A stretch of DNA of 64,000 bases, from positions 16,591 to 80,590 of the forward strand of contig CAZWKA010000003.1 in assembly GCA_964634875.1 (NCBI GenBank), written 5' to 3'. Position numbers and translations under genes: made by a program. Numbering within the stretch: the stretch's first letter is position 1; each line of letters begins with the position of its first letter. This DNA is from an uncultured Gammaproteobacteria bacterium. Lineage in GTDB: Bacteria; Patescibacteriota; Patescibacteriia; Magasanikbacterales; GWA2-37-8. This document shows positions 1 to 64,000 of the stretch, piece by piece. The notes under the pieces were generated by a model that had not been told where the DNA came from, did no database searches, and was given only the letters and a program-made list of their open reading frames with translations.

Positions 1-503
1 CGCGCGAAGATGTGCTCGATGTTTTGTCGACTATTTTGGGCGGCGCGATGAGTTCGCGGTTATTTATAGAAGTCCGCGAACGCCGAGGTCTCGCCTATAT
101 GATAAGGAGTGGGGGAACATTTTTCCGTGATACGGGTGCAGTGTATGTCCAGGCTGGCCTTGATCCAGCCCGTATGCCCGAGGCGATTAAAGTCATCAAA
201 GAACAGCTTGTTCGCATGAAAGACGAAAAAGTTACGGAGAAAGAGTTAGAAGATGCTAAAAATAATATTGCCGGGGGTATTGCGCTTCGGATGGAAGATT
301 CGCATAACCAGGCAAACTGGTTTGCCGAAGAATTTATTTTTGCCAACCGTATCGAAACTCAAGAAGAAAAAATTAAGAAGATGAAAAAGGTGACCGCTGT
401 TCAAATTCAAGAATTAGCGAAGCAATTGTTTGATTTCGATCAGCTTCGAGTAGCGGCGATTTCACCGGTCACTCAAGAAAAAATTTTGGAGATGCTTAAA
501 TAA
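1..503 (+). CDS. M16-family (insulinase-like) peptidase, C-terminal portion; 5' end lies outside the window
   Basis: The reading frame is open from the window edge. The translation matches the Peptidase_M16_C-type region. A stop at 501-503 is followed 10 bp later by the tpiA start. Confidence 0.6.
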   Translation, partial: REDVLDVLSTILGGAMSSRLFIEVRERRGLAYMIRSGGTFFRDTGAVYVQAGLDPARMPEAIKVIKEQLVRMKDEKVTEKELEDAKNNIAGGIALRMEDSHNQANWFAEEFIFANRIETQEEKIKKMKKVTAVQIQELAKQLFDFDQLRVAAISPVTQEKILEMLK

Positions 504-512
504 TGTTCTTGT

Positions 513-1283
513 ATGGAAATGCCTACCCGCAAATACTATCTTTTTGCTAACTGGAAAATGTATCTCGATTACGACGAGAGTCTGGCTTTGGCGTCTGAGA
601 TAGCAACCAAGCTCGCCGTGGTGCCGGATTCAGTGGTGGCAGCAGTATTCCCGAGTGCCCTTTCTTTCGTTGGTGTCGAGAAAGTCCTTTCTGCCACGCA
701 AGTCAATGTAGGGGCTCAGAATGCGCATTGGGTAGATAAAGGTGGTTATACTGGTGAAATTTCACCAGAGATGTACCGGCGTGTTGGTGCTACATATGCC
801 CTCGTCGGCCACTCCGAACGCCGTCATCTGGCTGGTGAAACAAATCACGATGTACGCCAAAAAATAGAGGCGCTTTTGCAAGCGGGTGTAACCCCCGTTG
901 TTTGTGTTGGTGAAACTGCTCTAGAGCGGTCAGCTGGTCAGGCTACAGAAGTAGTTGAAGCCCAGCTCCGATCAGCTTTCGCAGAATTATCTTGGCCAGC
1001 GAACCAGCCGGTTATTATTGCCTATGAACCAGTCTGGGCAATAGGGACAGGGGAGGCGTGTGCAGCCCCGGCGGCCGAAGAGATGCATGCTCTTATCGCC
1101 GCGTTTACTCGGGCTTTGGTGCCAACTCCGCCAATTAGTATTTTGTATGGCGGCAGCGTCCGCACCGATAATGTGCAGAGCTATTTGCGTGAAGAACATA
1201 TTGACGGAGTCTTGGTTGGGGGTGCCTCGATAAAAACAGACACCTGGTTTCCGATTGTTGATGAAGTTTGTAAGCTTCTGTAA
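513..1283 (+). CDS. tpiA: triosephosphate isomerase
   Basis: 256 aa with the hallmark motifs FANWKM, VGHSERR and AYEPVWAIGTG. Confidence 0.9.
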   Translation: MEMPTRKYYLFANWKMYLDYDESLALASEIATKLAVVPDSVVAAVFPSALSFVGVEKVLSATQVNVGAQNAHWVDKGGYTGEISPEMYRRVGATYALVGHSERRHLAGETNHDVRQKIEALLQAGVTPVVCVGETALERSAGQATEVVEAQLRSAFAELSWPANQPVIIAYEPVWAIGTGEACAAPAAEEMHALIAAFTRALVPTPPISILYGGSVRTDNVQSYLREEHIDGVLVGGASIKTDTWFPIVDEVCKLL

Positions 1284-1291
1284 ACCACGCT

Positions 1292-2194
1292 ATGATTTGG
1301 ATCATCCTTATTGGTATTATTGTCCTCGGCCTTTTGTGTATTGGCTATATTATCTTTCGCCATTTTCCTCAATTATCCAACCTTGACGCGACCCGCCTGC
1401 CAGAAGAGCAGACAGCGCGCAAGAAAAAAGAAATTATCGACAAACGAGTTGATGAGCAGGCTCGCCATTTCCAGAAGCGGTTTGGTAAGCGCCTTGAGCC
1501 TTTGGCATTGCCGTGGAAAAAAATTCAACTTCGTTTTAGGATCTATGTGGGTAAGATCGAGCGTTTATGGCACCATGAAGAAGTTGTTAAAAAATCAACT
1601 AATCCTGGAGATGCATTAACTGATACTGATAAGGAGCAAAAAATTTTCCAGCATATCCAGGAAGGACAAAATAGCCTGAACCACGAGCATTTTGAGCAGG
1701 CCGAGGAGGCTTTTATCGCTGCAATCAAGATCGACCAGAATTCTCGAGAAGGGTATCGTGGCTTGGCTGATACCTATTTAGCCAAAGGAAATCTGCCTGA
1801 AGCCAAGGAAACCTACCAATTCCTGCTCCAGATGGAGCCGGATAACGACAATGTCCTCGTAAAGCTTGGTGAAATAGCAGAGAGCCAAGGGAATACAGAA
1901 GAGGCTATTGATTGTTACCAGCAGGCTGTAGTAATTAATGACCTTTTATCTCCGCGGTTTTACCATCTGGCCGAGCTCCTCCTCAAAGTCAAGCAGCCCG
2001 ACATTGCTCTTGAAGCTATCCAATCTGCAGTTGAGCTTGAGCCGAAGAGCCCAAAATATCTTGACTTATTAATTGAAGTTGCTATACTACTTTCCGATAA
2101 GAAACTCGCTTTGGAAGTGTACAACGAGCTCCGGCTCGTTAACCCCGAAAACCAAAAATTGGAGAGTTTCAAAAGCCGAATTAGTGAATTGTAG
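1292..2194 (+). CDS. TPR-repeat protein with N-terminal transmembrane helix
   Basis: N-terminal hydrophobic helix followed by repeated 34-residue Ala/Tyr/Leu-patterned units typical of TPR. Confidence 0.6.
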   Translation: MIWIILIGIIVLGLLCIGYIIFRHFPQLSNLDATRLPEEQTARKKKEIIDKRVDEQARHFQKRFGKRLEPLALPWKKIQLRFRIYVGKIERLWHHEEVVKKSTNPGDALTDTDKEQKIFQHIQEGQNSLNHEHFEQAEEAFIAAIKIDQNSREGYRGLADTYLAKGNLPEAKETYQFLLQMEPDNDNVLVKLGEIAESQGNTEEAIDCYQQAVVINDLLSPRFYHLAELLLKVKQPDIALEAIQSAVELEPKSPKYLDLLIEVAILLSDKKLALEVYNELRLVNPENQKLESFKSRISEL

Positions 2195-2200
2195 TTTTTT

Positions 2201-2282
2201 GGGCAGTTACCCAAGCGGTCAACGGGGGCAGACTGTAAATCTGCTGGCTCAGCCTTCCAAGGTTCGAATCCTTGACTGCCCA
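2201..2282 (+). tRNA. tRNA-Tyr (anticodon GTA), type II long variable arm
   Basis: Acceptor stem GGGCAGT/ACTGCCC, anticodon loop CTGTAAA, T-arm GGTTCGAATCC. Close to E. coli tRNA-Tyr. Confidence 0.8.
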
Positions 2283-2317
2283 CACCGGTGAGTGGTGAAA
2301 ATACTCATGTATACCAT

Positions 2318-2393
2318 GCCGCCTTAGCTCAGCTGGTAGAGCAGCTGTTTTGTAAACAGCAGGTCGTCGGTCCGAGCCCGACAGGCGGCTCCA
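2318..2393 (+). tRNA. tRNA-Thr (anticodon TGT), CCA encoded
   Basis: Acceptor GCCGCCT/AGGCGGC, anticodon stem GCTGT/ACAGC with loop TTTGTAA, T-loop GGTCCGAGCCC. Confidence 0.8.
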
Positions 2394-2412
2394 ATAACAA
2401 TTGAGAAAGAAT

Positions 2413-2485
2413 GCCGATGTAGCTCAGTTGGTAGAGCACGTCCATGGTAAGGACGGGGTCAGCGGTTCAAATCCGCTCATCGGCT
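2413..2485 (+). tRNA. tRNA-Thr (anticodon GGT)
   Basis: Acceptor GCCGATG/CATCGGC, anticodon stem CGTCC/GGACG with loop ATGGTAA, T-arm GGTTCAAATCC. Resembles E. coli thrT. Confidence 0.8.
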
Positions 2486-2494
2486 CTAAAAAAT

Positions 2495-2531
2495 AACCGG
2501 TTCTTAAGATAAGAGCCGGTTATTTTATTTT
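2495..2531 (+). terminator. rho-independent terminator after the tRNA cluster
   Basis: Stem AACCGGTTCTT / AAGAGCCGGTT followed by a T-rich run. Confidence 0.7.
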
Positions 2532-2614
2532 TGTGATGTGGGAGGTGTTGACTATGATAAAGATGGTTCTGTTAAAAAATCTTTGTATAGTGTATACTAT
2601 ATATACTTAGTTGT

Positions 2615-5572
2615 ATGATCTTACATCAAAATAAAAAGGAGGGGTCATTTATTCGTTTTCACAAAAGACATTTTCTTGTTGCGTTTATAGTTATGGTAGT
2701 GAGCACAGTATTTGTTACTGGGCTCGTTTTATTTTTTGTTAATTTATATCCACCTGGTTTGTCGCGCGCGGCTACTGTCGTTTGGACAGGTGAGACAGGG
2801 GATGGTTTGTGGCAAACGGCAGGCAACTGGAGCGGATCAGCTGTCCCGACTGCTTCTGATGATGTGACTATAGCTTCAACCAGTACTTTAATTACGGTGA
2901 CACTTTCATCGGGGCAAACGGCTAATTTTAGCACCCTAACTATTGGCGGGGAAACGTTATTGACTAATTTTATCCTCGAAGGGAATATTGGAACCGGTGG
3001 AAGTATTACAATTGATAACTCTGGTGTATTGGAGCAAAAGAATGCTGTTACTCAAACAATTAGTGGTACGCTGACTATAAAGGGCGGGGCAACTGGCGGT
3101 AAGTTAACACATACAGGAAATGCTTCTTCACAGAGTTATATTTTGAATTTTGTAGCTCAAGCTATTGATGTGCAAGCGGGTGGAGTCATTGATATTACGG
3201 GAAAAGGTTATGGAGATGCCAATTCTGGCCCCGGTCCTGGTATCGGTCAATCCAATGAGGGTGTTATTGAGTCAGGTGGTGGGGCGCACGGCGGTAATGG
3301 TGGAACGTATAATTTTTCACAAGGCGGCATTGGTTATTGTTTGGTAACCGATATTACAACCATGGGTTCGCCAGGTGGGCAGGCTGGTGGAGAGACTTTT
3401 AACGACCCAAGGCATGGTGCGGGAGGTGGGCTTGCTCTGCTGCGCTCGATCGCGACTACAACATTAAATGGTTCAATTATTGCTTCAGGTGCCGCAGGTA
3501 CTACTCTTGCAGACAACACGTATAGCGGAGGTGGGGGTGGAGGTGGTTTGCGAATTACTGCTGGCGGTGCGATTGCAGGTACTCCAACCGCAGTAACAGC
3601 TAACGGGGGCGCTGGTTTTGGTGAAGGTTCGGCCGCTGGCGGAGGTGGTTGTATTCAGTTGTCCTACCATACAACAAACTCAATTACCGCTCTTGGAGAC
3701 ATGGTAACGGTTGATGGCGGTGCTCAGTTTGTAGGTGCAAATCCGACTGCTGGTTTATTTTACGCTGCCCAAACTAATGCAGTCCCAACTACTACTGTTA
3801 CCAGCGTTGTTCAATCAACGACTTCCACAGTTACTTTTGTCGCCAGTGTCACTGATGTTGATTTAGACGTAACAAGCCTTGTGGTAGAACATTCGCTCGA
3901 CGGCGCAAACTGGTCGTCTTCTACGCTGGGTAGTGTTACCCCAAGCCAGGGGTCGGTCAGCACTTCAACCGGCCGTATTTCTGGTATTGCCACCGACACT
4001 GCTACTACGACACTAACAGCAGTTTGGAATATCGGGATCGACGCGCCGACAACAACAACCTCGACTGCCTACATGCGTTTTGTTCCAACCGACGGCGCAC
4101 TTACCGGCGCTGTGGCCACTTCGACAGTTTTTTCTATTGTAACGGTTCCCCCGAGTGATTTAAATATTACGAGCGTGACAGACCATGAAGCGAATTTTAC
4201 CTGGTCAACCCAGGATGTTTTTACAAGTTATGCGCTGCAAGATGTTGCTAATGCCGTTTCATCCGGATGGGTTACCGGGGATAGTCATCAGATTACTGAT
4301 TTAACCTGTGGAGTTGCATATACTTTTGCTATTAAAGGTAAAAGCAGTGCGGATGTTGAAACTGGTCTTTCCGCTAGTATTGCGACCACAACACTTAATT
4401 GTGGTCCAGCCTTTTCGGCGAGCGGGGGTGGTGGGGGTGGTGGAGCAAGTGATTCAGGAAGCTCTGCTCCAGCGCCGAGCCCAAGCACAGACGCGCCACA
4501 GCAACTGGTAACTGTACCTTTATTTTTACAACCACCGGTAACTCCTGAAGTGCTATTAAATGTACCTCTTACGCCCGTGCCGCAGGACAGGCTTTTGCAA
4601 CCGCTTACGGTTTTGCCGCCACCAACGACACCGTTGGTTCCAGACACCGTAGTATTGCCGCCACCGTTGCCTCCTCAGGAAGTGCAGTTGATTTTAAACC
4701 AGCAAGAACAAATAGCGCAAATCATTACCCAATCCGCCCAGGTCATTGCTCCTGTACTACAAGTAACCACGCCGGTAACGGTCGGTGCAGCGACGCACAG
4801 TGTAACGGTTTCCGCTGCTTCCGCATCGAGTATTACATTTGTTCTTCGTTCTAATCCAATTACCCTTACTCTACAGGCCGGTGAGCAGCGTGAGGCTGAT
4901 ACAGACGGGGATAGTGTGACAGATGTCTTGGTGTCATATAAAGGCTTGTTGGAAGGAAAACCGCTTTTGGCTTTAGCGCCGCTGATTAATCAGGATGAAG
5001 CTGTGGGTCCGTTTACCATCAATACCGGTGCCCTGCAGACAAAATCAACCGATGTGTTGCTTACCTTTGGTGTGAAGGATATTCGTTCGATAGAAATTTC
5101 TAATACACCAGATTTTGTTTCGAGCGTGCACTTTGTTGCTGCTTCTTCAACGCGCTGGAGGCTTCCTACTGAGGCTGGTGTCGCTACGGTGTATGCCCGT
5201 ATTTATAAAAATAATGATACGGTCGTTGGGGTGAGTGATAGTATCTTTGTCCGACCAGAAGCTTTGCCTAATTGGTCGGCTGTGATCCCGAAACCCGTTG
5301 CAACCTCCACCGTACCGGTACAAAAAGCGAAGCCAGTACCTGTGGTGTTTAAAACTCCCCTGAGAGCTGGTAGTGTGGGGAATGAAGTTCGCATGCTTCA
5401 AGTAATTCTTAAAGCGCAGGGGTTATTTCCCGTGCAGCAAGCCGTAACCGGTTACTTTGGTCAGTTTACGTACCAAGGGGTTGTCGCTCTGCAAAAGAAA
5501 AATTCCCTTACCCCTATCGGTCAGGTTGGGCCGCAGACGAGGGCACTTCTGAATGTTTTATCTGCTGAGTAA
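2615..5572 (+). CDS. large cell-surface protein with N-terminal TM anchor, Gly-rich beta-helix-like repeats, FN3-like segments, Pro-rich linker and C-terminal peptidoglycan-binding domain
   Basis: 985 aa. N-terminal hydrophobic helix, GGxGGxG runs and a PxxP-rich region. The C-terminal GNEVRMLQVILKAQG...GYFGQFTYQGVVALQK fits the PG_binding_1 pattern. Confidence 0.6.
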   Translation: MILHQNKKEGSFIRFHKRHFLVAFIVMVVSTVFVTGLVLFFVNLYPPGLSRAATVVWTGETGDGLWQTAGNWSGSAVPTASDDVTIASTSTLITVTLSSGQTANFSTLTIGGETLLTNFILEGNIGTGGSITIDNSGVLEQKNAVTQTISGTLTIKGGATGGKLTHTGNASSQSYILNFVAQAIDVQAGGVIDITGKGYGDANSGPGPGIGQSNEGVIESGGGAHGGNGGTYNFSQGGIGYCLVTDITTMGSPGGQAGGETFNDPRHGAGGGLALLRSIATTTLNGSIIASGAAGTTLADNTYSGGGGGGGLRITAGGAIAGTPTAVTANGGAGFGEGSAAGGGGCIQLSYHTTNSITALGDMVTVDGGAQFVGANPTAGLFYAAQTNAVPTTTVTSVVQSTTSTVTFVASVTDVDLDVTSLVVEHSLDGANWSSSTLGSVTPSQGSVSTSTGRISGIATDTATTTLTAVWNIGIDAPTTTTSTAYMRFVPTDGALTGAVATSTVFSIVTVPPSDLNITSVTDHEANFTWSTQDVFTSYALQDVANAVSSGWVTGDSHQITDLTCGVAYTFAIKGKSSADVETGLSASIATTTLNCGPAFSASGGGGGGGASDSGSSAPAPSPSTDAPQQLVTVPLFLQPPVTPEVLLNVPLTPVPQDRLLQPLTVLPPPTTPLVPDTVVLPPPLPPQEVQLILNQQEQIAQIITQSAQVIAPVLQVTTPVTVGAATHSVTVSAASASSITFVLRSNPITLTLQAGEQREADTDGDSVTDVLVSYKGLLEGKPLLALAPLINQDEAVGPFTINTGALQTKSTDVLLTFGVKDIRSIEISNTPDFVSSVHFVAASSTRWRLPTEAGVATVYARIYKNNDTVVGVSDSIFVRPEALPNWSAVIPKPVATSTVPVQKAKPVPVVFKTPLRAGSVGNEVRMLQVILKAQGLFPVQQAVTGYFGQFTYQGVVALQKKNSLTPIGQVGPQTRALLNVLSAE

Positions 5573-5573
5573 T

Positions 5574-5611
5574 AAAAAAATATCCACCTTGAGTAAGGTG
5601 GATATTTTTTT
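5574..5611 (+). terminator. rho-independent terminator
   Basis: Stem ATATCCACCTT gagt AAGGTGGATAT followed by TTTTTTT. Confidence 0.8.
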
Positions 5612-5681
5612 GATGCTCCACTTCGTCCTATCGCTCATACGAACTAATTCGTAGGAATGATAGGGTGGGCGAAGTGGGGTG

Positions 5682-5714
5682 GGGGCTCCGCGCGTTTTTG
5701 GCGCGCGGAGCCCC
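5682..5714. repeat. perfect 13-bp GC-rich hairpin at the left edge of a high-GC islet
   Basis: GGGGCTCCGCGCG-tttttgg-CGCGCGGAGCCCC. It is preceded by a second long imperfect inverted repeat at 5617-5680. Confidence 0.7.
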
Positions 5715-5726
5715 TGGATTGGCTTT

Positions 5727-6380
5727 CTAGCGGCGCCAGAAAGCCAGAAACATGAGGGCGAAGGGTGCGGTGCAGACCGCGCCGAGGAACACGAACGCGA
5801 CGAACCGTGCTCTCGGCGAGATCCGGCTGACGCGCCGGATGGCCTGGGTGCGGCGCTCCTGCTCGGGGATCAGCGTATATGGCTGCGTGCCGTTGCTGAT
5901 GGGGTGCCGCTGCGTGCCCTGCTCTGTGATGGGGAACAGGCCGGTCTCAGCCCCACGCAGAACCGCGAGCTGCATGGTTCCCTCTCTGGACAGGTCGAGT
6001 GTCGGGATCTCTTTGGTGTCGTCCTCGTCGCCCATGCTCTGCACCTCTTTGGTGGCGGTGAGCTGGCGCTCGAACGCGGCCAGGCGCAGGTTCAGCAGGG
6101 TCTTGTCCGGATCCTCCTCCAGTTCGTCAAGGAGGGGGGTGAGAGCCTGAAGCGGGGTGACAGACGAGGCCGGCGGCGGCACCTCAAGCGGCCGAGCCAA
6201 CAGTGTCAGCGCGTAGGCCTCCTGGTGGAAGCCGCGCGGGTTCGTGGGCGTACGCTCATCCCCGAAGAGAGGGGGTGTGCGGCTCGAGGGCGGGCTGTCG
6301 GCAGAGCTCTGCGGCGGGCACGACGGGTCAATCAGGGGCTTGGCGAAAAGGGGCGGAGTCAGACTGCTGTGCGTCTTCAT
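5727..6380 (-). CDS. proline-rich protein with C-terminal transmembrane tail anchor, encoded in a high-GC islet
   Basis: ATG at 6380 has GAGGT 6 nt upstream. The C-terminal stretch FVAFVFLGAVCTAPFALMFLAFW is hydrophobic. GC is visibly far above the flanks, and the opposite strand also shows long ORFs, as expected for GC-rich DNA. Confidence 0.45.
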   Translation of the reverse strand: MKTHSSLTPPLFAKPLIDPSCPPQSSADSPPSSRTPPLFGDERTPTNPRGFHQEAYALTLLARPLEVPPPASSVTPLQALTPLLDELEEDPDKTLLNLRLAAFERQLTATKEVQSMGDEDDTKEIPTLDLSREGTMQLAVLRGAETGLFPITEQGTQRHPISNGTQPYTLIPEQERRTQAIRRVSRISPRARFVAFVFLGAVCTAPFALMFLAFWRR

Positions 6381-6420
6381 GACTGTTACCTCGCTGGGTG
6401 GCAAAAAAGGTCGGGCATTG

Positions 6421-6469
6421 TAGCGGTGAAACAGTCTGATTAATAGCTTTATTAGACTGTTTCACCGCT
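6421..6469. repeat. 17-18 bp inverted repeat (hairpin) at the right edge of the high-GC islet
   Basis: AGCGGTGAAACAGTCTGAT ... ATTAGACTGTTTCACCGCT with one mismatch. Confidence 0.7.
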
Positions 6470-6685
6470 AGAACACTTTTTTAAGGAACAAAAAAACCTG
6501 CGGCTTTCGCCTACAGGATGCTCCATCCTAGCACATTTTTAGGGTTTTGTCAAGGGTGTTTTGGGGTATTTTGGCTAATTTTAGCTATTTTTATAGTTTT
6601 AGAGTAGTTCAAATACCACTATTTACTGTTGCGGGCAAACATTTTTAAGCAGTATCTTTTCTTGAGGCAAGAAGTTATTAGTGGT

Positions 6686-6710
6686 AAACTATAATTTCTA
6701 ATTATAGTTT
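6686..6710. promoter_or_regulatory. 10-bp perfect inverted repeat AAACTATAAT-N5-ATTATAGTTT immediately upstream of the J-domain gene start (candidate operator)
   Basis: Seen directly. Ends 9 bp before the ATG at 6719. Confidence 0.4.
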
Positions 6711-6718
6711 CTATATGT

Positions 6719-7660
6719 ATGCCTGGTAATCGAGAATGGCTGGTCCCCGCTGAATTTATAAAAAGAAAACCAACAAATTTGTATGAGGCACTTAAACTGC
6801 CTTTCCTTGCCTCGCCCGGCGAAGTGAAGGAGTCATATCGCCGTCTGGCAATGCGCTATCACCCAGACCAGGCCGGCACCAAGACTCCAGAGGAGATTCA
6901 AGCTGATGAAGAGCGTTTTAAAGAAGTTGATGAAGCGTACCAAATTTTAGCTCAGCCTGAAAAAAAGTTGAAGTATGATTTTGATACCATGGAAGCAGAG
7001 ACTGAAAAAGCAATGCACACGTGGAAAGAATGTGGAGGGCCAGATTTTGCCAATAAGCCGCAAGAGTACGAAATGCTCGCTCGCGATGAGGAAGCTTTTT
7101 TTAACAGCCTTTTTCGGACTGATCAGGCGAAAGAAAAAGCAACCAAAGTGTTGTCTGACCTTGGTTTTCACCGTGCCCCTGATGTGAAAGACCGTTTCCC
7201 GTATACTTTTATAGATACCGACCCTGGCGATACTGATGGGGCGTCAAACATTGTGTATGAAGCACGGGCGCTCCGTAAGGACGCAAAAGACCTTGGAAGC
7301 GCTGCTCAAAAAATTGTGGAGGAATGGGGCGAAAAGGAGGGTGTCCTTGACGCTCTCGGAATAAAACAGAAAATACGCGATTATATTGACACCGCGCGCC
7401 GAAAATTTTTTACGCCCCAGGCGATCGCTTATAGCGAAGCCGCTATAAAAATGTATGGCTCAAAGCAAAAGCGAAGGCAGACCGAATTTTTTTTAACCAA
7501 CTCCGATAGTCTGCTTAAACAGATGAAGGCGTACGACGAAACTGCCCAAGTTAATTTGTTGCCACAACAAGAAGGTGTTGATAAAAAAAAGCTGGCCACT
7601 TCTTTGCGAGGGCGGCGTTTATTATTTGTCGGACATTTAGAGACGATCGGTCTCGAGTAA
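6719..7660 (+). CDS. J-domain (DnaJ-like) protein
   Basis: N-terminal YEALKLPFLASPGEVKESYRRLAMRYHPDQ carries the HPD motif. The rest is an uncharacterised charged region. Confidence 0.7.
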   Translation: MPGNREWLVPAEFIKRKPTNLYEALKLPFLASPGEVKESYRRLAMRYHPDQAGTKTPEEIQADEERFKEVDEAYQILAQPEKKLKYDFDTMEAETEKAMHTWKECGGPDFANKPQEYEMLARDEEAFFNSLFRTDQAKEKATKVLSDLGFHRAPDVKDRFPYTFIDTDPGDTDGASNIVYEARALRKDAKDLGSAAQKIVEEWGEKEGVLDALGIKQKIRDYIDTARRKFFTPQAIAYSEAAIKMYGSKQKRRQTEFFLTNSDSLLKQMKAYDETAQVNLLPQQEGVDKKKLATSLRGRRLLFVGHLETIGLE

Positions 7661-7722
7661 GCTCTTTGTTCAGGGTGGCAAAAAAGGCCTGTTCAATCAA
7701 TGTATATTTTTAATTTTCGCCT

Positions 7723-8160
7723 ATGCTTAACCGCGATCTCATCAGCACCCTGACCCTCACTATCAACGCACCGGTCGCCAAAGTCTGGGACGGCCTTACG
7801 AACCCCGCGATGATCAAACAATGGCTCTTTGGCACCGATACCAAAACCACCTGGGAACCAGGCAGCGACCTTATTTTTAGCGGCGAATGGAGTGGGCAGG
7901 CCTACGAAGACAAAGGCAAAGTCGTCGTGTTCGAGCCGGAAAAAGTTTTGGAATATACCTATTGGAGCGCTTTTTCCAAATTACCGGACGCGCCGGAAAA
8001 TTATAGCCGCGTTAGGTTTGTTTTGTCTGATAAGGGTGATATCACCGAAATGGTGGTAACGCAGACCGGGTTTACGGGTGAAGAAGCGAAGCAGCATTCC
8101 ATGGATAATTGGAGGAGTACGCTGGGGAAGATGAAGGAGTTGGTGGAGGAAAATAATTAG
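7723..8160 (+). CDS. SRPBCC-family (AHSA1/polyketide cyclase-like) protein
   Basis: 145 aa. The VAKVWDGLTNPAMIKQW ... VVFEPEKVLEYTYWS pattern is typical of the SRPBCC/Activator-of-Hsp90-ATPase fold. Confidence 0.65.
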   Translation: MLNRDLISTLTLTINAPVAKVWDGLTNPAMIKQWLFGTDTKTTWEPGSDLIFSGEWSGQAYEDKGKVVVFEPEKVLEYTYWSAFSKLPDAPENYSRVRFVLSDKGDITEMVVTQTGFTGEEAKQHSMDNWRSTLGKMKELVEENN

Positions 8161-8171
8161 GTTTTTATTTT

Positions 8172-8753
8172 TTATCCCACTTGTCTTATCCAATCTCGGA
8201 TGATGCTTTGAATTCTCCCTATCTCTATTTCCGGCAATTCTCCGGTATGCATAATTATGTTTCTTGATAGTTCTAGGTCGTTAAAACGAGATGATATCCA
8301 GTGTTGATCGGGAAATAGATCGGAGAAATTCTCCCAATTAGCAACTATGATTTGAGCCAAGTTGCCAAACATTGTGTAACCTATTAACGAAGAGGATCGT
8401 GGAGTGTGGTATTTATTTTTCTCTTCTTTAGCCCTTAGATTTTCTGCTTGTTCCTGTACTTTCTTGGGAACATTGTCTTTCCACCATCCAATCCCAGCTC
8501 TCAATAAAAGTCGTTCTTCAATTAATTCTCGAACTGCGTTTTCCAAACAAAAGAACGATTGGTATGTCTTTGACATAAGACTAGCTCGATGTACTAAGAT
8601 TGGGCTGAAATCAGTTTCTTCCAAGACAGTGTCTTCCTCTTCTTTAACTATTCCCGAGTCAATCCCATCTCTCGTAAGTTTAATTAAGCTTTCGGTTGCA
8701 AGAATGCCATTAAAAACTAATTTTTTGAGCTGCTGTAAATTTGTTTTGTACAT
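8172..8753 (-). CDS. HEPN-domain protein (Rx4H motif), second gene of a two-gene cassette
   Basis: C-terminal LSRNIIMHTGEL matches Rx4-6H. Mostly helical composition. The local DNA is AT-rich, about 37% GC by eye. Confidence 0.55.
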   Translation of the reverse strand: MYKTNLQQLKKLVFNGILATESLIKLTRDGIDSGIVKEEEDTVLEETDFSPILVHRASLMSKTYQSFFCLENAVRELIEERLLLRAGIGWWKDNVPKKVQEQAENLRAKEEKNKYHTPRSSSLIGYTMFGNLAQIIVANWENFSDLFPDQHWISSRFNDLELSRNIIMHTGELPEIEIGRIQSIIRDWIRQVG

Positions 8754-8762
8754 AAGCCGGCC

Positions 8763-9389
8763 TTACTCAAATAAATTTTCTCTCAAGCTTTTAAAAATTG
8801 CACTATAGACACTTATATCAGTTGTTGCTGGCAAGTGTATTTCTATATTGTGATGGAAACTTAATGCTTTGGCTTCTTCCGGCGTTATCGGTTTTTGTGT
8901 TTTTTCATTTGTGCCACCACCTTTTTTTGTCTTCTCTTCTGTGGTTGGAGGAGGTGATATTTTAGGCGAAGCGCCAAATTTTGCTAGACCAACCAGTGCT
9001 TTATATGTCGCAAAGTATCTAGTGACCGTTTTCTCATCTTTGCCCGTAACTCGTGCCATTGCCCCTTTTATTGTATCTTCTGATTGCGTGTGCATCTCTG
9101 TATTGATTGCATAGATGTCTTTGTAGAGTTCAATTAATCTTTCCCCAATGACAAAAGGGTGGTCTTGTCGATCTTTCAGTCGGTCATAGTATTCTGTTGG
9201 AGCTCCGTCATCATTAAGTATATTAAGTCGTTTTAGAAGGGGGATTATTGCTCGGTCGTTAGAGCTTGCAAATCCCATTTGTTTAAGAAGTTCATTAGTA
9301 AATTTTTTTGGTTTTTCCGCAACTTTTATTTGTTCGAGAATAAAACTTATTTTATTGTTAGCGACCATGTAAGGGTATGTTTCTGGCAT
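8763..9389 (-). CDS. hypothetical protein, upstream partner of the HEPN gene (possible antitoxin/specificity partner)
   Basis: 208 aa. Stop lies 9 bp before the HEPN start on the same strand. No recognisable catalytic motif. Lys/Glu-rich middle region. Confidence 0.5.
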   Translation of the reverse strand: MPETYPYMVANNKISFILEQIKVAEKPKKFTNELLKQMGFASSNDRAIIPLLKRLNILNDDGAPTEYYDRLKDRQDHPFVIGERLIELYKDIYAINTEMHTQSEDTIKGAMARVTGKDEKTVTRYFATYKALVGLAKFGASPKISPPPTTEEKTKKGGGTNEKTQKPITPEEAKALSFHHNIEIHLPATTDISVYSAIFKSLRENLFE

Positions 9390-9473
9390 ATTTCGATTAT
9401 TTATTAATTAAAGACATTGTAATTGAAAGCATTGCAAAAAGCAAAGGTCATTATTGTTTATTGAGTGAAAGCA

Positions 9474-9500
9474 AAAAAAGCTCATTTTTTGAGCTTTCTT
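9474..9500. terminator. bidirectional terminator hairpin
   Basis: AAAGCTCA-tttttt-GAGCTTT flanked by A/T runs. Confidence 0.6.
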
Positions 9501-9515
9501 TCAATTCTTTATTTA

Positions 9516-10664
9516 TCATTTCCTCCTCGTAAACCACCAGCTCGCCAACAGCGTCGTTAACGGCACAGCCAGCACCAGCACGCAACTGCCCACCAGCGTA
9601 CGCACTAATTCTTCGGCAATAAAATTACTATTAAGCATGATCCACAACTGGGTGGATTTTTGCATGCTGTAGAGTAATAAGAGTGGGAACGACACGCCGA
9701 CGTAGGCGAGGACGAGCGTGTTCACGAGCGAGGCAATATGTTCGCGGCCAACCGAGAGGCCGCTTTTGTATAATTGAGCCAGGGAAACGGTGGGGTTGGC
9801 AGTATGGATTTCTTCGATTACAGCGGCTTGGGCTGTGGTGATGTCGTCAAGGACACCCAGGACGCCAATGAGAATGCCGCCGAGGAGTACGCCGCGCAGA
9901 TCTATCGTGCCGGCACCAAGTTGCAGGTAAAAGGCTTCTTCGGTACCGGTGCCTGCCAGTTTGGCAAAACGAACAAAGACAATGTCGATAATAATAGCGG
10001 CGCCAAGGGTGAGGAGGGTGCTGATAAGGGCGATGGTAGTGCGGCGATTAAAGCCGTGCGAGAGGTAGAGCGAACAAAAACAAATCAGGAGGGCGGCAAT
10101 GATGCAAGCGACCAACGGGTCGTGCCCGGCAGCGATGCGAGGGATTAGGAAGCGGAAAATGACCAGGGTTGTAAAGACTAGGCCGAGGATGGAGGTGAGA
10201 CCGCGCTTGCGGCCAAAGAATATGGCGAGCGCAAAAAAGACGGCGACAAGTATGAGGACGTTGGGCAGGCGGTACTTATCGGTAATGTAATAAAAGTCTT
10301 CTTTAATGCCGCCGGCGGGCTTGGTAATTATTACCACGTCACCCGCTTGTACTTTTTGGTATTCCTGGATGGCAAAGAGGCCACCGTGGTCGATAGTAAT
10401 TTTTTTACCTTTTTCATCGCCGCTCACAATCTCAAGTTCCAGTTTTTGGTATTCCTGCGGCGTACCATCCGCGTCTTTGGTGCCGCTCTCCACGACCTGC
10501 AGAACTTTGGCGCGGGCAAAGATGTCCGGTGCATCATTTACAATGGGCGCGTCTAAGTCGAGCGGCGCTTCTTCGAGTGTCTGCATCTGTGCCCGGTGGG
10601 GGAAAAATGCGGACAAAAAGAGAATGATACAAAAGAGGCTGCGGGTAAAGAAAGTGTGGTGCAT
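9516..10664 (-). CDS. YibE/F-family integral membrane protein
   Basis: 382 aa. N-terminal extracytoplasmic domain followed by about 8 TM helices, the typical YibE/F layout. Confidence 0.7.
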   Translation of the reverse strand: MHHTFFTRSLFCIILFLSAFFPHRAQMQTLEEAPLDLDAPIVNDAPDIFARAKVLQVVESGTKDADGTPQEYQKLELEIVSGDEKGKKITIDHGGLFAIQEYQKVQAGDVVIITKPAGGIKEDFYYITDKYRLPNVLILVAVFFALAIFFGRKRGLTSILGLVFTTLVIFRFLIPRIAAGHDPLVACIIAALLICFCSLYLSHGFNRRTTIALISTLLTLGAAIIIDIVFVRFAKLAGTGTEEAFYLQLGAGTIDLRGVLLGGILIGVLGVLDDITTAQAAVIEEIHTANPTVSLAQLYKSGLSVGREHIASLVNTLVLAYVGVSFPLLLLYSMQKSTQLWIMLNSNFIAEELVRTLVGSCVLVLAVPLTTLLASWWFTRRK

Positions 10665-10739
10665 ATGCTTAGCAGTATACCATGAAGCAGACTGTCCAAA
10701 AACTAGGCGACCGCCAGGGAGATGGCGGTCGAGAGGGGG

Positions 10740-11006
10740 CTAGAAACCGTACGATTGTCGGGTGCGGTTGAAGTAGGGTTTGGGAAAGCTAAAGCTGTAG
10801 TAGAATGAATCATCGGGGTAGACGACGCGGTACCAGTTTTGGGTAGGGCGAGTAGGTGGGTGCCAGGGGTCTGCCGGTTTACTGTAATAGTAAAACTGGG
10901 TCGATCCGTTGATGAGGACAGCTTGGGCTGGGGCAGCCAATGCGCCCGAAATGCCGAGAAATAGCGCGAAGCCAAGGGCGGTGGCTATAAGGGTATTTTT
11001 TGTCAT
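10740..11006 (-). CDS. small secreted Tyr-rich protein
   Basis: ATG at 11006. Signal peptide MTKNTLIATALGFALFLGISGALAAPAQA. About 88 aa. Confidence 0.4.
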   Translation of the reverse strand: MTKNTLIATALGFALFLGISGALAAPAQAVLINGSTQFYYYSKPADPWHPPTRPTQNWYRVVYPDDSFYYSFSFPKPYFNRTRQSYGF

Positions 11007-11137
11007 AGAGAGTAAATCAGGTTTGTGTGTGAGTATAGCACACCAGGCTGAAGGTACAAACACTACAACCGCCAGGTGTAGTGGCGGTTGCGATGTCTCT
11101 ATGGCCTTCGGATTAGCGAAGGATATGTGCAGTATAT

Positions 11138-11150
11138 GCAACTAAGTTGC
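11138..11150. promoter_or_regulatory. palindrome GCAACTAAGTTGC (copy 1 of an operator-like repeat)
   Basis: Part of the ~27-bp motif GCAACTAAGTTGCGTTTGTCAAATAGG. Sits between two minus-strand small-protein genes. Confidence 0.5.
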
Positions 11151-11179
11151 GTTTGTCAAATAGGAGTTGTGGAAAACTG

Positions 11180-11545
11180 TTAATAACTAGAGTACCTGCC
11201 GTAGTATACGACGGGTGTAGGGCGGTAGCTGTGGTACGTAGGGTAATTGCGCGTTTGCCACGAGCGTAGCGGAGCATATAAACGGGTTGGTGTGGTACGC
11301 AAATAGGCGGGGGCAGGCGGGGGCACGTAACCGCGCTTGGTGACAGGCTGGTTGGGTATCGTGGTGGGGGAGGCATGGTCGGCAGCATCATGTCCATCTG
11401 CTGCATGTTCTGTTTCTTCGTTGTCGTCGTGGCTGTGCCCCGGTTCAACTATGGTCCAGGCCTGGGCTGATTCAGTTGGTCTGAGAATGGCGAGGCTAAG
11501 CGCCAGAAAGAAAAAAATTCCTATCCACGCGTGTTTGTTTTTCAT
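11180..11545 (-). CDS. small secreted His/Asp-rich protein (possible metal-binding)
   Basis: ATG at 11545. Signal peptide MKNKHAWIGIFFFLALSLAIL. Acidic His-rich segment HSHDDNEETEHAADGHDAADH. Confidence 0.4.
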   Translation of the reverse strand: MKNKHAWIGIFFFLALSLAILRPTESAQAWTIVEPGHSHDDNEETEHAADGHDAADHASPTTIPNQPVTKRGYVPPPAPAYLRTTPTRLYAPLRSWQTRNYPTYHSYRPTPVVYYGRYSSY

Positions 11546-11637
11546 AGGTAGTAGATTACATATATACAGTACTCTTGTAAGCCTCATGGTTTGGGGCGCA
11601 CAAGAGTGCTCGAGGCCGACGATCCGACCTCGGTTTG

Positions 11638-12309
11638 TTATTCGTCTGCTGGTTCGTCGATCAGTGTGCTGGGTGCTCGGGGAACCAAATCTAGCTGAAG
11701 GTACTGTGGCGACGCGGGTTGTTTTGGTTCTGTTTCCCGCTTGAGAGCGAATTTCCACCCCAGCATGAGCGGTACCAAGTGCCATTCCCAAGGGTGCCCG
11801 TTCGCCAAGTTGAGCGGTGCCAGCATGGCTGCTTCGCTGCCGATGACAAAACCTTTGTACCGGAAACTGATGCCGCCGAGCAGCGGGCCGAGTTTGACTT
11901 CGGTCTGGCTCTGGTAGGGCTTTTCAATTTCTAGCACGATTCCAGGCAGGTGCAGTTCGAGCGACCAATGCTCGCTAAGGTGGATATCAAGCCCGCCGGT
12001 AAGGTGAATGTCGCCACCCGCCCGGTCGCCACCAATTGCCGCGTGCAGGCCGGCAACAATGCCAAAGTCGACGCTGCCCGCTTCGGCGAAAGGGAATTCA
12101 AACTCGAAACAGAGCGGGGTCATGAGTTGGAGGATAAATCCGCTTCCACCCTTGAGGCCAGTTGTGGCCGTGCGGGAACTATCGTATTTGGTGGGGGAGG
12201 CTACCGCTTGGCCGGAAAATATTGGGCCACCGCACCACAAGGCTGAGGGGGATTCGGCCCTCGCAACAATGCTCCAGGCAAGGAGCGTGACGATAACGAG
12301 GTAGCGCAC
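11638..12309 (-). CDS. secreted beta-strand-rich protein (porin/OmpW-like pattern)
   Basis: GTG start at 12309 with AAGGAGA 5 nt upstream. Signal peptide. Alternating hydrophobic pattern and a C-terminal aromatic residue. Confidence 0.4.
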   Translation of the reverse strand: MRYLVIVTLLAWSIVARAESPSALWCGGPIFSGQAVASPTKYDSSRTATTGLKGGSGFILQLMTPLCFEFEFPFAEAGSVDFGIVAGLHAAIGGDRAGGDIHLTGGLDIHLSEHWSLELHLPGIVLEIEKPYQSQTEVKLGPLLGGISFRYKGFVIGSEAAMLAPLNLANGHPWEWHLVPLMLGWKFALKRETEPKQPASPQYLQLDLVPRAPSTLIDEPADE

Positions 12310-12324
12310 AGGCTTCTCCTTAAA

Positions 12325-12337
12325 GCAACTTAGTTGC
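12325..12337. promoter_or_regulatory. palindrome GCAACTTAGTTGC (copy 2)
   Basis: Lies 16 bp upstream of the GTG start of the 11638..12309 gene on its promoter side. Extended motif GCAACTTAGTTGCACTTGTACCACAGG. Confidence 0.5.
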
Positions 12338-12368
12338 ACTTGTACCACAGGAATACCTAGTTGTCAAT

Positions 12369-12381
12369 GCAACAAAGTTGC
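12369..12381. promoter_or_regulatory. palindrome GCAACAAAGTTGC (copy 3)
   Basis: Upstream of the Fur-family regulator gene. Extended motif GCAACAAAGTTGCGTTTATCCACAGG. Confidence 0.5.
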
Positions 12382-12450
12382 GTTTATCCACAGGTGCTAC
12401 TTGAAAAAACTCAGTATTTTTGCTAGACTACCAGCATTAAAGCATTTTTT

Positions 12451-12891
12451 ATGACTACTTCGCACCAAGTTATCGCTGACCTTAAGGATCGGGGAGAGCG
12501 CATTACCGAAATCCGGCGCATCTTGGTAGACATTCTCGCCAAAAGTCACAAGCCGTTATCGGTGCAAGATATTTTGGCGAAATTAAAAATTCGCTGTATT
12601 GAGGCGAATAAAACCACCGTCTATCGTCAATTGGAAACGCTCCATAAGTATAATTTTATTTACGAAGTGCGTTTGGCGGATCGTTCGGTTTTGTACGAGC
12701 TTGCCAGTGAAGACGATCACCACCATCATTTAGTGTGTCTCGGTTGCGGTACGATAGAAGATGTGTCGTTTAAGGACGACGTGGAACGCCAGGAAAAAAA
12801 TATTTTAAAAATAAAGAAATTTAAAGTTGTGCGCCACTCGCTCGAATTTTTCGGCTGGTGCGCTAAATGTCAGAAAAAATATGGCAAATAA
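12451..12891 (+). CDS. Fur-family metalloregulator (Zur/Fur-like)
   Basis: 146 aa. HHHHLVCLGCG ... CAKC metal-binding motifs and a winged-helix N-terminus. Confidence 0.8.
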   Translation: MTTSHQVIADLKDRGERITEIRRILVDILAKSHKPLSVQDILAKLKIRCIEANKTTVYRQLETLHKYNFIYEVRLADRSVLYELASEDDHHHHLVCLGCGTIEDVSFKDDVERQEKNILKIKKFKVVRHSLEFFGWCAKCQKKYGK

Positions 12892-13810
12892 TTTTTGGAA
12901 ACAAGTATCGCGTGCTCTCGGTATCGTTGTTGTTCTCGCAGCAGTAGCTTTGGTTTTTTATTTTTTGGTTACGCGAGAAAATAAAATTACCCCACCCGAT
13001 GATCGACTTACAGTTAGCACTTCCTTTTATCCGTTGACGTTTTTAGTTGAGGGTATTGCGGGCGATCTTGCAATAGTGAACACCATTACCCCGGCCGGGG
13101 CAGAACCGCATGAGTACGAACCAACGACGCAGGATCTGGTAGCGATCGAAAAAAGCAAGCTACTTTTTTTGAACGGCGCTGGTTTTGAATCGTGGGCCGA
13201 GGGGTATGTTTCTGCTGGCGCCACTATTGTTCCGGTCGCTGACACGCTGGTAACGCAGAATTTTGTTGCGGGAGAAAGTGTGGCCCGCGATCCGCATGTC
13301 TGGCTTGACCCCACGCTCGCCAAAGCCTCGGCTCAGATTGTGCTTGATGCCTTGGTTGCAGCTGACCCTGGTCATGAACAAGAATACAAGGTAAACGCCG
13401 AAACCTTTTTAAAACAATTTGATGATCTCGACGCCGCCTTTCAGGCAGGCCTTGCTACATGCGCACGCCGTGATATTGTTACGGGGCATGCTGCGTTTGG
13501 GTATTTGGCTGCCCGGTACACATTAACCCAGGTACCGATTTCGGGTTTGTCGCCGGACGAAGAGCCTTCACCGCGGCGGATGGCCGAGGTGGCTGAGTTT
13601 GTTAAAAATAGTGGGGTAGAGTATATTTTCTTTGAAAGCCTGGTGAACCCAGAGCTTGCAGTAACAATTGCCAATGAAGTTGGTGTCAAAACGCTAGTAC
13701 TTAATCCGCTTGAAGGGTTGACGCCAGACGAAGTATCTCAAGGTAAAAATTATTTTACGGAAATGCGCCAAAACCTTGCTCACCTTAGAACCGCTCTCCA
13801 ATGTCAGTAG
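12881..13810 (+). CDS. metal (Zn/Mn) ABC transporter substrate-binding protein, TroA/ZnuA family
   Basis: Overlaps the regulator stop by 11 nt. N-terminal anchor. Cluster A-1 binding-protein motifs EPHEYEPT and DPHVWLDP. Confidence 0.75.
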   Translation: MANNFWKQVSRALGIVVVLAAVALVFYFLVTRENKITPPDDRLTVSTSFYPLTFLVEGIAGDLAIVNTITPAGAEPHEYEPTTQDLVAIEKSKLLFLNGAGFESWAEGYVSAGATIVPVADTLVTQNFVAGESVARDPHVWLDPTLAKASAQIVLDALVAADPGHEQEYKVNAETFLKQFDDLDAAFQAGLATCARRDIVTGHAAFGYLAARYTLTQVPISGLSPDEEPSPRRMAEVAEFVKNSGVEYIFFESLVNPELAVTIANEVGVKTLVLNPLEGLTPDEVSQGKNYFTEMRQNLAHLRTALQCQ

Positions 13811-14565
13811 ACCATAACAAAAATATACTCGAAGTTAAAAACGTTTCGTTTGCCTATAGTGCAAATGCACCGGTTTTGACCGCTATTTCTCTCAATATTC
13901 ATTCGGGGGATTATTTAGGTGTTATTGGTCCGAACGGTGGCGGCAAGACCACGCTTCTCAAAATTATGCTCGGACTCCTTCAGCCAACGAGTGGGAGTAT
14001 TTCTTTGTTCGGCCAAGACATCCGCGATTTTAAAGATTGGCCAGCGATTGGGTATGTGCCTCAGAAGGCGGTTAATTTTGACCTCAAGTTTCCGGCTACT
14101 GTCAAAGAAGTAGTAGCAATGGGGCGGTTTGGCAAACGGGGGTTGTTACGTCTTCCGACCAAAGAAGACCGGAACCAGGTGGAAGAAGCGTTGCGCCAGG
14201 TTGATATGATTGAATACCGAGACCGTTTGATTGGTGATTTGTCGGCTGGGCAGCAGCAGCGCGTGTTTATTGCCCGCGCACTGGCCACGGAACCGAAAAT
14301 TATTTTTTTGGATGAACCAACGGTTGGAGTTGATGTTGCAACCCAGGAACAATTTTATCGTTTGCTGGAAAAACTAAACCAAACACTCGGTCTTACCCTC
14401 GTGTTGGTGTCGCACGATATTGATGTTATTGCGAACGAAGCAACGGAACTGGCGTGTATTAACCAGACTTTGGTGTATCACGGCAGCCCGAAAGAATTTG
14501 TAAAAGGGGAGTACTTGCAACAATTATATGGTAAGAACCTTAAGTTTATTTTGCATGATCACTAA
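13801..14565 (+). CDS. metal ABC transporter ATP-binding protein
   Basis: Walker A GPNGGGKTT, signature LSAGQQQR, Walker B IIFLDEP. Confidence 0.85.
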   Translation: MSVDHNKNILEVKNVSFAYSANAPVLTAISLNIHSGDYLGVIGPNGGGKTTLLKIMLGLLQPTSGSISLFGQDIRDFKDWPAIGYVPQKAVNFDLKFPATVKEVVAMGRFGKRGLLRLPTKEDRNQVEEALRQVDMIEYRDRLIGDLSAGQQQRVFIARALATEPKIIFLDEPTVGVDVATQEQFYRLLEKLNQTLGLTLVLVSHDIDVIANEATELACINQTLVYHGSPKEFVKGEYLQQLYGKNLKFILHDH

Positions 14566-14568
14566 AGG

Positions 14569-15384
14569 TTGAAAAGTAAAAGTATGTTTTTAGAAATTTT
14601 TCAATATTCATTTATCCAGCGTGGCCTTGAGGCTGGGATTTTGATTGCGATTATTGCCCCGCTTATTGGTATTTTTTTGGTACTCCGCCGGTATTCTTTG
14701 ATTGCGGATACGCTGTCACACGTTTCGCTCGCCGGTGTGGCGATTGGTCTTCTGGCAGGTATTAACCCCATCATTACTGCGCTTGCTACTTCGGGCGCGG
14801 CTGCCCTCGCAATTGAAAAATTGCGTAGCTCCAAAAAAGTATACGGCGAAACTGCCTTGTCAATTTTTCTTTCAGGGGGCCTCGCGCTCGCGGTGGTGCT
14901 TATTAGTCTGGCGCACGGCTTCAATGTTAACTTGTTTAGTTACTTGTTTGGGAGCATTGTTACGGTAAAGCAAAGTGATGTTATGTTGATCGCTGTTTTG
15001 GGCTTGGTCATCATTGTCCTGTTATTTTCATTTTATAAAGAGCTTGTCTATATTTCATTTGACGAAGAGGCGGCCAAAGTCAGCGGGATACCGGTAAAGG
15101 CAATCAACTTTATTTTTATCTTGCTGGCGGCTATGACGGTCGCGCTTGCGATTCCAATTGTTGGTATCCTTTTGATTTCGGCCTTGATTGTGATCCCGGT
15201 AGTTACGGCGCTACAGCTTAAGAAAAGTTTTTCTACTACCTTGTGGTATGCCGAGGGCTTTTCAATTTTTTCGGTGGTGAGTGGAATCCTGCTCTCGTAT
15301 TATTTTGACCTCTCGCCGGGTGGTACGATCGTGCTTATTACTTTGGCTTTGTTTAGCCTAATTTTAGTCTTTAAACGGGCTTAA
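14569..15384 (+). CDS. metal ABC transporter permease (ZnuB-like)
   Basis: 271 aa with 8-9 TM helices. Operon position. Confidence 0.8.
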   Translation: MKSKSMFLEIFQYSFIQRGLEAGILIAIIAPLIGIFLVLRRYSLIADTLSHVSLAGVAIGLLAGINPIITALATSGAAALAIEKLRSSKKVYGETALSIFLSGGLALAVVLISLAHGFNVNLFSYLFGSIVTVKQSDVMLIAVLGLVIIVLLFSFYKELVYISFDEEAAKVSGIPVKAINFIFILLAAMTVALAIPIVGILLISALIVIPVVTALQLKKSFSTTLWYAEGFSIFSVVSGILLSYYFDLSPGGTIVLITLALFSLILVFKRA

Positions 15385-15451
15385 CTGCCAGCACTTGATT
15401 ATTTACCGGCCTTGTGGTAGAATACGACACGAAATAACGTAACTCTCTTAT

Positions 15452-15607
15452 ATGTCCCAAGATAATCTGGTTAAAATGGAATGTTCGGTCTGCAAGCGAA
15501 CTAACTATTTCACCAAAAAAAATAAAAAAATCCTCAAAAACCGTCTCGTCATGAGCAAGTTCTGCAAACATGACAAGAAACATGTTGAACACAAAGAAAC
15601 CAAATAA
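15452..15607 (+). CDS. rpmG: 50S ribosomal protein L33
   Basis: 51 aa MSQDNLVKMECSVCKRTNYFTKKNKKILKNRLVMSKFCKHDKKHVEHKETK. Absent from the ORF track only because it is under 60 aa. Confidence 0.8.
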   Translation: MSQDNLVKMECSVCKRTNYFTKKNKKILKNRLVMSKFCKHDKKHVEHKETK

Positions 15608-15617
15608 GGGTTGATTA

Positions 15618-15648
15618 AAGCGAGCTCCCGCTCGCTTTTATCTCTTTT
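15618..15648 (+). terminator. rho-independent terminator
   Basis: AAAGCGAGC-tccc-GCTCGCTTT followed by TTATCTCTTTT. Confidence 0.7.
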
Positions 15649-15651
15649 AGA

Positions 15652-16518
15652 ATGCCTATGAATTTTTTTCGTTCCCTCTACAACAGCTTGTTCAATGTGG
15701 AGTGGCTCCGCCAGCGTTTTTTGTTTCCCGGAGCAGCGTGGGCTTACTTTTTTCTATTGTCACTCATTCTTAGTGCCTTTGCTTTGATCCCCGTCGCGGT
15801 TGGTGTTCCGGCGGCACTTCGTGAAGTGCGCTCCGCACTTGAAACTAAAGTCCCGGATTTTAAGGCTGAGATCAAGAGTGGCGAACTTGCCTTGACCGGA
15901 GTCCCTAACCCGTATACTGTTTCGACAGTGGAAGGTGATAAAAGTTTAACGCTCTACGTGGATACCGTCGCCACGACGACGTATGATGCCGAGGAGTTGG
16001 TGCAAAGTCCGAACGGCAGTGTTATGTTGGTAACCAAAGACTCACTTGAGATTTATGAAGCGGCCGAACGCCGTAGCCAAAGTTTTTTGTGGAAGGATAT
16101 AGGTGATCTTGTTTTCACCAAAGCGACTTTGGATACATATTTTGATACGCTCACCTCACCGGTAATTGTTGTTGTGGTTGGTTTATTTGTCTTGATTCTT
16201 ACCTACATCGGGTTTATTATTGCGAAGCTCCTAAGTATCTTGATGGTAACACTCATCGTGTTGGTCGCCTGCCGGATAGCGGGGCGGGGCTGGCGTTTTG
16301 GTCAGTTATTTACCATTGGACTATACGCTTTTACCTTGCCGTCACTGATCGCGCTTGTTCTGTGGTTGGTCGGCCTACCAGTTTCGTCGATGCATTTTTT
16401 GGCTCTTCTTGCGTTTATGCTAGCTGTGGTGTTTACTAAAGATCGTGTTGCCCCAGAACCAATTGTGCCGATTGAAAAAGAAGTAGACAAAAAACTTGAC
16501 CTTGACCTCGAAAAATAA
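15652..16518 (+). CDS. integral membrane protein of unknown function
   Basis: 288 aa. Two N-terminal helices, a soluble loop, then 4 helices. Confidence 0.45.
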   Translation: MPMNFFRSLYNSLFNVEWLRQRFLFPGAAWAYFFLLSLILSAFALIPVAVGVPAALREVRSALETKVPDFKAEIKSGELALTGVPNPYTVSTVEGDKSLTLYVDTVATTTYDAEELVQSPNGSVMLVTKDSLEIYEAAERRSQSFLWKDIGDLVFTKATLDTYFDTLTSPVIVVVVGLFVLILTYIGFIIAKLLSILMVTLIVLVACRIAGRGWRFGQLFTIGLYAFTLPSLIALVLWLVGLPVSSMHFLALLAFMLAVVFTKDRVAPEPIVPIEKEVDKKLDLDLEK

Positions 16519-16546
16519 TTTTCTGGCGCCCTCGGGCGCTTGCCTT

Positions 16547-16617
16547 GGGCGCGTCGTATAATGGTAGTACGTTGGTCTCCAAAACCAACTGCGTAGGTCC
16601 GATTCCTACCGCGCCTG
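16547..16617 (+). tRNA. tRNA-Trp (anticodon CCA)
   Basis: Anticodon stem TTGGT/ACCAA with loop CTCCAAA. D-arm GTAT..GTAC. T-arm GTAGG-TCCGATT-CCTAC. Resembles E. coli tRNA-Trp. Confidence 0.7.
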
Positions 16618-16622
16618 CTGAT

Positions 16623-16659
16623 AAAATCATAGCTTATTAATTGAGCTATGATTTTTTTG
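16623..16659 (+). terminator. rho-independent terminator
   Basis: AAAATCATAGCT-tattaatt-GAGCTATGATTTTTTT. Confidence 0.75.
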
Positions 16660-16734
16660 TTAGCGCAGGCTGTTAGAAAGGTTCATTCTATGATAAAATA
16701 AAATTTATTCGTTAATTATAGTATTACAGCCTCC

Positions 16735-17862
16735 ATGAAGATCGCTACCAATGTACATCGGGATGCCTTTGGGGGTATTACGGTCTCCAATCTTGCTCTT
16801 TTTGATTGGCTGAAAGATAAAGAAGATACGGTTGTAGGTATTGAAATCATTACGGCTCGACACCTGCTCGGGCCAGAAATATTTCGACACTATTTACCGT
16901 CTTTTTTTCATCACCACATTATTAACGGTATTGATATAATGCCTCGTTTTTCGTGGGAAAAATGGGGGAGCCCTCGAAAAAAATGGAGTATTCTCATAGA
17001 AAAAACAAAAGATATTTTACGCCAAGAGTCGCCGGATGTTGTTTTGATTAATGGAACGTATAGTACGCCTTGGATTTTGGCCCAGGCCGCACAAGAGTTG
17101 GGAATACCATTGGTTCTACGCTATGCCGGAGTGCTTCAAAAAGAAGTAAGTCATAAGAATTTTTTTATAAAAAGGCGGTTGCTAGCTTATGAAAGGTGGC
17201 TTGCTTCGTCCGCCACCAGCATTATTTTTCCTTCTCGTGTTTGCCAAAAAATTGTAGAAAAAGAAATAGTAGGACACGCTGTTCAGCGCAGCATGGTTAT
17301 TCCGAACCCTGCAGTCCCTCCAAAAAATTTGATGCGAAGAAAAGCGGGGCGTTTTACCATTTGTGCGATAGGGAGGTGGACATCAATCAAAAATTTTCAA
17401 GCATTTGTAGCTTTACACCACGAGCTTCTTTCTCAGCAATGGCAACATCGGGCGGTTATGGTAACTTCGTATTGGGATAAAGCATTTGATATTCCTGAAA
17501 CGATTGAAAAGAAAAAACAAATGAGTCAAGAAGATCTTTTCAAATTTTATCGCTCCATTGATCTTCTTGTTGTTCCTTCGCATTTTGAGACATTTTGCAA
17601 TGTTGCCGCAGAAGCGCTGGTGAGCGGAACGTCTGTTTTAGTATCAAAAAATGTAGGATTTTCTGAAATACTTATAAAGTGCGGATTAAAAAGAATGGTA
17701 ATTGACTCGTTTGATAATCCTGTAAAGGTTGCTCAAGCGGTACAGCGAATTGCCAAAACCAAACTTTCACAAAGCGAAATAAAAAAAGTTGCTTGTTTGC
17801 TCAACCCGCAAGGGATACACCAGAGCATGCTCGATGTTCTAAATAGCGTTATAAAAGTATAA
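16735..17862 (+). CDS. glycosyltransferase, GT4-like (GT-B fold)
   Basis: 375 aa. The C-terminal VVPSHFETFCNVAAEALVSG matches the EX7E motif region. Confidence 0.65.
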   Translation: MKIATNVHRDAFGGITVSNLALFDWLKDKEDTVVGIEIITARHLLGPEIFRHYLPSFFHHHIINGIDIMPRFSWEKWGSPRKKWSILIEKTKDILRQESPDVVLINGTYSTPWILAQAAQELGIPLVLRYAGVLQKEVSHKNFFIKRRLLAYERWLASSATSIIFPSRVCQKIVEKEIVGHAVQRSMVIPNPAVPPKNLMRRKAGRFTICAIGRWTSIKNFQAFVALHHELLSQQWQHRAVMVTSYWDKAFDIPETIEKKKQMSQEDLFKFYRSIDLLVVPSHFETFCNVAAEALVSGTSVLVSKNVGFSEILIKCGLKRMVIDSFDNPVKVAQAVQRIAKTKLSQSEIKKVACLLNPQGIHQSMLDVLNSVIKV

Positions 17863-17898
17863 CTAATAGTACCAAGGTCGTTCGTAGAGTGTTTTGTA

Positions 17899-17937
17899 AA
17901 AAAATACCCAAACTTTTTAAGTTTGGGTATTTTTTTG
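17899..17937. terminator. bidirectional terminator hairpin
   Basis: AAAATACCCAAAC-tttttaa-GTTTGGGTATTTTT. Confidence 0.75.
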
Positions 17938-18006
17938 TGGCCACGAGTGGGGTCGTTAGCGCGCACGCCTCGTGGATACGTGAGTGGGCAGGGGAAAGCG
18001 GTCGAG

Positions 18007-18435
18007 CTAGTTGAGGGGCTCGAGGGCGATCGTGACCCAGCGCTCGCTCTCGAGCTGCTGCTGCCGGGGCTGTCGTAGCCGCTCCTGGCTTAGCCGAAAC
18101 GAGGCACGCAGGAACGTCTCGAAGGCTGAGGCGCGTAGCGGGTTCATCTTGATGTAGTAGCACCGCCACCAGTTGGGGTTGGCTCGGTCGAAGGTGGTCG
18201 AACGGGTCGTCCGGCTCTTCTGGACCATGACGAGGATGCGACGCCCGGGACCCTTGTCGTCTTCCCGAACGAGCTCGCCTTCGTCGTCGATGCCGACGAA
18301 TTCCCTGAGGACGCGCAGAATGTCCTCGTGGAAGATGGAAACCTGGCCTGGCCACCGTGCCGCTTCTCCGTCGGAGAGCTGGTGGACCAGGATACCGGGC
18401 TCAGCCACCTCTTTACTCGCTGCTTCGATCATCAA
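18007..18435 (-). CDS. hypothetical protein encoded in a high-GC islet
   Basis: ATG at 18435 with AAGGAGG 5 nt upstream. 142 aa with no recognisable motif. GC visibly about 60% versus low-40s flanks. Confidence 0.4.
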   Translation of the reverse strand: MMIEAASKEVAEPGILVHQLSDGEAARWPGQVSIFHEDILRVLREFVGIDDEGELVREDDKGPGRRILVMVQKSRTTRSTTFDRANPNWWRCYYIKMNPLRASAFETFLRASFRLSQERLRQPRQQQLESERWVTIALEPLN

Positions 18436-18556
18436 GGCCTCCTTGGGGGTTGATAACGTGGCAGTTTATATAGCATGCCTGGTTTTGTCAATGATTAGAC
18501 CTGTCCAACAAAAAAAGACTATCGCAGAGACAGTCTTTTTGTTGGTTAAGACGTGG

Positions 18557-19783
18557 TTATTTTTTCTCAATATAATAGACGGCACCATTAAAATCGTCTG
18601 TGACAAAGAAGGATTTTTCATCGTTTACCAGTATACCGGCGGGGCGACCATGTACAGTTGTACCTTGCAAAAATCCGCTCAGAAAATCAGTTTGTTTTCC
18701 GTCTTGGGTAGTGGCAATTACGGTGTAACCAGCTTTAAGGGTTTTGTTGCCAGAGCCATGCAGGGCAACCAAGAGTTGGTTGTTGAAATAGGTAATACCC
18801 AAGGGTGCGCTGTGGGCGGGGAGTTTTACATCGGCTAGGGGGACGGTGCTGCAATCAAACGTTTTGCTCCATTCTTTACTAGTATCAGGTTCAATTGTGG
18901 TATTGGATTCGTAACAGTAGGGCCAGCCATAATTTTTGCCTTCCAACACTTCGTAAATAGTGTCGGGCGGTTGATTGTCGCCGAGGTGGTCAGCATTATT
19001 ATTGGTGGCAATCAGGGCGCTGCCCACAAACGTGAGGCCGACAGCGTTACGCAGGCCGCTGGCAAAGACTTTGCTATCGCTTCCATCCGGGTTCATGACC
19101 AGGATACTAGCCCGGCTTGGTTCGTCTTCTTTTTCTTCGCACGAGTTGCAAGAGCTACCAACCGAAACATAGAGCTTATTATTCTTCGCGACAACTGTTC
19201 GGGTAATATGCCAACCGCCTTGACCCAGCGTTCGGCCATAGGCGGGGAACGTGGCAATCGTTTCTGGTTTGGTTGTGGGGGCATTGTCACTGTTTGTGTA
19301 AGGATAGCGGATAAGTTTGTCGGTTAGGGCAATATAGAGCCAGGTTTTGCCGTCCGTGTCTGTATAAAAAGCCAGGCTGTGTGGGTTGCGGAGGTTTGAC
19401 ACGTAGGTGTGCGTGCCGGTGAATTTTTTGGTTTGTTCGTCAAATGCATCAAAAATATAGACTTTTCCGCGCCTCGTATCGCTAGCATTGTACATTTCGC
19501 CAAGGAAAAGGCGATTATCCGGGCTTTTAGCCATAAAGCGCAAGCGTTGGTAGCCTTCAGCAGCAACGCTAAGAGTGTGGTCATTAGGGTGGGTGAGTGA
19601 AAATGCCCGGCCATTTTTGAGTTTGACGGTAGTTGTCGTTGGTGCGGGTGAAGACACTGACGGTGGGGTGCTGGTTGAGAGAGGTGTTCCGTTATCGAGT
19701 GGTTCATCAAAGAATTGCCCGTTCGTGCAGCCTGCGCCAAGGAGTACTAAGATTAAGGGCAGGGCAAAAAGTATTTTTTTCAT
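18557..19783 (-). CDS. lipoprotein, PQQ-dependent sugar (glucose/sorbosone) dehydrogenase-like beta-propeller
   Basis: Lipobox LLGAGC. GWPYCYE and beta-propeller repeat patterns. Confidence 0.6.
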   Translation of the reverse strand: MKKILFALPLILVLLGAGCTNGQFFDEPLDNGTPLSTSTPPSVSSPAPTTTTVKLKNGRAFSLTHPNDHTLSVAAEGYQRLRFMAKSPDNRLFLGEMYNASDTRRGKVYIFDAFDEQTKKFTGTHTYVSNLRNPHSLAFYTDTDGKTWLYIALTDKLIRYPYTNSDNAPTTKPETIATFPAYGRTLGQGGWHITRTVVAKNNKLYVSVGSSCNSCEEKEDEPSRASILVMNPDGSDSKVFASGLRNAVGLTFVGSALIATNNNADHLGDNQPPDTIYEVLEGKNYGWPYCYESNTTIEPDTSKEWSKTFDCSTVPLADVKLPAHSAPLGITYFNNQLLVALHGSGNKTLKAGYTVIATTQDGKQTDFLSGFLQGTTVHGRPAGILVNDEKSFFVTDDFNGAVYYIEKK

Positions 19784-19954
19784 ACTAAACTCAGGTGGAT
19801 TAAAAATGACCTTAGTATCCTAGCATCATTTTTTGGAATGGGCTACTAAAGTTATTTTACGGCCAGGAGCTCTTTCTTTTTTTGACCTGTGGGTTGTTAG
19901 CTTGGAGTTTATGGTGTATACTCCCTATACTTAATTAACACTAATCGTACTCTT

Positions 19955-20710
19955 ATGGATGATCAAAGATCATTTTTCCAGCAGCTTTCCCCCAAAAGCG
20001 CGATGACTGTAGGCCTCCTGGGCGGCCTGATGACCTTGTGTACTATCGGCTTTTTTGTCCTGCTCGGGCTTAATCTCAAAAATGGTTTTTCGTCCGGTGG
20101 AAGCAAGCCGCTCGCTGTGCAGCCAGCCGCTCCACAAGGTGAAGTTCAGCCTCCTGCCCCTACCGGGCCGGTTGATGTTGGTGTCGGGCATTTCCCGATG
20201 AAAGGCAAGAGTGATGCCCCAGTAACGGTTATACAGTTTGCGGACTTCCGCTGCCCATTCTGTGAGCGTTTTTATAGTGATGCGGAGCAGGGGATGTTGA
20301 GGGATTATGTTGCGACGGGCAAGGTAAAATATTATTTCCGTAATTTTGCTTTTCTTGGTCCTGAGTCGACACTTGTTGCCGAAGCGTCAGAGTGCGCTAA
20401 TGACCAGGGCAAGTTTTGGGAATTCCATAATTGGATCTTTGAGAACCAGGCTCCAGAGTCTGACTCAACCTATTACTCCCAGGATAATTTGATTAAGTAT
20501 GGTGTGGGTGTTGGCCTCAACAAAGCAAAGTTCACCCAATGTTTGACTGACCGCACCTTCGCCGCAAAGGTGCAAGAAGATTTGAACGAAGGTCAGGCAG
20601 CCGGGGTTAATGGTACGCCGACCACGTTTATTGACGGTGTTGCGCTTGTTGGTGCACAGCCTTACGCCGCCCTACAGCAAGCGATTGATCAGGCGTTAGC
20701 CAATAAATAA
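19955..20710 (+). CDS. membrane-anchored DsbA-like thiol:disulfide oxidoreductase
   Basis: N-terminal TM helix. CPFC active site within a thioredoxin-like context. Confidence 0.75.
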   Translation: MDDQRSFFQQLSPKSAMTVGLLGGLMTLCTIGFFVLLGLNLKNGFSSGGSKPLAVQPAAPQGEVQPPAPTGPVDVGVGHFPMKGKSDAPVTVIQFADFRCPFCERFYSDAEQGMLRDYVATGKVKYYFRNFAFLGPESTLVAEASECANDQGKFWEFHNWIFENQAPESDSTYYSQDNLIKYGVGVGLNKAKFTQCLTDRTFAAKVQEDLNEGQAAGVNGTPTTFIDGVALVGAQPYAALQQAIDQALANK

Positions 20711-20834
20711 AAATAATTTTAAATAACTCTGATTGTTATAAATCGGAGTTATTTTTTTAGCCGAAGCAGCTCTTTACATTTTTGAGTTTCAAGCGTACGC
20801 TTACACATAATAATTAATTTTTAATTACATAGGT

Positions 20835-21422
20835 ATGAAAAAAGCAATTTTTGCTGTAGTTCTGGGTATTGTAGTTATGGGCGCTGGATGCAGTGCTGCA
20901 AGTAACCCTGACCAGTCGAATGTTTCGGGAAATGGAGAAACTAAAACATACGAAAATTCTTTGTATAGTTTTCAATTTAAATACCCCGCCAATGCTCAAG
21001 AATCTGTTTTGACTCTCGGAAATTTAGATGAAAAATTAGTACAGTTTGAGTTACCTGTTGACCAGTACCCCTCAACCAATCTGGCTGAAGCTCAATTCAT
21101 TGTTACAGCCCTTCCCCTCGATGAATTGGACAGCTGTCTGTCTTTGGCTTTGCCAGATGAGTCGGTAAAATTTGATACTGCCAACAAAATAGTTATCAAT
21201 GGTCAGGATTTCTATTCTGCCACGGTTATTGATCAAGACAGCGCTGATTTGTATGAATCTCGAATTTACAGGGCGTTTAATGACTATGTCTGTTTTGAGT
21301 TTGAAGAAGCAATTCACACTACGAATGTAGAAGAAGGTGTAACTGAAGTCGACAAATCATCTGTCTGGCAGTCGCTCGAGGAAATGCTCCAGTCGGTTAC
21401 TTTCGACCGTCCTAACGTTTAA
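20835..21422 (+). CDS. lipoprotein of unknown function
   Basis: Signal peptide with lipobox VMGAGC. Acidic. Confidence 0.5.
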   Translation: MKKAIFAVVLGIVVMGAGCSAASNPDQSNVSGNGETKTYENSLYSFQFKYPANAQESVLTLGNLDEKLVQFELPVDQYPSTNLAEAQFIVTALPLDELDSCLSLALPDESVKFDTANKIVINGQDFYSATVIDQDSADLYESRIYRAFNDYVCFEFEEAIHTTNVEEGVTEVDKSSVWQSLEEMLQSVTFDRPNV

Positions 21423-21452
21423 TTTTAAACGTAACACGCCAGCTTAAAATAT

Positions 21453-21716
21453 ATGGCCACTTCTTGTGCACATATTTCCGAAATTAAAGCTGTTACCCCG
21501 ATAACACCGGACGGCTGCACAGACTGTCTTACGACTGGTGACGAGTGGGTGGCGCTCCGTCTCTGTCTGTCGTGCGGAAATGTAGGTTGCTGTGATTCTT
21601 CCAAAAATAAACATGCGACCAAACATTTCGAGGCAACCGGCCACCCGATCATGCAGGCCTACCAAGAGGGCAAAGAATGGAAATGGTGTTATGTGGATAA
21701 GATATATGTACTATAA
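21453..21716 (+). CDS. zf-UBP-type zinc-finger protein
   Basis: The CAH...C..C....W..L..C..CG..GCC....H...H pattern matches UBP-type zinc fingers. Confidence 0.55.
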   Translation: MATSCAHISEIKAVTPITPDGCTDCLTTGDEWVALRLCLSCGNVGCCDSSKNKHATKHFEATGHPIMQAYQEGKEWKWCYVDKIYVL

Positions 21717-21850
21717 AAAAATAACCCCAGGGTTTCCTGGGGTTATTTTATAATGAAGACTGTCCTCACCCTGCCTGCATATGTACATATTCGGGCACGG
21801 TGAGATAAAGGGGACAGTCTTGAGTCTGTGGGGTTGGGGGGTCGTAGCGG

Positions 21851-22285
21851 TTAGCTGAATCGGGAAAGGTCAGTCGGGAACTCGGTCTCGATCACCAGCT
21901 GTAGCGCTGAAACAGAAACCGGTTTCACTAGTGTGCCTTTGATGCCTAGGTTTCGAAGATCCAGACGTTCATGTCCGGTCGCCAGATAGGCGGGAACGTG
22001 GGCGAGAGTGCTGTCAGCCCGCAGTTGCTCGACCAGCCAGAATCCATCGTGCACGGGCATAGAAGCGTCAACGAAGACGAGTTTAAGTCGTTCGCCGACT
22101 GCTCTCGCCTCGTCCAGGCCATCAGCCGCATTCGTGGCGCTGATGATGTGGTAACCTGCGCACAGGCCACTAACGAGCATCGAGAAGAGCTCGGTTGTGT
22201 CAGGGCAGTCATCAACAACCAGGATGACAGGTCGGCCTTCCGGCCTGCTGGATGTGGGGAGTGCTTCTGGAGTATGGGTCAGCAT
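21851..22285 (-). CDS. stand-alone response-regulator receiver (CheY-like) domain protein, high-GC islet
   Basis: ATG at 22285 with GGAGA upstream. VILVVDD...LVFVDASMP...LATG...K motifs. The ORF may extend to 22345. Confidence 0.55.
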   Translation of the reverse strand: MLTHTPEALPTSSRPEGRPVILVVDDCPDTTELFSMLVSGLCAGYHIISATNAADGLDEARAVGERLKLVFVDASMPVHDGFWLVEQLRADSTLAHVPAYLATGHERLDLRNLGIKGTLVKPVSVSALQLVIETEFPTDLSRFS

Positions 22286-22386
22286 GAGAATTCTCCGCGT
22301 GAAGTGGAATAGAGGTACCCTGTGCCTAAAACACTCTTTTGTCAAGCCCAGACCCCATTTCTTGAAAATAACGGGTGGCCAGGGTA

Positions 22387-22399
22387 GTTGCTAAGCAAC
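22387..22399. promoter_or_regulatory. 13-bp perfect palindrome GTTGCTAAGCAAC upstream of the NUDIX gene
   Basis: Seen directly. Same half-sites (GTTGC/GCAAC) as the triple repeat at 11.1-12.4 kb, but in inverted order. Confidence 0.35.
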
Positions 22400-22432
22400 A
22401 AATGATTTTATCTTGTACTAGGTTATATACGT

Positions 22433-22870
22433 ATGGAAATTACCCGCCATTTTACCGCCACCACATTTATTGTGTATAACAAAAAAGTACTTCTACATTT
22501 GCATAAGAAGTTGGGTATTTGGCTTCCGCCGGGCGGACATCTTGATCGTGACGAGCTTCCAGAGGTGGCAGCGCTGCGCGAAGTTAAAGAAGAAACAGGG
22601 CTTGATGTCGAGTTGTACCAGCCTCCGAACAGTTTTACTTTTAAAAGCGTGGGTGTGCTGAAGCAGCCCTTTTGTATTTTGCTCGAAGACATCAATCCGT
22701 TCCATCAACATATTGATTATAATTACCTGGCTCGGGCAACGACCGCTGAGGTAAGTGAAGAAGGAACGCAAAAGCATGGTATGCGCTGGCTCAGCCTTGA
22801 AGAAATAAATGTGCTTGATGCGCCGGATGATGTAAAAAATTTAGCAGCCGAGGCATTGGCGCTTTTGTAA
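22433..22870 (+). CDS. NUDIX hydrolase
   Basis: Nudix box GGHLDRDELPEVAALREVKEETGL. Confidence 0.8.
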   Translation: MEITRHFTATTFIVYNKKVLLHLHKKLGIWLPPGGHLDRDELPEVAALREVKEETGLDVELYQPPNSFTFKSVGVLKQPFCILLEDINPFHQHIDYNYLARATTAEVSEEGTQKHGMRWLSLEEINVLDAPDDVKNLAAEALALL

Positions 22871-22875
22871 AAAGT

Positions 22876-23523
22876 ATGGAGAAACGTAAGCCCTTATTGT
22901 CTGCGCGGACAACCTACAGTATTGGCGCTGCGCTCATCAGTATTGGACTCATCATCAAAGGTGTCTATTTTTTGTCTAGCGCTTTTCAAGGGAATGAATT
23001 GTCGGTTCCGCTACCAGTAGTAACATCGACGTTACTGAGTTTTGACATTGCGTCCTCAACAGCCCAGATTCCCGTTGCGACTTCGACGCTTTCGTACCGT
23101 TTAATAATACCTAAGATCGGCGTTGATATGCCGATTGTGATTGACGAAAAAAATGAAACACGCGGCCTCGCCCAGGGAGCTTGGCAAATTCCAGGAACCG
23201 CTGTCCCTGGTGAAGAAGGAGGATATGGCAATATTGTGCTCAGCGCCCATCGGTATTTGTACACGTCTGGTCCGCGGACTTTTTTTAATCTCGACAAGCT
23301 TGAGGCGGGGGATGAAATTAGTATTGAGTGGCTTGGAAAAACCTATGTGTATGTAGTTGATGGTTCTGCGGTCGTGCCGCCAACTGCAGTTGAAATTTTG
23401 AACCCTAGTGCAGAGCCTCGTCTCACGCTCTTCACATGTACACCTGTTTTTACTACCAAAAATCGGTTGGTTGTAACTGCGTATCTTAGTACGCCGCATT
23501 CTTCCACAACCACCCCTAAGTAA
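22876..23523 (+). CDS. sortase (class A/E-like transpeptidase)
   Basis: N-terminal TM helix. Catalytic His (LSAHR), TLxTC motif (LTLFTCTP) and Arg. Confidence 0.8.
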   Translation: MEKRKPLLSARTTYSIGAALISIGLIIKGVYFLSSAFQGNELSVPLPVVTSTLLSFDIASSTAQIPVATSTLSYRLIIPKIGVDMPIVIDEKNETRGLAQGAWQIPGTAVPGEEGGYGNIVLSAHRYLYTSGPRTFFNLDKLEAGDEISIEWLGKTYVYVVDGSAVVPPTAVEILNPSAEPRLTLFTCTPVFTTKNRLVVTAYLSTPHSSTTTPK

Positions 23524-23586
23524 GACTTGACACAAAAATTGACTTTATGATGGGAGGGGAGTAGGAATAAGGAAGTAGTTACACTA

Positions 23587-24936
23587 TTGTTAGGTATGAA
23601 ACAGGATTTTTTTACAAATATTTGTTTACGTTTACTAGGGGTGAGCCTGTTAATTCTAGGTACTTTATTTTTTTGTGTTAATACCCGCGCTGCAGCCTCC
23701 CTTGTTCCGATTGAAGCTGATGATTTTGGTTTTTTGACTGTGTACAGTAGTTCAACCGTAACTGTTGCTGACGATGCTGCGACAGTTTTATATATAGTTG
23801 ATGGCGCCACTGTGGTCACGACTACACTGAGTATTAATGGTCAGGTAGATTTATATTTAACGCCCGGTGAGTATCAGTTGAGCCAGCAACCAAGTGATGG
23901 TTACACGCCAGTTTTTTTTGTTGATAGTGAAGATCCCGAAACTCCGCAGTGTGATACGTCCGGACGCATACTCGTCCCTGCTGAGCAGGGAGGGGTTCGT
24001 TTGGTCTGTAATATTTTACAAAGCATCTACGTTCCTACAGAAGAGGAAGTTCCGCCTTTTGTCCCAACCACCAGCACACTCCATATCAACCAGCTCGTTA
24101 TCAACGACAATGGTGACAACAAAACAGTTATAGATTTTCCTTTTGATGTGGCGATTGACGGGGTAACAACGACTTACCCTGGGGCGAGTACAACAACAAT
24201 TGTAAACCTCTCTGCAACGAGCACGTATAGTGTTGATCTTGCTGTGCCTGGCAGTTATGCTCGAACGCTTAGCGGGGATTGTTCGGGTACGAGTTCCGAG
24301 GTCGGCACTCTTGTAACGTGTACTATTGCTCTCGATGATCAGGAATTATTTTTGACCGATGTGCGGGCGGAAGCGGTTGATACGACATCAGTAAAAGTTA
24401 TGTGGACAACGAGTCATGCTGCTACGAGCCGGGTGATTTATGACGTGGTGAATCACGATGCCACGACTACGCCTCCATTGTATGGTTATGCTTTTACGAG
24501 TAATGAGCAGGGCGAGTTTGTTACAAATCACGAAGTGATTATCGCCGGTCTTGCTCCAGATACGCTTTATTATTTTCGCGCCGTCTCGCACGGCTCGCCA
24601 GAAGTAGTTAGTAACGAGGTGTCTGTTAAAACTATCGCCGCGACTGGCGGTGGACAGAATTTTAGCACGGGTGCGGGCGGGGGAGGGGTTGTTGCCCCGC
24701 CGCCAACAGCACCCACACCTGCTCCGGCACCAGTCCCAAGCGCACCGCAAGCAGTTTTAGGTGAAAAGATAGAAGTCACAGCTCCGCTGCCGAGCCCTAC
24801 TCCACAAGCCGTACTCGGTTTTCAAACTTTACCAGTAACTGGTGGGCGCGCGCCTTCACGTTTACCTGATGTAGCGGTGGACTGTATGTTATTAGGTGGC
24901 CTGCTCGTACTTCGAACCAGGCTCCTCGCTGAGTAG
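23587..24936 (+). CDS. LPXTG-anchored cell-surface protein (sortase substrate)
   Basis: Signal peptide. LPVTGG followed by a hydrophobic helix and an RTRLLAE tail at the C-terminus. Contains an FN3-like segment. Confidence 0.75.
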   Translation: MLGMKQDFFTNICLRLLGVSLLILGTLFFCVNTRAAASLVPIEADDFGFLTVYSSSTVTVADDAATVLYIVDGATVVTTTLSINGQVDLYLTPGEYQLSQQPSDGYTPVFFVDSEDPETPQCDTSGRILVPAEQGGVRLVCNILQSIYVPTEEEVPPFVPTTSTLHINQLVINDNGDNKTVIDFPFDVAIDGVTTTYPGASTTTIVNLSATSTYSVDLAVPGSYARTLSGDCSGTSSEVGTLVTCTIALDDQELFLTDVRAEAVDTTSVKVMWTTSHAATSRVIYDVVNHDATTTPPLYGYAFTSNEQGEFVTNHEVIIAGLAPDTLYYFRAVSHGSPEVVSNEVSVKTIAATGGGQNFSTGAGGGGVVAPPPTAPTPAPAPVPSAPQAVLGEKIEVTAPLPSPTPQAVLGFQTLPVTGGRAPSRLPDVAVDCMLLGGLLVLRTRLLAE

Positions 24937-25083
24937 TAACAGTATTTTTAATGTTAGAACACATAACCCTTCCTTCGGAAGGTTAAGTGTTTTTTGCTCA
25001 CCGGTTTTTAAAATTGATAAAAGGGCGGTTTGTGCGTGCAGTAGTGTGTTTTATAAACATCTAAAAAGGTATATACTAAGGCC

Positions 25084-26361
25084 ATGAAGCGTGCGCTTAA
25101 AAAATATTTTATCCCCCACGCGGAGAATAAGTACCACCCGCATTTTTTGCATGCCAAACGTGCGTTGGCATATTCGACTTTTTTTATTTGGATTAAAGCA
25201 TTTTTAGTTGGCTTAGTTTTGGCTATTCCGCTGCCTGCTTTTGTTGCGCCCGATGTCTTATCGGGCGAGCAGGCTCGTCTGGTGCAGCTGACAAATACGC
25301 TGCGAGCACGAGAAAACCGCGAACCACTGGTTGTTCGACCTCTGCTCAACCGTTCGAGCGCGCTCAAGGCGGATGATATGGCGGTGCAGCAGTATTTTAG
25401 CCACAACGGTCCCGACGACCATAATCTGAAATTTTTTCTTAAGGCTGCCGGATATGGTTACCGCACAGCCGGAGAAAATTTAGCCATGGGTTTTTTCAGC
25501 GCCGATGAAGTGCTTTCGGCGTGGGTAAAAAGTCCGACGCATTATAAAAATTTAATTGACAGTGAATACCTGGAGCTTGGCACAAGCATGGTGGCTGGTT
25601 TGTATAATAATATTCCCACTGCTTATGCCGTAGCGCATTTTGGTACACCGCCGATTACGGCTCCAAGCGCTGCCTCGTCAACTCCGGTAGTGCCTGCTAT
25701 CGCTGAGCCTGTAGTCACTGATCCGGTCATCTCAGTACCTCCAAAAAGCGTCCCAGCCCTCCGGGTGCTAAGCCAGAAGAGTGGTGTTGCTGTAGTAAAA
25801 ACTCCGGCTCCTGTAGAAATCATTCCGCCTCGATTGGCCTATGACGCTGATCGTTCGCAAGTGCTCTGGAAAGAAGCTGAAGGCGGAGTGCTGGTTCAGA
25901 TCCAGGCATATATCCAAGGTTCCGTAAAAACTGCTCAGGTAGAGATTGCTGGCCATACTGTAACTCTTGAGCCAGAGCTAAGTAGGAGCGAACAAGATAT
26001 GAGGCGCTACGCTGGATCACAGGTTTTACCGCTTAGTAAGTCGGAGTTGTTCCGAGTGGTGGTGCCGCCAACTCTTTCCGTAATTGGTGAGGGTGGGGAA
26101 ATAATTACCGGTTCTGTGGCCTGGCATGCTCCACCGATTATTACACCAAGCTCGTGGCAGCGCTATACTGTTGCCCGCCGGAGCATTCCTTTGGTTGCAA
26201 GTATTGTCGATTTTTCAAACAGCGTCTATATTGGTTTTTTGGCTTTATTCTTAGCGGCCTTTGTTGCTTTGGTTGTTGTGGAGGCTCGCAAACAACACCC
26301 TCATGTTATTGTCCAAACCCTGGGGGTGATTGCGTTGCTCCTGGTGCTTATCATAACCTAG
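25084..26361 (+). CDS. CAP/SCP (PR-1-like) domain protein with N- and C-terminal TM segments
   Basis: CAP-domain motifs (GENLA..., HYKNLID...). C-terminal hydrophobic anchor. Confidence 0.65.
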   Translation: MKRALKKYFIPHAENKYHPHFLHAKRALAYSTFFIWIKAFLVGLVLAIPLPAFVAPDVLSGEQARLVQLTNTLRARENREPLVVRPLLNRSSALKADDMAVQQYFSHNGPDDHNLKFFLKAAGYGYRTAGENLAMGFFSADEVLSAWVKSPTHYKNLIDSEYLELGTSMVAGLYNNIPTAYAVAHFGTPPITAPSAASSTPVVPAIAEPVVTDPVISVPPKSVPALRVLSQKSGVAVVKTPAPVEIIPPRLAYDADRSQVLWKEAEGGVLVQIQAYIQGSVKTAQVEIAGHTVTLEPELSRSEQDMRRYAGSQVLPLSKSELFRVVVPPTLSVIGEGGEIITGSVAWHAPPIITPSSWQRYTVARRSIPLVASIVDFSNSVYIGFLALFLAAFVALVVVEARKQHPHVIVQTLGVIALLLVLIIT

Positions 26362-26386
26362 TCCACACCCCTGTAGCGTCGAGGGG

Positions 26387-26415
26387 TTGACAAAAATGCT
26401 AAAAAGTGCTACTAT
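26387..26415 (+). promoter_or_regulatory. sigma70-type promoter TTGACA-N17-TACTAT for the cold-shock gene
   Basis: Seen directly. Leaves a 5'UTR of about 95 nt, typical for csp genes. Confidence 0.6.
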
Positions 26416-26507
26416 ACATTCACCTAAGCAGTCTTCACGTAGAGATGCCGTCGAGTTTCTACCTAAGACAAACTGTCTTAAGTCTTAATCCACCCATCTT
26501 TATCACT

Positions 26508-26705
26508 ATGAAAGGTGTTATCAAACGCTTAACGGATAAAGGATTCGGCTTTATTACTCCAGACGGAGAAGTAAAGGACGTTTTCTTCCACATGAGCGAC
26601 CTCAACGGCGTGCAATTCAACGATTTGCAAGTCGGCCAGGCTGTAACTTTCGAAGTTGCCCAGTCTGACAAAGGCCCTAAGGCCGTCAACGTTACTTTGG
26701 CGTAA
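26508..26705 (+). CDS. cold-shock protein (CspA family)
   Basis: 65 aa. MKGVIKRLTDKGFGFITP...VFFHMSDL carries the RNP1/RNP2 motifs. Confidence 0.85.
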   Translation: MKGVIKRLTDKGFGFITPDGEVKDVFFHMSDLNGVQFNDLQVGQAVTFEVAQSDKGPKAVNVTLA

Positions 26706-26808
26706 TAGCCCTAGTTACTACAAAAACCGCTCTAGCAATAGAGTGGTTTTTGTTTTTGCCAAGTTTTAGAGAGAGTGCTATGCTTTTAATAGTTTGTTTT
26801 TAAAAATT

Positions 26809-27321
26809 ATGTATATGGTGCACAAAGCAGAAGGCGCTGGTTTTGAACCCCCATCAACCGGCGATGCGGGCGGTGCTAGTCAAAAAGCCGAAAATACTTC
26901 AGGTAAAGAAGTTAGTTTTGCTTTAAAAATGAAAATACAAATGATGATAGTTGAGAAGCTTCAGGACCTTAAAATAGCCGCCCCTAAGCGTGCAGGAGGG
27001 GACGAGTCGGTTTCTTTGAAAGAAGACTCTAAAAAGCTGAATAAAGAAGTGGCTGCCCTAGAAGAGTATTTAGCTGAGTATAGTCTTATTTTTAATGCTT
27101 TATTGGATCAGCCCAAAATTAAAGACCTGGCTTTGACCGATCCCCAGGCCGCAGCAGACGCGATTTTTGTCCGTCTCAAAAAACTCAAACCTGTCTTTGA
27201 CGAACATTTTCCAAGAGACGTACGCCCGCTGGTCGTTGATAAACCTTCGGCTGAAGATCTGCGGTGGCTACACTTTTTGACGAAGGAAACAGATAGTGTT
27301 GATACTGCCGCGTTCAATTAA
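26809..27321 (+). CDS. hypothetical protein
   Basis: ORF with a charged N-terminus. Start uncertain: the first in-frame ATGs are 26809 and 26815, and the ORF-track start 26794 is TTG. Confidence 0.35.
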   Translation: MYMVHKAEGAGFEPPSTGDAGGASQKAENTSGKEVSFALKMKIQMMIVEKLQDLKIAAPKRAGGDESVSLKEDSKKLNKEVAALEEYLAEYSLIFNALLDQPKIKDLALTDPQAAADAIFVRLKKLKPVFDEHFPRDVRPLVVDKPSAEDLRWLHFLTKETDSVDTAAFN

Positions 27322-27339
27322 TGTTTTAAAATTTTGTGT

Positions 27340-27897
27340 ATGAATATGCCGCTTAAAATTGTCGGGATTGTTGGAAGTTTACGTACAGGTTCATATAATA
27401 GGGCTCTTTTGAATGCTGCGCGTGAATTGGTGCCAGAAGGGGTTGAGCTTGAGATTTTGGAAATTAGCACCTTTCCATTATTCAACCAGGATATGGAACA
27501 AAATTTGCCGCCTGATGTGGTGCAATTCAAAGAAAAAATTAAAGCCGCGGACGCTGTGCTTTTTGTAACTCCGGAATATAACTACTCTATCCCGGGTGTT
27601 TTGAAAAATGCCATTGACTGGGGTTCACGTCCCTATGGCCAGAATAGTTTTGACGACAAGCCGGTGGCTATAATGGGTGCGTCGATGGGGATGCTCGGGA
27701 GCGCTCGCGCTCAATACCAGCTCCGCCAGACGTTTGTCTTTTTGAATATGCACGCTGTTAACCGACCCGAGGTGATGGTGCCGAGCGTGCAGGATAAGGT
27801 TGATCAAAACGGTGTTGTTACTGACGCACATACTCGGGACAAGATACGAGAATTGCTCGAAGCGCTGGTTGGCCATACTCGTCGTTTGAACCACTAG
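27340..27897 (+). CDS. NAD(P)H-dependent FMN reductase (flavodoxin-like fold)
   Basis: LKIVGIVGSLRTGSYNRALL ... PEYNYSIPGVLKNAIDW. Confidence 0.8.
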   Translation: MNMPLKIVGIVGSLRTGSYNRALLNAARELVPEGVELEILEISTFPLFNQDMEQNLPPDVVQFKEKIKAADAVLFVTPEYNYSIPGVLKNAIDWGSRPYGQNSFDDKPVAIMGASMGMLGSARAQYQLRQTFVFLNMHAVNRPEVMVPSVQDKVDQNGVVTDAHTRDKIRELLEALVGHTRRLNH

Positions 27898-28012
27898 CCT
27901 GTCAATAAAAAAATTCATTTTCAGTCTCTTGTTTGATTGAAAGAGGGTTTTTAGGTATACTTATCTTGCTTGCGGATCCATTTTTTTAAGGGTACGGATG
28001 GGATCAGTCAGA

Positions 28013-28041
28013 TTGACAAAACCCTTAAAAAGGGATAGAAT
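28013..28041 (+). promoter_or_regulatory. near-consensus sigma70 promoter TTGACA-N17-TAGAAT
   Basis: Seen directly. The -35 element sits in the loop of a 9-bp hairpin (TTTAAGGG...CCCTTAAA). Confidence 0.6.
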
Positions 28042-28069
28042 ATCTAATCAATAGTTATTCAAACGTGGT

Positions 28070-28792
28070 ATGAAACGAGTTTTGCCTTTGGCTACGGTTG
28101 ACCCGTCAACCAAAAACCGGCCCACTTATTACAAGGTCATGGAAGTAGTTGGCATGACTATTTTCGCGATCTACATGGTTCTTTTGGCTAGTTTGCTGAT
28201 TCGTTCAGCAGGCGTTTTTGATTTTACCCTGATGGGCTTGGCGCTTATTTTAATCCTGCCTATCGCAGGGTATATTTTGGCTGATTTTTTTTCGGGTTTT
28301 GTTCATTTTTTAGGCGACACATTTGGTACAGAAGATATTCCCTTTTTCGGGCCTCATTTTATCCGGCCGTTCCGCGCTCATCATATTGATGAAAAAGAAA
28401 TTACTCGGCATGGGTTTATTGAAGTAAATGGTACAAATTGTATTATTTCACTGGTAGTTATTGTTCCGGCTTTTTACTGGCTGCCCATCATGAGTTCGTT
28501 TACCTATTTTTTGATCGGTGAAGTGATTTGGTTCATGATTCTTTCGATTTTTTTGACTAACCAAATCCATAAATGGGCTCACCAAGATAAACCACCCGCT
28601 TTCATCCGTTTTTTGCAGCGGTACCGCCTTATCCTGTCGCCTGAACATCATCAGGTGCACCATACTGCGCCGTTTGCAACGTATTACTGCATCACCTCTG
28701 GCTGGTTGAACGCACTACTCGCTAAACTTCATTTTTTTGACGGTATTGAGCGTATTTTCAAGTCAAAAAATTCCCAAAATAAAATTGTTTAA
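28070..28792 (+). CDS. membrane lipid desaturase of the CarF/TMEM189(PEDS1)-like family
   Basis: Multi-TM protein with His boxes HIDEKEITRHG, NQIHKWAHQ and HHQVHH. Confidence 0.55.
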   Translation: MKRVLPLATVDPSTKNRPTYYKVMEVVGMTIFAIYMVLLASLLIRSAGVFDFTLMGLALILILPIAGYILADFFSGFVHFLGDTFGTEDIPFFGPHFIRPFRAHHIDEKEITRHGFIEVNGTNCIISLVVIVPAFYWLPIMSSFTYFLIGEVIWFMILSIFLTNQIHKWAHQDKPPAFIRFLQRYRLILSPEHHQVHHTAPFATYYCITSGWLNALLAKLHFFDGIERIFKSKNSQNKIV

Positions 28793-28825
28793 AGCTAGGG
28801 TGAGTGGTCTGCTAGCTTGGTATCC

Positions 28826-28862
28826 CGATCTGCCTGTGGCAGGTCGGTTTTTTAATTTTGAG
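28826..28862 (+). terminator. rho-independent terminator
   Basis: CGATCTGCC-tgtg-GCAGGTCGG followed by TTTTTT. Confidence 0.7.
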
Positions 28863-28965
28863 CCCTGACCAAATACGTCTCTGTAGTTCTTACCTTTGAC
28901 CTTGTCTTTTTCTAAGAATAATGATAAAATGGCTGGGATTTTAATATTTTCTGACCTCTCTGCCT

Positions 28966-31809
28966 ATGTCGATCTTAACCAAGATTTTCGGTGACCCGAA
29001 CGCCAAAGTGCTCAAGGAACTCCAGCCGCTGGTGCAAAAAATTAATGACTTAGAAAGTTCGCTGGCCGGGCTTTCGCATGCTGAGCTTCAAGCAAAAACT
29101 CCGGAGTTTAAAGCCCGCCTCGCAAAAGGTGAGACGCTTGATGACCTTTTGCCGGAAGCGTTTGCGGTTGTGCGCGAAGCCTCGAAGCGCCTTACGGGCA
29201 TGCGGCATTTTGATTCACAATTGATTGGTGGTATCGTGCTTCATCGCGGGAACATTGCTGAGATGCATACTGGTGAAGGTAAGACCTTGACCGGGACGTT
29301 GCCGGTGTATTTAAACGCGCTCGCCGGAAAAGGTGCGCACGTTGTTACAGTGAATGATTATTTGGCTAAACGTGACGCTGTTTGGATGGGGCAAATTTAT
29401 GATTTTTTGGGGCTCAGCGTTGGTATTATCCAGAACCAGCTCGTGTCGTATCGGTACAATGCTTTGGCCAAAGCTACTCCTGCGCTTGCCGAAGGAAGTA
29501 CGGAAGATGCAGAGCGTGATCAAAAAGGAATGTTTAAAGTTGAATATGATTATCTTGATGCCTGTAGTCGGCCGGCCGCTTACCAGTGCGATATTACCTA
29601 TGGCACCAACAATGAATTTGGCTTTGATTATTTGCGCGACAACATGGTCCAGTCCCTCGACGATCGGGCGCAGCGTGATTTGCATTTTGCGATTGTCGAT
29701 GAAGTTGACTCGATTTTGATTGACGAAGCGCGAACCCCGCTTATTATTTCGGCTCCCGCGGAAGAGGCCGCGGATATGTACTATCGTTTTGCCGACCTGG
29801 TTGCGCAGTTGGTTAAGAATGATGATTATAATGTTGATGAAAAATTGCGTTCCGCCACGCTGACTGACACGGGTATCAAAAAAATTGAAGGGTGGCTGGG
29901 TGTTGAGAATATCTATGCTGAAGGCGGCATCACTACCGTGCATCATGTAGAGCAAGCTTTGCGTGCCCGAGCACTTTTTGCACGCGACCGAGATTATGTT
30001 GTTGAGAACGGTGAAGTCGTGATCGTTGACGAGTTTACGGGTCGTAAAATGCCGGGGCGGCGTTATAGCGAAGGTCTCCATCAGGCGATTGAAGCCCAAG
30101 AACGCGTCAAGATCCAGCGTGAAAGCCGGACCATGGCTACGGTTACTTTCCAGAATTATTTCCGCATGTATGCCAAACTCTCAGGCATGACCGGTACGGC
30201 TGTAACTGAGGCCGAAGAATTCGGTAAGATTTACAAGCTCGAGGTTGTTGTTATTCCAAGTAATAAAAAAAGCCAGCGCATCGACCATCCGGATCGGATA
30301 TATAAGACCGAGGACGCTAAATTCCGGGCGATCGCCAAACAAGTCCGTGTGCTCCAAGACCAGGGTCAGCCGGTTTTGATCGGTACTATTTCCGTCCAGA
30401 AAAATGAACAGCTTGCCTTGTATTTGGAGCAGGAAGGTGTGCAGTACCAAATGCTCAACGCCAAGAACCATGAACGTGAAGGTGAGATTGTCGCCCAAGC
30501 CGGTCGTCCAGGGGCAACGACGCTTGCCACCAACATGGCTGGGCGTGGTGTCGATATCATTATGGGTGGTAACCCGCCCGAAAAAGAATTGGCTGAGAAA
30601 TCCCGTGGTAGCGGTGGTTTGTTTGTGATTGGTACCGAACGCCACGAATCACGCCGGATCGACAATCAGCTTCGTGGACGTTCGGGTCGTCAAGGTGACC
30701 CGGGTGAAACGCAGTTTTATCTTTCGACTGACGATGATCTTATGCGTATTTTTGCCGGTGAACGTTTGAAGAGGGCGATGGATGCTCTGCGTGTACCGGA
30801 TGATATGCCGATTGAACAGCGGACTATTACCAAATTGATCGAGTCAGCCCAGCGCAAAGTAGAAGGTTTTCATTTTGATACGCGCAAACACCTGCTTGAG
30901 TACGATGATGTCCTTAATCGCCACCGTGAAGTCATTTATGGTATGCGCCGCGAGATTTTGGAGAGCTATAAACAAGAAAAGGACCGATTGGCTGGGATCG
31001 TTTCGGAAGCAAAGGTGGTCGGGGCACCTGGTGAGGAGACTCAAGTTCCTGCCGGGGAAGCTGCACTGCGTCAGCGTGTTTTTCAGATGATCGAAAATGA
31101 GATCGAGCAACTCGTTTCGTTCCACACCAGTGCAGAAGACAAGGCTGAGTGGCAAATGCAAGAAATTTATCAAACAGCCGCTACAATATTCCCATTTTCG
31201 GCCGAAGAAAAAGAAGTGCTCTTGAAATTTGGTTCTTGGGGCGAAGAGAAAATGGAAGCGGTGGAAGAGCGTACCCGAGTGATCACCTATTTGACTGACC
31301 TGGCGAAACGTAAGTATGAGGATTTGCTGGTTAAGAAAACGGGTAAACCCGAATATATTTTGGAGATCGAAAAGCAAATGCTCTTACGTTCCATTGATAA
31401 TTTATGGATAGAACATCTTGTAGCCGTTGATTACCTCCGTACGGGCATTGGTCTGCGTGGGTATGGCCAGCGCGACCCATTGGTTGAATATAAAAAAGAA
31501 ACGTACCGGATGTTCAACGAGCTCTTGAGTCTGATCCAAAAAGAAGTGGTGTATACCATCTTTAAAGTTAGTATTGGTATTGAATTGGCTCCAAGTATTA
31601 TGGAGGCCGGCAACATGCAGTTCCAAGGTGCGGCAAAAACCATGGGTGGTGAAGTCGCTGCTCCGGCTAGTCGTGATCCAAAAAATGTCGAAGGTGAAAC
31701 GATGGGGCGTAATGATGTTTGCTTCTGTGGCAGCGGGGTCAAATACAAACGCTGTGGCATGGTGAATAGCCAGGAGCACCAAAAAAATTTGACGAGTAAG
31801 AAGCAATAA
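28966..31809 (+). CDS. secA: preprotein translocase ATPase SecA
   Basis: 947 aa. Unmistakable SecA sequence with Walker A GEGKTLT and a C-terminal zinc-binding CxxC...C tail. Confidence 0.95.
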   Translation: MSILTKIFGDPNAKVLKELQPLVQKINDLESSLAGLSHAELQAKTPEFKARLAKGETLDDLLPEAFAVVREASKRLTGMRHFDSQLIGGIVLHRGNIAEMHTGEGKTLTGTLPVYLNALAGKGAHVVTVNDYLAKRDAVWMGQIYDFLGLSVGIIQNQLVSYRYNALAKATPALAEGSTEDAERDQKGMFKVEYDYLDACSRPAAYQCDITYGTNNEFGFDYLRDNMVQSLDDRAQRDLHFAIVDEVDSILIDEARTPLIISAPAEEAADMYYRFADLVAQLVKNDDYNVDEKLRSATLTDTGIKKIEGWLGVENIYAEGGITTVHHVEQALRARALFARDRDYVVENGEVVIVDEFTGRKMPGRRYSEGLHQAIEAQERVKIQRESRTMATVTFQNYFRMYAKLSGMTGTAVTEAEEFGKIYKLEVVVIPSNKKSQRIDHPDRIYKTEDAKFRAIAKQVRVLQDQGQPVLIGTISVQKNEQLALYLEQEGVQYQMLNAKNHEREGEIVAQAGRPGATTLATNMAGRGVDIIMGGNPPEKELAEKSRGSGGLFVIGTERHESRRIDNQLRGRSGRQGDPGETQFYLSTDDDLMRIFAGERLKRAMDALRVPDDMPIEQRTITKLIESAQRKVEGFHFDTRKHLLEYDDVLNRHREVIYGMRREILESYKQEKDRLAGIVSEAKVVGAPGEETQVPAGEAALRQRVFQMIENEIEQLVSFHTSAEDKAEWQMQEIYQTAATIFPFSAEEKEVLLKFGSWGEEKMEAVEERTRVITYLTDLAKRKYEDLLVKKTGKPEYILEIEKQMLLRSIDNLWIEHLVAVDYLRTGIGLRGYGQRDPLVEYKKETYRMFNELLSLIQKEVVYTIFKVSIGIELAPSIMEAGNMQFQGAAKTMGGEVAAPASRDPKNVEGETMGRNDVCFCGSGVKYKRCGMVNSQEHQKNLTSKKQ

Positions 31810-31810
31810 C

Positions 31811-31874
31811 AAAAAACCATCCGCCATGCACTGAATACATTTTGTATACTCAGTGCATGGAGCGGACGGTTTTG
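31811..31874. terminator. long imperfect hairpin (about 28-bp stem) after secA, likely bidirectional terminator
   Basis: AAAACCATCCGCCATGCACTGAATAC ... GTATACTCAGTGCATGGAGCGGACGGTTTT. Confidence 0.6.
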
Positions 31875-31907
31875 TCCTTTTAGGAAAGGGTGGGCGTCTG
31901 CGTTGTT

Positions 31908-32312
31908 CTACGGTTCGATGATGTCGGGGTAGTCCGACAGGTCGCAGGGGTTACGACGGCTGAGCAGTTCAGGGGCGGGGTGATCCGCGCTCAAGTAGAA
32001 CATGAATTCAACGTCCTCGGGGCCGATGTGGAGCGCGACGTAACCGCTGATGCTACCAATGGTTTGTTTGGTATATACCTTGGTGTGTCCATGGTAGTCG
32101 CGGAAGGCGATCTTCGCTGGTACGCCGCGGTTGGCGAGGATGACGCAGGTCGGCCACTTCTTGGGATCAGTGACGCGCGGAGCATTGGGGTCGCCAGCGA
32201 CTCGGAGGGCTTCGCCGAGTTTGGGGTCAGTTGGCGATGTATCCTCCCAGCCGGAGCAGTTGCCAAACCCGAGACAGGTAGTGCCCAACAGTGCTAACAG
32301 GTGTTTGTTCAT
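31908..32312 (-). CDS. small secreted protein encoded in a high-GC islet
   Basis: ATG at 32312 with AAGGAGA upstream. Signal peptide MNKHLLALLGTTCLGFGNC. Confidence 0.4.
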   Translation of the reverse strand: MNKHLLALLGTTCLGFGNCSGWEDTSPTDPKLGEALRVAGDPNAPRVTDPKKWPTCVILANRGVPAKIAFRDYHGHTKVYTKQTIGSISGYVALHIGPEDVEFMFYLSADHPAPELLSRRNPCDLSDYPDIIEP

Positions 32313-32383
32313 CAAGTTTCTCCTTGCGCGAGGAATGTTTACACGGTATTGTCATCGTGTCAATATTGTTTGTTAGGTATAGT

Positions 32384-32845
32384 ATGATTGCTTCAAAAAA
32401 ACACTGGCTCCTCAAAAGCGAACCATCCGCCTATTCAATTGATGATTTTAAACGCGACAATACCACTATTTGGGAAGGCGTTCGTAATTATCAGGCACGG
32501 AATTTTATGCGTGATGAAATGCGCGTAGGGGATTTGTTTTTATTTTACCATTCTAATAATGATATGGTTGGCGTCGTGGGTGTGGGCAAGATCGTTGAAG
32601 TGGGTGTGCCTGATCCCAGTGCGCTTGATGTGAAGAGTGATTATTTTGATCCTAAAGCAAGCAAAGAAAAAAATGTTTGGACAACGGTGCGCGTACAATT
32701 CGTTAAAAAGCTGCCGCGCTGCATTTCACTTGATGAAATAAAAAAACATCCTGTGCTTAAAAAAATGATGGTGGCGCAAAAGGGAGTTCGGTTGTCAGTA
32801 CAGCCTGTGTTGGTCGAAGCGTATGCTACGCTTATGGCGCTATGA
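32384..32845 (+). CDS. EVE (PUA-like) domain protein
   Basis: HWLLKSEP...WEGVRNYQARNFMRDEMRVGDLFLFYHS is the typical EVE N-terminus. Confidence 0.75.
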   Translation: MIASKKHWLLKSEPSAYSIDDFKRDNTTIWEGVRNYQARNFMRDEMRVGDLFLFYHSNNDMVGVVGVGKIVEVGVPDPSALDVKSDYFDPKASKEKNVWTTVRVQFVKKLPRCISLDEIKKHPVLKKMMVAQKGVRLSVQPVLVEAYATLMAL

Positions 32846-32973
32846 AATGGTAATAAAAATATCCCGATCGTGTCGGGGTATTTTTTTATTTCCTTGAGTG
32901 TGTCCACAAATTTTTATGAACACAATGGGGGAGGAGAATGGCGGCTGGGTTAAGCGGCTCGTTCTCCAGGTGG

Positions 32974-33465
32974 CTAGGTTAGGCCGAGAAGTCCGGCAAG
33001 GATATAGAGACCAAGTGCGACAGCGACACCGAGTAGCACAGCGTACAGCCTTGTCTGGCTTGGCATATGTTCAAACGGTGGCAGAATAACCTCTTCGGTG
33101 TTGTCTGCCGGATCGCGGGAGAGGGGCGGGATTGTCGGCGCCGTCGCCCGCTTGGTGAGCACTGTAGGTCGCATTGTCCGGGGAGGATAGATGGGTACCG
33201 GCACTGCCCCTAGTGGCCTCGTGTGCCTTTGGACTTCATAGACAGGGTCAGCATCGATGTTAGTCTGCCCAACTTCTACTTGAGGTGCTGGCGGGGGCGT
33301 AGGCAGGCCGAGGTAGTTGGCTTCGAGCACCGTGGGTTGCACCGGCAGTGCTGCGGGTGGTGGCTGGGGTGTCTCGCCAGGCCTGCCCAAGATGCGTTCG
33401 AGCAGGGTGGGCTGGTTACGCTTTGCGACCGGGGTAACTGGGGCTCGTGGTCTCAGTTTTGCCAT
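32974..33465 (-). CDS. proline-rich protein with C-terminal TM tail anchor, high-GC islet (paralog-like of 5727..6380)
   Basis: ATG at 33465 with GAGGA upstream. C-terminal LYAVLLGVAVALGLYILAGLLGLT. Pro-rich throughout. Shares the ..QRH..P..G.. segment and overall architecture with the 5.7-kb islet protein. Confidence 0.45.
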   Translation of the reverse strand: MAKLRPRAPVTPVAKRNQPTLLERILGRPGETPQPPPAALPVQPTVLEANYLGLPTPPPAPQVEVGQTNIDADPVYEVQRHTRPLGAVPVPIYPPRTMRPTVLTKRATAPTIPPLSRDPADNTEEVILPPFEHMPSQTRLYAVLLGVAVALGLYILAGLLGLT

Positions 33466-33486
33466 GGCGTTTCCTCGTTTGAGGGG

Positions 33487-33540
33487 TTTTTCCAGTTTTT
33501 GGAAGAGCCAAGTAGCTTGGCGGTTCTAAGAACTGGAAAA
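33487..33540. repeat. nested inverted repeats (hairpin within hairpin) flanking the high-GC islet
   Basis: Outer TTTTCCAGTTTTTGGAA...TTCTAAGAACTGGAAAA. Inner GCCAAG-tag-CTTGGC. Confidence 0.6.
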
Positions 33541-33657
33541 TTGCCTAAATAGCAGCTTATCGTATATCTTTGTCTTTTCTTTGTCAATTGGTGCAGAAGC
33601 GCCCTGTTGGTAGCAGTCACTCTTTCTGTTATAGTAAAAATAGACGCTTTTATACGT

Positions 33658-34254
33658 ATGCCTCAAAAATCAAAACAACAGGCGCTTGACCGTGTAGCCG
33701 AAGAAATCCGGCAATGTTTGGTTTGCCAGAAAGGTAAAACCGGACTGGCTGTACCGGGCGAAGGGAACCCGGACGCCAACATCGTTTTTCTCGGTGAGGC
33801 CCCGGGCAAAGAAGAGGCTAAAACCGGTCGGCCGTTTATTGGGCGGTCGGGAAAATTATTGCGTGAAATGATCGGTAAGTTGGGTATCCGTCCAGAGGAT
33901 GTTTTTATTACTAGCCCGGTAAAATATTTACCCACATATATTACTCCAACGCCCGATGATATTGCGCATGGTAAAATTCATTTAGAAGAGCAGTTGTCTA
34001 TAATACAACCGGCGGTCATTGTTCTTTTGGGTAGGGTGGCGGCCTTGGCTGCGCTGGGTTCGATTGGTCCGGTTTTAAAAAAACACGGGACGGTTATCTC
34101 CAAAGATGGAAGAAATTATTTTTTGACTATCCATCCGGCGGCTCCGTTGTATGCCCCTAAGATGAAAGTCGTCATTGAGGAGGATTTTAAAATACTGCGT
34201 CTTTTTTTAAAGCAGCAATTTTCTTTGAAAAATACCGGGATGAAGACTAAATAA
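33658..34254 (+). CDS. uracil-DNA glycosylase family 4 (Fe-S type)
   Basis: GEGNPDANIVFLGEAPGKEE...GRPFIGRSGKLL motifs. Cys residues near the N-terminus. Confidence 0.75.
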   Translation: MPQKSKQQALDRVAEEIRQCLVCQKGKTGLAVPGEGNPDANIVFLGEAPGKEEAKTGRPFIGRSGKLLREMIGKLGIRPEDVFITSPVKYLPTYITPTPDDIAHGKIHLEEQLSIIQPAVIVLLGRVAALAALGSIGPVLKKHGTVISKDGRNYFLTIHPAAPLYAPKMKVVIEEDFKILRLFLKQQFSLKNTGMKTK

Positions 34255-34349
34255 TGGCTTAAAAATGGCCTTTTTTTAACTCCTTATCCACTTGTCAAAA
34301 AGAGTAGAACAGAGTAAGATGCTGGAGAAATTAGTTCTTAATTATCAGT

Positions 34350-36398
34350 ATGCCTGCTAAACCTCAGCATTTCAGCAAGACGCCGACGCATTCCCAGGTA
34401 AAATCGAGACTGGCCGGTATTTTAATACTCGTTGTTTTTTGTGCAGTTGTGGCTGCGCCAGCCTACGCCAATAAAGGTATTGATTGGGTAAACAACACCG
34501 CCAACCTCGGGTTGCCCCGATTACCGGATAACGGTTACAACCTTGGTCTTGATCTCCAGGGTGGCGCACACCTCGTGTACCAAGCGAAAACAGATGCTAT
34601 TGCCGAAGCTGATAAAGCTAGTTCGGTTGAGGGTGTGCGTGATGTTATCGAGCGTCGTGTCCGTGGTGGTTTGGGTGTATCAGAACCGCTCGTCCAGACG
34701 ACTAAGGTTGGGAGTGATTACCGCATCATTGTTGAACTGCCTGGCGTGACGGATGTTAATCAGGCGATTAAGAGTATTGGCGAAACACCTGTTCTAGAAT
34801 TTAAAGAAGAAAATACTGCCCCACCACGGGAATTGACTGCAGCCGAAACAAAACAGCTCACTGATTTTAATAAAGCCGCTGATACAAAAGCGAAAGAAGC
34901 CCTTCGGGCAGTGCAGCGCGGCATGAACTTTGCTGAAGCCGCGGCTAAGTATAGTGAGGATGAAAAAACTAAGACCGCCGGCGGAGATCTAGGTTTTATT
35001 GATGAGACCGTCTATCCAGAATTATTTGCCTGGGCTAAAACCCACAAAGTAAATGAAGTCGGTAATGCTTTGGTTACGACGCCGACAGGTCTGAATGTCG
35101 TAAAAAAAGTAGCAGAAAAAGAGGGTGAAAAAGAAGTTACAGCTTCGCACTTGCTGATTTGTTTTGCCGGTGCCACGCGCTGTGATGACGCGCAATATTC
35201 TAAGGAAGATGCTCTTAAGAAAATCCAGGAAATTAAAGCAACGATTACTCCAAAAAACTTTGCCGAAAAGGCAAAAGAATTTTCGACTGAACCCGGGGCT
35301 GACCAGAGCGGTGGCGTACTTGGCACTTTTAAAAAAGGAGCTTTGGTAAAACCGTTTGAGGATGCTGTTTGGGATCAGAAAGTTGATACCATTTCTGAGC
35401 CAGTGGAAACGGAGTTTGGTTACCATCTTATCCATAAGACCGGTGAGGCAATCGCTAAGCAGTACCAGGTTGCTCGCATTTTGGTAGCCACTAAAACCAA
35501 GACAGATATCGTCCCACCAGCAGAACAGTGGAAATCAAGCGGCCTTACCGGTAAGCAGCTCGAACGAGCCGAGGTTACCCAAAACCAAATTACCGGAGAT
35601 ATCCAGGTAAGCCTTAATTTTGATGATGAAGGTTCTAAGTTATTTGCTGATATTACCGGCCGTAATGTGGGGAAAGCAGTAGCTGTTTTCCTTGACGGTG
35701 AAATTATCAGTGCCCCGGTTGTTAACGCGGCAATTACCACGGGGAGTGCGGTAATTACGGGTGGGTTTAGCTTGACTGACGCTAAGCTTTTGGCGCAGCG
35801 CCTTAATTCAGGTGCGTTGCCGGTACCAGTTGAGCTCCTCAGCCAGCAAACCGTGGACGCTACGCTTGGTGCTGATTCGCTTGATAAGAGTTTCCGTGCT
35901 GGTGTCTTTGGTTTGATTGCAGTTATGGTCTTTATGATTCTTTATTACCGCTTACCAGGCCTTTTGTCCGTACTATCCTTGGCTTTCTACGCCCTCCTGA
36001 GTTTGGCGGTATTCAAATTGATGGGTGTAACATTGACGCTCTCTGGTATTGCTGGGTTTATTCTTTCCATCGGTATGGCGGTTGACGCTAATGTGCTTGT
36101 ATTCGAGCGTCTTAAAGAAGAGTTGGCTGCGGGTCGAACGCTTAAGTCAGCTACTGAAGAAGCCTTTATTCGTTCGTGGCCTTCAATTCGTGATAGTCAT
36201 ATTACCGCCCTCATCAGCTGTGTCTTCTTGATTTGGTTTGGTACTGGGTTTATCCAAGGTTTTGCCGTTATCTTGGGAATTGGTACTTTAATTAACCTGT
36301 TTACCGCCATCACGGTAACGAGGACAGTCATGCGGTCGGTTTTCCCTTTCCTTAATGAAAAAGGAAATATTCTCTTTTTAGGATATAAAAAAGATTAA
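34350..36398 (+). CDS. secD: protein translocase subunit SecD with two inserted parvulin-type PPIase domains
   Basis: The SecD N-terminal TM helix and C-terminal 6-TM RND-like domain are present. Two parvulin signatures are inserted in the periplasmic domain: AGGDLGFIDETV and SGGVLGTFKKGALVKPFEDAVW. Confidence 0.8.
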   Translation: MPAKPQHFSKTPTHSQVKSRLAGILILVVFCAVVAAPAYANKGIDWVNNTANLGLPRLPDNGYNLGLDLQGGAHLVYQAKTDAIAEADKASSVEGVRDVIERRVRGGLGVSEPLVQTTKVGSDYRIIVELPGVTDVNQAIKSIGETPVLEFKEENTAPPRELTAAETKQLTDFNKAADTKAKEALRAVQRGMNFAEAAAKYSEDEKTKTAGGDLGFIDETVYPELFAWAKTHKVNEVGNALVTTPTGLNVVKKVAEKEGEKEVTASHLLICFAGATRCDDAQYSKEDALKKIQEIKATITPKNFAEKAKEFSTEPGADQSGGVLGTFKKGALVKPFEDAVWDQKVDTISEPVETEFGYHLIHKTGEAIAKQYQVARILVATKTKTDIVPPAEQWKSSGLTGKQLERAEVTQNQITGDIQVSLNFDDEGSKLFADITGRNVGKAVAVFLDGEIISAPVVNAAITTGSAVITGGFSLTDAKLLAQRLNSGALPVPVELLSQQTVDATLGADSLDKSFRAGVFGLIAVMVFMILYYRLPGLLSVLSLAFYALLSLAVFKLMGVTLTLSGIAGFILSIGMAVDANVLVFERLKEELAAGRTLKSATEEAFIRSWPSIRDSHITALISCVFLIWFGTGFIQGFAVILGIGTLINLFTAITVTRTVMRSVFPFLNEKGNILFLGYKKD

Positions 36399-36422
36399 TC
36401 CTCTCTTTACTAGCATGTCTCT

Positions 36423-37337
36423 ATGAAAAAAATTCCTTTTATTAAGTACCGAAAGACCTGGTTGGCACTTGCCTTGATTACCCTTGTTATTGGCGCAGGC
36501 ATGCTCTTGAAATGGGGTCTCAAGCCAGGTATCGATTTTACTGGTGGGTCACTTTTTGAACTGTCGTTTGGCAGTGCTGCTCCGGCAACAGAACAGATTG
36601 AACAGAATATAAAGAGTCAGGGTGTTGAAGAAGTGATTGTCCAGCGCTCAAGTGATAACCGTTTCATTATTCGTACTGGTTTTTTGAACGAAGACCAACA
36701 CCAGAAAGTTATCGGAGCACTCCGGAAAGAATTTGAGAATAAAGATCGTTCGCTTACCGAAGACCGGTTTGAGACTATCGGCGCCACCATAAGCCAGCAG
36801 CTCCGGCAGCGGTCACTCTGGGCGGTAATCCTCGTGAGTCTGAGTATTATTTTGTATGTTGCATTTGCTTTCCGTCAGGTTAATCGTCCGTTGCCTAGTT
36901 GGCAGTATGGTTTGATTGCAATCATAACCCTTTTGTATGTTGTTGTTATCGTTGGAGGTGTCTTTGCTGCGCTCGGCCGGTTTAAAGGGGTTGAAGTCGA
37001 CGTGGCGTTTGTGGTAGCAATATTGACTGTACTTGGCTATTCGGTAAATGATAGCATCGTCGTATATGACCGTATCCGCGAAAATTTAACCCGGAATCGA
37101 ATCGATGATTTTGGCGAGCTCGTTAATACCGGGCTTAATGAAACATTGGCTCGTTCAATTAATACCGTGGCAGCTGTTTTGTTTCCATTGTTTGCCCTGT
37201 ATTTTTTTGGCGGTTCGACTGTTCATTATTTTGCCTTAGCCTTGCTCCTGGGTATGGCTATTAGTACAATTTCTTCTATTTTTGTCGCCAGTCCGCTTTT
37301 GGTAGTAGCTGAAGAATGGCAGCGCAAGAAGGCCTAA
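36423..37337 (+). CDS. secF: protein translocase subunit SecF
   Basis: 304 aa. One TM helix, a periplasmic domain, then 5 TM helices. Immediately downstream of secD. Confidence 0.85.
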   Translation: MKKIPFIKYRKTWLALALITLVIGAGMLLKWGLKPGIDFTGGSLFELSFGSAAPATEQIEQNIKSQGVEEVIVQRSSDNRFIIRTGFLNEDQHQKVIGALRKEFENKDRSLTEDRFETIGATISQQLRQRSLWAVILVSLSIILYVAFAFRQVNRPLPSWQYGLIAIITLLYVVVIVGGVFAALGRFKGVEVDVAFVVAILTVLGYSVNDSIVVYDRIRENLTRNRIDDFGELVNTGLNETLARSINTVAAVLFPLFALYFFGGSTVHYFALALLLGMAISTISSIFVASPLLVVAEEWQRKKA

Positions 37338-37370
37338 GAAATTCTTGGACTCTTCGCAGTAAAAAATCAT

Positions 37371-37408
37371 CTTAACAATCTTGCCTTGCCAGGTAAGATT
37401 GTTTTTTT
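37371..37408 (+). terminator. rho-independent terminator after secF
   Basis: AACAATCTTGCC-ttgcc-AGGTAAGATTGTT followed by TTTTTT. Confidence 0.7.
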
Positions 37409-37503
37409 ATCAAGAATATGGTATATTCTCATTAAAGTATGAAAACACTGGGATGGTAAAACATGATCTCTTTTACTAGCGCGGTGTTTTAATGTTTTAT
37501 GGT

Positions 37504-37665
37504 ATGAGCGACTCCTTTATACGTCATATTGTGGCTCTTATCGCCACCCTTATTTGTTTGATGGCCTATTTTGCCGGGTATGTATCTGGCGGTTTTGGGT
37601 GGTGGTGGACAGGGTTTGCGTTGCTTATCATTTATGGCGGGGTGTACCGGATTATTGATAAGTAA
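37504..37665 (+). CDS. 53-aa two-helix membrane protein (not in ORF track; candidate pilin-like/VirB2-like subunit, speculative)
   Basis: ATG at 37504 and TAA at 37663-37665. Translation MSDSFIRHIVALIATLICLMAYFAGYVSGGFGWWWTGFALLIIYGGVYRIIDK. Ends 21 bp before the next gene. Confidence 0.3.
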   Translation: MSDSFIRHIVALIATLICLMAYFAGYVSGGFGWWWTGFALLIIYGGVYRIIDK

Positions 37666-37686
37666 ATTTGAAATTTGTAGTGCGGT

Positions 37687-39153
37687 ATGGAAACTTTTTT
37701 GACACTACCTTTTGGCATATCGTTCAGCCTCTCGTTTTGGCAGAACCTTTTTTTGTTACCTCCATACCAGCTCATTATCATGATTTTTGCGATCGGTGGC
37801 TGGGCAGTCTTGGCGCTTATTTTTTTCTTTATGGGCTCTGAGCTCTGGAAGGACTACCGCCAGGGTAAGTACACTAAAAATTGGCAGTGGGTTGTTTTAG
37901 CAGTAGATGTTCCGGCGCTTTTTATCCAAACGCCAAAAGCAGTTGAGCAGATTTTCGTACATCTGAGTGGGGCTAAAACAACCCCAAATGTGGGCGAAAA
38001 GTATTGGCAAGGTAAAAAGCAGAAGAGTTTTAGCTTTGAAATTGTCAGTATTGAAGGGTATATCCAGTTTTTAGTCCGTTCTGAAGTTGAATACCGTGAT
38101 TTAGTAGAGGCGGCTATTTATGCCCAGTATACTGAAGCCGAGATTACGGAGGTTGAAGATTACGTTGATAATATTCCTACGCACTATCCCCACCCAAATT
38201 ATGATATGTTTGGCATCGAATTTGCGCTCGATAAACCAAGTCCATTTCCCATTCGTACATACCCTAGTTTTGAGTATAACCTGAGTAAAGATGCGGTATT
38301 TAGTGACCCCATGGCGGCAATTCTGGAAAATTTTAGCCGTATTGGGCGAGGAGAAAATTTTTGGATGCAAATTATTTTAGAACCAATTAGTAGTAAGTGG
38401 AAAGAAGAGGGGATCGAACTTGTTAAATCAATTATAGCGAACAAGGGGTATTCGGGTGGACACGGAGGCCATGGTGGCGGTGGTAGCATGTTAACGGGTG
38501 CTTTGTCGGCAGTCATGGGGGTTTTGCACGTCATCATTAAAGAAATTGGCAGTGCACTTCTTGGTGGGGGCGAAGAGGAACATGGTGGAGGGCATGAGGA
38601 CGCACACGAAGAAGGCAAACTTAGTGACCTGTCACCTGGTAATAAGACGGTCATTGAGGCGGTTGAACAGAAAATTTCTAAAATTGGTTTTAAAACTAAG
38701 TTGCGTATTCTGTATGCGGCGCGTAAAGAAGTGTTTAACCCAAGCAAATGTCTTGACGGTTTTGTGGGGGCGATGAGTCAATTTAACATCCAAGACAGCA
38801 ATTCCCTGGTGCCGCACCATGATACTTCCGCGCAGTATTTATTTGCTAAATCCCGAACCGACCATCACAAACACCATTTTACTAGCGCTTTTAAGAAACG
38901 TAAGTTGAAGGCGCTTGGGGATCCTTATATCCTCAATATTGAAGAGCTAGCGACAATTTGGCATTTCCCGCTGCCGTTTGTTAAAACGCCACTTATTCAG
39001 AAAGCTGGTGCCAAGCGTGCCGAACCTCCGATGGGTCTACCCGTCGAAGCCAGCGAAAGCCCGCTCAAGCGCCGTACGCCGGTCCCTCAGGCAGCGCCGC
39101 CGCAATCAACCGTGCCGGTACAGGAAGCACCCGAAGATTTGCCCTATGGTTAA
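37687..39153 (+). CDS. membrane protein homologous to the N-terminal (non-ATPase) half of the VirB4-like ATPase at 48943..51498, with Gly/His-rich insert
   Basis: N-terminal TM helices. FEIVSIEGYIQFLVRSEVEYRDLVEAAIYAQYTEAEITEVEDY parallels FEIVVKENKISFYVAVPDKIRDLVEQQIHAQYPHAEITEESDY in the 851-aa protein. EELATIWHFPLPFVKTP parallels EEMASFWHLPVPHTETP. No P-loop. Confidence 0.5.
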   Translation: METFLTLPFGISFSLSFWQNLFLLPPYQLIIMIFAIGGWAVLALIFFFMGSELWKDYRQGKYTKNWQWVVLAVDVPALFIQTPKAVEQIFVHLSGAKTTPNVGEKYWQGKKQKSFSFEIVSIEGYIQFLVRSEVEYRDLVEAAIYAQYTEAEITEVEDYVDNIPTHYPHPNYDMFGIEFALDKPSPFPIRTYPSFEYNLSKDAVFSDPMAAILENFSRIGRGENFWMQIILEPISSKWKEEGIELVKSIIANKGYSGGHGGHGGGGSMLTGALSAVMGVLHVIIKEIGSALLGGGEEEHGGGHEDAHEEGKLSDLSPGNKTVIEAVEQKISKIGFKTKLRILYAARKEVFNPSKCLDGFVGAMSQFNIQDSNSLVPHHDTSAQYLFAKSRTDHHKHHFTSAFKKRKLKALGDPYILNIEELATIWHFPLPFVKTPLIQKAGAKRAEPPMGLPVEASESPLKRRTPVPQAAPPQSTVPVQEAPEDLPYG

Positions 39154-39186
39154 AAATAAAAACTGCCTCCATAAGTGGGGCAGTTT

Positions 39187-40104
39187 TTATTTTTCTTGGT
39201 AACGGTTTTCGGCGGCTAGGAGCGTATTGTAGAGTAGTAAGGCGATAGTGATGGGGCCGACACCTCCGGGGGTTGGGGTAACCGCTTGTGCCTTTTTAAT
39301 CACTTCTTCAATATTGACATCGCCAAACACCTTATTGTCTTCAATGGCGACCCCAGCATCGATTATAATACTGCCGGGTTTGACCATATTGCCGCGGATT
39401 AAATTCTTTTTGCCAACACCACTAATGAGTATGTCGGCACTTAGGCATTTTGCTTTGAGATTTTTGGTCTGGCTGTTACAGGTGGTGATGCTTGCTTTTA
39501 GGTTGGGCAAGATGATGCTCAGCGGTTTCCCGACTAAAAGTCCCATGCCAACAAGGCAAATATCTTTACCGGCCACGCTAATGCCAAGGCTGGCAATAAT
39601 TTCGAGAATCGCCCCGGCGGTCGGTGGAATAAACATATTTTTTCCAAGAACCATGCGGCCAATACTTGATTCGTTAAGACAATCAATGTCAAATTCAGGT
39701 TGAACCGCATTAATGAGTGTGGTTGTTTCAAGGTGTTTTGGAACAGGCAGTTGGATGATAAGCCCAGAGATTTTTTTACTACGCTGGATGCTTTTGATTT
39801 TCTTGAGAATAGTTTCTTCGGTGGTAGTGGTATCGAAGCGAAAGAGGGTAAAATCAATCCCTAGTGTTTTGGCAATCTCACCTTTTTTGCGCACGTAGGT
39901 CTCTGATGCCGGATTGTTGCCAATTAAAATAACTCCTAAGTGAGGAGTATGGCCGTTTTGATGCAGCACGCGCACGCGGCGGGCGGTTCGCCGGTTAATA
40001 GCGGTGGCAATTTTTTTTCCGTCTATGAGTGTTCCCATGGGAGTATTTTTGCCTAGTATAAGGCTGTTTTTAGTATTTGTCAATTTTGCCTTGAACTGAG
40101 CCAT
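39187..40104 (-). CDS. folD: bifunctional methylenetetrahydrofolate dehydrogenase/cyclohydrolase
   Basis: IDGKKIA...LGVILIGNNPASETYVRKK...GDVNIEEV...PTPGGVGPITIALLL motifs. An alternative ATG at 40038 lacks a Shine-Dalgarno sequence. Confidence 0.9.
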   Translation of the reverse strand: MAQFKAKLTNTKNSLILGKNTPMGTLIDGKKIATAINRRTARRVRVLHQNGHTPHLGVILIGNNPASETYVRKKGEIAKTLGIDFTLFRFDTTTTEETILKKIKSIQRSKKISGLIIQLPVPKHLETTTLINAVQPEFDIDCLNESSIGRMVLGKNMFIPPTAGAILEIIASLGISVAGKDICLVGMGLLVGKPLSIILPNLKASITTCNSQTKNLKAKCLSADILISGVGKKNLIRGNMVKPGSIIIDAGVAIEDNKVFGDVNIEEVIKKAQAVTPTPGGVGPITIALLLYNTLLAAENRYQEK

Positions 40105-40125
40105 CGCACCTAGTATACTGGTGTC

Positions 40126-41706
40126 ATGTGCTATTTTTCCGAACGTCAGCTTCGTTATTTCGGTGGTTTCCTTGTGGCAGTCTGGGCAATTTTTTTATTA
40201 GCCCGACCGATTAACTTAATGGTTGCCGATTTAGGACGGCATCTCCAGAATGGTCGCGTCATCGTTAATAGTGTTTTAGATGGTGATGCGTCAGCGCGGA
40301 ATGCGGTTTTACATACAAATTTTTATTCCCACACCCTATCACTTTTCCCGTTCATTAACCATCACTGGGGAAGTGGGGTAGTATTCTATGCCGTTTTCAT
40401 GGCAGGTGGTTTTACGGCACTCTCACTGTTTTTTATTCTCTTGAGTCTGGTAACCCTCTGTTTATTTTTTACCGCCGGGCTTAGGGGGAGTAATTTTTTT
40501 GTTGTTATCATTAGTTCGGTTTGGCTTGTTCCGCTTTTAGCCGACCGCACTGAAATAAGGCCTGAAATATTCAGTTATTTTTTCTTAGCTCTATTTTTTA
40601 CGCTCTTGTGGCGGCACACACGCGGGCAATTGCGGCGACATTGGTTGTTGTATCTGCTGCCCATTCTCCAGCTGGTGTGGGCTAATGTACACGTTTATTT
40701 CTTTTTAGGTTTGGTCTCTATCGGATCATTTTTTATCGAGGCATGGTTTGAGCGTCCTCGGGACTTGGTAAAAGTTAAGTTTTTGGGTAAGGTTGGTTTT
40801 CTTAGTATTGTTGCTGCCTGCATAACACCTTTTGGCCTTCGCGGGCTTTTGTATCCTTTGGCTATTTTTAAAAATTACGGGTATACCGTCCTTGAAAACC
40901 AGTCTTTATTTACGTTGGTTAAAAACGGGTTAACCTATCCTAACATCATTATTTTTTGTCTTACGGCAGTAGTCCTTATTGTGGGGTACGCAAGTATTAT
41001 TTTTCGTCAGCCGCGTTACTTTTTTAGAGCTGAGGTTTTACTGGTGTGCGTTGTCCTGGTTGCCGGATTCTTTGCTGTCCGTAACCTTGCCTTGTTGGGA
41101 TTTTTTGGGGTAGCTCTGCTACCGCTTCTGGCTGCGGAAGTTAAAAAGACTTTTTTTCCACAACGTAACTTTAGTAAAAAATGGCTAGTTATTGCTGGTA
41201 CAGCTGTCTTTTTTCTGACCATCGGATGTAATTGGGGGCGGCTTTCTATTCATGCCAAGAATTTTGGTGTCGGGCTTGCCCCAGGCGTTGCTCGGGCAGC
41301 TGAATTTATGCAAACACAAGGAATGGACGGGTCTTTATTTAATAATTTTGATAGTGGGGGATATCTTATTTGGTCCCTGCATCCCACTATTAAGGTATTT
41401 GTCGATAATCGACCAGAAGCGTATCCCGCACCCTTTTTTACTGAGCGATATATTCCTATGCAGTCTGATGATGAGACGTGGAAGAAAGAACTCTCGGTTG
41501 AAGATTTTGATACGATCTTTTTTTCGCTCAGCGAAAGCACTCCGTGGGGTCAGCGGTTTTTGGTGAATCGGGTGCAGGATCCTGCCTGGGCACCAGTTTA
41601 TTTAGATGCGTACGCACTTATTTTTTTACGCCGCACACCTGAGAACGCGGCAGTGATCAACGAGCATGAAGTTTCGCCCGATCGTTTTGGAATAACTGGT
41701 GATTAA
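40126..41706 (+). CDS. polytopic membrane protein (possibly GT-C-type glycosyltransferase-like)
   Basis: 526 aa. About 10 N-terminal TM helices plus a C-terminal soluble domain. No definitive motif recognised. Confidence 0.4.
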   Translation: MCYFSERQLRYFGGFLVAVWAIFLLARPINLMVADLGRHLQNGRVIVNSVLDGDASARNAVLHTNFYSHTLSLFPFINHHWGSGVVFYAVFMAGGFTALSLFFILLSLVTLCLFFTAGLRGSNFFVVIISSVWLVPLLADRTEIRPEIFSYFFLALFFTLLWRHTRGQLRRHWLLYLLPILQLVWANVHVYFFLGLVSIGSFFIEAWFERPRDLVKVKFLGKVGFLSIVAACITPFGLRGLLYPLAIFKNYGYTVLENQSLFTLVKNGLTYPNIIIFCLTAVVLIVGYASIIFRQPRYFFRAEVLLVCVVLVAGFFAVRNLALLGFFGVALLPLLAAEVKKTFFPQRNFSKKWLVIAGTAVFFLTIGCNWGRLSIHAKNFGVGLAPGVARAAEFMQTQGMDGSLFNNFDSGGYLIWSLHPTIKVFVDNRPEAYPAPFFTERYIPMQSDDETWKKELSVEDFDTIFFSLSESTPWGQRFLVNRVQDPAWAPVYLDAYALIFLRRTPENAAVINEHEVSPDRFGITGD

Positions 41707-41818
41707 TTTTTTGTTTTTACTGCTACGGGAAATTTTTGAAATAAAATAACGATAGCGTCAGCCGAATTTGCGGCACTAGGTTTTTTCGGGACTGCCAGGC
41801 CGTGTAGGATTGTAAAAA

Positions 41819-43075
41819 TTATTTTACAATCGGTACTTCTTTAATTGCCGTAGTAAAGCGTTGTGATTTGTGTTCGCTCAGCATACTCCATTTCTTTTTA
41901 ATGCCACTCCCAGCCATAAAAAGGGTGTCTTTTCCAAAATGACGGTTAACCTGGTCAACCGCTTTCATAAGTTCTTTATTTTTTTCAAACGCAACCGTTG
42001 TAAAGAGGTTTTGTTGAATCGTGTTTTCTGGTAGTAGCCCCACGCAGCAGACGCCGGCTTTGGCGTAGCGGTAGCCCTCACGGTAAATGGCGTCTACCAG
42101 CTCCATGGCCTTGCTAACTAAGAGTGGGGTGTATGAACTGGCTACGGGCAGGTGAATGCCTTTGCTGCCGATGTATTTTTTATCAAGGTTAAAATGGTTG
42201 GTGCGGATGTAAATATAAAAATATGAGGTTACTAATTTCTCCTCGCGCAGTTTTGCTGCGGCGCGTTCGGTGTATGTTGCCACCGCTTCTTTGAGCTCGT
42301 CTTTGGTAGTGATCGGTGTGCCAAACGAGCGCGTGCACATAATGCCTTTTTTTGGTTCCGGATTATCATCCAGCTTGAAGCAGGGGATGCCGCGCAGCTC
42401 GTAGACAATATGAAGGCCAGAGATGCTCAGATTTTTACGGATCCAAGCGTCTGGGCGGGCAAGGAGTTGTCCGGCGGTCATGACACCAAGCACCTTTAAT
42501 TTTTTGGTTGATTTTCGGCCGATGCCCCAGAGCTCTTCAACAGGTAGGTCGTGCAGGATGAAGTCTACGTCCTCGTTGGCAATGTCGCAGACACCGTTAA
42601 AGTAGGGGTATTTTTTGGCTAGGTGGTTTGCTACTTTGGCAAGAACCTTAGTTTTGGCAATACCGATTGAAACCGGGATGCGTGTCCACTGACGCACGGT
42701 CTGACGAATTTTTTGCCCTAAGGCTTCATTGCCCTGATCACCGGTAAATTTTAAGAAAGCTTCATCGATGGAATATACCTCTATTTCATCAGTGAATTGT
42801 TCAAGGGTCGTCATAACCCGCTGTGAGATGTCACCGTAGAGTGAAAAATTTGATGAAAAGACTTTGACATTATTTTTCTGAATAATATCTTTATATTTAA
42901 AGCATGGCGCCCCCATAGGAATACCTAAGTCTTTTACTTCTTTGGAACGCGAAATAAAGCAGCCGTCGTTATTCGACAAAACAGCTACCGGCACTTTTTC
43001 GAGAGCTGGTTGAAACGCTCGTTCACACGAGACAAAAAAATTATTGCAATCGACGAGAGCAAAGACTTCGGACAC
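41819..43075 (-). CDS. umuC: Y-family translesion DNA polymerase (UmuC-like)
   Basis: N-terminal ALVDCNNFFVSCE...VLSNNDGC...SIDEAF motifs. Confidence 0.85.
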   Translation of the reverse strand: MSEVFALVDCNNFFVSCERAFQPALEKVPVAVLSNNDGCFISRSKEVKDLGIPMGAPCFKYKDIIQKNNVKVFSSNFSLYGDISQRVMTTLEQFTDEIEVYSIDEAFLKFTGDQGNEALGQKIRQTVRQWTRIPVSIGIAKTKVLAKVANHLAKKYPYFNGVCDIANEDVDFILHDLPVEELWGIGRKSTKKLKVLGVMTAGQLLARPDAWIRKNLSISGLHIVYELRGIPCFKLDDNPEPKKGIMCTRSFGTPITTKDELKEAVATYTERAAAKLREEKLVTSYFYIYIRTNHFNLDKKYIGSKGIHLPVASSYTPLLVSKAMELVDAIYREGYRYAKAGVCCVGLLPENTIQQNLFTTVAFEKNKELMKAVDQVNRHFGKDTLFMAGSGIKKKWSMLSEHKSQRFTTAIKEVPIVK

Positions 43076-43080
43076 AGAGG

Positions 43081-43518
43081 TTATTTTACTTGACGAACCA
43101 CACCGGTCACGACACCGAGAATGGTAAAATTGTCGTCGGGGTTAATAAGGAGTGGGGCATAGTCCGGGTTTTCGGCTTTGAGCCAGGTTTTGCCTTTATC
43201 CTGCCAAAAGCGTTTCACGAGGAATTCACCTTCTACTGCCGCGACTACAATTTTATTGTGCATGGGTCGAAGCGATGCGTCAACCACGAGCAAGTCGCCG
43301 TCACAAATAGCGGCGCCTTCCATAGAAGAGCCGCTGACGCGAACCAGGTAGGTAGCCGGACGATTGTGGATTAAAAGATCGTTCAGATCAATTGTGTCTT
43401 CCACGTAGTCGTCAGCAGGGGATGGAAAACCTGCGGAAAGCGGGCTCGAGTATAAAGGGAGTGTGGTCGTTTTGCTGGGGCGCGGTAGAAATAGTTTTGT
43501 AGTTTTAGAAAGTTCCAT
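43081..43518 (-). CDS. umuD: LexA/UmuD-like S24 peptidase (UmuD)
   Basis: Ser-Lys dyad context VSGSSMEGA ... VKRF. Stop lies 5 bp before the umuC start. Confidence 0.75.
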   Translation of the reverse strand: MELSKTTKLFLPRPSKTTTLPLYSSPLSAGFPSPADDYVEDTIDLNDLLIHNRPATYLVRVSGSSMEGAAICDGDLLVVDASLRPMHNKIVVAAVEGEFLVKRFWQDKGKTWLKAENPDYAPLLINPDDNFTILGVVTGVVRQVK

Positions 43519-43520
43519 AG

Positions 43521-44543
43521 CTATACCTGTGAATCAATGGTGGTCAATAGTTTAATGAATTCTTTAGTGTATTTTTGTGGATCAAGCGAAATACGGAAGT
43601 GTGTTTCGGAAATCGGTCGTACTAGGTTGAACGGGGCTTTATCTATGGCGCGTTTAAAATGTTCACGGATATGGGTGTCTGGCTTAATAAGCACAAATGT
43701 CGCATCCGATGAGTAGGCGGTAAAATGCTTGAGCTTGGCAACGCTAGTTATAAAGGTGTTTCGGTCGTTGATGATACGCTCACGCAGTTTTTTATAATAC
43801 CCGGTTGCGCCAAGGGCGGCAATGGCGGTTTCTTCTAATATTCGGCTAAATCCCAAATAATATGGCTGGTAGCCTAATAGTTTTTGCGCTTCGCTGCCAC
43901 AGAGTCCATAGGCGATACGCAGGCCTGCTAACGCGTAGAGCTTGGAAAATGTTCGGGTAATGATTGGGTTTTCGTAATTCGTAACTAGTTTTGTGGCAAG
44001 GGCATCTTCGTTTTTTCCGGCTAGTCCCGCGTAAGCGCCATCAATAATTACTAATGTTTTTTTAGAAATAGCTGTAAGTAATTTTTCTAAATCACGAACG
44101 GCTACAGAGTTGCCGGTGGGGTTGTTGGGCGAAGTAATGAGAATAACTTTTGGTTTTGTTTTTTTATATTGGCGAATACAGTCATCGATATCAAAAATAA
44201 ATTTTTTACCGGTATCGATCATTTTAAAAGTGTTGATAGTAAAGCCTCGGGCAGCCGCGTATTTGTCGTAATAGACATAGTGGTACTCGTGCGTCAGTAC
44301 GGAATCTTTCTTGGGGTCAAGGCTGTTAAAGACAGCGCGCAAAAAATCTTCACTTCCGTAGCTAAGCGCAATCTGGTTTTCGGGAAGTTTAAATTTCTGG
44401 GCGAGTTTTGGAACAAGGAGCGAGGTGTAGTATCCGGCTAAGTACTGCGAAGCGTGGCTTGGTTTAAAATTCTTGAGCACTTTTAAACAGGCCGGAGCAG
44501 GTCCCACGGTCATTTCGTTCCGGTTGAGGAGGATTTGGCGCAT
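43521..44543 (-). CDS. class I/II PLP-dependent aminotransferase (histidinol-phosphate aminotransferase-like)
   Basis: 340 aa. Lys-containing SFSKLYALAGLRIAY motif typical of HisC/CobD-type enzymes. Confidence 0.6.
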   Translation of the reverse strand: MRQILLNRNEMTVGPAPACLKVLKNFKPSHASQYLAGYYTSLLVPKLAQKFKLPENQIALSYGSEDFLRAVFNSLDPKKDSVLTHEYHYVYYDKYAAARGFTINTFKMIDTGKKFIFDIDDCIRQYKKTKPKVILITSPNNPTGNSVAVRDLEKLLTAISKKTLVIIDGAYAGLAGKNEDALATKLVTNYENPIITRTFSKLYALAGLRIAYGLCGSEAQKLLGYQPYYLGFSRILEETAIAALGATGYYKKLRERIINDRNTFITSVAKLKHFTAYSSDATFVLIKPDTHIREHFKRAIDKAPFNLVRPISETHFRISLDPQKYTKEFIKLLTTIDSQV

Positions 44544-44547
44544 ATCT

Positions 44548-45126
44548 TTAGATGAATTTGTCAGCCAATTCAGTATTTCGGTAGTTTATAAAATACTGTA
44601 AAATTGTCTCAAGATCAGTGCTGTCATAGACAACAGACGAAAAATCTATTTTACTAAATTTTTTTTCGCAGAGTTCTTGGAAGAATACCGTTAGTGTTCC
44701 GTAGAAGTTTTTGTAATTATACACTGCAATTGGTTTGTCCAATAATTTGTTTATTTTCCCACCAGCAACAGTTATCAGTTCCTCAATGGTTCCATATCCT
44801 CCGGGCAGAATAAGCATCGCATCGCATGTGCTAATAATCCGATCTTTTCTCTCTCCGATGGTATCTACCATAATCGTTTGGTCTAGATGGGGGTAGGCTT
44901 CGTACCCTTTGGTTACTGCTATTAAATCTTTTGACATTATTCCGATGAGTTCGGTACCGCCAGCTTTTTTGTAGGTCTCAGCTAATTCGAGCATCATCCC
45001 GTAAGCTGTTCCGCCGTAGACGATAGAATGGCCTTTTTCGGCCAGTGTTTTGGCGATGAGGCGAGTAAGTTCGATATACTCGTCACCAACATGCAGGGAA
45101 GAAGTTAGTGAGATACCTATTTTCAT
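44548..45126 (-). CDS. LOG-family protein (cytokinin riboside 5'-monophosphate phosphoribohydrolase-like)
   Basis: PGGYGTIEEL motif within a Rossmann-like context. Confidence 0.7.
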   Translation of the reverse strand: MKIGISLTSSLHVGDEYIELTRLIAKTLAEKGHSIVYGGTAYGMMLELAETYKKAGGTELIGIMSKDLIAVTKGYEAYPHLDQTIMVDTIGERKDRIISTCDAMLILPGGYGTIEELITVAGGKINKLLDKPIAVYNYKNFYGTLTVFFQELCEKKFSKIDFSSVVYDSTDLETILQYFINYRNTELADKFI

Positions 45127-45132
45127 ATAAGT

Positions 45133-45549
45133 TTAGTTAGTAAGATTGATGAGGCTTAGATCGCCGTTGATTACCAGTGGGTTCATGCCCAGTAATTCAT
45201 CGTGTAAAATACCGTCGGGTAGAGGATTATAAAAAAAGATTTTTTTATTCAGTTCAAAAGCTTTGAATACCTCAAGGAAGGTTGCTCCGCCAATATAATT
45301 AGGCTGGCCATTTTTTTCAAAATTGAGCACCAAAATGCCGTCTTGGGGGCGTATTTTAACTTCGTGCTCACGGATAGTGGCGGCTTTCCAGGTGAGGTAT
45401 TCGGCGCTGCCAGGAGTAAACGAAGCTTCTTTACCGGGTTCGTTGTAGCTAATCGGAAGGGTAATTTCGTGCCCACTGTCTTCCAAAATTTTTTTGATTG
45501 GTGAAATTTTATCGTAAAATGATTTGCTGCAGCAGATAAAAATTTTCAT
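45133..45549 (-). CDS. nucleoside 2-deoxyribosyltransferase-like protein (putative)
   Basis: 138 aa starting MKIFICCSKSF. Weak resemblance to NDT/DUF4406 flavodoxin-like proteins. Confidence 0.35.
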   Translation of the reverse strand: MKIFICCSKSFYDKISPIKKILEDSGHEITLPISYNEPGKEASFTPGSAEYLTWKAATIREHEVKIRPQDGILVLNFEKNGQPNYIGGATFLEVFKAFELNKKIFFYNPLPDGILHDELLGMNPLVINGDLSLINLTN

Positions 45550-45812
45550 ACTACTGTTTATTTTTTTGACTTAGTTTGCTGTATGATTCGAGTGTGGGGC
45601 AGTGTCAAGTTTAAGAAGCGCTGTTCCTCGCGCACTCCCTCCGGGGTTAACAAAATTTAACAATAGAAAAACAGGAGTCAGGACTTTTGTTGCGGTCTAC
45701 GAAAAAATCGCTGAACTTGTCGTTTCCCATACGTTACCATACAACCCCTATCATTTCTAGGTCAAAATAATTGCTTTTTTTACTATACTAAGGTAGGTTT
45801 AGCCCAAGGAGC

Positions 45813-46226
45813 GTGGATATGAAGAACATCATTTTTGCTTCCTTGGCAGTTTCCTGTGGCATTGGATGTGCGCATCAGCCGCGCGTGGCTCCGCTACTGC
45901 CGGTCAAATCACGCCCAGGCCTTAACCGCGAGAAGATCCTGGTCGAAGTTGCTCCCTCAAACTTGTTTGGGCAGCATTATGCAGGCCTTCGGGCTGTGGT
46001 CATATCATTTCAGCCCCAAGAACGTGTCTGGACGTATTCTGGGGGCAACTATGGCCGTACCCCGGTATGCCCCGGTGAGCGTTCGGTGCCATTTTTTTTC
46101 CAGCCGCGTCCAGAGTACGTGTCTCCGGACCTGCGCAACCTCAAAACAGGGCGACGAGCCAAAATGTACTTTTTTCCAAGTACAACCAGGCAAGTTGAGG
46201 TGATCTTTATTTGTCCGGATATGTAG
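45813..46226 (+). CDS. small lipoprotein/secreted protein in a moderately GC-elevated segment
   Basis: Signal peptide MKNIIFASLAVSCGIGCA. No homolog recognised. Confidence 0.4.
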   Translation: MDMKNIIFASLAVSCGIGCAHQPRVAPLLPVKSRPGLNREKILVEVAPSNLFGQHYAGLRAVVISFQPQERVWTYSGGNYGRTPVCPGERSVPFFFQPRPEYVSPDLRNLKTGRRAKMYFFPSTTRQVEVIFICPDM

Positions 46227-46376
46227 CTAACCCTGCCTCCATGGTGTGCGTGGGGTTAGAAAAAGATGTATATTAAAAAATCCCTCCTACCGATATTCGT
46301 TCGCTACCTGCGGGGACGAGTGTTGGCGAGGGATTTTTTATTTTTTAACGGCTGCTATGTGGGATGTATAGCTGTG

Positions 46377-46447
46377 TTCGGGGACCAGGATTCGAACCTA
46401 GATACACAGCTTCAGAGGCTGTAGTCCTACCATTAGACGATCCCCGA
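46377..46447 (-). tRNA. tRNA-Gln (anticodon CTG)
   Basis: On the minus strand. Acceptor TCGGGGA/TCCCCGA, D-stem GTCT/GGAC, anticodon stem ACAGC/GCTGT with loop CTCTGAA, T-arm GGTTCGAATCC. Confidence 0.7.
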
Positions 46448-46459
46448 ATTTTTGTTGTA

Positions 46460-47200
46460 CTACTCTTCTTTTGAGCTGGTGAAGAGCACTGTTGGTTCAC
46501 CGCTCGTTTTTTGGGTAGCATGACTATAGTCATGCAGTGTGTCCAAGATTGTAGCATATGGATAGCGCGAGTCAAGCCCGCCCTCCCACCCGTTATCATT
46601 AACGATAAACTCCCGTTTTTGTTCGTCAAAACCAACTAAAACCATCATGTGGTACGATGAGCCGGTTGGTAGAAAGTTGAGGCGTGGGTTATTGAGTCCA
46701 AAGCCGTAGTGGAGGGAAATCACGGGACGGCCAGCGGCGATTTCGGTTTTAATTTCTTTTAAGGTGGGGTTGCGTTTGATAGTTGCTGTAAACGAAGTTG
46801 CTTCGTTGATAAGGCGGGCAGTTTCGGCTGCATCCGTATTGGCGTTATAGCCAAATTTTTTGTTTTCCCACGCCACGAGTTCTAAGATGCGCTTTTCTTC
46901 TTCGGCGCGATTAGCTGGTTTTGTGCCGCGGTAAAATTGTTCAACCATGGCAACGCTAGCCTCTTCACAGGCGTTATTCCAGGGTTTTGTCCAATTATTA
47001 TTAACTACTTCAGGTATGAAAGGTACGTCTAAATTAACCACCGTCTGTTCCTTTTCCTCGCTGGGCTTGGGAGGTGTGGGAGTGGAAGAGGTGGTTTTGT
47101 CAGGGGTGGACGTTTCGATCGTGGTGGTGTGTGGAAGTGTTGGTTTGCCACAGCCGGAAAGCAGGGAAACAGCAGTAAGAAGGAGGAACAGTCTTTTCAT
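46460..47200 (-). CDS. lipoprotein with papain-like Peptidase_C39-like (BtrH-like) domain
   Basis: Lipobox LLSGC. Cys in NNACEEASVAMV and His in SSYHMMVLVG are separated by about 110 aa. Confidence 0.55.
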   Translation of the reverse strand: MKRLFLLLTAVSLLSGCGKPTLPHTTTIETSTPDKTTSSTPTPPKPSEEKEQTVVNLDVPFIPEVVNNNWTKPWNNACEEASVAMVEQFYRGTKPANRAEEEKRILELVAWENKKFGYNANTDAAETARLINEATSFTATIKRNPTLKEIKTEIAAGRPVISLHYGFGLNNPRLNFLPTGSSYHMMVLVGFDEQKREFIVNDNGWEGGLDSRYPYATILDTLHDYSHATQKTSGEPTVLFTSSKEE

Positions 47201-47206
47201 ATGCGG

Positions 47207-48862
47207 TTAGCTTACCAGTTCGCCGCCAAATTCGCTAGCCAGCGTATTAAGGGTCGTATCTGGTGTAGCAGCTCCATAGGGTGAGGCGGCGGGTACTACC
47301 TTAGAATTGAGATTTATTTTTTCATTACATAATTTTTCGAGCGCGTCTTCAACGGCGCGGCGGTTTTTGTGCTCTTCTAGTTTTTCTTTATGGAAAGCAT
47401 AAGGGACGGCGAGGTGCAGTCCTTCGTGGTCGATGCTTTCAATTGAAGACATTTTCAAGATAAATGTCAGTGAGTGGTTAGTTTCGGAGAGTTTAGTCAT
47501 CAGGTCGTTCCATTTACTTTTAATATCTTCAAGCGTCGTGGTTGGAGGTTGGTGGTGGCCGGTAAGTGTGGAAAGGGCTGATTTGATTGACTGGCCAATG
47601 CTTTGTTCGGGTATCTTTTCTGATTCGGCTAGTGGCTGTGGTTCCACCATCTGTTTTACGGGGGCGGCTTTTAGAGGGGTGGTGGTCTGGGTCGCTGGTT
47701 GTGCGGCAGCGGAAGCTGTGGAGCGTAATCCAACTGTTGGTGGGGTAATCGGTGCTGCTTCAGGGGAATGGCAGAATTCTACTGCCAAGAGTTCTAGTGG
47801 TAAAAGGGGAAAGGGCGCACTTTTCATTTCGTTGCGTCGTTTGATGGCCAGGTCCAGAAGCCGAACTAGAGACGGTGCAGAAATTGCGACGCTTGTTTTT
47901 TCAAGCGCACCAAGTGTTTCGGTGCTGTAGAGACCCGAGAAAAAACTAGTGTCTTTGGTGCTTTGGATAATCAGGAGTGCGTGGAGCATTTCAATAAGGT
48001 CAAGCGCAAATTGTTGGGTGTTTGCTCCTTCAGTATGGAGTCTGCCTAGGAGTTTTACTGCTTCTGTGCTATTGAGTGCGATTAAGTGTCCGGTGAATTC
48101 GAGTACTCGAACTGTGTCGGAGCTCGGCAAGATCATTTCAGCATCAGCCTCACTGATTTTTTTTCCACCCGGGGTGGTGAGTGACAATATCTGGCCAAGC
48201 AAACTTTCGGCGTCGCGCAAGCCTCCTTCGCTTTTCCTGATAATGCGGTCAAGCACTACTTCGTCAACGGTTACCCCTTCGGCAGTAGTAATTTTTTTCA
48301 AACATTCCTTCATGAGGGCGTACGGGATGTTTTGAAAGTGAAATCGCTCGCAACGGGAGACAACGGTGGCAGGTAGTTTGTGAAGTTCGGTAGTAGCTAA
48401 AATAAAAATAGCATGCTTCGGAGGTTCTTCCAGCGTTTTTAAGAGCGCGTTGAACGAGCTGGTTGAAAGCATGTGGACTTCATCGATGATAAAGATTTTG
48501 TATTTTGAAGCTGTTGGTTTAAATTGAGCATTTTCAATGATGTTTTCGCGGACATTGTCTACACCGGTTTGTGAAGCAGCGTCAACTTCAATAACATCAA
48601 TACTGCGACCTGCTGTGATATCTGTGCATGACCGGCAGGTGTCGCAGGGCTCAGCGCTGTCTACGGGGCGGTTTTGACAATTGATGGCCTTGCTGACCAG
48701 GCGGGCAATTGTTGTTTTACCCGTACCGCGTGGCCCATAGAAAAGATAGGCATGGGAGACGGTGCCACGTTTAATTTCGTTTTGGAGTGTTTGGAGGATG
48801 TGTTCTTGCCCAAAGACTGAAGAAAAATTTTGAGGACGGTATTTGCGGTAGAGTGTAGTCAT
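47207..48862 (-). CDS. dnaX: DNA polymerase III subunit gamma/tau
   Basis: YRPQNFSSVFGQEH, GPRGTGKTT, zinc module CDTCRSC, DEVHMLS. Confidence 0.9.
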   Translation of the reverse strand: MTTLYRKYRPQNFSSVFGQEHILQTLQNEIKRGTVSHAYLFYGPRGTGKTTIARLVSKAINCQNRPVDSAEPCDTCRSCTDITAGRSIDVIEVDAASQTGVDNVRENIIENAQFKPTASKYKIFIIDEVHMLSTSSFNALLKTLEEPPKHAIFILATTELHKLPATVVSRCERFHFQNIPYALMKECLKKITTAEGVTVDEVVLDRIIRKSEGGLRDAESLLGQILSLTTPGGKKISEADAEMILPSSDTVRVLEFTGHLIALNSTEAVKLLGRLHTEGANTQQFALDLIEMLHALLIIQSTKDTSFFSGLYSTETLGALEKTSVAISAPSLVRLLDLAIKRRNEMKSAPFPLLPLELLAVEFCHSPEAAPITPPTVGLRSTASAAAQPATQTTTPLKAAPVKQMVEPQPLAESEKIPEQSIGQSIKSALSTLTGHHQPPTTTLEDIKSKWNDLMTKLSETNHSLTFILKMSSIESIDHEGLHLAVPYAFHKEKLEEHKNRRAVEDALEKLCNEKINLNSKVVPAASPYGAATPDTTLNTLASEFGGELVS

Positions 48863-48942
48863 ATCAGAAAGTGAGAAGCTAAAAACGAAAAGTGTAAAAT
48901 ATTGGTGTCGCCGCGACGACTCGATTATTTTTAGTTTTTATT

Positions 48943-51498
48943 TTATAACGTAGCTTCGCTGAAATCTATATCATCAGGTTTGCTGGAACCAAGCTGGGCA
49001 CGATCCATGATTTCGGCATTGACGATCTCGCGCGGACGGCCATATTTGAGGCGGGAAAGTTCTTTGATGGCAGCCGCTAGTTCCTTGTTACCTTCTTTGG
49101 GACCGTATGTCAACATATTAAAAGGTTTGGCAGCAGTATTGTCGATAAGAAGTTTAATATACGCAGTATATTGTTCGACGTTAATCAGGTCGTACGCACC
49201 AAATACAGGCGCGAATTCCTTGGCGAGAACTTCGGCGTCTTCAACACCGATACGGAAGGAAACAAGTGTGCCCGCGTTACCAAGCACGGCGTCGCGCACT
49301 GTGGTTTTACCTTTGTTGTCTTCAAGTTGCTTCATGTACTGGTGGGCAATGATTAACTCTAAGCGATACTTGCGAGCTTCGGATAAAATGGTGGCAATCG
49401 AGTCAGTAATAAAGTTTTGGAACTCATCGATGTAGAGGAAAAAGTCGTTGCGCTGGTCTTCTGGAAGCGAGGCGCGCTCCAGGGCAGCCATCTGAAGTTT
49501 GCTTACAATAATCATGCCCATCAGGTTGGCATTAATTTCACCCACTAAACCTTTGGCTAGGTTAACGAGGAGAATTTTTTTACCATCCATCACTTCGCGG
49601 AAATTAAAGCCGGAATGTGATTGGCCGATGATGTTACGAACCATTTCGTTTTCAACAAAACGTCCGACTTTGGAGATGAGATAGCCGAGCATTTCTGATT
49701 TGTGGAAGTCAGATGTTTTAGCCATTTCTTTATCCCAATAAGCGCGCACCACCGGATCTTTCAGTTTTTTCTTCCACTGATTTACAAAGGTGTCGTCGCT
49801 GAACATGCGGGGAATTTCAGCAATAGTGCCCGGGTTTTCAAGGTCCGACATGAGGGTTAACATGACGTTGCGCATGTTATGCTCAAACATTGGACCGATC
49901 ATCGACGGATCAGTAACCATTTTATAAAAAATGGAGATCATTTCTTGAGTGGCAAAGTCTTTTTGTTCCTCGCTTCTGACCTCGAGCATGTTCAGGCCGA
50001 TCGGGCGTTCAATGTCTGAGGGGTTGAAATAAATAACATCGTCGGCACGCTCTTTGGGGACGTGTTGCAGTACGTATTCGACAAAGTCACCGTGGGGATC
50101 GATAACACAGACCCCCTCACCGTTTTGGATGTCTTGAACTGCCAGGTTTTGGATAAAGACCGATTTACCGCCACCCGATTTACCGATGACATAGAGGTGT
50201 CGCCGGCGGTCGGAAACTTTCATTTTTACGAGTGTTTCTTCGCCACGGTACATGGCGCGTCCTAAGAGGAGGCCTTCTTTAGGCATGTTGGCTGGCGGCG
50301 GCGCTTTACGGGCTCCGAGCCAGTTAATGTGAGGGGTTTCGGTGTGAGGGACGGGAAGGTGCCAAAAACTAGCCATCTCCTCGGTATTCATAACCATGTA
50401 AAAACCTTCGCGCATGGAGCGATAGATCGACTCTTGGATCAGTGCGGTTTGGCGACGGGGGATGGCTGCGCCAAACGAATTGCCGTAACGGTAAATATTG
50501 TACTGGCTGAAGGAGTTGATGATGTTCTCAAGATTCAATTGGGCTTTTTCTTTGCTAGCAGCTGAGCTGATGAGGCGGATTGTAACTTCAAGTCCGCCGT
50601 GGCTGATTTTTTCTTCCATGTTTTTGACCATCTCTTCTTCCATTTGGGTGAGGTGGTATTTTTCACTGGCTGGTTTACTTGGGTCGTGCTTTTTTGGGAA
50701 AAGCAATTTGCCCAACTTCCCAATTTGGTGGAAAAAAGCGATGCGGTTGGCAACATCCTCAAATTTTTGGCCTTCGCGGATTTCGCGGATGATGTGCACA
50801 GCTTCATGGCGCCATTTTCCGCTGGCTGGACGGACGACATATTGGATGATAGCACCTTCATCTTCAGCGATTTTGCTCAGCGGGTTGAGGATGGAAAGAA
50901 GCGGGTCAGCGTCCATTTTTTTGTAGGTTTTGAAAGGAAAAATTGATTTGTGTTTGAACCACAAATAAGCTCCAACAACATGGCTCGTTGGCTTAAAAAT
51001 GTTATAATCGCTTTCCTCGGTAATTTCGGCGTGTGGATACTGGGCATGGATTTGTTGTTCGACCAGGTCGCGGATTTTATCAGGTACGGCAACGTAAAAT
51101 GAGATTTTGTTTTCTTTTACGACAATTTCAAAAGCAATATGGTCATTGCGTCCGCGCAGCCAAGGGCCCAGTCCTTTTTCTTTGTGCAAACCGGCGATGG
51201 AAGAAAAGAAAGTGTCAGCAACGGCGATTTGTTCACGGACCTGGTTGATATTGTCTTCATTGCCACCTTCTTGTTTTTCACTTTTTCTTTCTTTGGGGAC
51301 ACGGATAAGGAAGATGGTGCGGTGGAATGCCTTGCCTGCTTTATTTTTAGCGTGCAAAACCCCTCGAGCCGTAAACAAAATAGCCAGGAAAATTCCGACT
51401 ATGATAAGGCAGAAGAAAATAGCCGCGCTAATCGGGCTCGCTAGAGCGGCGTTGGCCGCTTCCCTTAGAAAATCAATAAAAGGGGTCAAGAGTTCCAT
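48943..51498 (-). CDS. membrane-anchored FtsK/HerA-superfamily ATPase, VirB4/TraC-like (N-terminal TM + ~420-aa domain + P-loop NTPase)
   Basis: Walker A VIGKSGGGKS, Walker B FFLYIDEF, then EARKYRLELIIAHQY (RKxG...TQ-like). Confidence 0.55.
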   Translation of the reverse strand: MELLTPFIDFLREAANAALASPISAAIFFCLIIVGIFLAILFTARGVLHAKNKAGKAFHRTIFLIRVPKERKSEKQEGGNEDNINQVREQIAVADTFFSSIAGLHKEKGLGPWLRGRNDHIAFEIVVKENKISFYVAVPDKIRDLVEQQIHAQYPHAEITEESDYNIFKPTSHVVGAYLWFKHKSIFPFKTYKKMDADPLLSILNPLSKIAEDEGAIIQYVVRPASGKWRHEAVHIIREIREGQKFEDVANRIAFFHQIGKLGKLLFPKKHDPSKPASEKYHLTQMEEEMVKNMEEKISHGGLEVTIRLISSAASKEKAQLNLENIINSFSQYNIYRYGNSFGAAIPRRQTALIQESIYRSMREGFYMVMNTEEMASFWHLPVPHTETPHINWLGARKAPPPANMPKEGLLLGRAMYRGEETLVKMKVSDRRRHLYVIGKSGGGKSVFIQNLAVQDIQNGEGVCVIDPHGDFVEYVLQHVPKERADDVIYFNPSDIERPIGLNMLEVRSEEQKDFATQEMISIFYKMVTDPSMIGPMFEHNMRNVMLTLMSDLENPGTIAEIPRMFSDDTFVNQWKKKLKDPVVRAYWDKEMAKTSDFHKSEMLGYLISKVGRFVENEMVRNIIGQSHSGFNFREVMDGKKILLVNLAKGLVGEINANLMGMIIVSKLQMAALERASLPEDQRNDFFLYIDEFQNFITDSIATILSEARKYRLELIIAHQYMKQLEDNKGKTTVRDAVLGNAGTLVSFRIGVEDAEVLAKEFAPVFGAYDLINVEQYTAYIKLLIDNTAAKPFNMLTYGPKEGNKELAAAIKELSRLKYGRPREIVNAEIMDRAQLGSSKPDDIDFSEATL

Positions 51499-51524
51499 GC
51501 CGGAAACTTAAGGAGTCAAATATT

Positions 51525-52025
51525 TTATTTTTTGATGTGCACGATCCGATCGGTTTTGATCTTTGCTTCTTGTTCCAGGAAAAAACGGTTCACACCCGGC
51601 AGTAATTTAAGCCATTCAAAAATAAGCTTAAAGATTTTTTTAGCTTTGATATGGGTTGAAAGCATGAGTTCTCGGATTTTGAGAGCCACTTCTTCACCTT
51701 TGATCTTAAATTCCTGTTTAGCGACAGGGGAGAGTCGTTGGTAAGAATCCCCCAGGCCTTCTTCAAGAACTTTTTCAATACTGATGGTGATCTCGTCGCG
51801 TTTGACGGGGATGACTACTTTTTTAGGGCGGTGCAGGCTCGGAAAATGAAAACGAGCCTCGGGGTTTTTACCTGGGCCAGTGGATTTTTCATTCCCAGAA
51901 GGCTCCTCACGCAGGACTTCATGGGCGCGTTCCGGGCTCGGGGTGCTTTTCCCTTGTTCGGGGCCAGGAGCGTTTTTTGGTTTTTCAAATCGAGAGGGCG
52001 AGAGTGGAAGTTCGTTGTCACTCAT
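51525..52025 (-). CDS. hypothetical protein upstream of and co-oriented with the VirB4-like ATPase
   Basis: ORF with an ATG at 52025. The ORF track extends it to a TTG at 52064. Charged, Lys-rich C-terminus. Confidence 0.4.
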   Translation of the reverse strand: MSDNELPLSPSRFEKPKNAPGPEQGKSTPSPERAHEVLREEPSGNEKSTGPGKNPEARFHFPSLHRPKKVVIPVKRDEITISIEKVLEEGLGDSYQRLSPVAKQEFKIKGEEVALKIRELMLSTHIKAKKIFKLIFEWLKLLPGVNRFFLEQEAKIKTDRIVHIKK

Positions 52026-52207
52026 AGTGCTCACTAGTGTAGCATGTTTTTTGCCCAACAACAATATCTTGTGGGAGCGAAATTTAAAAGTATGTTACTC
52101 TCGGTTTGTCATTCTGAGTGAAGCGAAGAACCTCTTCGAAAAGTCTTTCTGTATCCTGAGGCGGACATTGATCGGTCAGCGGTTCGGGGGCGGATTGGTT
52201 CTCTTTA

Positions 52208-53605
52208 TTACTGGGTTTTCACGACAGTGCCTTCTTTTGTATCTTCCACTTCATAACCTAAGTTTTCAATTTCTTGCCGGAGACGGTCGCTTTCAGACCA
52301 GTTTTTGGTTGTGCGGGCTTCGTCGCGCTGAGTTATTAAAGTTTGAATAGTAGCTGGTATAGTTGTTACTTTTTTGTGTAAGATAGGTTCTTCTAAGTTA
52401 TCTTCAATTTTAAGACCAAGAACTTGGTCGAAATGGGATAGAGTTTGAAAATCAATTGCTTCTTGTTCAAACGCTGTCCAAATTGACGCAAGGGCTGATG
52501 GTAAATCTAAGTCGTTGTTTACATGCTTAATAAAGGTGTCTTTAGTTTTTTGCAAGACATCGGGTGATATAGTTTTGTTTTCTTTTTTAAGCCAACGAGC
52601 TTCGCTGTAAAAATGCTCCAGGCCGGTTTTTCCTCCTGCAAGAGTGTCCCAATTAAAGGTGAGTTGTTTTCGATAGTGTGTTTGCAAACAAATAAACCGA
52701 TAGGCAAGGGGAGGGATATCCTTATCTTTTAAGGATTGGAGCGTTAAAAAGTTCTCGCCCGATTTGGCCATTTTTTCGCCATTTGGAATAACTAAAAATT
52801 CGCCGTGCATCCAGTAATTGGCCAAAGGTTTTCCTTCGGCTGCTTCGCTTTGGGCGATTTCGTTGGTATGGTGGACGGGGATATGGTCAATGCCGCCGCA
52901 GTGGATGTCGAAGGGCTGGCCTAGATATTTGGTGGCCATGGCCGAGCATTCAATGTGCCAACCAGGGAAGCCAATGCCCCAGGGGCTTTCCCATTCCATT
53001 TGGCGTTTGGTAGTGTGATCCGAAAATTTCCAGAGGGCGAAGTCGGTGGGGCTTTTTTTATCTCCAATTTCCACTCGCGCACCTGCCTGCAGGTGTTTAA
53101 GATCGAGTTTGGCTAGCTTACCGTAGTCTGGGAGCTTGGTGGTATCAAAATATATCCCGTCTGAAGTCGGGTAAGTAAAACCTTTTTGTTCTAATTTTTG
53201 GATTAAATCAATTTGTTCGGGAATGTGATCGGTGGCTTTACACCAGGTGTTTGGCGGAATGATGTTTAAATCCGCGAGGTCGTGTTCAAAAGCCTGAGTG
53301 TAAAATTTGGCAATATCCCAGGCACTTTTACCCTCGCGCGCAGCACCTTTTTCCATTTTGTCTTCTCCGCTGTCGGCGTCGTCGGTGAGGTGTCCGACGT
53401 CAGTAATATTCATGACGTGGTTAACCTGGTAGCTGTTATAGACCAACACCCGCTTAAGAACGTCTTCGAAGATGTAGGTGCGTAAGTTGCCGATGTGGGC
53501 GTAGTTATAGACTGTCGGTCCGCAGGTGTACAATCTAACCAAACCAGGTTTGGAGGGTGCAAAGGCCTGTTTTTTTCGGTCCATTGTGTTGTAAAGCTCA
53601 AGCAT
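52208..53605 (-). CDS. cysS: cysteine--tRNA ligase
   Basis: HIGNLRTY (HIGH-type) and KMAKSGENF (KMSKS) motifs. Confidence 0.9.
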
Positions 53606-53822
53606 ACCAGAAAATTAGGATAGAAAGCGCCATTTTTACTCTTCGAGTATACTGTATATCTTAGTTCTTGACAAAGTCTTTTTTCCCTCGAATCCTTCTT
53701 ACTTATCAACAGGCATTCATAGCCCTGAGCGCTCTTTTTTGGTATACTATGAGTACTTCAAAGCCTCTTTATCTCTTGCTGCAACGACTAAAAAGTAAAA
53801 GACTTTTGAGTATTTTCACGTT

Positions 53823-54998
53823 ATGTTTTTTTCCAAGCCAAAGTCTTTTTTAGGCATTGATTTTGGAGCTGGCGGCATTAAGCTTGTTGAGCTCAAACAA
53901 GAAAAGAATCGTCCGGTTCTTTTTACGTACGCAATTGCTCTTGAATCACAGGACATCCATCGTGTTTTGAAGCCGGGCGCTGAACGAACGCTTGGGGATC
54001 TGTTGAAAGAAAAAACCTTACCGGAAACGCGTCCGGCGAGCCAGGTTCAGACTGAAACAGTTGCCGCCCCAGAAGACGGCCTCGATGCGGCGAAGATTGC
54101 ACGTTATGCAGCGCTTATCCGATCGGTTTGCAAACAGGCGCGTACCGTGAGCACGACGGCGGTAGTCAGTTTGCCGGTGTCAGCAGTGTTCCACACTATT
54201 GTTAATTTGCCGATTGTTAAAAAGGATGAGATTGATGCTCTTTTAAAAGCCGAGATACGCAAATTACTGCCGTATAAGCTGGAAGACACCGCCCTTGATT
54301 ATGAGCTTTTGCCGCACGCACCTGATGCTAAGGTGCAGACGGTTTTAGTCAATGCGGTTCCGAATAGCATGGTTTTGTTTTTTTCCAAGGTTTTTCAGCA
54401 GGCTGGTCTAAAGTTACATGCTTTAGAACCTGAATCAGTAGCTCTGGCTCGTTCGCTTATTGGCCGCGATACAGCGCTCACAATGATTATCGATATTGGT
54501 GCGGAGCGAACAAATTTTTTTATCATTGATCAGACCGTCCCGATTACGCACCATAGCATCGAGCTCGGGGGCAACAGAATAAATAAAAACCTGGCGAACA
54601 TGCTCGGAGTTGATGATGGTGTGGTAGAACGCCTAAAAGAAGACCTTTTTAATTACCTGCTCCGGTACCCTGAAACAGCTGGTATTGGTCGTGAAAAGTT
54701 TTTAGCATTGTTTACGACTGTGGTTGATCCGATAATGAAAGAGATTGCCTATAGTTTCAACTTGTATCTGCGGCAAACCTGGAATGAAGCCAAGCGTCCG
54801 GAAAAAATTATTTTGACTGGTGGCGGCGGGTTATTTCCTTTTTTAGCTGATTTTATTAGTGAAACCTTTAAGATCAAATGCTATATTGGTGACCCTTGGG
54901 GACGCGTGGTCTATCCCGACACTTTAAAGCCCGTGCTGCGTGATATCGGGCCACGTATGGCGGTTGCGATTGGCCTTGCGCTCAAGAATCTGGTATAA
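53823..54998 (+). CDS. pilM: type IV pilus assembly protein PilM (actin-like ATPase fold)
   Basis: N-terminal LGIDFGAGGIKLVEL. Overall actin/Hsp70-like pattern with a C-terminal ILTGGGG. Confidence 0.75.
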   Translation: MFFSKPKSFLGIDFGAGGIKLVELKQEKNRPVLFTYAIALESQDIHRVLKPGAERTLGDLLKEKTLPETRPASQVQTETVAAPEDGLDAAKIARYAALIRSVCKQARTVSTTAVVSLPVSAVFHTIVNLPIVKKDEIDALLKAEIRKLLPYKLEDTALDYELLPHAPDAKVQTVLVNAVPNSMVLFFSKVFQQAGLKLHALEPESVALARSLIGRDTALTMIIDIGAERTNFFIIDQTVPITHHSIELGGNRINKNLANMLGVDDGVVERLKEDLFNYLLRYPETAGIGREKFLALFTTVVDPIMKEIAYSFNLYLRQTWNEAKRPEKIILTGGGGLFPFLADFISETFKIKCYIGDPWGRVVYPDTLKPVLRDIGPRMAVAIGLALKNLV

Positions 54999-55050
54999 CT
55001 AAATGGTAAGCGAGTTCAGTTTTACACTAAATCACTATTAACCATAGTCT

Positions 55051-55431
55051 ATGGACAAAGATAAAGCTCATATTTTGCTGGTAGAGGATGATGTGTTTTT
55101 ATCGAATATCTATCAGAAAAAGTTTGAAATGGAGGGGTTCAAGATCAGTACTGCAGACAATGGTGAAAAAGGTTTGGCAGATGCAAAACGCAAGAAGCCA
55201 GATATTATTTTGCTTGATGTCCTGCTGCCCAAGCTCGATGGTTTTGCTGTGCTTGAAAAATTGAAAGAAGATCCGGCGACAAAAGAAATTCCTGTCATCC
55301 TCCTGACCAACCTCGGCCAGAAAGATGATGTAGAAAAAGGCTTAGAATCTGGTGCGGCTGATTATTTGATTAAAGCCCATTTCAAACCATCGGAAGTTGT
55401 GGATAAGGTGAAAAAAATATTGCAGCAGTAG
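55051..55431 (+). CDS. single-domain response regulator (CheY/PilH-like)
   Basis: ILLVEDD ... DIILLDVLLPKLDG ... LTN...K. Confidence 0.8.
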   Translation: MDKDKAHILLVEDDVFLSNIYQKKFEMEGFKISTADNGEKGLADAKRKKPDIILLDVLLPKLDGFAVLEKLKEDPATKEIPVILLTNLGQKDDVEKGLESGAADYLIKAHFKPSEVVDKVKKILQQ

Positions 55432-55502
55432 TCTGGCCGTGGTATACTTTTCTTGAAGTTACGTATGTTAGATTTCATTCTTCCACGAAAGGGGGTGACT
55501 CT

Positions 55503-55925
55503 ATGAAAAGACAAGGTTTTACTTTGATCGAATTACTCGTTGTTATCGCGATTATTGGACTTTTGTCCACGCTCGCGGTCGTCGCCCTTGGCTCAGCCAA
55601 AGTTAAGGCCAGAGATTCCAAACGGCTTTCGGATTTAAAACAACTCCAGACAGCGCTCGAACTATATTATACTGACCAGAATAATTATCCGACCGGTACA
55701 GCAGTTACGCTTGGTGCTGGCATGTACGAATGTCTCAACGCCTCCGGTTGGGCTGCGATTGGTTGTACTAACCCGTATATGGGTAAAGTTCCATCAGACC
55801 CTAATGGTAGCGCGTATGTATATACCTACGGGACAAATACATATACCATTACTGATACGCTCGAAGGTACGGTTAACGGTTTGACTGGTGCTATCCAGCT
55901 GACCCCTTCAGGTATTGGGCAATAA
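55503..55925 (+). CDS. type IV pilin (prepilin with class III signal)
   Basis: MKRQGFTLIELLVVIAIIGLL is the canonical G/FTLIE prepilin leader. Confidence 0.85.
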   Translation: MKRQGFTLIELLVVIAIIGLLSTLAVVALGSAKVKARDSKRLSDLKQLQTALELYYTDQNNYPTGTAVTLGAGMYECLNASGWAAIGCTNPYMGKVPSDPNGSAYVYTYGTNTYTITDTLEGTVNGLTGAIQLTPSGIGQ

Positions 55926-56034
55926 TTTTTAACACTGAAAAATCCCTTCCAACATTCCGAGGAGGGATTTTTTTGTTTTCCTTGTCTTTTAATCTTTTCT
56001 TTACTATACTACCGTTAGTTTTTACTTCTTCCTT

Positions 56035-56826
56035 ATGGAATTTTTTCTGACCAACTGGTTCACGTATGCCTTTGTTTTTTTCTGTGGCGTGATTTTGGGC
56101 AGCTTCCTTAATTCATGGATTTGGCGGGCGTGGGAAAATGTCCGGATCATTATGGGTCGTAGTATGTGTGTGCATTGTCGGCGTACTTTGGCGTGGTATG
56201 AGAATGTGCCGATCGTGAGTTTTTTGGCTCTTGGTGGTAAATGCCGAACGTGTTTACATCCAATCCCCAAGCATTATCCGTTAGTAGAAATAGCTATGGG
56301 AGTGCTGCTTACCCTTGTTTTTGCCTACCATGTTAGTCTGCCTGTTTTTAAGGTCGGGCTTTTTTGGCGCGACATTTTTTTTACTACGTTGCTCGTGGTT
56401 ATTTTTGTTTATGACGCTTTGTATATGATAATTTTGCCGCGCGTTGTTTGGCTCGGCGCAGTTGTTGGTTTTGTTTTTAATTATTTTGTTTTAGGCATAC
56501 CACTTCGTTCGTTGATTATAGGAGCTTTGATTGGTGGTGGTATTTTTTTGATCCAGTTTATTATTTCCCGGGGACGGTGGATTGGCGGGGGTGACGTGCG
56601 ATTGGGGTTTATGATGGGTGTGTGGCTTGGTTACCCGTCGATAGTCGTCGCCCTTTTTATCGCGTATGTTGTTGGGGCTATATGTGGTGTGCTGCTTCTT
56701 GCGTTTAAAAAGAAAACCTGGCAGGCTCAAATCCCTTTTGGAACCTTTTTGGCTATCGGTACTCTGGCGAGTCTGTATGGGGGAACGCACATTATTCAAT
56801 GGTACGTCGGTCTTATTGCTGGGTAG
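56035..56826 (+). CDS. pilD: prepilin peptidase (A24 family)
   Basis: CVHCRRTL...GKCRTC zinc cluster. Multi-TM. Asp-containing motifs. Confidence 0.85.
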   Translation: MEFFLTNWFTYAFVFFCGVILGSFLNSWIWRAWENVRIIMGRSMCVHCRRTLAWYENVPIVSFLALGGKCRTCLHPIPKHYPLVEIAMGVLLTLVFAYHVSLPVFKVGLFWRDIFFTTLLVVIFVYDALYMIILPRVVWLGAVVGFVFNYFVLGIPLRSLIIGALIGGGIFLIQFIISRGRWIGGGDVRLGFMMGVWLGYPSIVVALFIAYVVGAICGVLLLAFKKKTWQAQIPFGTFLAIGTLASLYGGTHIIQWYVGLIAG

Positions 56827-56853
56827 CCGACCAGATGTTGTATGTAGTTTGAA

Positions 56854-60022
<3,169 letters not shown>

Positions 60023-60094
60023 GAGGTCTCTTCACTAAAATACCCGGGTTTGTATACCCGGGTATTTTATTAGGTTTGGAATATTTTCTTTCTA

Positions 60095-60547
60095 TCAATA
60101 TAAAACTTTTAAAGTATGGGTCAAAGTCATGACTTTGTTTTTATCAGGACCAGTCACAACAATAAAATACCCCGGGCTCGAAACTGCGGCTTGAAAGCGC
60201 CCGGTAAGTTCGGTGGTCTGCATGTCGCCCTTATTAAATACCCAGGTCTCATCTTCAATAGGCTGTACTAAGACGGCAACGAGACTGGCAGCATCACCCC
60301 AGGCAGTGCCTGGAGCTCCGGAAACCGTTTCTTTGGTTTCAAAATAGTAGACCGGCGCGCGGTAACGGCCAGTGGCTGGATCGTGTTGTTTTATTACGGT
60401 AAAACCAGCTCCTGCGACAATGCTTTTAGAAACACGAGCAGGAATGACGGCTTCGTTTGTTGGTGTTGCTGCGTAGCCAGGAGCAATAAACAGGACGGTT
60501 CCTGCCAATCCAGACAAAAGAAGGGTTAAAATACGTTTGATAAGCAT
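60095..60547 (-). CDS. secreted protein of unknown function
   Basis: Signal peptide MLIKRILTLLLSGLAGTVLFIAPGYA. Confidence 0.45.
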   Translation of the reverse strand: MLIKRILTLLLSGLAGTVLFIAPGYAATPTNEAVIPARVSKSIVAGAGFTVIKQHDPATGRYRAPVYYFETKETVSGAPGTAWGDAASLVAVLVQPIEDETWVFNKGDMQTTELTGRFQAAVSSPGYFIVVTGPDKNKVMTLTHTLKVLY

Positions 60548-60630
60548 GTTGTTAGTATAGACAGCAAAGCAGGTTTTGTCGAGAGCTCCTGCATTGACGA
60601 AAGTAAAAAATTTTGCTAAACTAATGGCCT

Positions 60631-62091
60631 ATGACGCACGGCGACGTAATTATCCGTTTTGATAAGGTAACCTTTGGCTATAGCCATAACCGGCCGCTTC
60701 TTGAGGAGGCTAGTTTTTCGGTACGTGAAAATGCCAAAATTACAATCATGGGCCAAAACGGCGCTGGCAAAAGCACGATTTTTAAGATGATCACCCGGGA
60801 TTTGAAACCAGAAGAGGGTGCGGTACATACCGGAATTGACGCGAGTATTGCGATCGCTACTCAGGTCATGAAGGCTGAAAACCTAGATAAAACCATTGAG
60901 GAATTTTTTGCCCAAGTTTTTGATAAAAAAATGTATGACTTGCCAAAGCGGATTAAGTCTGTTTTGGATGTCGTCCACCTGAGCGCGCCCCTTGATAAAA
61001 AAATCCGCCAGTTTAGCGGCGGCCAGCAGGCTCGCCTTCTTTTGGCCTACGCCCTTATCCAGCAGCCAGATATTTTGCTCCTGGACGAACCAACCAATAA
61101 TTTGGATGCAGACGGTATTGCGCATCTGACGCAATTTTTGATCGAATATCCTAAGACTTGTTTGGTTATTTCACACGATGCTAATTTTTTGAATTCGTTC
61201 ACCCACGGTGTTTTATACCTTGATTCCTATACGCATAAAGTTGAACAGTATGTGGGTGACTATTATGAAGTGTTAGGTGAAATCGAAGCGCAGATTGAGC
61301 GTGAACGGATGAAAAACGCACAGCTTAAAAAGAGTATTCAGGATCGTAAAGATAAAATTAACTTCTTCTCCCACAAAGGCGGTAAGATGCGCGCCTTGGC
61401 AAGTAAATTGAAAGACCAGGTAGAAGAAGCTGAAGAAGAAATGGTTGATGAGCGCCAGGAAGATAAGACGATCAACGAATTTACTATTCCGGCGCAGACC
61501 GATATTGTCGGGCCGGTCGTGACGATCGATTCGGTGGGTATTATGGTTGGCCATGAGCCCGTTCGCAAGACGCTTGCCACACCACTTGAGGTGCGTAAAA
61601 AACAACGGTTAATCATTAAAGGGCCGAACGGTATTGGTAAGAGTACCTTTTTAGCAGCTCTCGCAAGCGGTGAAGAAGCGGGCGCAACTATCGCACCGGG
61701 TGCGCGCGTGGGATATTACCGGCAGGATTTTTCAGGGCTTGATTTTGATAAGACTGCGTACCGGGCGCTTGAAGAAATGATGGACCGCCCGTGGAACCAA
61801 GAAATTTACGCGACGGCTGCCCAGTTTTTATTGTCAGCGGATACGCTCAAAAATAAAGTGGGGTCACTGAGTGAAGGACAGAAAGGTTTGCTCTGTTATG
61901 CCCGATTTGTTTTACAAAAACCAGGTCTCCTTATTATGGACGAGCCAACTAACCATATTAATTTCCGTCATTTACCAATTATTGCGAAAGCCTTGGATCG
62001 ATTTGAAGGGGCGGTAATTGTGGTTAGTCATGCGCCGGAGTTTGTGGATGAGATGAAGTTTGACCAGACGCTTGATTTGGGGGCTTTGTAA
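60631..62091 (+). CDS. ABC-F family ATPase (tandem ABC domains, EttA/Uup-like)
   Basis: Two Walker A boxes (GQNGAGKST, GPNGIGKST) and two LSGGQ signatures, joined by a charged linker. Confidence 0.85.
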   Translation: MTHGDVIIRFDKVTFGYSHNRPLLEEASFSVRENAKITIMGQNGAGKSTIFKMITRDLKPEEGAVHTGIDASIAIATQVMKAENLDKTIEEFFAQVFDKKMYDLPKRIKSVLDVVHLSAPLDKKIRQFSGGQQARLLLAYALIQQPDILLLDEPTNNLDADGIAHLTQFLIEYPKTCLVISHDANFLNSFTHGVLYLDSYTHKVEQYVGDYYEVLGEIEAQIERERMKNAQLKKSIQDRKDKINFFSHKGGKMRALASKLKDQVEEAEEEMVDERQEDKTINEFTIPAQTDIVGPVVTIDSVGIMVGHEPVRKTLATPLEVRKKQRLIIKGPNGIGKSTFLAALASGEEAGATIAPGARVGYYRQDFSGLDFDKTAYRALEEMMDRPWNQEIYATAAQFLLSADTLKNKVGSLSEGQKGLLCYARFVLQKPGLLIMDEPTNHINFRHLPIIAKALDRFEGAVIVVSHAPEFVDEMKFDQTLDLGAL

Positions 62092-62107
62092 AAAATATTT
62101 AGAAAAA

Positions 62108-62135
62108 CAGGCTTAGGCCTGTTTTTTATTTTTGA
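62108..62135. terminator. bidirectional terminator
   Basis: AAACAGGC-ttag-GCCTGTTTTTTATTTTT. Confidence 0.75.
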
Positions 62136-62370
62136 TCAGTTTTATTTTTTCTTGCCGCGATAATTTTTTGATGGCAATTTCGCGCTTGAGGGCGGGGGAG
62201 AGGGTGCGGAAGTTTTCTTGGTGGACGAGTTTGACGGGGCGCCGAGCGCGAGTGTATTTGGCGCCGGTTTTTCCTTCGTTATGGTTTTTAATTCGTTTTT
62301 CGACATCGTTCGTATAGCCGGTGTAGAGGGTTTTGTCGGAGCATTCCAAAATGTAAACTGTGTATTTCAT
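62113..62370 (-). CDS. GIY-YIG nuclease family protein (YhbQ/UPF0213-type)
   Basis: YTVYILECSDKTLYTGYTNDVEKRIKNHN. Confidence 0.8.
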   Translation of the reverse strand: MKYTVYILECSDKTLYTGYTNDVEKRIKNHNEGKTGAKYTRARRPVKLVHQENFRTLSPALKREIAIKKLSRQEKIKLIKNKKQA

Positions 62371-62740
62371 ATTTGTTTATTTTAACATTTAAGACGTCGA
62401 AGTGTATAGCCTGCTCGTTACCTTTTTGGCAGCAAAAAGGTAACCGAAAAACTGCCCGAGCTGCTATCCGCTTCAGCACCACTTCGGATTCGTCGTCGCT
62501 CACCGGCCAATGTTCCTGCGCCGGAACTGTGGCCAGTGTGCCTCTGGGCACCGCTTCTCCTCATCTCGAAGCGGAGCTTCATCGGCTCGGGGCTCGGGGG
62601 AGTGGCGAAGTGAGCGTTGGTCGTGTGAGTGATTGTTTTTTAAAAACTAAAAAACAGCCTTTTTGAAAGCTGTTTTAGTAGGTGCCCCAGAGGTACGTGG
62701 GGCGGCGCTGCACGAAGGTGTGCGAGTGGGGTTCGGTTGG

Positions 62741-63681
62741 TCAGTAGTCCCGCAGGTCGCGGGTTTCGCGTCGCCAGATGCGGCGCTGGTCGCTCCGGTG
62801 CTGCCCGCTCGTGAGGCAGCCATGAAGCAGGTTGCGTCTGCTCCAGACGAAGCTCCGGAACTCTTGCTTCGTCATCTTCATGGACCGACGGAGCTTGATG
62901 ATGTTTCGGTGCCGGACTTCGTGGCCGCGGTTGTAGGACAGGTTGATGTGCTTCTGCTCTTCATCCTTCGAAGACGAATCAGAAGCGATCTTCTTGTCCC
63001 ACTTCGCTTCGAGGAGCTCGAGAGGGGTCAGCTCATCGAGCGGGTGCTTGAGGTACCGCTTCTCGAGCCACCGGACTTCGCGAGTCGATCCCTCTGCCTC
63101 CTTGCGGTGGCTGAGGTAGGCTCGCTGTTCCGCCTTGGTGAGGAGCTCGTGCTCCTTGTCCGTGATGCGCCCGGCGCACTTCAGCTGGTCGGCCTTGACC
63201 ATGGTGAGTCCGCCGATCGTTGGCCAGTCACCCCCTTGGATCTTGGCGAGTAGATCCTGGACTTCGGCGAAGGCTTCGTCGAGCACCTCGGCCCAGCGTG
63301 CCGCTTCCTCGGCCTGACGCTTGCGACTCGCTTCCTCGGCCGCTCGCTTGCGGTCTGCCTGTGCCGCCGTGATCGCGGGGTAGGCGGCTGTGGCTTGTTC
63401 GAGCCAGGTTGTAGTGGGCTGGTAGCTGTCGAGCACGCGGTTGATGAACTCCATGATCTCGTGGTCCACGTACTCGAGCTGCTTGAGCTCCTCGATCTTC
63501 CACTTCAGCTGCTGTGCTTCACGCCCGAGCCGGCGGCGCTCCAGTTCCCCGGAGCGCTCCAGTTCCATGCGCTGTTCAGCGGCCAGGCGCGCCTGTTCAG
63601 CATGCTTCGACCGCATGGTGTAGCTGCGGCCGCGGCTGAAGTAGGGTTGAGGTTCCATGACGATCTCGATCTTGCGTCCCA
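62741..63681 (-). CDS. coiled-coil-rich hypothetical protein encoded in a high-GC islet
   Basis: ATG at 63681 with GGAGAGA upstream. About 60% GC by eye. The long Arg/Glu/Ala-rich helical region suggests a coiled-coil. No catalytic motif recognised. Confidence 0.4.
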
Positions 63682-64000
63682 TGTGTCTCTCCTTGTGTGT
63701 ACGGTTGCCCGCACTCACGAGGATTGACTGGTGGGAATGGGTCAGGTCGTTCGTGCGGTTGTTCAAACAAAAAAGACTAACGTTGGAAACTCATTGGTCG
63801 CCTCCTTGTAAAAGTGCTCGTCGTACCGGACTATCCCGGTTGTTTCGACGGTTTTTGCTCTGTGGTTAGCCAAAGGGAAAAAACCGCTAAAACAAGGCAC
63901 GGAACAAGCCAGTATAGCACAAAAAACGGGTTTTGTCAACCCCCTTTAGGAAGCTCCTGTTACAGTTTTATTGAAGAAATTCGTTGATTTTTTGTTCGAT

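Follow-up and report, generated by a model that had tools for sequence, protein, structure and literature searches.

The window, a stretch of 64,000 nucleotides, carries the backbone of a member of the Patescibacteria (CPR) with a small genome of about 45% GC. The nearest named relative of the backbone is a Magasanikbacteria MAG (71% for SecA), not a member of the Saccharibacteria. Genes of the DNA-transfer or type IV pilus type (PilM, a pilin, PilD and a T4CP-like ATPase) also lie within the window.

Mean GC is 0.467 for the window and 0.454 ± 0.033 for the backbone genes (GC3 0.447 ± 0.061), while eight segments of the computed profile reach 0.55–0.72 between flanks of 0.38–0.46. Across 200-nt windows GC has a standard deviation of 0.065, where binomial sampling alone would give 0.035. 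An initial annotation had described short high-GC segments on a lower-GC backbone, and the computed profiles match its limits almost to the base. The milder rises it listed, I2 and I7, are visible in the profile but, like I4, have a GC near the edge of ordinary backbone variation. The islet pattern is real; it is a gene-transfer mosaic only in part. Below, I1, I3, I5 and I8 are referred to as class A, and I2a–c, I4, I6 and I7 as class B. Promoters and terminators are predictions from consensus scans.

5567–5618, unstranded: bidirectional terminator (A-run/stem/T-run) where a 985-aa gene and I1 converge
5663–6402, minus: I1 high-GC segment, GC 0.67 (change-point analysis)
5682–5714, minus: I1 3′ hairpin with a GC-rich 13-bp stem, directly past the stop codon, in the C-rich tail
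5727–6380, minus: I1 ORF, 217 aa, Pro/Ser-rich N-terminus, hydrophobic C-terminal tail, GC3 0.84
6418–6473, minus: I1 5′ leader hairpin with 26-nt arms, in the AT-rich leader
About 6490–6513 and 6525–6553, minus: I1 leader, terminator-like hairpin and predicted sigma70-like promoter
About 9.5–12.3 kb: broad GC rise covering I2, GC 0.54
10740–12303, minus: I2, three secreted-protein genes adjoining Fur-ZnuABC
10740–11006, 11180–11545 and 11638–12303, minus: I2c, I2b (His-rich) and I2a, GC mostly amino-acid-driven
17898–17936, unstranded: perfect 18-bp bidirectional terminator where GT4 and I3 converge
17939–18449, minus: I3 high-GC segment, GC 0.64
18007–18432, minus: I3 ORF, 141 aa, GC3 0.81; C-rich 3′ tail with hairpin at 17941–17975
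18463–18491, minus: predicted I3 sigma70-like promoter, TTGACAAAACCA ... TAAACT, in AT-rich DNA
21713–21804, unstranded: I4 long 3′ hairpin (21765–21804), then bidirectional terminator (21713–21754)
21792–22326, minus: I4 high-GC segment, GC 0.57
21851–22285, minus: I4, stand-alone receiver-domain protein, 144 aa (Pfam PF00072, E = 1.6e-10)
31810–32383, minus: I5 unit, 574 bp, from the SecA stop to the EVE start
31813–31873, 31908–32312 and 32336–32363, minus: I5 terminator, ORF (134 aa, signal-peptide-like N-terminus, GC3 0.73) and promoter, with a C-rich tail between terminator and ORF
31888–32286, minus: I5 high-GC segment, GC 0.61
32927–33450, minus: I6 high-GC segment, GC 0.62
32927–33587, minus: I6, with ORF 32974–33465 (163 aa, Pro-rich, tail-anchored) and promoter 33559–33587
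45819–46226, plus: I7 ORF, 135 aa, weak class B, lipoprotein-like N-terminus, antisense to its neighbours, adjoining tRNA-Gln (46376–46447)
45841–46160, plus: I7 high-GC segment, GC 0.58
62454–62640, minus: GC-rich, non-coding piece of I8, about 190 nt, with no convincing ORF
62454–63758, minus: I8 high-GC segment, GC 0.61
62645–62672, minus: I8 intrinsic terminator
62741–63682, minus: I8 ORF, 313 aa, Arg/Glu-rich, helical, GC3 0.81
63777–63939, minus: I8 leader, predicted promoter TTGACA-N17-TATACT at 63911–63939
63777–63794, minus: I8 5-codon mini-ORF with a strong RBS
63840–63895, minus: I8 leader hairpin, imperfect, with 26-nt arms

A single ORF per islet, as first proposed, is found in I1, I3, I4, I5, I6 and I7 (134–217 aa) and in I8 (313 aa), but the 10.7–12.35 kb rise holds three. 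The antisense placement also described there is borne out (Fisher p = 8e-4): both neighbours are opposed in 5 of 7 islet genes, against 5 of 53 in the backbone. Long hairpins had been noticed around several islets, and the six longest local ones in the window all lie beside islets; most of them have the A-run/stem/T-run form of a bidirectional terminator, which recurs at non-islet junctions, and the 'long hairpins' are mostly such terminators at convergent junctions. Antisense insertion relative to the flanking operons would itself create convergent junctions, which bear long bidirectional terminators. The I1 leader hairpin gave only sub-threshold hairpin matches in Rfam.

Codon usage and coding signal

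Two kinds of GC excess can be separated. GC3 is 0.81–0.84 in I1, I3 and I8 (z about 6) and 0.73 in I5, against 0.45 in the backbone, and GC exceeds the amino-acid expectation by 0.13 to 0.14 in the first three (z > 5) and by 0.09 in I5. The remaining islets exceed it by only 0.03 to 0.07, I6 having an amino-acid z of 4.1, I7 a codon excess with z = 1.4 and I4 a GC4 of 0.56, inside the backbone range. The class A genes share their RSCU (r = 0.63–0.80), which is uncorrelated with that of the backbone and favours C-ending codons (CTC, GTC, GCC, GGC, CGC) together with AAG, GAG and CAG. I1, I3, I5 and I8 are foreign-looking at synonymous sites and have one codon-usage style, while the GC excess of class B is mainly a matter of Pro/Ala/Arg/Gly-rich amino-acid composition.

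The class A units are also built alike. Each consists of one gene with no family match followed by a C-rich, G-poor 3′ untranslated tail (that of I1 includes ACCCCAC and has the last letters CGCCCACCCT), with a predicted backbone-type promoter and RBS on one side and intrinsic terminators on the other, and most are antisense to their neighbours. The scans placed promoters at 6553, 18491, 11159 and 63939 and terminators flanking the units; the RBS of I1 (GAGG) lies 8 nt upstream of the ATG. The GC-rich domain comprises the transcribed ORF and 3′ tail, and the regulatory flanks are AT-rich.

GC-rich DNA contains few stop codons, each islet shows several overlapping ORFs and hairpins abound within and beside the islets, all of which would suit genes for GC-rich structured non-coding RNAs with the ORFs as by-products. 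This reading is very improbable, as one frame per islet is strongly period-3 (GC3 minus GC2 of 0.3–0.4; 0.66/0.51/0.84 at codon positions 1/2/3 in I1) with RBS and ATG in place, and the predicted starts of I3, I4, I5, I6 and I8 are exactly those of independent gene calls. Furthermore, I4 contains a Pfam domain, I6 and I8 have protein-level homologues, and no Rfam family matched the islets.

Assembly, relatives and homologues

Chimeric assembly, in which reads of a high-GC organism were misjoined into a CPR contig, had been named as an alternative. Independent Logan contigs of the same run (L084, L085 and L081) are 100% identical to the window across I3, I4, I5, I6 and I8; both junctions of the first four are crossed (I3 by L084, I5 by L085), as is I8, L081 matching at 100% over 62427–64000. 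At I1, same-run contigs stop at 5685 and resume at 6386, the interior being seen in the window assembly only, and no record was found for the I1 protein, which for this islet alone would fit a chimera. However, the contigs beside I1 extend 16–22 nt into the GC-rich DNA, one of them (L173) terminating in a poly-G artefact. The islets also fit intergenic gaps exactly, with matching RBSs, promoters and terminators, and a sister species has islets at the same sites. A chimera is accordingly hardly credible.

The sister species is represented by contig L086 (SecA 90%), on which backbone proteins are 50–98% identical to those of the window and fourfold sites are saturated (23–39% identity). Several islets have counterparts there. 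The I4 orthologue (67–69% identity) is syntenic and antisense, and its 3′ hairpin is retained with a different stem sequence; the I6 orthologue (478–960, 160 aa) is 37% identical (E = 2e-10), with a coding region that has diverged more than the promoter, leader, 3′ tail and terminator. Genes of 89, 98 and 186 aa occupy the I2 sites, those of I2b and I2c as syntenic orthologues and that of I2a (186 aa) aligning weakly (36% over 39 aa). Synteny thus indicates that I2a–c, I4 and I6 were inherited vertically with the sister species, despite the saturated synonymous sites.

The class A sites differ. Where the window has an exact extra segment of 574 bp at I5, L086 has four nucleotides (GGAC), a difference that may be a gain in the window or a loss in L086. 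A more distant relative (L001) has a SecA–SecD gap of about 95 bp and neither I5 nor I6, and another contig (L092) has ABC-F, GIY-YIG and RecQ but no I8. At the I3 site, L086 has a non-homologous ORF (E = 0.21) that is also GC3-rich (0.74–0.77 versus 0.81 in the window), but conservation holds for the last 10 or so codons, 3′ hairpin and terminator. As fourfold sites are saturated, GC3 richness in both species can be accounted for only if the genes were replaced independently or if high GC is actively maintained.

Searches of Pfam, PHROGs, NCBIfam and PADLOC gave no match for the islets other than the I4 receiver domain; for I1 there was likewise none in phages, plasmids or viral contigs. Clustering at 90% identity leaves each of I3, I4, I5, I6 and I8 as a singleton. 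The deep homology searches covered I8 and I4, and an exhaustive HMMER search with I8 of 1.84 billion representatives returned I8 itself and two weak relatives, both on short metagenomic contigs. On one (L082) a promoter and then a mini-ORF occur in the same order as in the window; on the other (L083) the relative is part of a GC3-rich islet adjoining a 40%-GC gene. A small ORF at another Patescibacteria locus (L098) has a GC3 of 0.92 with AT-genome-like amino acids (GC2 0.32), followed by a GC-rich 3′ tail and terminator.

Origin of the class A units

The initial annotation had suggested repeated horizontal acquisition from a high-GC donor, possibly by a shared mechanism, and had raised the case of an episymbiont with a high-GC host. 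In specific terms, the proposal would be that such an episymbiont repeatedly and recently captured host DNA, for instance that of an Actinobacterium, by a single mechanism. The class A codons (GTC > GTG, CGC, GGC, AAG, GAG) would fit Actinobacteria-like or other genomes of 65–70% GC, and PilM, the pilin, PilD and the T4CP-like ATPase could serve DNA uptake. The proposal is nevertheless improbable, and an Actinobacterial host origin is unsupported. The backbone is Magasanikbacteria-like rather than that of an episymbiont whose high-GC host is known; no Actinobacterial, phage or plasmid homologue of the islet proteins was found (deep searches for I8 and I4), nor any viral match, and I8 has no homologue in an identified high-GC organism among the 1.84 billion representatives. 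Every insert amounts to exactly one ORF plus regulatory DNA that is AT-rich, none includes pieces of neighbouring donor genes, and half of the islets are vertically inherited. A shared insertion mechanism finds no trace at the islets, where no integrase, transposase, att-like sites, terminal repeats or target duplications were found and the ends have nothing in common beyond a weak, post-hoc C-rich motif.

Of the supposed mosaic of horizontal acquisitions, what stands is class A, foreign-looking and, for I5 and I8, absent in relatives; the GC of I2, I4, I6 and I7 is mostly amino-acid-driven, and I2, I4 and I6 are vertical. We give about an even chance to the reading that class A units are moron-like lateral insertions of one gene each from a GC3-rich pool and class B genes are lineage-specific residents, mostly secreted, membrane-anchored or disordered. 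Each class A unit would have been placed in an intergenic gap, with a backbone-type sigma70 promoter and RBS driving its expression and intrinsic terminators closing it. Since integrase, transposase, repeats and att sites are all absent, the DNA was presumably taken up by the cell and then incorporated by illegitimate or flank-guided recombination, and selection may have favoured transcriptionally insulated, antisense placement. Against lateral origin, the promoter and terminator parts are AT-rich and backbone-type even inside the 574-bp I5 segment, unlike a raw fragment from a 65–70% GC donor. The I8 relative in its own islet by a 40%-GC gene, the GC3 richness of the I3 site in both species at saturated fourfold sites, and the lack of mobility genes, target duplications, terminal repeats or a donor homologue in a genuinely high-GC genome also count against it.

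The same observations bear on a more doubtful alternative, that class A genes are old, resident, lineage-specific and very fast-evolving, with the high GC of coding region and 3′ UTR actively maintained, possibly by selection on mRNA stability or structure or by repair or conversion with a local GC bias at sites prone to recombination. It is favoured by the I3 site with its kept C-terminal codons, hairpin and terminator, by the restriction of high GC to the transcribed ORF and 3′ tail, by the islet setting of the I8 relative and by similar small ORFs at other Patescibacteria loci, such as that on L098. We know of no mechanism that keeps single bacterial genes 0.35 above genomic GC3. The minus-strand or antisense backbone genes FolD, hyp150 and GSDH have ordinary GC, the nearest relatives examined do not have I5 and I8, and the I3-site proteins have no detectable homology.

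Comparison with known systems

Lateral one-gene units have a precedent in phage 'morons', single genes that are inserted among phage genes and transcribed independently (Cumby, Davidson & Maxwell 2012, PMC3594210). Like these, a class A unit adds one gene that has its own predicted promoter and terminator, differs in GC from the genes around it and lacks a counterpart at the corresponding site of related genomes; the gene of a moron, as here, often encodes an accessory, surface or regulatory protein. Unlike morons, the islets lie between cellular housekeeping genes (SecA/EVE, GT4/GSDH, ABC-F), with no phage genes or PHROG matches. Atypical GC and codon usage, patchiness in relatives and an excess of accessory-type genes with no family match recall classical genomic islands, from which the islets differ in being very small (0.4–1.3 kb, one gene), in having no integrase, flanking direct repeats or donor homologues, in their proximity to a tRNA (tRNA-Gln) only at the weak I7, and in confining the atypical composition to the ORF and 3′ tail, next to native-like regulatory DNA. 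Integron gene cassettes are likewise short one-ORF units with a structured 3′ end, and different ORFs may occupy one site in related genomes, as at I3; the islets, however, have no integrase, attI, recognisable attC or array, and are dispersed, each with its own promoter and an orientation opposite to its neighbours. Class B (I6, I2a–c, I4) resembles fast-evolving, lineage-specific secreted or disordered proteins in its conserved position, quick divergence, signal peptides or tail anchors and a composition biased towards Pro, Ala, Arg and Gly; this is an ordinary explanation, and nothing about these genes is unusual.

Composition, coding content and assembly of the islets

Sliding-window composition gave a mean GC of 0.467 for the window, and the standard deviation of 200-nt windows was 0.065 against the 0.035 expected from sampling. 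Segments of at least 0.56 GC coincide with the islets placed by the initial annotation, and there is an additional broad GC rise at 9.5-12.3 kb. Boundaries were set by a three-segment likelihood fit, with flanks of 0.38-0.46 GC; islet I2, which consists of three genes (I2a, I2b and I2c), is treated by gene below.

High-GC segments of the islets
5663-6402, I1, GC 0.67
17939-18449, I3, GC 0.64
21792-22326, I4, GC 0.57
31888-32286, I5, GC 0.61
32927-33450, I6, GC 0.62
45841-46160, I7, GC 0.58
62454-63758, I8, GC 0.61

The GC1/GC2/GC3 values are of the coding type in one frame per islet, with a ribosome-binding site (RBS) and start codon (0.66/0.51/0.84 in I1 and 0.64/0.42/0.81 in I8), and independent gene calls from other assemblies are the exact predicted products of I3 (141 aa), I4 (144 aa), I5 (134 aa), I6 (163 aa) and I8 (313 aa). 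The islets contain no tRNA and, at the gathering score, no match to Rfam; an E-value scan returned weak hairpin matches only. Structured non-coding RNA was rejected on these scans and on the strong codon periodicity. The sodF sRNA of Streptomyces gave an Rfam match below threshold (5623-5717, plus strand; 33.7 bits, gathering score 46), which lies over the GC-rich hairpin after I1 and is probably due to chance.

The initial annotation had offered a chimeric assembly as the alternative to transfer. Logan assemblies of SRR12762304, made independently from the same sequencing run, yielded three contigs 100% identical to the window.

Logan contigs matching the window
16589-28432, 12.6-kb contig, takes in I3 and I4
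30513-35958, 5.4-kb contig, takes in I5 and I6
62427-64000, 2-kb contig, takes in I8

I3, I4, I5, I6 and I8 are thus not chimeric. I1 is the exception: the contig on one side ends at 5685, within a poly-G tip, and the one on the other side begins at 6386, each a few bases into the GC-rich DNA, so that the interior of I1 is without independent support.

The Pfam matches of the window make up a gene set typical of the CPR (TIM, SecA, a SecD-PPIase fusion, SecF, LigA, DnaX, CysS, type IV pilus genes, a sortase and UmuCD). SecA is 71% identical to that of a Candidatus Magasanikbacteria MAG and its remaining close matches are from Patescibacteria, with no Saccharibacteria among them; relatives at this distance have flat GC profiles. 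In the fusion (34350-36398) a tandem PPIC-type peptidyl-prolyl isomerase domain is inserted in SecD (Pfam Rotamase_3, E = 2e-34), and the fusion is also kept in the relatives L001 and L003. The UmuC/UmuD pair and an 851-aa homologue of VirD4/TraG-like coupling proteins (41819-43518 and 48943-51498) represent DNA-damage tolerance and DNA-transfer functions that could have a bearing on gene uptake.

Two classes of islet gene

For each gene the observed GC was compared with that expected from its amino-acid sequence and the backbone codon table. I1, I3 and I8 lie 0.13-0.14 above expectation (z > 5), with GC4 of 0.75-0.83, and I5 lies 0.09 above (z = 3.9). These four genes (class A) have GC3 z-scores of 4.6-6.5 relative to the backbone and a codon usage in common (RSCU r = 0.63-0.80), with preference for CTC, GTC, GCC, GGC, CGC, AAG, GAG and CAG, which is uncorrelated with that of the backbone genes. 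I6 has an amino-acid z of 4.1 and a codon z of 1.7, and its GC richness comes mainly from a Pro/Ala/Arg-rich sequence; I4, I2a-c and I7 are mild in both terms. The combination of atypical composition and atypical codon usage that marks genomic islands is found in I1, I3, I5 and I8, and is not clear in I2, I4, I6 and I7 (class B), where GC is mainly amino-acid-driven. There is nothing unusual about class B: these genes are residents that evolve fast and encode proteins of secreted, membrane-anchored or regulatory type, and it is their composition that makes GC high. The mosaic of lateral transfers proposed by the initial annotation is partly supported, by the codon-foreign class A genes and not by the resident half of the islets. 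Transfer is overestimated when judged by GC alone, half of the 'islets' being residents with a GC-rich amino-acid composition.

The AHSA1-like (7723-8160) and YibE/F (9516-10664) genes have GC4 of 0.77 (z = 2.6) with ordinary amino-acid composition, and are extra codon-level outliers with known domains. Between them, a HEPN_Swt1 and DUF5343 gene pair (8172-9389) stands out by its low GC (0.37-0.38, z about -2.4) and has the look of a toxin-antitoxin or defence-type module acquired from a lower-GC source. A palindromic box with a consensus of about TGCAACTnAGTTGCA is present in three copies (11136-11157, 12323-12344 and 12367-12388), which overlap the promoters of I2c and I2a and that of the divergent Fur-ZnuABC operon. 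The box is probably an operator for the adjacent Fur/Zur-family regulator, in which case the secreted I2 proteins, His-rich I2b among them, would belong to a metal-starvation regulon.

Anatomy, relatives and homologues of the islet genes

High-GC DNA begins close to the RBS or start codon and runs into a C-rich, G-poor tail that reaches 20-90 nt beyond the stop codon, while the upstream DNA is AT-rich with sigma70-like promoters. The promoters of I1, I3 and I8 are TTGACAAAACC, identical in the promoter of the backbone desaturase gene; promoters were predicted by consensus for I1, I2c, I3 and I8 and by eye for I5 and I6. Intrinsic terminator hairpins of an A-run/stem/T-run form are predicted downstream of the islet genes and are putative bidirectional terminators. 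In five of seven cases the islet gene runs against both neighbours, an arrangement seen for 5 of the 53 backbone genes (p = 8e-4), and because islet genes oppose their neighbours the junctions are convergent. The long hairpins said to bracket the islets are indeed the longest in the window and sit at these junctions, but most have the form of terminators and similar ones occur at non-islet junctions. The motif ACCCCAC, noticed post hoc, is present in four of six islet 3' tails (0.22 expected).

No direct or inverted terminal repeats of at least 9 nt and no target duplications were found at the islet boundaries, no DNA or protein similarity was found between islets, and no integrase or transposase occurs among the window's Pfam matches; I7 alone among the islets lies near a tRNA. 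In the lack of a common sequence, terminal repeats and target duplications, the insertion mechanism that the islets had been thought to share is not borne out, and a shared mobile element was rejected on the same grounds.

A search with I4 led to JGI contig Ga0490023_000476 (L086), from a sister species, which encodes a protein 69% identical to I4. L086 is syntenic with about 10-34 kb of the window, with a backbone GC of 0.469 and islets in matching places. SecA is 90% identical between the two and other backbone proteins 50-98%, and fourfold sites, at 23-39% identity, are saturated. The I4 orthologue is antisense, between the sortase gene and hyp195; that of I6 (160 aa, 37% identity, E = 2e-10) has a promoter, leader, 3' tail and terminator more conserved than its coding region. 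I2b and I2c both have orthologues in L086, and I2a has a syntenic 186-aa counterpart that aligns weakly (36% over 39 aa). At the I3 site, L086 has a 135-aa ORF with GC3 of 0.74-0.77 and no detectable homology to I3 (E = 0.21); the last approximately 10 codons, a CCACGAG...CTCGTGG hairpin and the terminator are common to both species. I5 is absent: where the window has 574 bp between SecA and EVE, L086 has 4 nt. In the more distant relative L001 the SecA-SecD spacing is about 95 bp, so EVE, UDG, I5 and I6 are all missing. The relative L092 (ABC-F 83% identical) has ABC-F, GIY-YIG and RecQ genes and lacks I8. Most of about 80 related metagenomic loci are flat in GC, and a few have similar small GC3-rich ORFs: a 39%-GC Patescibacteria contig, L098, encodes a 153-aa ORF (14181-14642, minus strand; GC3 0.92, GC2 0.32) with a GC-rich 3' tail and a terminator behind it, and there are further examples on L111 and L112, none of the three showing homology to the window's genes. 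A GC3 of 0.92 with a GC2 of 0.32 is not what a gene from an ordinary high-GC genome would show.

Some features of these loci can be recorded separately. The SecA-SecD interval (31810-34349) holds EVE and I6 in L086, and I5, EVE, I6 and UDG in the window; it is a general hot spot of gene gain and loss, and its gains include the normal-GC genes EVE and UDG. A small conserved zf-UBP-type ORF (21446-21712, plus strand; about 88 aa) between hyp195 and I4 is too short for the length cut-off applied to ORFs, and came to light only because its DNA is roughly 80-85% identical to L086/L090. The long hairpin 3' of I4 (21765-21804) is kept in L086 (about 10470-10520) with other stem sequences (CTCACCGTGCC/GGCAGGGTGAG in the window against CTCACTCTG/CAGAGTGAG), which suggests that the structure is conserved. 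A small GIY-YIG nuclease gene (62113-62370; 85 aa, PF01541) lies between ABC-F and I8; the pair is kept in L092, followed by RecQ in place of I8. The I8 leader contains a 5-codon mini-ORF (63777-63794; MSFQR*) with a strong RBS, and L082, a contig with an I8 relative, has a 3-codon mini-ORF (about 235-246; MRT*) in the same place; these may represent control of the leader-peptide type.

Apart from the receiver domain of I4, the islet proteins belong to no family in Pfam, PHROGs, NCBIfam or PADLOC. The tested proteins had no tblastn match in 50,697 phage and 72,556 plasmid records and the islets none in IMG/VR, and a phage or plasmid origin was rejected on these searches and on the PHROG and PADLOC results, negative except for the receiver domain. 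At 90% identity I3, I4, I5, I6, I8, I2b and I2c are singleton clusters. The I1 and I6 proteins are tail-anchored, I5 has a signal-peptide-like N-terminus (structure model unusable, pLDDT 37), I8 is helical and Arg/Glu-rich, and the weak alpha/beta model of I3 had no structural neighbours.

An exhaustive HMMER search with I8 against 1.84 billion representatives returned, apart from the query, only two weak relatives on short contigs (E = 6e-5 and 1e-4), all with the N-terminal motif GRGRSYT..HAE..ELERSGEL; a metagenome scan with the family alignment found nothing. One relative is on L082, a 60%-GC, 1.5-kb contig with the same leader order of promoter, then mini-ORF. The other, P0003, lies on L083 beside an RNA-polymerase alpha-CTD-like ORF (1-225; PF03118, GC3 0.81) that matched the loci compared at only 39% and was uninformative for placing the I8 relatives. 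L083 also has a membrane-protein gene at 40% GC; because of this right flank it was rejected as a high-GC donor genome and looks like another islet. The closest homologue of I4 is its syntenic orthologue in the sister species, and no homologue in a separate donor lineage was found for I8 (exhaustive HMMER) or I4 (single-protein search). Capture from a high-GC Actinobacterial host finds no support in these searches.

Origin of the class A genes and comparison with known systems

With moderate confidence, the explanation we favour for class A is lateral acquisition of units of one gene each, similar to phage morons. The confidence is no higher because the ORF and 3' tail alone look foreign, the regulatory parts being native-like, and because the I3 site is GC3-rich in two species despite saturated synonymous sites. 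The native-like regulatory DNA and the GC3 of the I3 site are compatible with two histories: a GC3-rich pool may have supplied replacements repeatedly, or resident genes may have their GC actively maintained. The site downstream of GSDH has unrelated GC3-rich ORFs in two species, ahead of one conserved 3' hairpin and terminator. It is conceivable, though we consider it unlikely, that this Patescibacteria clade has a circulating, persistent and exchangeable pool of small GC3-rich mini-genes without family match. Such a gene would be made up of an ORF and C-rich 3' UTR within AT-rich regulatory DNA, would not drift to the composition of the host genome, and could be swapped at fixed intergenic sites. 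Such a pool, if real, would mean an unrecognised integrase-free cassette exchange, or selection for GC-rich mRNAs in a mid-GC genome.

The genomes of CPR bacteria (Patescibacteria) are tiny and the bacteria rely on other cells, and for this reason the route by which they gain genes matters. The window is dense in one-gene additions, with four codon-foreign units in 64 kb and a neat predicted anatomy; no mobility machinery was found for them in the window and no donor was traced by homology searches. Persistence and exchangeability of the GC3-rich genes would suggest that episymbiotic bacteria turn over accessory genes in a new way; if they are not such a class, this is ordinary small-scale horizontal transfer.

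Integron cassettes differ from the islets, which have no attC, integrase, attI or array and are dispersed, each with its own predicted promoter; their 3' ends share a short C-rich motif only, and the hairpins are unrelated. Nor do they resemble diversity-generating retroelements, with no reverse transcriptase among the Pfam matches and no repeat pair touching an islet, or genomic islands in their mobility signatures (no terminal repeats, integrase or transposase; a tRNA near I7 only). Like phage morons, class A genes have a GC unlike that of their neighbours and are absent at the corresponding position in related genomes; absences of this kind are those of I5 in L086, I5 and I6 in L001, and I8 in L092. 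Promoters of their own are predicted here by consensus or by eye, and terminators from the downstream hairpins. Unlike phage morons, the class A units sit in a cellular chromosome without mobility machinery: the islets are flanked by cellular genes (SecA, SecD, GT4, GSDH, DnaJ, ABC-F and LigA) rather than lying in a phage or prophage, and have no PHROG, phage or viral match except that of the receiver domain (PHROG). On this reading class A represents small-scale lateral gene gain with a moron-like architecture in a CPR genome.

Follow-up and report, generated by a model that had tools for sequence, protein, structure and literature searches.

A GC-rich single-gene islet and its hairpins in a low-GC bacterial chromosome

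An orphan gene in a GC-rich block

The window, that is, the whole 64-kb stretch of DNA that was analysed, belongs to a chromosome of 46.7% GC. Across 5660-6385 of the window the GC content rises to 65-70%, and a fine GC profile gives these positions as the limits of the block, which we call islet A (mean GC 0.67 versus 0.467 in the genome). Its surroundings are a housekeeping region of the chromosome, with TPI, tRNAs and SecA. Between the hairpins at its two ends there is one open reading frame only, as an earlier note on this DNA had described. This frame, ORF A, lies on the minus strand at 5727-6380 (ATG at 6380, stop codon at 5727-5729) and encodes 217 amino acids. Its GC content by codon position is 0.66/0.51/0.84, and this periodicity, found on the minus strand only, is typical of high-GC coding DNA; the GC3 of host genes is 0.35-0.50. 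The GC-normalised dinucleotide distance (delta*) of the islet to the host is 205, while size-matched 750-nt host segments reach 175 at most. Composition, codon-position GC and dinucleotide signature all deviate from the genome, as do the expression signals, in which a Shine-Dalgarno (SD) site sets the gene apart from resident genes; both kinds of deviation are those of an acquired islet. The description of the segment as compositionally foreign is thus strengthened by its GC3 and by a signature beyond that of every size-matched host segment.

The ORF A product contains 12% proline, its N-terminal two thirds are disordered, and a helix is located at about residues 81-115. Its sole hydrophobic segment comprises residues 191-215 and is followed by RR; Kyte-Doolittle windows above 1.6 start at residues 191-197 only. 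In the AF2 model a helix spans residues 189-216 with pLDDT above 90, and this TM helix is the only confident part (overall pLDDT 56). Hydropathy and modelling therefore agree with the initial picture of a proline-rich protein whose one hydrophobic helix is C-terminal. As in tail-anchored proteins, the only TM segment is C-terminal, in the last 27 residues (the class limit is about 30), with no N-terminal signal, TM or other hydrophobic segment and with basic residues before the helix. This basic cluster, RRVSRISPRAR, suggests that the N-terminal domain is cytoplasmic. The product would then be a tail-anchored membrane protein with a disordered, proline-rich cytoplasmic domain. Unlike known tail-anchored proteins, it has no sequence or fold relative, and the proline-rich domain gives no clue to a partner.

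Database searches returned nothing related to this protein. There was no match in Pfam, PHROGs, PADLOC, NCBIfam or the PDB sequences, and no homologue in a word-indexed search of 5.8 billion proteins or in six-frame scans of viral and metagenome contigs. An exhaustive phmmer search of 1.84 billion representatives gave no homologue and did not return the query itself either, and the product has no record in public collections. The islet DNA had no blastn match in phages and plasmids. Close relatives of the genome are likewise absent from the collections (SecA identity at most 66%), and there is no empty site for comparison. Those SecA relatives keep the SecA-x-SecDF gene order around a variable interval, without homologues of the genes of islets C and E (described below), and the SecA-linked loci of the nearest relatives hold no such islets. 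When genome contigs were searched with the flanking DnaJ-like gene, they yielded unrelated J-domains apart from one true relative, on a 1,075-bp contig that is cut inside the gene. As neither a donor nor a homologue was found in these searches, the transfer is judged from composition and signals alone. They make acquisition of a single gene from a high-GC donor the most likely origin of islet A, and it is from the same features that we infer the direction and source of the transfer.

Promoter, leader and 3' structures

On its 5' side the gene is preceded by a host-type sigma-70 promoter (6525-6553, minus strand; TTGACA-17-TAGGAT, with TG upstream of the -10 element). This promoter has the TTGACAAAACC motif in common with host promoters and, over 29 nt, has about 83% identity with a host-gene promoter at 28013-28041. 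Some 2 nt past the predicted transcription start, a short stem-loop with a GNRA loop and then U7 (6490-6517, minus strand) folds at -16.1 kcal/mol; it may be either a 5'-terminal stabiliser or an attenuator-type terminator. Further into the leader lies an inverted repeat with core arms at 6422-6440 and 6451-6469 and one mismatch, which extends to 26-nt arms of 88% complementarity (6418-6473, minus strand). Its position, first given as 6421-6469, is correct within 1 nt. With 38% GC the repeat is host-like; it lies outside the GC-rich block and its sequence has no second copy in the window. It had been described as having no T-run. This is true of the bases that immediately follow it, but distant flanks of this kind are present, A6 at 6403-6408 and T6 at 6477-6482, the latter 7 nt from the core stem. 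The SD core, GAGG, is at 6389-6392 on the minus strand, 8 nt upstream of the ATG. The leader fold has z = -5.2, and the 3' arm of the repeat can also pair with the SD/AUG region (-17 kcal/mol, versus -28 kcal/mol for the hairpin). Because of this complementarity, the predicted role of the repeat in the RNA is most likely to modulate expression, through partial termination or through control of access to the ribosome-binding site. Expression of the gene may be low or absent, since any transcript from the sole good promoter would have to pass two terminator-like structures before the ORF.

The 3' side is a stack of structures. The one nearest to the gene, a 13-bp hairpin with one mismatch (5720-5746, minus strand), was found in the inverted-repeat listing and by folding; it takes in the TAG stop codon of ORF A and is a fourth hairpin, missed in the earlier note. 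Starting 13 nt past the stop codon, within the GC-rich block, is a perfect 13-bp stem-loop of 92% GC without a U-tract (5682-5714, minus strand), with arms GGGGCTCCGCGCG (5682-5694) and CGCGCGGAGCCCC (5702-5714) and a 7-nt loop. Immediately downstream of it the minus strand reads CACCCCAC and the plus strand TGGATTGG, and it is the sole GC-rich stem of more than 9 bp in the 64 kb. In the 3' UTR beyond it, folding gives a long imperfect hairpin of about 23 pairs (5617-5680, minus strand), of intermediate composition (42-53% GC) and again with no second copy of its sequence in the window. The coordinates first assigned to these two left hairpins are accurate within 1 nt. The stack is closed by a host-type bidirectional intrinsic terminator, also overlooked before, at 5574-5611 (A7, 10-bp stem, T7; a perfect 17-bp palindrome). 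It directly follows the stop codon (5570-5572) of a convergent 985-aa gene, and is common to that gene and the islet gene. The hairpins of islet A far exceed what chance would give: the z score of the fold of 5560-5760 is -12.9, and perfect stems of at least 10 bp occur at 11 loci in the window versus 0.7 in shuffles, which gave none of 13 bp or more.

We took a canonical intrinsic terminator to be a GC-rich stem-loop with a U-tract within 0-2 nt. The GC hairpin has no such adjoining tract on either strand, and the right repeat, with its nearest T6 at 7 nt, does not qualify either, so the earlier statement that the two are not canonical terminators stands. Nor is the GC hairpin a generic terminator of the host, in keeping with the earlier reading: the host terminators are all A-run/stem/T-run palindromes, like that at 5574-5611, and the 92%-GC stem is one of a kind in the 64 kb. 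Terminators of this design lie at 17898-17936, 21718-21749, 39152-39194 and 60036-60069, and the terminator-type perfect stems of at least 10 bp elsewhere in the window have 20-46% GC. Two further palindromes, at 6686-6710 and 41808-41831, are short and AT-rich and are not terminators. A terminator scan of the coding strand of the islet gene called neither the GC hairpin nor the right repeat. On the minus strand the 8 nt after the GC hairpin contain no U (the class cut-off is fewer than 3), which places it with the HS-U-lack or I-shaped terminators. U-tract-less, highly structured 3' ends were the majority, 353 of 535, in Term-seq of Streptomyces; the HS-U-lack class was described in Streptomyces clavuligerus (PMC8269248) and may be compared with the "I-shaped terminators" of high-GC Actinobacteria. 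Like these, the islet hairpin has a long, perfect, GC-rich stem close behind the stop codon, is embedded in high-GC DNA and has a predicted role at the transcript end. Unlike them, it sits in a low-GC host genome, and another hairpin and a canonical terminator come after it. By this analogy we propose that the GC hairpin may be a donor-type 3'-end or stabilising element.

No Rfam family reached its threshold over islet A. The model of the Streptomyces sodF 3'UTR sRNA (RF02790) scored 33.7 bits at 5623-5717 on the plus strand, below its gathering threshold of 46, and this resemblance of the left hairpins rests on a generic two-hairpin geometry. A group II intron or another known RNA was rejected on the lack of an Rfam match at threshold and on the clear codon periodicity. 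Both hairpin sets fold more strongly as plus-strand RNA (-69.4 versus -58.9 and -37 versus -31.9 kcal/mol), which does not favour an RNA role on the minus strand.

Sibling islets and Shine-Dalgarno sites

The 64 kb contain at least five minus-strand genes rich in GC3, islet A and its siblings B to E, all of which have an SD site and a TTGACA-type promoter. The SD core is present in all five islet genes versus none of the 40 host genes checked (Fisher p = 8e-7), and many of those 40 look leaderless. In islets B to E the promoters feed SD-led ORFs, in B through a leader of only 30 nt, and islets B and D start directly after the T-run of a host terminator. Islets A, B and D have a common, non-host dinucleotide signature. 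The distances between A and D (77) and between B and D (94) are inside the within-genome range, and that between A and B (128) is above the within-genome mean and below the 95th percentile. This common signature suggests that A, B and D come from one high-GC donor. The protein of islet C has the same tail-anchored architecture as that of islet A, with no detectable similarity between the two. Very large searches with protein D gave only its self-match and no homologue, narrower searches with B and E gave no match, and viral relatives were found for none of B, D and E. Protein B also had no tblastn match in phages or plasmids; its model has pLDDT 61, and a Foldseek search of the PDB gave nothing below E = 0.7.

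Three more SD-led genes, F, G and H, are of intermediate GC. Their SD sites mean that SD use may be a native minority mode and not purely a foreign mark. Resident genes appear to start translation without SD sites, and three independent marks, an SD site, GC3 and dinucleotide signature, can identify foreign genes in this window. The host is probably a groundwater bacterium of the Patescibacteria/CPR type. Islands acquired by HGT are frequent in Patescibacteria (PMC12455944). A transfer like that of islet A is an ordinary kind of event; it is the SD contrast that is notable. If the pattern holds genome-wide, it would offer a natural system for the study of how an SD-less, largely leaderless bacterium expresses SD-led foreign genes. 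It would also give a handle on the DNA donors of an uncultured, streamlined bacterium, possibly including its partner organism.

Origin of the islet and role of its hairpins

The explanation that we favour, with somewhat better than even confidence, is that islet A is a horizontally acquired ORFan with a donor-type ribosome-binding site and 3' hairpin, and that the hairpins are mRNA end structures and not the borders of an element. The foreign block, from about 5660 to about 6392, would have brought the SD site, the orphan ORF and the U-tract-less GC stem-loop from a high-GC, SD-using donor. Transcription on the minus strand would begin at the host-type promoter (6553-6525) and run through a structured 138-nt leader, with the 5'-proximal stem-loop and U7 and then the long inverted repeat. 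The 3' hairpin stack would form the end of the transcript, with the host bidirectional terminator (5611-5574) as the last stop. The left hairpins would thus serve as 3'-end or stability elements of the mRNA, the perfect GC hairpin being of donor type, and the right inverted repeat as a leader structure in recipient-type DNA; therefore the two sides would not be matched element borders. We infer these RNA roles, and the expression of the gene itself, from where the hairpins lie relative to the minus-strand ORF. They fit the earlier suggestion of an RNA-level role such as stability, with 3'-end formation or stability on the left and leader structure on the right. The hairpins would then find their explanation in ordinary biology, as the end structures of the mRNA of a foreign gene.

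The alternative suggestion, that the hairpins are paired boundaries or recombination sites, did not hold up: they have no common sequence, they differ in composition and they lie on opposite sides of the compositional edge. The check for repeated boundary elements gave neither hairpin a second time in the 64-kb window, and the other islets hold no sequence related to them, having only the promoter motif in common; repeated boundary elements were rejected on these grounds. Terminal inverted repeats (best match 10/12) and attC sites were rejected as well, since the scans were empty: neither the R' nor the R'' core (RYYYAAC ... GTTRRRY) is found on either strand of 5600-5760. The ORFs scanned, which are most of those in the window, gave no match to a transposase or integrase. 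Islet A lacks the marks of a transposon, MITE or IS element, with no combination of terminal inverted repeats and target-site duplication, no multiple copies in the 64 kb and no family match for its only ORF. The sole flanking direct repeat is the 9-nt GATGCTCCA (5612-5620 and 6517-6525), a weak candidate for a target-site duplication; shuffles put the chance of a common 9-mer in these zones at about 0.09, and islets B to E have no equivalent. It is conceivable that the segment 5621-6516 was inserted as a unit that duplicated this 9-bp sequence, with the terminal hairpins as sites for a recombinase or transposase acting in trans. One copy does abut the host terminator precisely (5612), and the other marks the base of the leader hairpin (6517). 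Likewise, a host terminator T-run immediately precedes islets B and D, and an independent assembly of the same run (Logan) breaks at both edges of the GC block. However, a repeat that shuffles give in about 9% of cases and that B to E lack, the single-copy hairpins, the empty scans for terminal repeats and attC cores and the lack of a recombinase among the ORFs scanned argue against it. In addition, the Logan contig ends do not join into an empty site, and a poly-G end such as that of one of them is typical of a drop in coverage. We regard such an insertion as improbable.

The same assembly bears on whether the islet is real. Its contigs cover all four sibling islets, B to E, with 100% identity and read into both edges of islet A, but the interior, 5686-6385, is absent from it, and both flanking contigs stop at the edges. 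One (L001) starts at 6386 and includes the SD; the other (L002) crosses the imperfect hairpin, reads to 5685 and ends in poly-G junk. This gap, together with a protein that has no public record, could point to an assembly chimera, in which a 700-bp fragment of a high-GC community member was misjoined into the contig. A chimera would, however, not rejoin the original genome 700 bp later, nor give a complete ORF with its SD on L001 and the start of its 3' hairpin on L002, and the four sibling islets are spanned by independent contigs. We consider a chimera very unlikely. Equally remote is a native origin by vertical descent, of a gene or a structured RNA that is GC-rich for functional reasons and not because it is foreign. 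The promoter and leader are host-like and SD-led genes of intermediate GC are present, but amino-acid content cannot explain a GC3 of 0.84, and the three-base periodicity excludes a non-coding RNA. The non-host dinucleotide signature, the lack of an Rfam family at threshold and the lack of such islets at the SecA-linked loci of the nearest relatives also speak against this origin.

Silent cargo deserves more weight, though we still judge it unlikely. Here islet A would be a recent, unexpressed foreign block, with flanking host-type stops that wall off neighbouring transcription, and its ORF would be open by chance, through nothing more than the scarcity of stop codons in DNA of 67% GC. Two of the stops would lie on the right side, namely the repeat (with A6/T6 at a distance) and the hairpin-U7 at 6490-6517, and one on the left, the terminator at 5574-5611. 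The two terminator-like elements between promoter and ORF agree with this. So does the inverted repeat with A6/T6, which resembles the A-run/stem/T-run layout of host terminators and has its stronger fold on the plus strand. A GC3 of 0.84 suggests a very recent arrival, and the product is one without a public record, for which the exhaustive protein search missed even the query. Against it, the SD is correctly spaced from the ATG, and the 217-codon ORF occupies all of the block between the SD region and the 3' hairpins; by our own arithmetic, the probability that 225 codons stay open by chance at such GC is about 0.006. The promoters of islets B to E lead into SD-led ORFs, in B over 30 nt only, and a T-run as far as 7 nt from the core stem makes a poor intrinsic terminator. 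Likewise unlikely is a wider proposal, that A to E belong to a set of dispersed single-gene cassettes which an episymbiotic, CPR-like bacterium systematically captures from a high-GC organism, its partner or host, and expresses; they are wired to consensus promoters of the recipient and retain donor SD sites and codon usage. Under this proposal the cassettes encode orphan proteins that are tail-anchored, secreted or highly charged, and in its extreme version the genes are tuned for translation in the partner.

Several known systems resemble the acquired gene that we favour. Phage morons (Hendrix and colleagues) are reportedly autonomous promoter-ORF-terminator units recognised by their deviant base composition. 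Like them, islet A has a promoter of its own, one ORF and then a stem-loop; it lies between two unrelated genes, differs sharply in GC and has no assigned function. Unlike morons, it is in a housekeeping chromosomal region and not in a prophage, has no phage relatives, and combines a recipient-type promoter with a ribosome-binding site and 3' hairpin of donor type. Integron cassettes also have an ORF and then an imperfect hairpin of about 60 nt; islet A differs in the missing R''/R' cores, the lack of a visible integrase or cassette array, its own promoter and its single-copy hairpin. The sodF sRNA of Streptomyces differs in that the islet hairpins are below the threshold of its model. The islands of Patescibacteria/CPR (PMC12455944) are, like islet A, deviant accessory DNA in small, streamlined genomes, with a donor that is often not recovered. 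Islet A differs from them in being far smaller (0.7 kb, one gene) and without mobility genes, and the islets in this window are dispersed and not clustered.

The islet A gene and its product

The category that suits islet A best is a known one, an orphan gene acquired by horizontal transfer together with the ribosome-binding site (RBS) and 3' stem-loop of its donor. The window is a segment of bacterial chromosome (46.7% GC) with housekeeping genes including TPI, SecA, SecDF, DnaX, CysRS and LigA, as well as five tRNAs. Islet A forms a GC-rich block at ~5660-6385 (57-80% GC in 40-nt windows) between a 985-aa surface-protein gene (2615-5572, plus strand), to which it is convergent, and a DnaJ-like gene (6719-7660, plus strand), from which it is divergent. 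This block is protein-coding on the minus strand. In the frame 5727-6380, GC at codon positions 1/2/3 is 0.66/0.51/0.84, which is the classical high-GC pattern, and the long plus-strand ORF across the islet has the mirror-image values of an antisense frame. The Shine-Dalgarno (SD) core GAGG is located 8 nt upstream of the ATG (6380).

The product had been described as a Pro-rich tail-anchored protein, and the predictions agree with this. The 217-aa protein contains 12% proline, compared with 4.6% for host proteins, and its sole hydrophobic stretch (residues 191-215) is followed by RR. AlphaFold2 without an alignment is confident for the terminal helix 189-216 alone (pLDDT above 90), models a helix at 81-115 with moderate confidence and predicts the rest to be disordered. 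We found no match in any profile library searched and no PDB sequence match. Searches of 5.8 billion clustered proteins and, exhaustively with phmmer, of 1.84 billion representatives gave no homologue either, and six-frame scans of viral and metagenome contigs were likewise negative. The gene is not recorded as a called gene in public collections. Judged by these sequence searches, the protein is an orphan.

Two other features lie close by. A perfect 11-bp AT-rich palindrome (AAACTATAATT-TCT-AATTATAGTTT; 6686-6710) covers the -10 region that immediately precedes the DnaJ-like gene and is a possible operator. Just right of the DnaJ-like/AHSA1 genes, an AT-rich (35-39% GC) Swt1-like HEPN and DUF5343 gene pair (8172-9389, minus strand) is possibly a module for defence or a toxin within this variable neighbourhood.

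Hairpins around islet A

The hairpins of islet A are real and are unusual for the host genome. Every structure named in the earlier note is present, i.e., the perfect 13-bp GC hairpin (5682-5714; 92% GC, no U-tract), the imperfect hairpin (5617-5680; ~23 pairs) and the right inverted repeat (core arms 6422-6440 / 6451-6469, one mismatch). Two elements at the left edge had been overlooked. These are a textbook A7/stem/T7 bidirectional terminator (5574-5611) abutting the stop codon of the 985-aa gene, and a 13-bp hairpin (5720-5746) that holds the stop codon of the islet ORF. The 3' UTR of the minus-strand gene therefore runs from the stop-codon hairpin through 13 nt to the 92%-GC stem-loop, the imperfect hairpin and the terminator. 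The 5' leader begins with a host-type promoter, TTGACA-17-TAGGAT with an upstream TG (6553-6525, minus strand), and continues with a short GNRA stem-loop and U7 (6517-6490, minus strand), the inverted repeat (6473-6418), the SD and the ATG. Such structures greatly exceed chance expectation: we counted 11 loci with perfect stems ≥10 bp in the window, compared with 0.7 in composition-preserving shuffles, and four hairpins in a row are predicted for the 201 nt downstream of the ORF (z = -12.9). Nor are they generic terminators of ordinary gene ends: host terminators all follow one design, an A-run/stem/T-run palindrome whose stem is AT-rich or of moderate GC, the window has no GC-rich stem >9 bp besides that of islet A, and the hairpin sequences have no second copy in the 64 kb with 2-3 mismatches allowed.

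The proposal that the two hairpin brackets are paired boundaries or recombination sites is not supported, because they differ in both location and composition. In the fine GC profile, the perfect GC hairpin is inside the foreign block and the right inverted repeat (38% GC) is outside it, in host-composition DNA. We rejected recombination sites, as terminal inverted repeats and attC core motifs are both absent from islet A, and boundary elements, as it shares no common sequence except a promoter motif with its four sibling islets, B-E. No mobility genes were found among the ORFs scanned. As a direct repeat, the flanks share only GATGCTCCA (5612 and 6517); a 9-mer common to both flanks arises in ~9% of shuffles and has no counterpart at the other islets, and we keep the repeat as a weak lead.

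SD-led genes in the host chromosome

At least four more minus-strand genes in the window have the layout of islet A. They are islet B (18007-18432, 141 aa, GC3 0.81; segment 17937-18450), islet C (32974-33465, 163 aa, GC3 0.59; segment 32960-33470), islet D (62741-63682, 313 aa, GC3 0.81; segment 62690-63690) and islet E (31908-32312, 134 aa, GC3 0.72; segment 31900-32320). Just outside each islet is a host terminator common to it and a convergent gene, and upstream of each is a TTGACA-type promoter in AT-rich DNA; islets A-D account for four of the ten strict TTGACA-N16-18-TAnnnT matches in the window. Like protein A, protein C is rich in Pro (18%) and has one TM helix, at the C-terminus, but no similarity between the two is detectable. 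Family matches were not found for islets B-E, nor viral relatives for B, D and E, and protein D has no detectable homologue and is an orphan like protein A. In composition-normalised dinucleotide distance, A, B and D are farther from the host (205-242) than any size-matched host segment. Among themselves, the A-D (77) and B-D (94) distances are in the within-genome range, and A-B (128) is above the within-genome mean and below the 95th percentile. These values are compatible with one donor or donor type for A, B and D; the signatures of C and E are unlike theirs. The 230-nt leader of islet D contains a five-codon mini-ORF, MSFQR* (63777-63794, minus strand), with a strong AAGGAGG SD, which could be a leader peptide or a remnant of an upstream donor gene.

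The islets also differ from the host in their translation signals. None of the 40 host gene starts checked, which include 2615, 9516-10664 (minus), 25084, 39187-40104 (minus), 40126 and 60095-60547 (minus), has an SD core at -20 to -4, whereas all five islet genes have GAGG, AGGAG or AGGAGG at proper spacing (Fisher p = 8e-7). In about nine of these 40 host genes, only 6-12 nt separate a TATACT-like -10 box from the ATG. Boxes this near the ATG point to leaderless mRNAs and suggest that leaderless or SD-independent initiation is widespread in the host. Scanned blindly for SD-led ORFs, the window yielded all five islets plus three genes of intermediate GC (GC3 0.55-0.65), encoding a secreted protein (11638-12309, minus), a lipoprotein-like protein (45819-46226, plus) and a response regulator (21851-22285, minus). 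These three may be older, partly ameliorated acquisitions or a native SD-using minority. The interest of the locus lies less in the hairpins than in an architecture family of SD-led high-GC genes within a host genome that is apparently SD-free otherwise.

Origin of islet A

We consider it fairly probable that a fragment comprising RBS, ORF and U-tract-less GC stem-loop came from a high-GC, SD-using donor and was fixed in the intergenic gap. Transcription would start at the recipient-type promoter and end at the recipient's bidirectional terminator, with the GC hairpins serving as barriers or stabilisers at the 3' end. In Streptomyces, U-tract-less stem-loops make up the majority of structured transcript 3' ends (353/535; PMC8269248). 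Islet A matches the Streptomyces sodF 3'UTR sRNA of Rfam at 33.7 bits, below the gathering score of 46; the match reflects the same geometry and, in our view, does not argue for membership. Within this explanation, we are least sure of what the right repeat does. Two partners are available to its 3' arm (GACUGUUUCACCGCU): the 5' arm of the repeat (-28 kcal/mol) and the RBS region AGCGAGGUAACAGUC (-17 kcal/mol), which is identical to that 5' arm at 12/15 positions. Because of these alternative pairings, an anti-anti-SD / anti-SD / SD arrangement is plausible. Alternatively, the right repeat, the hairpin with U7 and the distant A6/T6 runs may form a transcriptional barrier, with the gene silent or expressed by read-through only. 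Both hairpin sets are predicted to fold somewhat better as plus-strand RNA, owing to G.U pairs, which counts against a role solely as minus-strand RNA.

Logan contigs from an independent assembly of SRR12762304 are 100% identical to the window and span the other islets with host flanks (B by L003, E and C by L093, D by L092); islet A alone falls in a gap, of exactly 5686-6385. Contig L002 covers the imperfect hairpin and the first 4 nt of the GC stem before turning into poly-G junk, and L001 begins at 6386 and includes the SD. An assembly chimera is unlikely, since the contig re-enters the same genome after 700 bp and the complete ORF fits exactly between the SD on one flank contig and the start of the 3' hairpin on the other. 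L001 and L002 do not join end to end and thus give no hint of an allele without the islet. The simplest reading of the gap is a coverage drop in the most GC-rich islet.

The searchable collections contain no close relatives of the recipient; SecA reaches 66% identity at best, to a sequence of Hainich groundwater small-cell fractions, and the DnaJ-like flank has its sole relative on a 1-kb contig. More distant relatives keep the SecA-x-SecDF synteny with a variable interval, and show no GC islets. For these reasons, neither an empty site nor a donor is demonstrable for islet A. We infer that the host fits Patescibacteria/CPR from its streamlined genome, sortase and type IV pilus genes, lack of SD sites and groundwater relatives. 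Loss of the anti-SD is reported in part of this group (PMC9297842), and HGT islands are common in it (PMC12455944).

Two further elements of the window deserve mention. The palindrome GCAACTnnGTTGC occurs three times (11138-11150, 12325-12337 and 12369-12381; 0.01 expected), in or beside the promoters of two minus-strand genes and next to genes for a Fur-family regulator (12451-12891) and a Mn/Zn ABC transporter, and it is probably a metal-regulator operator. The ~250 nt at 62393-62640 (plus strand; GC ~0.6) are without codon periodicity and have no Rfam family match; they are predicted to form a long hairpin (-112.5 kcal/mol, z = -5.2) with a T-run at its end, and are a candidate for an unclassified structured RNA.

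Follow-up and report, generated by a model that had tools for sequence, protein, structure and literature searches.

Two adjacent genes on the minus strand make up a small cassette within the window, the 64,000-nucleotide stretch of DNA analyzed here (Table 1). An earlier note, made from the sequence alone, had described two minus-strand genes separated by a 9-bp gap, richer in AT than their flanks and wedged between convergent genes, and all of this was borne out. The exact open reading frames were recovered, the GC content of the cassette is 37.8% compared with 50.6% in the ±5 kb flanks and 46.7% in the whole window, and the neighbors on either side, an AHSA1/SRPBCC gene at 7723-8160 (+) and a YibE/F membrane-protein gene at 9516-10664 (-), are mutually convergent. 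The 1-kb bin that contains most of the cassette is the sole bin below 40% GC, and only 11 nt lie between the stop codon of the AHSA1 gene and that of gene B. With a hairpin after the YibE/F gene that likely acts as a transcriptional insulator for the cassette, and a sigma-70-like match before gene A, the cassette appears, on the strength of weak consensus matches, to be transcriptionally autonomous; promoter consensus matches across the region occur in the number expected from shuffles. A search for terminal repeats and target-site duplications bordering the cassette brought up nothing beyond short repeats such as chance alone would produce. No defense neighbors were found beside the cassette in the window, where Pfam annotation gives a context of housekeeping genes.

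Table 1. Coordinates of the cassette features, numbered along the window
Feature	Position	Strand	Basis or remark
Gene A, DUF5343 / PDC-M34A partner, 208 aa	8763..9389	(-)	Open reading frame list; ATG start
Gene A residues 1-140, winged-helix and helical N-domain, predicted nucleic-acid binder	8970..9389	(-)	
Gene A residues 141-176, hypervariable charged disordered linker	8862..8969	(-)	pLDDT, alignment
Gene A residues 177-208, nearly invariant C-terminal tail (SFHHNIEIHLPATTDISVYSAIFKSLRENLFE)	8766..8861	(-)	Extended segment, then amphipathic helix
Gene A/gene B junction, 9-nt spacer	8754..8762	(-)	Open reading frame list
Gene B, Swt1/Abi2-clade HEPN / PDC-M34B, 193 aa, predicted RNase effector	8172..8753	(-)	ATG start
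Rx4H HEPN catalytic motif, codons R164-N-I-I-M-H169	8247..8264	(-)	Invariant in homologue alignment
Sigma-70-like promoter match ATTACA-16-AATAAT	9396..9423	(-)	Just 5′ of gene A; consensus match only
Hairpin with T-run (inverted repeat I15)	9473..9501	(-)	Directly past the YibE/F stop codon

Gene B is a genuine HEPN protein of the Abi2/Swt1 clade. Its product matches the Pfam family HEPN_Swt1 (PF18731) along the entire profile (positions 1-115 of 115) with an E-value of 3.3e-11 and 43.9 bits, above the cut-off of 27.5, and the PADLOC model PDC-M34B (PDLC04592) over its full length with an E-value of 1.1e-65. The earlier note had recognized a HEPN signature in the string LSRNIIMH and had anticipated a Pfam match in the HEPN group, and on both counts it was correct. 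The string occupies residues 162-169, ending 24 residues short of the C-terminus, and R164 (nt 8262-8264), N165, and H169 (nt 8247-8249) are invariant in 25 of 25 gene B sequences, whose homologues are 57-74% identical. Across the same 25 homologues E71 and R75, which lie on the "CLENAVRE" helix, are likewise invariant. An AF2 model of gene B (pLDDT 85) is entirely helical, with an N-terminal helix at residues 2-28, a connector of lower confidence at about 29-50, and a core at 51-192, and it has the all-alpha helical-bundle fold of HEPN proteins. Csm6 and the sacsin HEPN domain figure in the fold comparison, and a Foldseek search of the model against the PDB gave no significant match. No solved structure is detectable by sequence for either gene product, and neither protein has a match in NCBIfam or PHROGs. 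The profile match, the conservation, and the fold together rule out a HEPN motif that arose by chance. The gene B protein is probably catalytically competent, and RNase activity is what its family would lead one to expect.

The partner encoded by gene A is matched by Pfam DUF5343 at residues 6-140 (E-value 6.2e-38) and by the PADLOC model PDC-M34A (PDLC04589), a 208-position profile, at residues 1-206 (E-value 3.4e-65), and its homologues fall into 442 clusters. Alignments of 26 homologues and of 107 full pairs define a protein in three parts. The first, residues 1-140, is a conserved, predicted winged-helix and helical N-domain whose fold neighbors are wHTH proteins, in agreement with the earlier suggestion that the N-terminus looked helical and might bind DNA or RNA; N44, D45, and R46 are invariant and are modeled in the third helix of the winged helix. 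The second part is the linker, which differs among homologues in both length and sequence and has a top-residue frequency of 0.15-0.21 in the 107 sequences, and residues 146-180 of the model have a pLDDT below 50. The third part is the tail, with the consensus FHYNIQIHLPATTDISVYNAIFKSLKENL over residues ~177-208 and a helix at residues 192-206 in the model. Residues 181-200 reach a top-residue frequency of 0.93-0.96 in the 107 sequences, the highest of any block in both proteins, and the nearest to it in conservation is only the HEPN catalytic block of gene B (residues 161-170, 0.90 in 107 sequences). We propose that the tail is a HEPN-binding, neutralizing element. The predicted layout of winged helix, disordered linker, and conserved tail would be that of type II antitoxins.

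Comparison across genomes and metagenomes shows that gene A and gene B are an obligate, co-inherited unit. They adjoin each other in nearly all of 134 related loci, which represent more than 12 phyla. A scan that started from the HEPN protein and took one genome per species yielded 54 loci, again from more than 12 phyla, and in about 49 of them tblastn found a DUF5343 gene immediately 5′ of the HEPN gene and in the same orientation; the genome loci without an adjacent DUF5343 gene are visibly degraded or split copies. The converse search, starting from the partner, found a HEPN gene directly downstream in 78 of 80 metagenome loci, the two exceptions being one locus without room for a HEPN gene and one degraded copy at low coverage. 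Spacing between the genes in 106 complete pairs runs from -8 to +18 nt with a median of 1, and 31 pairs overlap. Additionally, the matrices of pairwise identity within the gene A and gene B families are correlated (r = 0.76), a value equaled in 0 of 999 Mantel permutations. A third conserved component was sought by clustering 941 flanking open reading frames from the 54 loci and was rejected, only the two families being recurrent.

The pair is catalogued and not new, because both proteins match the PDC-M34 models over their full length. The PDCs are a set of 145 untested phage defense candidates predicted by guilt-by-embedding, a selection of cassettes that occur one or more times inside BREX, DISARM, or type I restriction-modification (R-M) systems, and PDC-M34 is listed in the supplementary table as cassette CAS_00130, with two families, the order A>>B, and a count of 97 (Payne et al., bioRxiv 10.1101/2024.01.29.577857). 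The cassette described here has the same architecture, its adjacent, co-directional A>>B genes matching both PDC-M34 models of PADLOC-DB v2 at E-values of about 1e-65; PDC-M34 itself is a computational candidate without a proposed mechanism. The criteria of the two resources place the cassette in PDC-M34 and among the Swt1-like HEPN proteins. For the earlier note the outcome of the PADLOC comparison is divided: its proposal that the models be consulted led to a match for each protein, and by the same match its suggestion that the pair might be novel falls, with Pfam families (DUF5343 and HEPN_Swt1) also already in existence for both proteins. Its assignment of a HEPN protein, its description of two tightly linked genes, and its reading of the locus as a candidate toxin-antitoxin or abortive-infection module are all supported. 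Full-text searches found no paper naming PDC-M34 or DUF5343, and the later studies examined, in which PDCs are tested or analyzed, deal with other numbers. The 2013 survey of HEPN proteins covers the Abi2/Swt1 clade and not the DUF5343-HEPN pair (Anantharaman et al., PMC3710099).

Several lines of sequence evidence indicate that the cassette is horizontally acquired and mobile. In 47 of 49 loci the pair has a higher AT content than the DNA around it, with a mean difference of 9.3 GC points. Its closest genome homologues, at 59-67% identity, come from CPR/Patescibacteria, and homologues at 57-74% identity come from CPR bacteria, Nitrospira, Pirellulales, Clostridia, Bacteroidota, and a Thorarchaeota MAG. 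In several loci the pair has IS elements, a recombinase, or a Rep gene close by. The Nitrospira locus, for example, is a small mobile element that encodes an excisionase-like HTH protein and a Rep protein as well as a PIN toxin-antitoxin pair, and on an Alkalispirochaeta chromosome (OZ271836.1; locus L060, 7383-16883) two inverted IS21 copies enclose the pair along with genes for a DUF4062 protein, an IS110 transposase, and a patatin-like phospholipase, an arrangement that could represent composite-transposon-like defense cargo. Two further loci have an IS element or a resolvase nearby. Most of the neighborhoods inspected, that of the window included, consist of housekeeping genes and are not defense islands, and Pfam annotation gives such neighborhoods in Saccharibacteria and several other genomes. 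Among about 12 annotated homologous loci, one lies in a type I R-M/GmrSD island and the rest lie in housekeeping or mobile-element contexts. The exception is in a Pirellulales MAG (JBBDYG010000102.1; locus L004, 2356-12586), where one strand encodes, in this order, HsdM-HsdS-HsdR, the DUF5343-HEPN pair, a protein with an FRG domain, and a GmrSD-like (DUF262) protein. Defense matches from PADLOC and Pfam are few and scattered among 148 flanking open reading frames. The contexts inspected are consistent with a small cassette, selfish or defensive, able to insert at almost any site.

A phage or plasmid origin of the cassette was considered and rejected. The pair was not found in 50,697 phage records or in IMG/VR, there are no PHROG matches, and the 72,556 plasmids searched gave one distant, partner-less match only. 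This match lies on the Sphaerospermopsis plasmid AP018315.1 (locus L061, 5716-6465) and encodes a PDC-M34B-like HEPN protein (E-value 2.6e-41) with the motif RHIIAH, an N-terminal extension of its own of 100 aa, and no DUF5343 partner, the upstream gene coding for an unrelated lipoprotein-like protein. The family is nearly absent from plasmids and is therefore not a plasmid-addiction system. With regard to DNA outside the two genes, no conserved non-coding DNA was found upstream or downstream of the pair across about 50 genome loci, Rfam gave no match in 7900-9700 of the window, and no conserved operator sequence was found in 103 upstream regions. Inverted repeats are weakly enriched upstream, with 13 of the 103 loci above the 95th percentile of shuffles where about 5 are expected, and some of these repeats are terminators.

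Gene A belongs to a family that extends well beyond PDC-M34. A search with its N-domain among 1.84 billion representatives returned 1012 clusters with an E-value of 1e-3 or lower, a number that falls to 290 when the limit is set at 1e-10, and the clusters number hundreds per protein at 90% identity and about 1000 at 50% identity for the partner N-domain. DUF5343 relatives at 28-40% identity have the same plan, a recognizable tail, and a full-length PDC-M34A match, and the tail motif in the remote relatives reads h-x-h-x-h-x-L-P-x-T-x-D-x-x-h-Y-x-x-h-F-x-S-h-x-x-x-L. Remote loci at 28-34% identity include L147 (852-2058) and L151 (355-1707), in both of which the tail motif is kept, and L153 (3338-4453), in which it is replaced. 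The genes downstream of remote DUF5343 relatives were read in a sample of four, which serves as a lead only. One of these DUF5343 genes overlaps the gene for a 179-aa protein filed under AF_1680 in the precomputed Pfam annotation, and this protein has the motifs CLEN and RRNECAH (RNx3H) and no PDC-M34B match. Another precedes a frameshifted DUF3800 gene, the product of a third carries an unknown domain of about 230 aa fused at its C-terminus, and the fourth has a transposase as the next gene downstream. Small as it is, this sample of four suggests that DUF5343 is a portable regulator serving several effectors. Partner swapping is typical of toxin-antitoxin and defense modules.

Comparison with characterized systems makes the cassette a candidate for a module that functions, by analogy, like a HEPN toxin-antitoxin or Abi system. 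In layout it resembles the type II toxin-antitoxin systems, with which it shares a putative antitoxin gene in first position and overlap or coupling of the two genes. The predicted N-terminal DNA-binding fold and the predicted disordered region that leads to a short conserved element would also be in keeping with such systems, as would the partner swapping seen in the wider DUF5343 family. In contrast to classical antitoxins, gene A encodes a larger protein of ~200 aa with a large helical N-domain. AbiD and AbiF belong to the same Abi2/Swt1 clade as gene B, but the gene B protein is much shorter than AbiF and has no match to the Pfam family Abi_2, and the similarity is one of fold only. AbiF has a conserved ncRNA partner, whereas the cassette has a dedicated protein partner instead; an AbiF-like or type III ncRNA partner was rejected on the grounds that there is no Abi_2 match, no conserved flanking non-coding DNA, and no Rfam match. 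In the HEPN-MNT systems (HepT-MntA, type VII toxin-antitoxin) the partner is a nucleotidyltransferase, whereas gene A encodes a protein of wHTH, linker, and tail. The identification of gene A as an MNT-type nucleotidyltransferase was rejected on its Pfam assignment, which is DUF5343 only, and on its wHTH fold neighbors, and since gene A is not a nucleotidyltransferase, neutralization by AMPylation is not expected. Finally, the fold of gene A resembles that of BrxA (DUF1819) from BREX, but BrxA lacks the tail and linker and no BREX system is present in the window. Membership of gene A in the BrxA family was rejected at an hhalign probability of 0.5%, the resemblance being one of fold only.

HEPN RNases serve as killing or arrest modules in many immune systems, including Cas13, Csm6, the Abi systems, and HEPN-MNT. 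We lean toward reading the cassette as a toxin/neutralizer module that works through RNA cleavage and growth arrest, possibly in abortive infection. A pair of this kind, built along type II toxin-antitoxin lines, best accounts for an intact HEPN motif joined to a coupled, co-inherited partner that combines a predicted nucleic-acid-binding fold with a disordered linker and an invariant tail. The gene B product would be a HEPN endoribonuclease with an R-N-x3-H active site, probably dimeric like other HEPN toxins, and translational coupling would ensure that it is produced together with the gene A product. The tail of the latter would bind the HEPN dimer and hold the RNase silent. Once gene A protein is lost or diverted, the gene B protein would cut cellular RNA, phage RNA, or both, and growth would stop. 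Proteases could remove the gene A protein by cutting its linker, host expression could be shut off, or the winged-helix domain could engage nucleic acid or protein derived from a phage, and the outcome would be abortive infection, addiction to the cassette, or both. RNase activity, toxicity, neutralization by the tail, the trigger, and any anti-phage role of the cassette are steps that we infer. Within the toxin/neutralizer mechanism, an anti-phage role and a purely selfish one appear to us roughly evenly matched.

The purely selfish version can also be stated as an explanation of its own, in which gene A encodes a labile, DNA-binding antitoxin that represses its own expression and gene B an RNase toxin that stabilizes the cassette or the island around it. 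Mechanistically this overlaps with the preferred reading and differs from it in biological role only. The antitoxin-first order, the overlap or coupling, and the combination of a DNA-binding domain, a disordered region, and a short binding element are all what such a module would have, and the solo insertions amid housekeeping genes in most inspected loci, the low GC content, and the patchy distribution suit it as well. However, the near absence from plasmids, where a single distant and partner-less match was found, speaks against addiction, as does the lack of clear operator palindromes, and PDC-M34 was first detected within BREX, DISARM, or type I R-M systems, with the Pirellulales locus lying in an R-M/GmrSD island. 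On balance we regard addiction as the whole explanation as rather unlikely, while still giving it appreciable weight.

Two readings depart further from the toxin/neutralizer model. Gene A could act as a sensor and activator, its BrxA-like winged helix recognizing phage DNA or RNA and then recruiting or allosterically switching on an inactive HEPN RNase, as in sensor-effector defense systems; we consider this improbable. Still harder to credit is a pair with no role in conflict, made up of a transcription or RNA-binding regulator and a HEPN enzyme of RNA processing. Las1 and eukaryotic Swt1 are indeed HEPN proteins with housekeeping roles (PMC3710099), and the context in the window is one of housekeeping genes. 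Nevertheless, the pair is distributed patchily across phyla and domains at 57-74% identity, its GC content is consistently below that of the host, and it has no conserved genomic neighborhood. Degraded copies occur, and some loci lie beside IS elements or recombinases. A housekeeping function therefore strikes us as very improbable.

The PDC-M34 family is widespread, with members from many phyla of bacteria and from at least one MAG of an archaeon, and yet it had no proposed mechanism before. What was a bare catalogue entry now becomes a testable model built on an obligate pair, a tripartite antitoxin-like partner, and a 30-residue invariant tail. The cassette in the window is itself an ordinary acquired member of PDC-M34 and not a new type of system. 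A broader and more tentative proposal, which we would not yet expect to hold, is that DUF5343 constitutes an unrecognized class of portable antitoxins or sensors. The tail, on a linker from a BrxA-like winged helix, would hold effectors of the Swt1-type HEPN, AF_1680-type HEPN-like, and DUF3800 kinds, and phage nucleic acid arriving at the winged helix would release them. If this were true, PDC-M34 would be the founder of a new tethered-inhibitor family of abortive infection spanning bacteria and archaea.

Other parts of the window have features of their own. An island of 67% GC at 5650-6400, in a window of about 47% GC, contains one long open reading frame (5727..6404, minus strand) that encodes up to 225 aa, is rich in Pro and Ser, and ends in a hydrophobic C-terminal helix. 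The island is flanked by strong hairpins at 5683-5715 and 6419-6470, has no Rfam family at the gathering score, and looks like a separately acquired foreign gene. On the other side of the cassette, the region 10700-12350 has a strongly positive GC skew and minus-strand open reading frames of 133, 203, and 236 aa, and the frames of 133 and 236 aa have no Pfam match. Several long open reading frames overlap there on both strands, which leaves the coding frame ambiguous. Three clustered tRNA genes lie at 2201-2485, just 5′ of the gene (2615-5572) for a secreted protein of 985 aa that has a peptidoglycan-binding domain, and further tRNA genes are located at 16547-16617 and 46377-46447.

Follow-up and report, generated by a model that had tools for sequence, protein, structure and literature searches.

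Three small genes for predicted exported proteins beside a putative zinc-starvation regulator in an uncultivated bacterium, with a candidate operator and small RNA

The closest described counterparts of the locus analyzed here include the His-rich loop of ZnuA/AdcA binding proteins and the accessory protein ZinT, known also as YodA or YrpE and present as the C-terminal domain of AdcA, with which the present proteins would share an extracytoplasmic location and a place in Zur- or AdcR-controlled zinc uptake. In both, a flexible segment rich in His, Asp and Glu would gather Zn2+ and deliver it to the binding site. Operators of the Fur family have a 7-1-7 geometry, such as TGATAAT-N-ATTATCA for Fur and TCGTAAT-N-ATTACGA for the Zur of Bacillus. 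ZepA, a Zur-regulated exoprotein of Anabaena, combines the motif H-X2-9-H-[FY]-H with a C-terminal PEP-CTERM anchor, and has a His-rich and acidic unstructured N-terminus, a sporadic distribution and a role in zinc uptake (PMC10957091). PA4063 (PMC8561739) and Zcp/DUF4198 (PMC12663993) are reported to be small exported, Zur-regulated periplasmic proteins induced by zinc limitation, the former binding zinc through disordered His-rich loops. A Zur-dependent small RNA, ZinS, has been described in Staphylococcus aureus (PMC13586535). Zinc acquisition in uncultivated bacteria with small genomes is essentially unstudied.

Here we describe three consecutive minus-strand genes, A (11638..12309, GTG start), B (11180..11545) and C (10740..11006), in a window of 64 kb, by which we mean the whole stretch of DNA that was analyzed. 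With about even confidence, we read their predicted products from the sequence as additions, peculiar to this lineage, to a small Zur regulon that answers zinc starvation, with B as a zinc collector. The initial annotation had proposed three signal-peptide genes at this position, and both the open reading frames and a separate gene caller, which returned the same products of 223, 121 and 88 aa on Logan contig L001, agree with it, except that the largest gene encodes 223 residues plus a stop rather than 224. Sec export through signal peptidase I was judged by a charged n-region, a hydrophobic h-region 7-15 residues long and small side chains at -3/-1 of the cleavage site. All three proteins begin with a positively charged n-region, followed by an h-region within this range and an AxA-type site, which a heuristic scan placed at ARA-E after residue 18 in A, AQA-W after residue 29 in B and AQA-V after residue 29 in C. 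We consider A and B, and probably C, to be real Sec-exported proteins by these predictions. The Tyr/Pro richness previously remarked near two of the C-termini is that of B and C, whose tails are the top two 40-residue windows for Tyr+Pro in the six frames of the 64 kb (15/40 and 16/40, the higher value in C). None of the three proteins matched Pfam (E <= 0.1), NCBIfam (E <= 1), PHROGs, PADLOC or the PDB sequences, and none matched the profile of the ZinT/YodA family (Pfam PF09223), a lipocalin-like domain with His ligands. In the comparison with ZinT and AdcA that had been suggested, neither A nor B gave a match.

On the plus strand, the cluster is adjoined by a gene for a Fur-family regulator (12451..12891; Pfam FUR, E 1.8e-23; predicted promoter 12401-12429) and by an AdcA/ZnuA-type zinc ABC importer (12881..15384) made up of a binding protein (12881-13810), an ATPase (13801-14565) and a permease (14569-15384). 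In NCBIfam and the PDB the regulator is nearest to Fur or PerR and not to Zur, its best matches in both being Fur proteins, and the Pfam ZnuA family, to which the binding protein belongs (E 1.9e-76), also holds manganese and iron binding proteins. These observations would suit a Fur or Mur that senses iron or manganese, the cluster then being a response to starvation for one of those metals. We regard this as improbable, because all family hits of the regulator lie far below the curated cut-offs and because the binding protein is some 20 orders of magnitude nearer to the zinc-specific AdcA/YcdH/Lmb than to manganese or iron proteins (E about 1e-51 to 2e-51 for AdcA 7jj8 and YcdH 2o1e, against 1e-31 or weaker). 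Its motifs EPHEYEP, DPHVWL, GHAAFGY and FFE, which we take to be the metal-ligand motifs as in the AdcA and YcdH structures, align with the corresponding motifs of 7jj8 and 2o1e, the third having His and not Glu. Profile and predicted ligand set, His-His-His(+Glu/Asp) rather than His-His-Glu-Asp, would place it in the ZnuA/AdcA cluster A-I. Against an iron or manganese sensor stands also a related metagenomic locus (L002), where the operator box described below lies upstream of a zur homolog that precedes a ZIP zinc transporter. As the adjacent binding protein best matches zinc-specific AdcA and YcdH, the regulator is most likely Zur, and zinc appears from these comparisons to be the best-supported metal of the regulon.

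The candidate operator has the form yGCAACT-N-AGTTGCr, a palindrome of 7-1-7 geometry. Exact copies of its core, GCAAC-N3-GTTGC, number three in the 64-kb window (12369-81, 12325-37 and 11138-50) against 0.09 expected; all three copies are within this cluster and at promoters, and relaxed searches of the window gave no further copies beyond chance. Two of them bracket the promoter of gene A (12339..12367, minus strand; TTGACA, 17 nt, TGgTACAAG), which was read from the sequence and had gone unflagged by the pattern scanner because its -10 ends in G. Box 1, ATGCAACAAAGTTGCGT (12367..12383), abuts the -35, and box 2, AAGCAACTTAGTTGCAC (12323..12339), falls between the -10 and the ribosome-binding site, over the expected transcription start. 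Box 3, ATGCAACTAAGTTGCGT (11136..11152), is located in the 17-nt spacer of a second promoter, P3 (11131..11159, minus strand; TTGACA, 17 nt, TATACT, 11/12 matches), an arrangement shared with the related locus L004. The recognition helix of the regulator, NKTTVYR, is common to its box-bearing homologs and differs in the homolog without a box.

In the presence of zinc, the repressor encoded next door would bind yGCAACT-N-AGTTGCr, and with boxes 1 and 2 flanking the -35 and the -10/start of its promoter, A and the co-transcribed B would be made only when zinc is scarce, as we infer from the anatomy of the promoter. Two stable hairpins between A and B (11569..11632, minus strand; z -4.2), which may be processing or stability elements, lack a U-run, and the two genes therefore probably form one transcript. 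At 20 bp upstream of the predicted zur -35, box 1 gives no clear sign that zur-znuACB is repressed as well. With a palindrome at the promoter, at the regulator locus and conserved in relatives, A and probably B would belong to the Zur regulon. The link to metal starvation drawn earlier from these repeats is upheld to the extent of this predicted regulon placement and of an operator that looks like those of the Fur family.

The box recurs at promoters in three other metagenomic loci (L002, L004 and L005), beside homologous regulators or zinc transporters and with ZIP, ZnuA or YibE/F genes as neighbors. Following B in L004 is a promoter with the box in the same spacer position and then yibE/F, and in L005 zur-znuA is divergent from yibE/F with the box between them and with A, B and C all absent. 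A genome scan with the regulator returned two distant loci only, and a metagenome scan with YibE/F returned one. In our reading, L005 keeps the older layout, in which a single operator separated the divergent zur-znuA and yibE/F units, and in the present locus A plus B, and separately C, lie between these units. The YibE/F-family membrane protein (9516..10664, minus strand; Pfam PF07907, E 8e-70) is a conserved neighbor of the regulator and box in these relatives. The literature on YibE/F, a widespread family, gives neither an assigned function nor a link to Zur, and three independent loci here connect the family with control by zinc. In the fuller and quite unlikely version of the proposal given below, YibE/F would be a conserved member of the Zur regulon and hence a zinc (metal) transporter.

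Protein A appears to have no relatives. A word-indexed search of 5.8e9 clusters and an exhaustive phmmer search of 1.84e9 representatives each returned only the protein itself, PDB sequences gave no match at E <= 10, and tblastn against plasmids gave none. Its coding score is +0.15 in frame and -0.05 to -0.71 in the remaining frames. The mature protein has a period-2, beta-type amphipathicity above that of 999/1000 shuffles (z 3.3), contains seven His (residues 89, 102, 110, 114, 120, 172 and 177) and ends in a 30-residue acidic tail (...IDEPADE) without a hydrophobic anchor. The beta-barrel-like alternation noted in the initial annotation is thus significant as a pattern. The AlphaFold2 models had pLDDT 37 for the full length and 34 for the mature core, too low to be of use for the fold. 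About 8 strands are predicted over some 135 residues of these low-confidence models, which together with the amphipathicity, the Gly-rich turns and the polar His/Asp/Glu on one strand face would be compatible with a small outer-membrane barrel of OmpX/OmpW size, for example a zinc-regulated pore, in an organism with two membranes. That is very improbable, as A matches no outer-membrane barrel family in Pfam or NCBIfam (including OmpX, OmpW, OmpA-TM and PF13505) and closes with its acidic tail instead of an aromatic terminal strand. The binding protein is anchored in the membrane at its N-terminus, as in single-membrane bacteria, the window encodes a sortase and a peptidoglycan-binding protein, and no Bam, Lpt or Tol genes or other outer-membrane markers were found among about 50 proteins scanned in the 64 kb. 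Judged from these 64 kb, the host is probably a single-membrane bacterium. We tentatively view A as a beta-rich, His-bearing secreted protein, perhaps a zinc-binding accessory analogous to ZinT or ZepA.

Protein B is bipartite. Residues 30-58 form an acidic His/Asp/Glu cluster (pI 4.3) and residues 59-121 a basic Tyr/Pro/Arg/Thr tail (pI 10.2) with the conserved motif SPTTIPNQPxxKRGYVPPPA, and the string GHSHDDNEETEHAADGHDAADH, which had been singled out in the 121-aa protein as plausibly metal binding, is indeed present. A single homolog was found, P0006 (E 2.7e-9), on a 1.2-kb contig. At 36-47% identity, it keeps the signal peptide (ASA-R after residue 23 in a heuristic scan), the His/Asp run, the motif and the Tyr/Pro tail, the composition of the His/Asp cluster being conserved despite diverged sequence. 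The pair differs with dN 0.44 and dS 2.2 (dN/dS about 0.2), and 26/51 identical residues are written with different codons. A profile of B against the PDB gave only a ribosomal protein at E 1.6, and no viral contig scanned with the B alignment matched.

What B might do is suggested by its neighbor. In the alignment, the binding protein of this operon has a gap where AdcA and YcdH, its closest solved relatives, carry their His-rich loops, and because that AdcA-type protein lacks such a loop, we propose that B may supply the missing His-rich element in trans. A disordered, two-part B would capture Zn2+ with its acidic His/Asp/Glu cluster, would be kept on the cell envelope by the basic Tyr/Pro/Arg tail, and would hand zinc to the binding protein and/or YibE/F. 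His/Asp-rich low-complexity stretches are also found in proteins unrelated to metals, which counts against a zinc role for B.

A different origin and role for the three proteins has to be weighed. The segment shows the moderate GC elevation noted at the outset (0.53 over positions 10001-12000, with about 0.46 in the window as a whole), GC3 of A, B, C and yibE/F is 0.57-0.64 against 0.45 +/- 0.07 in reference genes, and gene A has a ribosome-binding site, AAGGAG (12321..12316, read from the sequence), as do 4/44 genes of this genome. The higher GC3 of the A-B-C-yibE/F block and this site are a hint of foreign origin rather than integrated function. The three proteins might then be fast-evolving surface or adhesion proteins, their Zur control incidental to the site of insertion, or else zinc-sparing replacements, as Zur regulons are known to contain paralogs of ribosomal proteins and similar substitutes that do without zinc. 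All three are orphans or nearly so, C is absent from L004 and all of them from L005, and sticky, basic Tyr/Pro-rich tails fit adhesion. We nevertheless think it unlikely, although it deserves weight, since two boxes are placed precisely around the promoter of A, the His/Asp composition is kept in the sole homolog of B despite its divergence, and the binding protein lacks exactly such a His-rich element. Additions to the zinc regulon remain our preferred reading.

Downstream of B, promoter P3 is predicted to give a transcript of about 70 nt (11055..11124, minus strand) that begins with a 5' hairpin (11122..11105), continues with the conserved single-stranded GGCCAUAGAGA and ends in an intrinsic terminator hairpin (11091..11065) followed by a U-run. 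The P3 region is 81% identical to that of L004, with protein B only 36-47% identical. The transcript folds with dG -31.1 and z -5.4 here and with dG -32.9 and z -7.6 in L004, where the terminator stem is conserved with one compensatory change from A-U to G-C. A GC-rich hairpin with a U-run lies behind a promoter, with no ATG and no ORF in the interval, as would be expected of an intrinsic terminator. Rfam holds no family for the P3 leader at the gathering or E <= 10 threshold, and sites in the window that could pair with the conserved GGCCAUAGAGA are about as many as chance would give (14 against 11.4 expected).

Between this terminator and gene C is a box-less extended -10 promoter, TGCTATACT (11032..11040, minus strand), 25 nt upstream of the start codon, the motif having 6 occurrences against 0.87 expected and being conserved in L004. 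A second copy of the module (10662..10748, minus strand) is found between C and yibE/F, with a hairpin (10731..10708), a T-run and TGGTATACT at 10682..10674; with just 9 nt between this -10 and its ATG, the yibE/F mRNA may be leaderless. Box 3 would thus control a strong promoter that is the counterpart of the yibE/F promoter of the relatives and that here would run into a strong terminator after about 70 nt, with C and yibE/F each transcribed from its own box-less extended -10 promoter. Given the early terminator and the separate promoters, P3 would mainly yield a short zinc-repressed RNA, which is a candidate for a small RNA under Zur repression or may instead be a leader for C and yibE/F.

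The same anatomy bears on gene C. A single operator for all three genes, as first proposed, suits A and probably B, which lie directly behind boxes, and is weakened for C by the terminator, the box-less promoter and the absence of the gene from L004. With a strong terminator and a box-less promoter between box 3 and C, control of C by Zur is doubtful, and the gene would respond to zinc, if at all, only via read-through of the terminator. Among the three genes, C has the weakest case for being coding. The 88-codon ORF, which encodes a signal peptide and a basic mature part rich in Tyr, Pro and Phe, might be a chance product between two copies of a terminator-promoter module: the coding score of -0.06 is no better than that of one antisense frame, searches returned the protein itself only, the duplicated modules flank it, and L004, the only relative keeping B, promoter and yibE/F, has a repeat element in its place. 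That C is no gene is a serious alternative, if a doubtful one, for the ORF has a canonical signal peptide with its AQA-V site, its own extended -10 promoter and a terminator after it, was called by the independent gene caller, and mirrors the tail of B closely in composition, the two being the top Tyr+Pro windows of the 64 kb; the lack of a ribosome-binding site is normal in this genome. Paralogy of B and C is unsupported (BLASTP E 0.8-3, hhalign probability 0.3%), composition alone being common to them.

Several parts of this proposal would matter beyond the present locus. Genes A and C would be clean cases of orphan genes gaining a signal peptide, promoter and operator within an existing regulon, and bear on how new genes are recruited. 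The candidate operator for a Zur-type repressor could be used for regulon reconstruction across many genomes, and the P3 RNA is possibly a second case of a small RNA under Zur control. A fuller version of the proposal, in which B is a free-standing, exported His-rich loop protein that gathers zinc at the cell surface for a binding protein without a loop, A a new-fold counterpart of ZinT, YibE/F a zinc transporter and P3 the source of a small RNA, is quite unlikely to hold in all its parts at once.

Compared with known Fur-family operators, the box is likewise an inverted repeat of 15-17 bp with 7-1-7 geometry that overlaps the promoter core, adjoins the regulator gene and precedes metal-uptake genes. 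It differs from those named above in its half-site, yGCAACT, which is richer in G+C, has been seen in four metagenomic loci only and, to our knowledge, is unlike published half-sites for Fur, Zur or PerR. The P3 RNA resembles ZinS and small RNAs that share a terminator with an upstream gene in being a short predicted transcript from a promoter with a Zur box, ending at an intrinsic terminator right after a protein-coding gene; unlike ZinS, the predicted RNA encodes no peptide. PA4063 and Zcp/DUF4198 are folded, belong to defined families and come from the periplasm of Gram-negative bacteria, and A, B and C matched none of these families in the Pfam scan.

Protein A is similar in outline to Zur-repressed ZepA, both bearing a signal peptide and being beta-rich. 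Of the features of the ZepA family, it has only the signal peptide: there is no PEP-CTERM anchor, no two His stand at i, i+2, and the motif H-X2-9-H-[FY]-H is absent. The models of ZepA are confident in contrast to the pLDDT of 37 and 34 for A. Unlike ZinT, A and B match neither the ZinT Pfam family nor the solved sequences of ZinT or AdcA. Residues 30-58 of B resemble the loops of AdcA and YcdH in composition, and B differs from them in being a polypeptide of its own whose basic tail is rich in Tyr and Pro. If our proposal for B is true, the zinc-collecting, His-rich element known from AdcA/ZnuA proteins can exist as a secreted protein in its own right. In the fuller and less likely version, with A as a counterpart of ZinT and B as one of the loop, the accessory modules that streptococcal AdcA carries on one chain would here be split into orphan proteins.

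The cluster consists of three minus-strand open reading frames: gene A (12309..11638, 223 aa, with AAGGAG ahead of its GTG start), gene B (11545..11180, 121 aa) and gene C (11006..10740, 88 aa). Gene calling on another, independently made assembly of this DNA (Logan contig L001) gave identical products, and a heuristic scan found a hydrophobic core between a charged n-region and an AxA-type cleavage motif at all three N-termini, in agreement with the initial annotation of three minus-strand genes with signal peptides. In the protein collection, B and C come solely from the Logan assembly, A and the regulator from NCBI as well; B and C (10740-11545) probably lack annotation in the public genome entry. 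Downstream of C, the minus strand encodes a YibE/F-family membrane protein (9516-10664; Pfam E 8e-70). Upstream of A, four genes run divergently: those for a Fur-family regulator (12451-12891; family search), a ZnuA-family binding protein, an ABC ATPase and an ABC-3 permease. GC3 is 0.57-0.64 across the A-B-C-yibE/F block (9516-12309) vs 0.45 +/- 0.07 in the rest of the window, which may reflect foreign origin or block replacement; zur and znuACB have a GC3 typical of the window.

Directly downstream of yibE/F, a HEPN (Swt1-like) and a DUF5343 protein (8172-9389, minus strand) are encoded in a low-GC (0.37) segment and match PDC-M34B / PDC-M34A, a candidate defence pair in PADLOC (E 1e-65 and 3e-65). 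Farther off are a SecD with a PrsA/SurA-type peptidyl-prolyl isomerase insert at about residues 257-376 (34350-36398, plus strand) and a minus-strand region (41819-51498) that may be a mobile-element remnant, encoding an UmuC-like polymerase (41819-43075), an UmuD-like S24 peptidase (43081-43518), a C39-like peptidase (46460-47200) and a VirD4/TraD-like coupling protein (48943-51498).

The core GCAAC-N3-GTTGC is found exactly three times in the 64 kb (0.09 expected), each time within the cluster, and the full operator is a 7-1-7 palindrome, yGCAACT-N-AGTTGCr, with the geometry of Fur-family operators. Boxes 1 (12367..12383) and 2 (12323..12339) bracket the gene A promoter as read from the sequence, the minus-strand order being box 1, TTGACA, 17 nt, TGgTACAAG, box 2, AAGGAG and GTG. 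Upstream of gene C, box 3 (11136..11152) occupies the spacer of P3, a promoter close to consensus (11131..11159, minus strand; TTGACA, 17 nt, TATACT; 11/12 matches). Relaxed searches of the window gave nothing above chance. One box-like site with three mismatches (38690-38706), probably due to chance, lies inside the gene of a 488-aa protein (37687-39153, plus strand) that combines a His-rich segment (HHDTSAQYLFAKSRTDHHKHH) with a Tyr/Pro-rich one and has no match in a family search.

The operator is conserved at three further metagenomic loci. In L002, where a ZIP zinc transporter gene comes after that of a Fur homolog (40% identity), a box lies ~50 nt upstream of the start codon of the homolog; in L005, the perfect palindrome ATGCAACTTTGTTGCAT occupies the 119-bp gap between a divergent yibE/F (63% identity) and the gene of a Fur homolog (57% identity), itself followed by a ZnuA-like gene; and in L004 the same box-in-spacer promoter follows a homolog of B. 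The three box-bearing regulators share the recognition helix NKTTVYR, and a box-less homolog in L003 (30% identical) has GLATIYR instead. These comparative data and the helix support the box as the predicted operator of this regulator. L002 also carries a second GCAAC-N3-GTTGC copy inside the regulator coding region (8296-8308, encoding CNKVA) and a RuBisCO large-subunit homolog (10132-11595).

Less probably, the regulator is a Fur or a Mur; Fur models score best, with every family-model match under its cut-off, so that these models do not subtype it. The transporter points to zinc. The best solved relatives of the binding protein are the zinc-specific AdcA (7jj8) and YcdH (2o1e) (E 2e-51), with whose His-containing motifs its own align, while Mn/Fe proteins match at E 1e-31 or weaker. 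The His/Asp/Glu-rich loop of both AdcA and YcdH falls exactly at an alignment gap, and the binding protein of this operon therefore has no such loop. Zinc is thus the likely metal of the regulon, judged from these sequence relationships. The interpretation in the initial annotation is partly supported: the metal-starvation regulon has good support, and the functions of the A, B and C proteins are putative.

B has a single homolog among 5.8e9 clusters, the 127-aa protein P0006 encoded in L004, which retains the signal peptide, the His/Asp run GHNDHNHDHEE, the motif SPTTIPNQPxxKRGYVPPPA and the Tyr/Pro tail ending in PVVYYGxYxxY. Because 26 of the 51 identical residues use different codons, with dN 0.44 and dS 2.2, the comparison indicates purifying selection on B as a real protein. 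B is bipartite: its His/Asp/Glu cluster is acidic (pI 4.3) and its Tyr/Pro/Arg tail basic (pI 10.2). Less probably, A, B and C are incidental surface proteins; the boxes around the A promoter and the His/Asp run kept in P0006 speak against this. The A-B intergenic region (11569-11632, minus strand) folds into two stable hairpins without a U-run (z -4.2), which may serve in RNA processing or stability.

A matches itself alone among 5.8e9 clusters and in an exhaustive phmmer search of 1.84e9 representatives, and family and PDB searches with it gave no match. Its ribosome-binding site, the only canonical one among nearby genes, its signal peptide and a coding score positive in frame and negative in every other frame make A a credible gene. 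Period-2 amphipathicity is significant (z 3.3), and His 102, 110, 114 and 120 are separated by even numbers of residues within amphipathic strands. Such a pattern would suit an outer-membrane barrel, but the envelope probably has a single membrane: the binding protein has a hydrophobic N-terminal anchor (no lipobox, no AxA site), the window encodes a sortase and a peptidoglycan-binding protein, and outer-membrane markers are absent from the ~50 proteins scanned in these 64 kb. Two AlphaFold runs were all-beta and unusable (pLDDT 37 and 34), so a membrane barrel and a soluble sandwich or barrel are indistinguishable by modelling.

Behind P3 come a 5' hairpin, GGCCAUAGAGA as a conserved single-stranded element, and a strong hairpin with its U-run (11091..11065; dG -31, z -5.4; L004 counterpart -33, -7.6). 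This non-coding stretch shares 81% identity with L004, against only 36-47% for protein B, and in the terminator-like stem an A-U pair has become G-C, a compensatory change. TGcTATACT follows the hairpin; TGnTATACT is over-represented in the window (6 copies, 0.87 expected) and is evidently an extended -10 element of this genome. The hairpin, T-run and TGnTATACT module recurs between C and yibE/F, the yibE/F ATG lying just 9 nt past its -10. C and yibE/F would accordingly each have their own box-less promoter, and P3 transcripts probably end after ~70 nt. The claim of one operator shared by all three genes is thus weakened: C is probably outside its control. P3 would either yield a zinc-repressed small RNA or feed zinc-responsive read-through into C and yibE/F. 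In S. aureus, ZinS was recently reported as a Zur-dependent small RNA (PMC13586535). An Rfam search with the P3 RNA found no matching family, and a target search no enrichment. Shine-Dalgarno sites are scarce genome-wide as judged from the window (4/44 genes, A being an exception), and TGnTATACT often lies <=25 nt from start codons, which suggests that many mRNAs are leaderless or have short leaders.

C itself may be spurious: its coding score is near zero, no homologs were found, and in L004 a repeat element takes its place. On the other side stand the independent gene call, the signal peptide and the C-terminal tail; this tail and that of B are richer in Tyr+Pro than any other window of the six-frame translation (64 kb). 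Sequence comparison showed no homology between B and C. The L004 element is MITE-like, with two copies (1-112 and 695-832, sharing ...AGGGATTCCTCCACT...GTCGGAATGACA) flanking the B homolog and leader, one at the position of C, and no copy in the window. CAUAGAGA, a conserved part of the leader (11094-11101, minus strand), is complementary to UCUCUAUG over the C start codon (11006-11013, minus strand), and they pair in the minimum-energy fold of 11125..11000. The pairing may be chance or may silence C when transcripts read through; L004, lacking C, offers no comparison.

We propose that Zn-Zur represses the A-B transcript and that exported B would capture Zn2+ by its His/Asp/Glu cluster, held at the envelope by the basic tail, substituting for the loop missing from the binding protein. 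YibE/F would be a conserved core partner of the regulon, and A a further zinc-binding accessory. On sequence grounds the cluster may encode Zur-regulated extracytoplasmic accessory proteins in a new variant, built of orphan sequences, in which A would be comparable in role to the zinc accessories ZinT and ZepA (PMC10957091), although it belongs to neither family.
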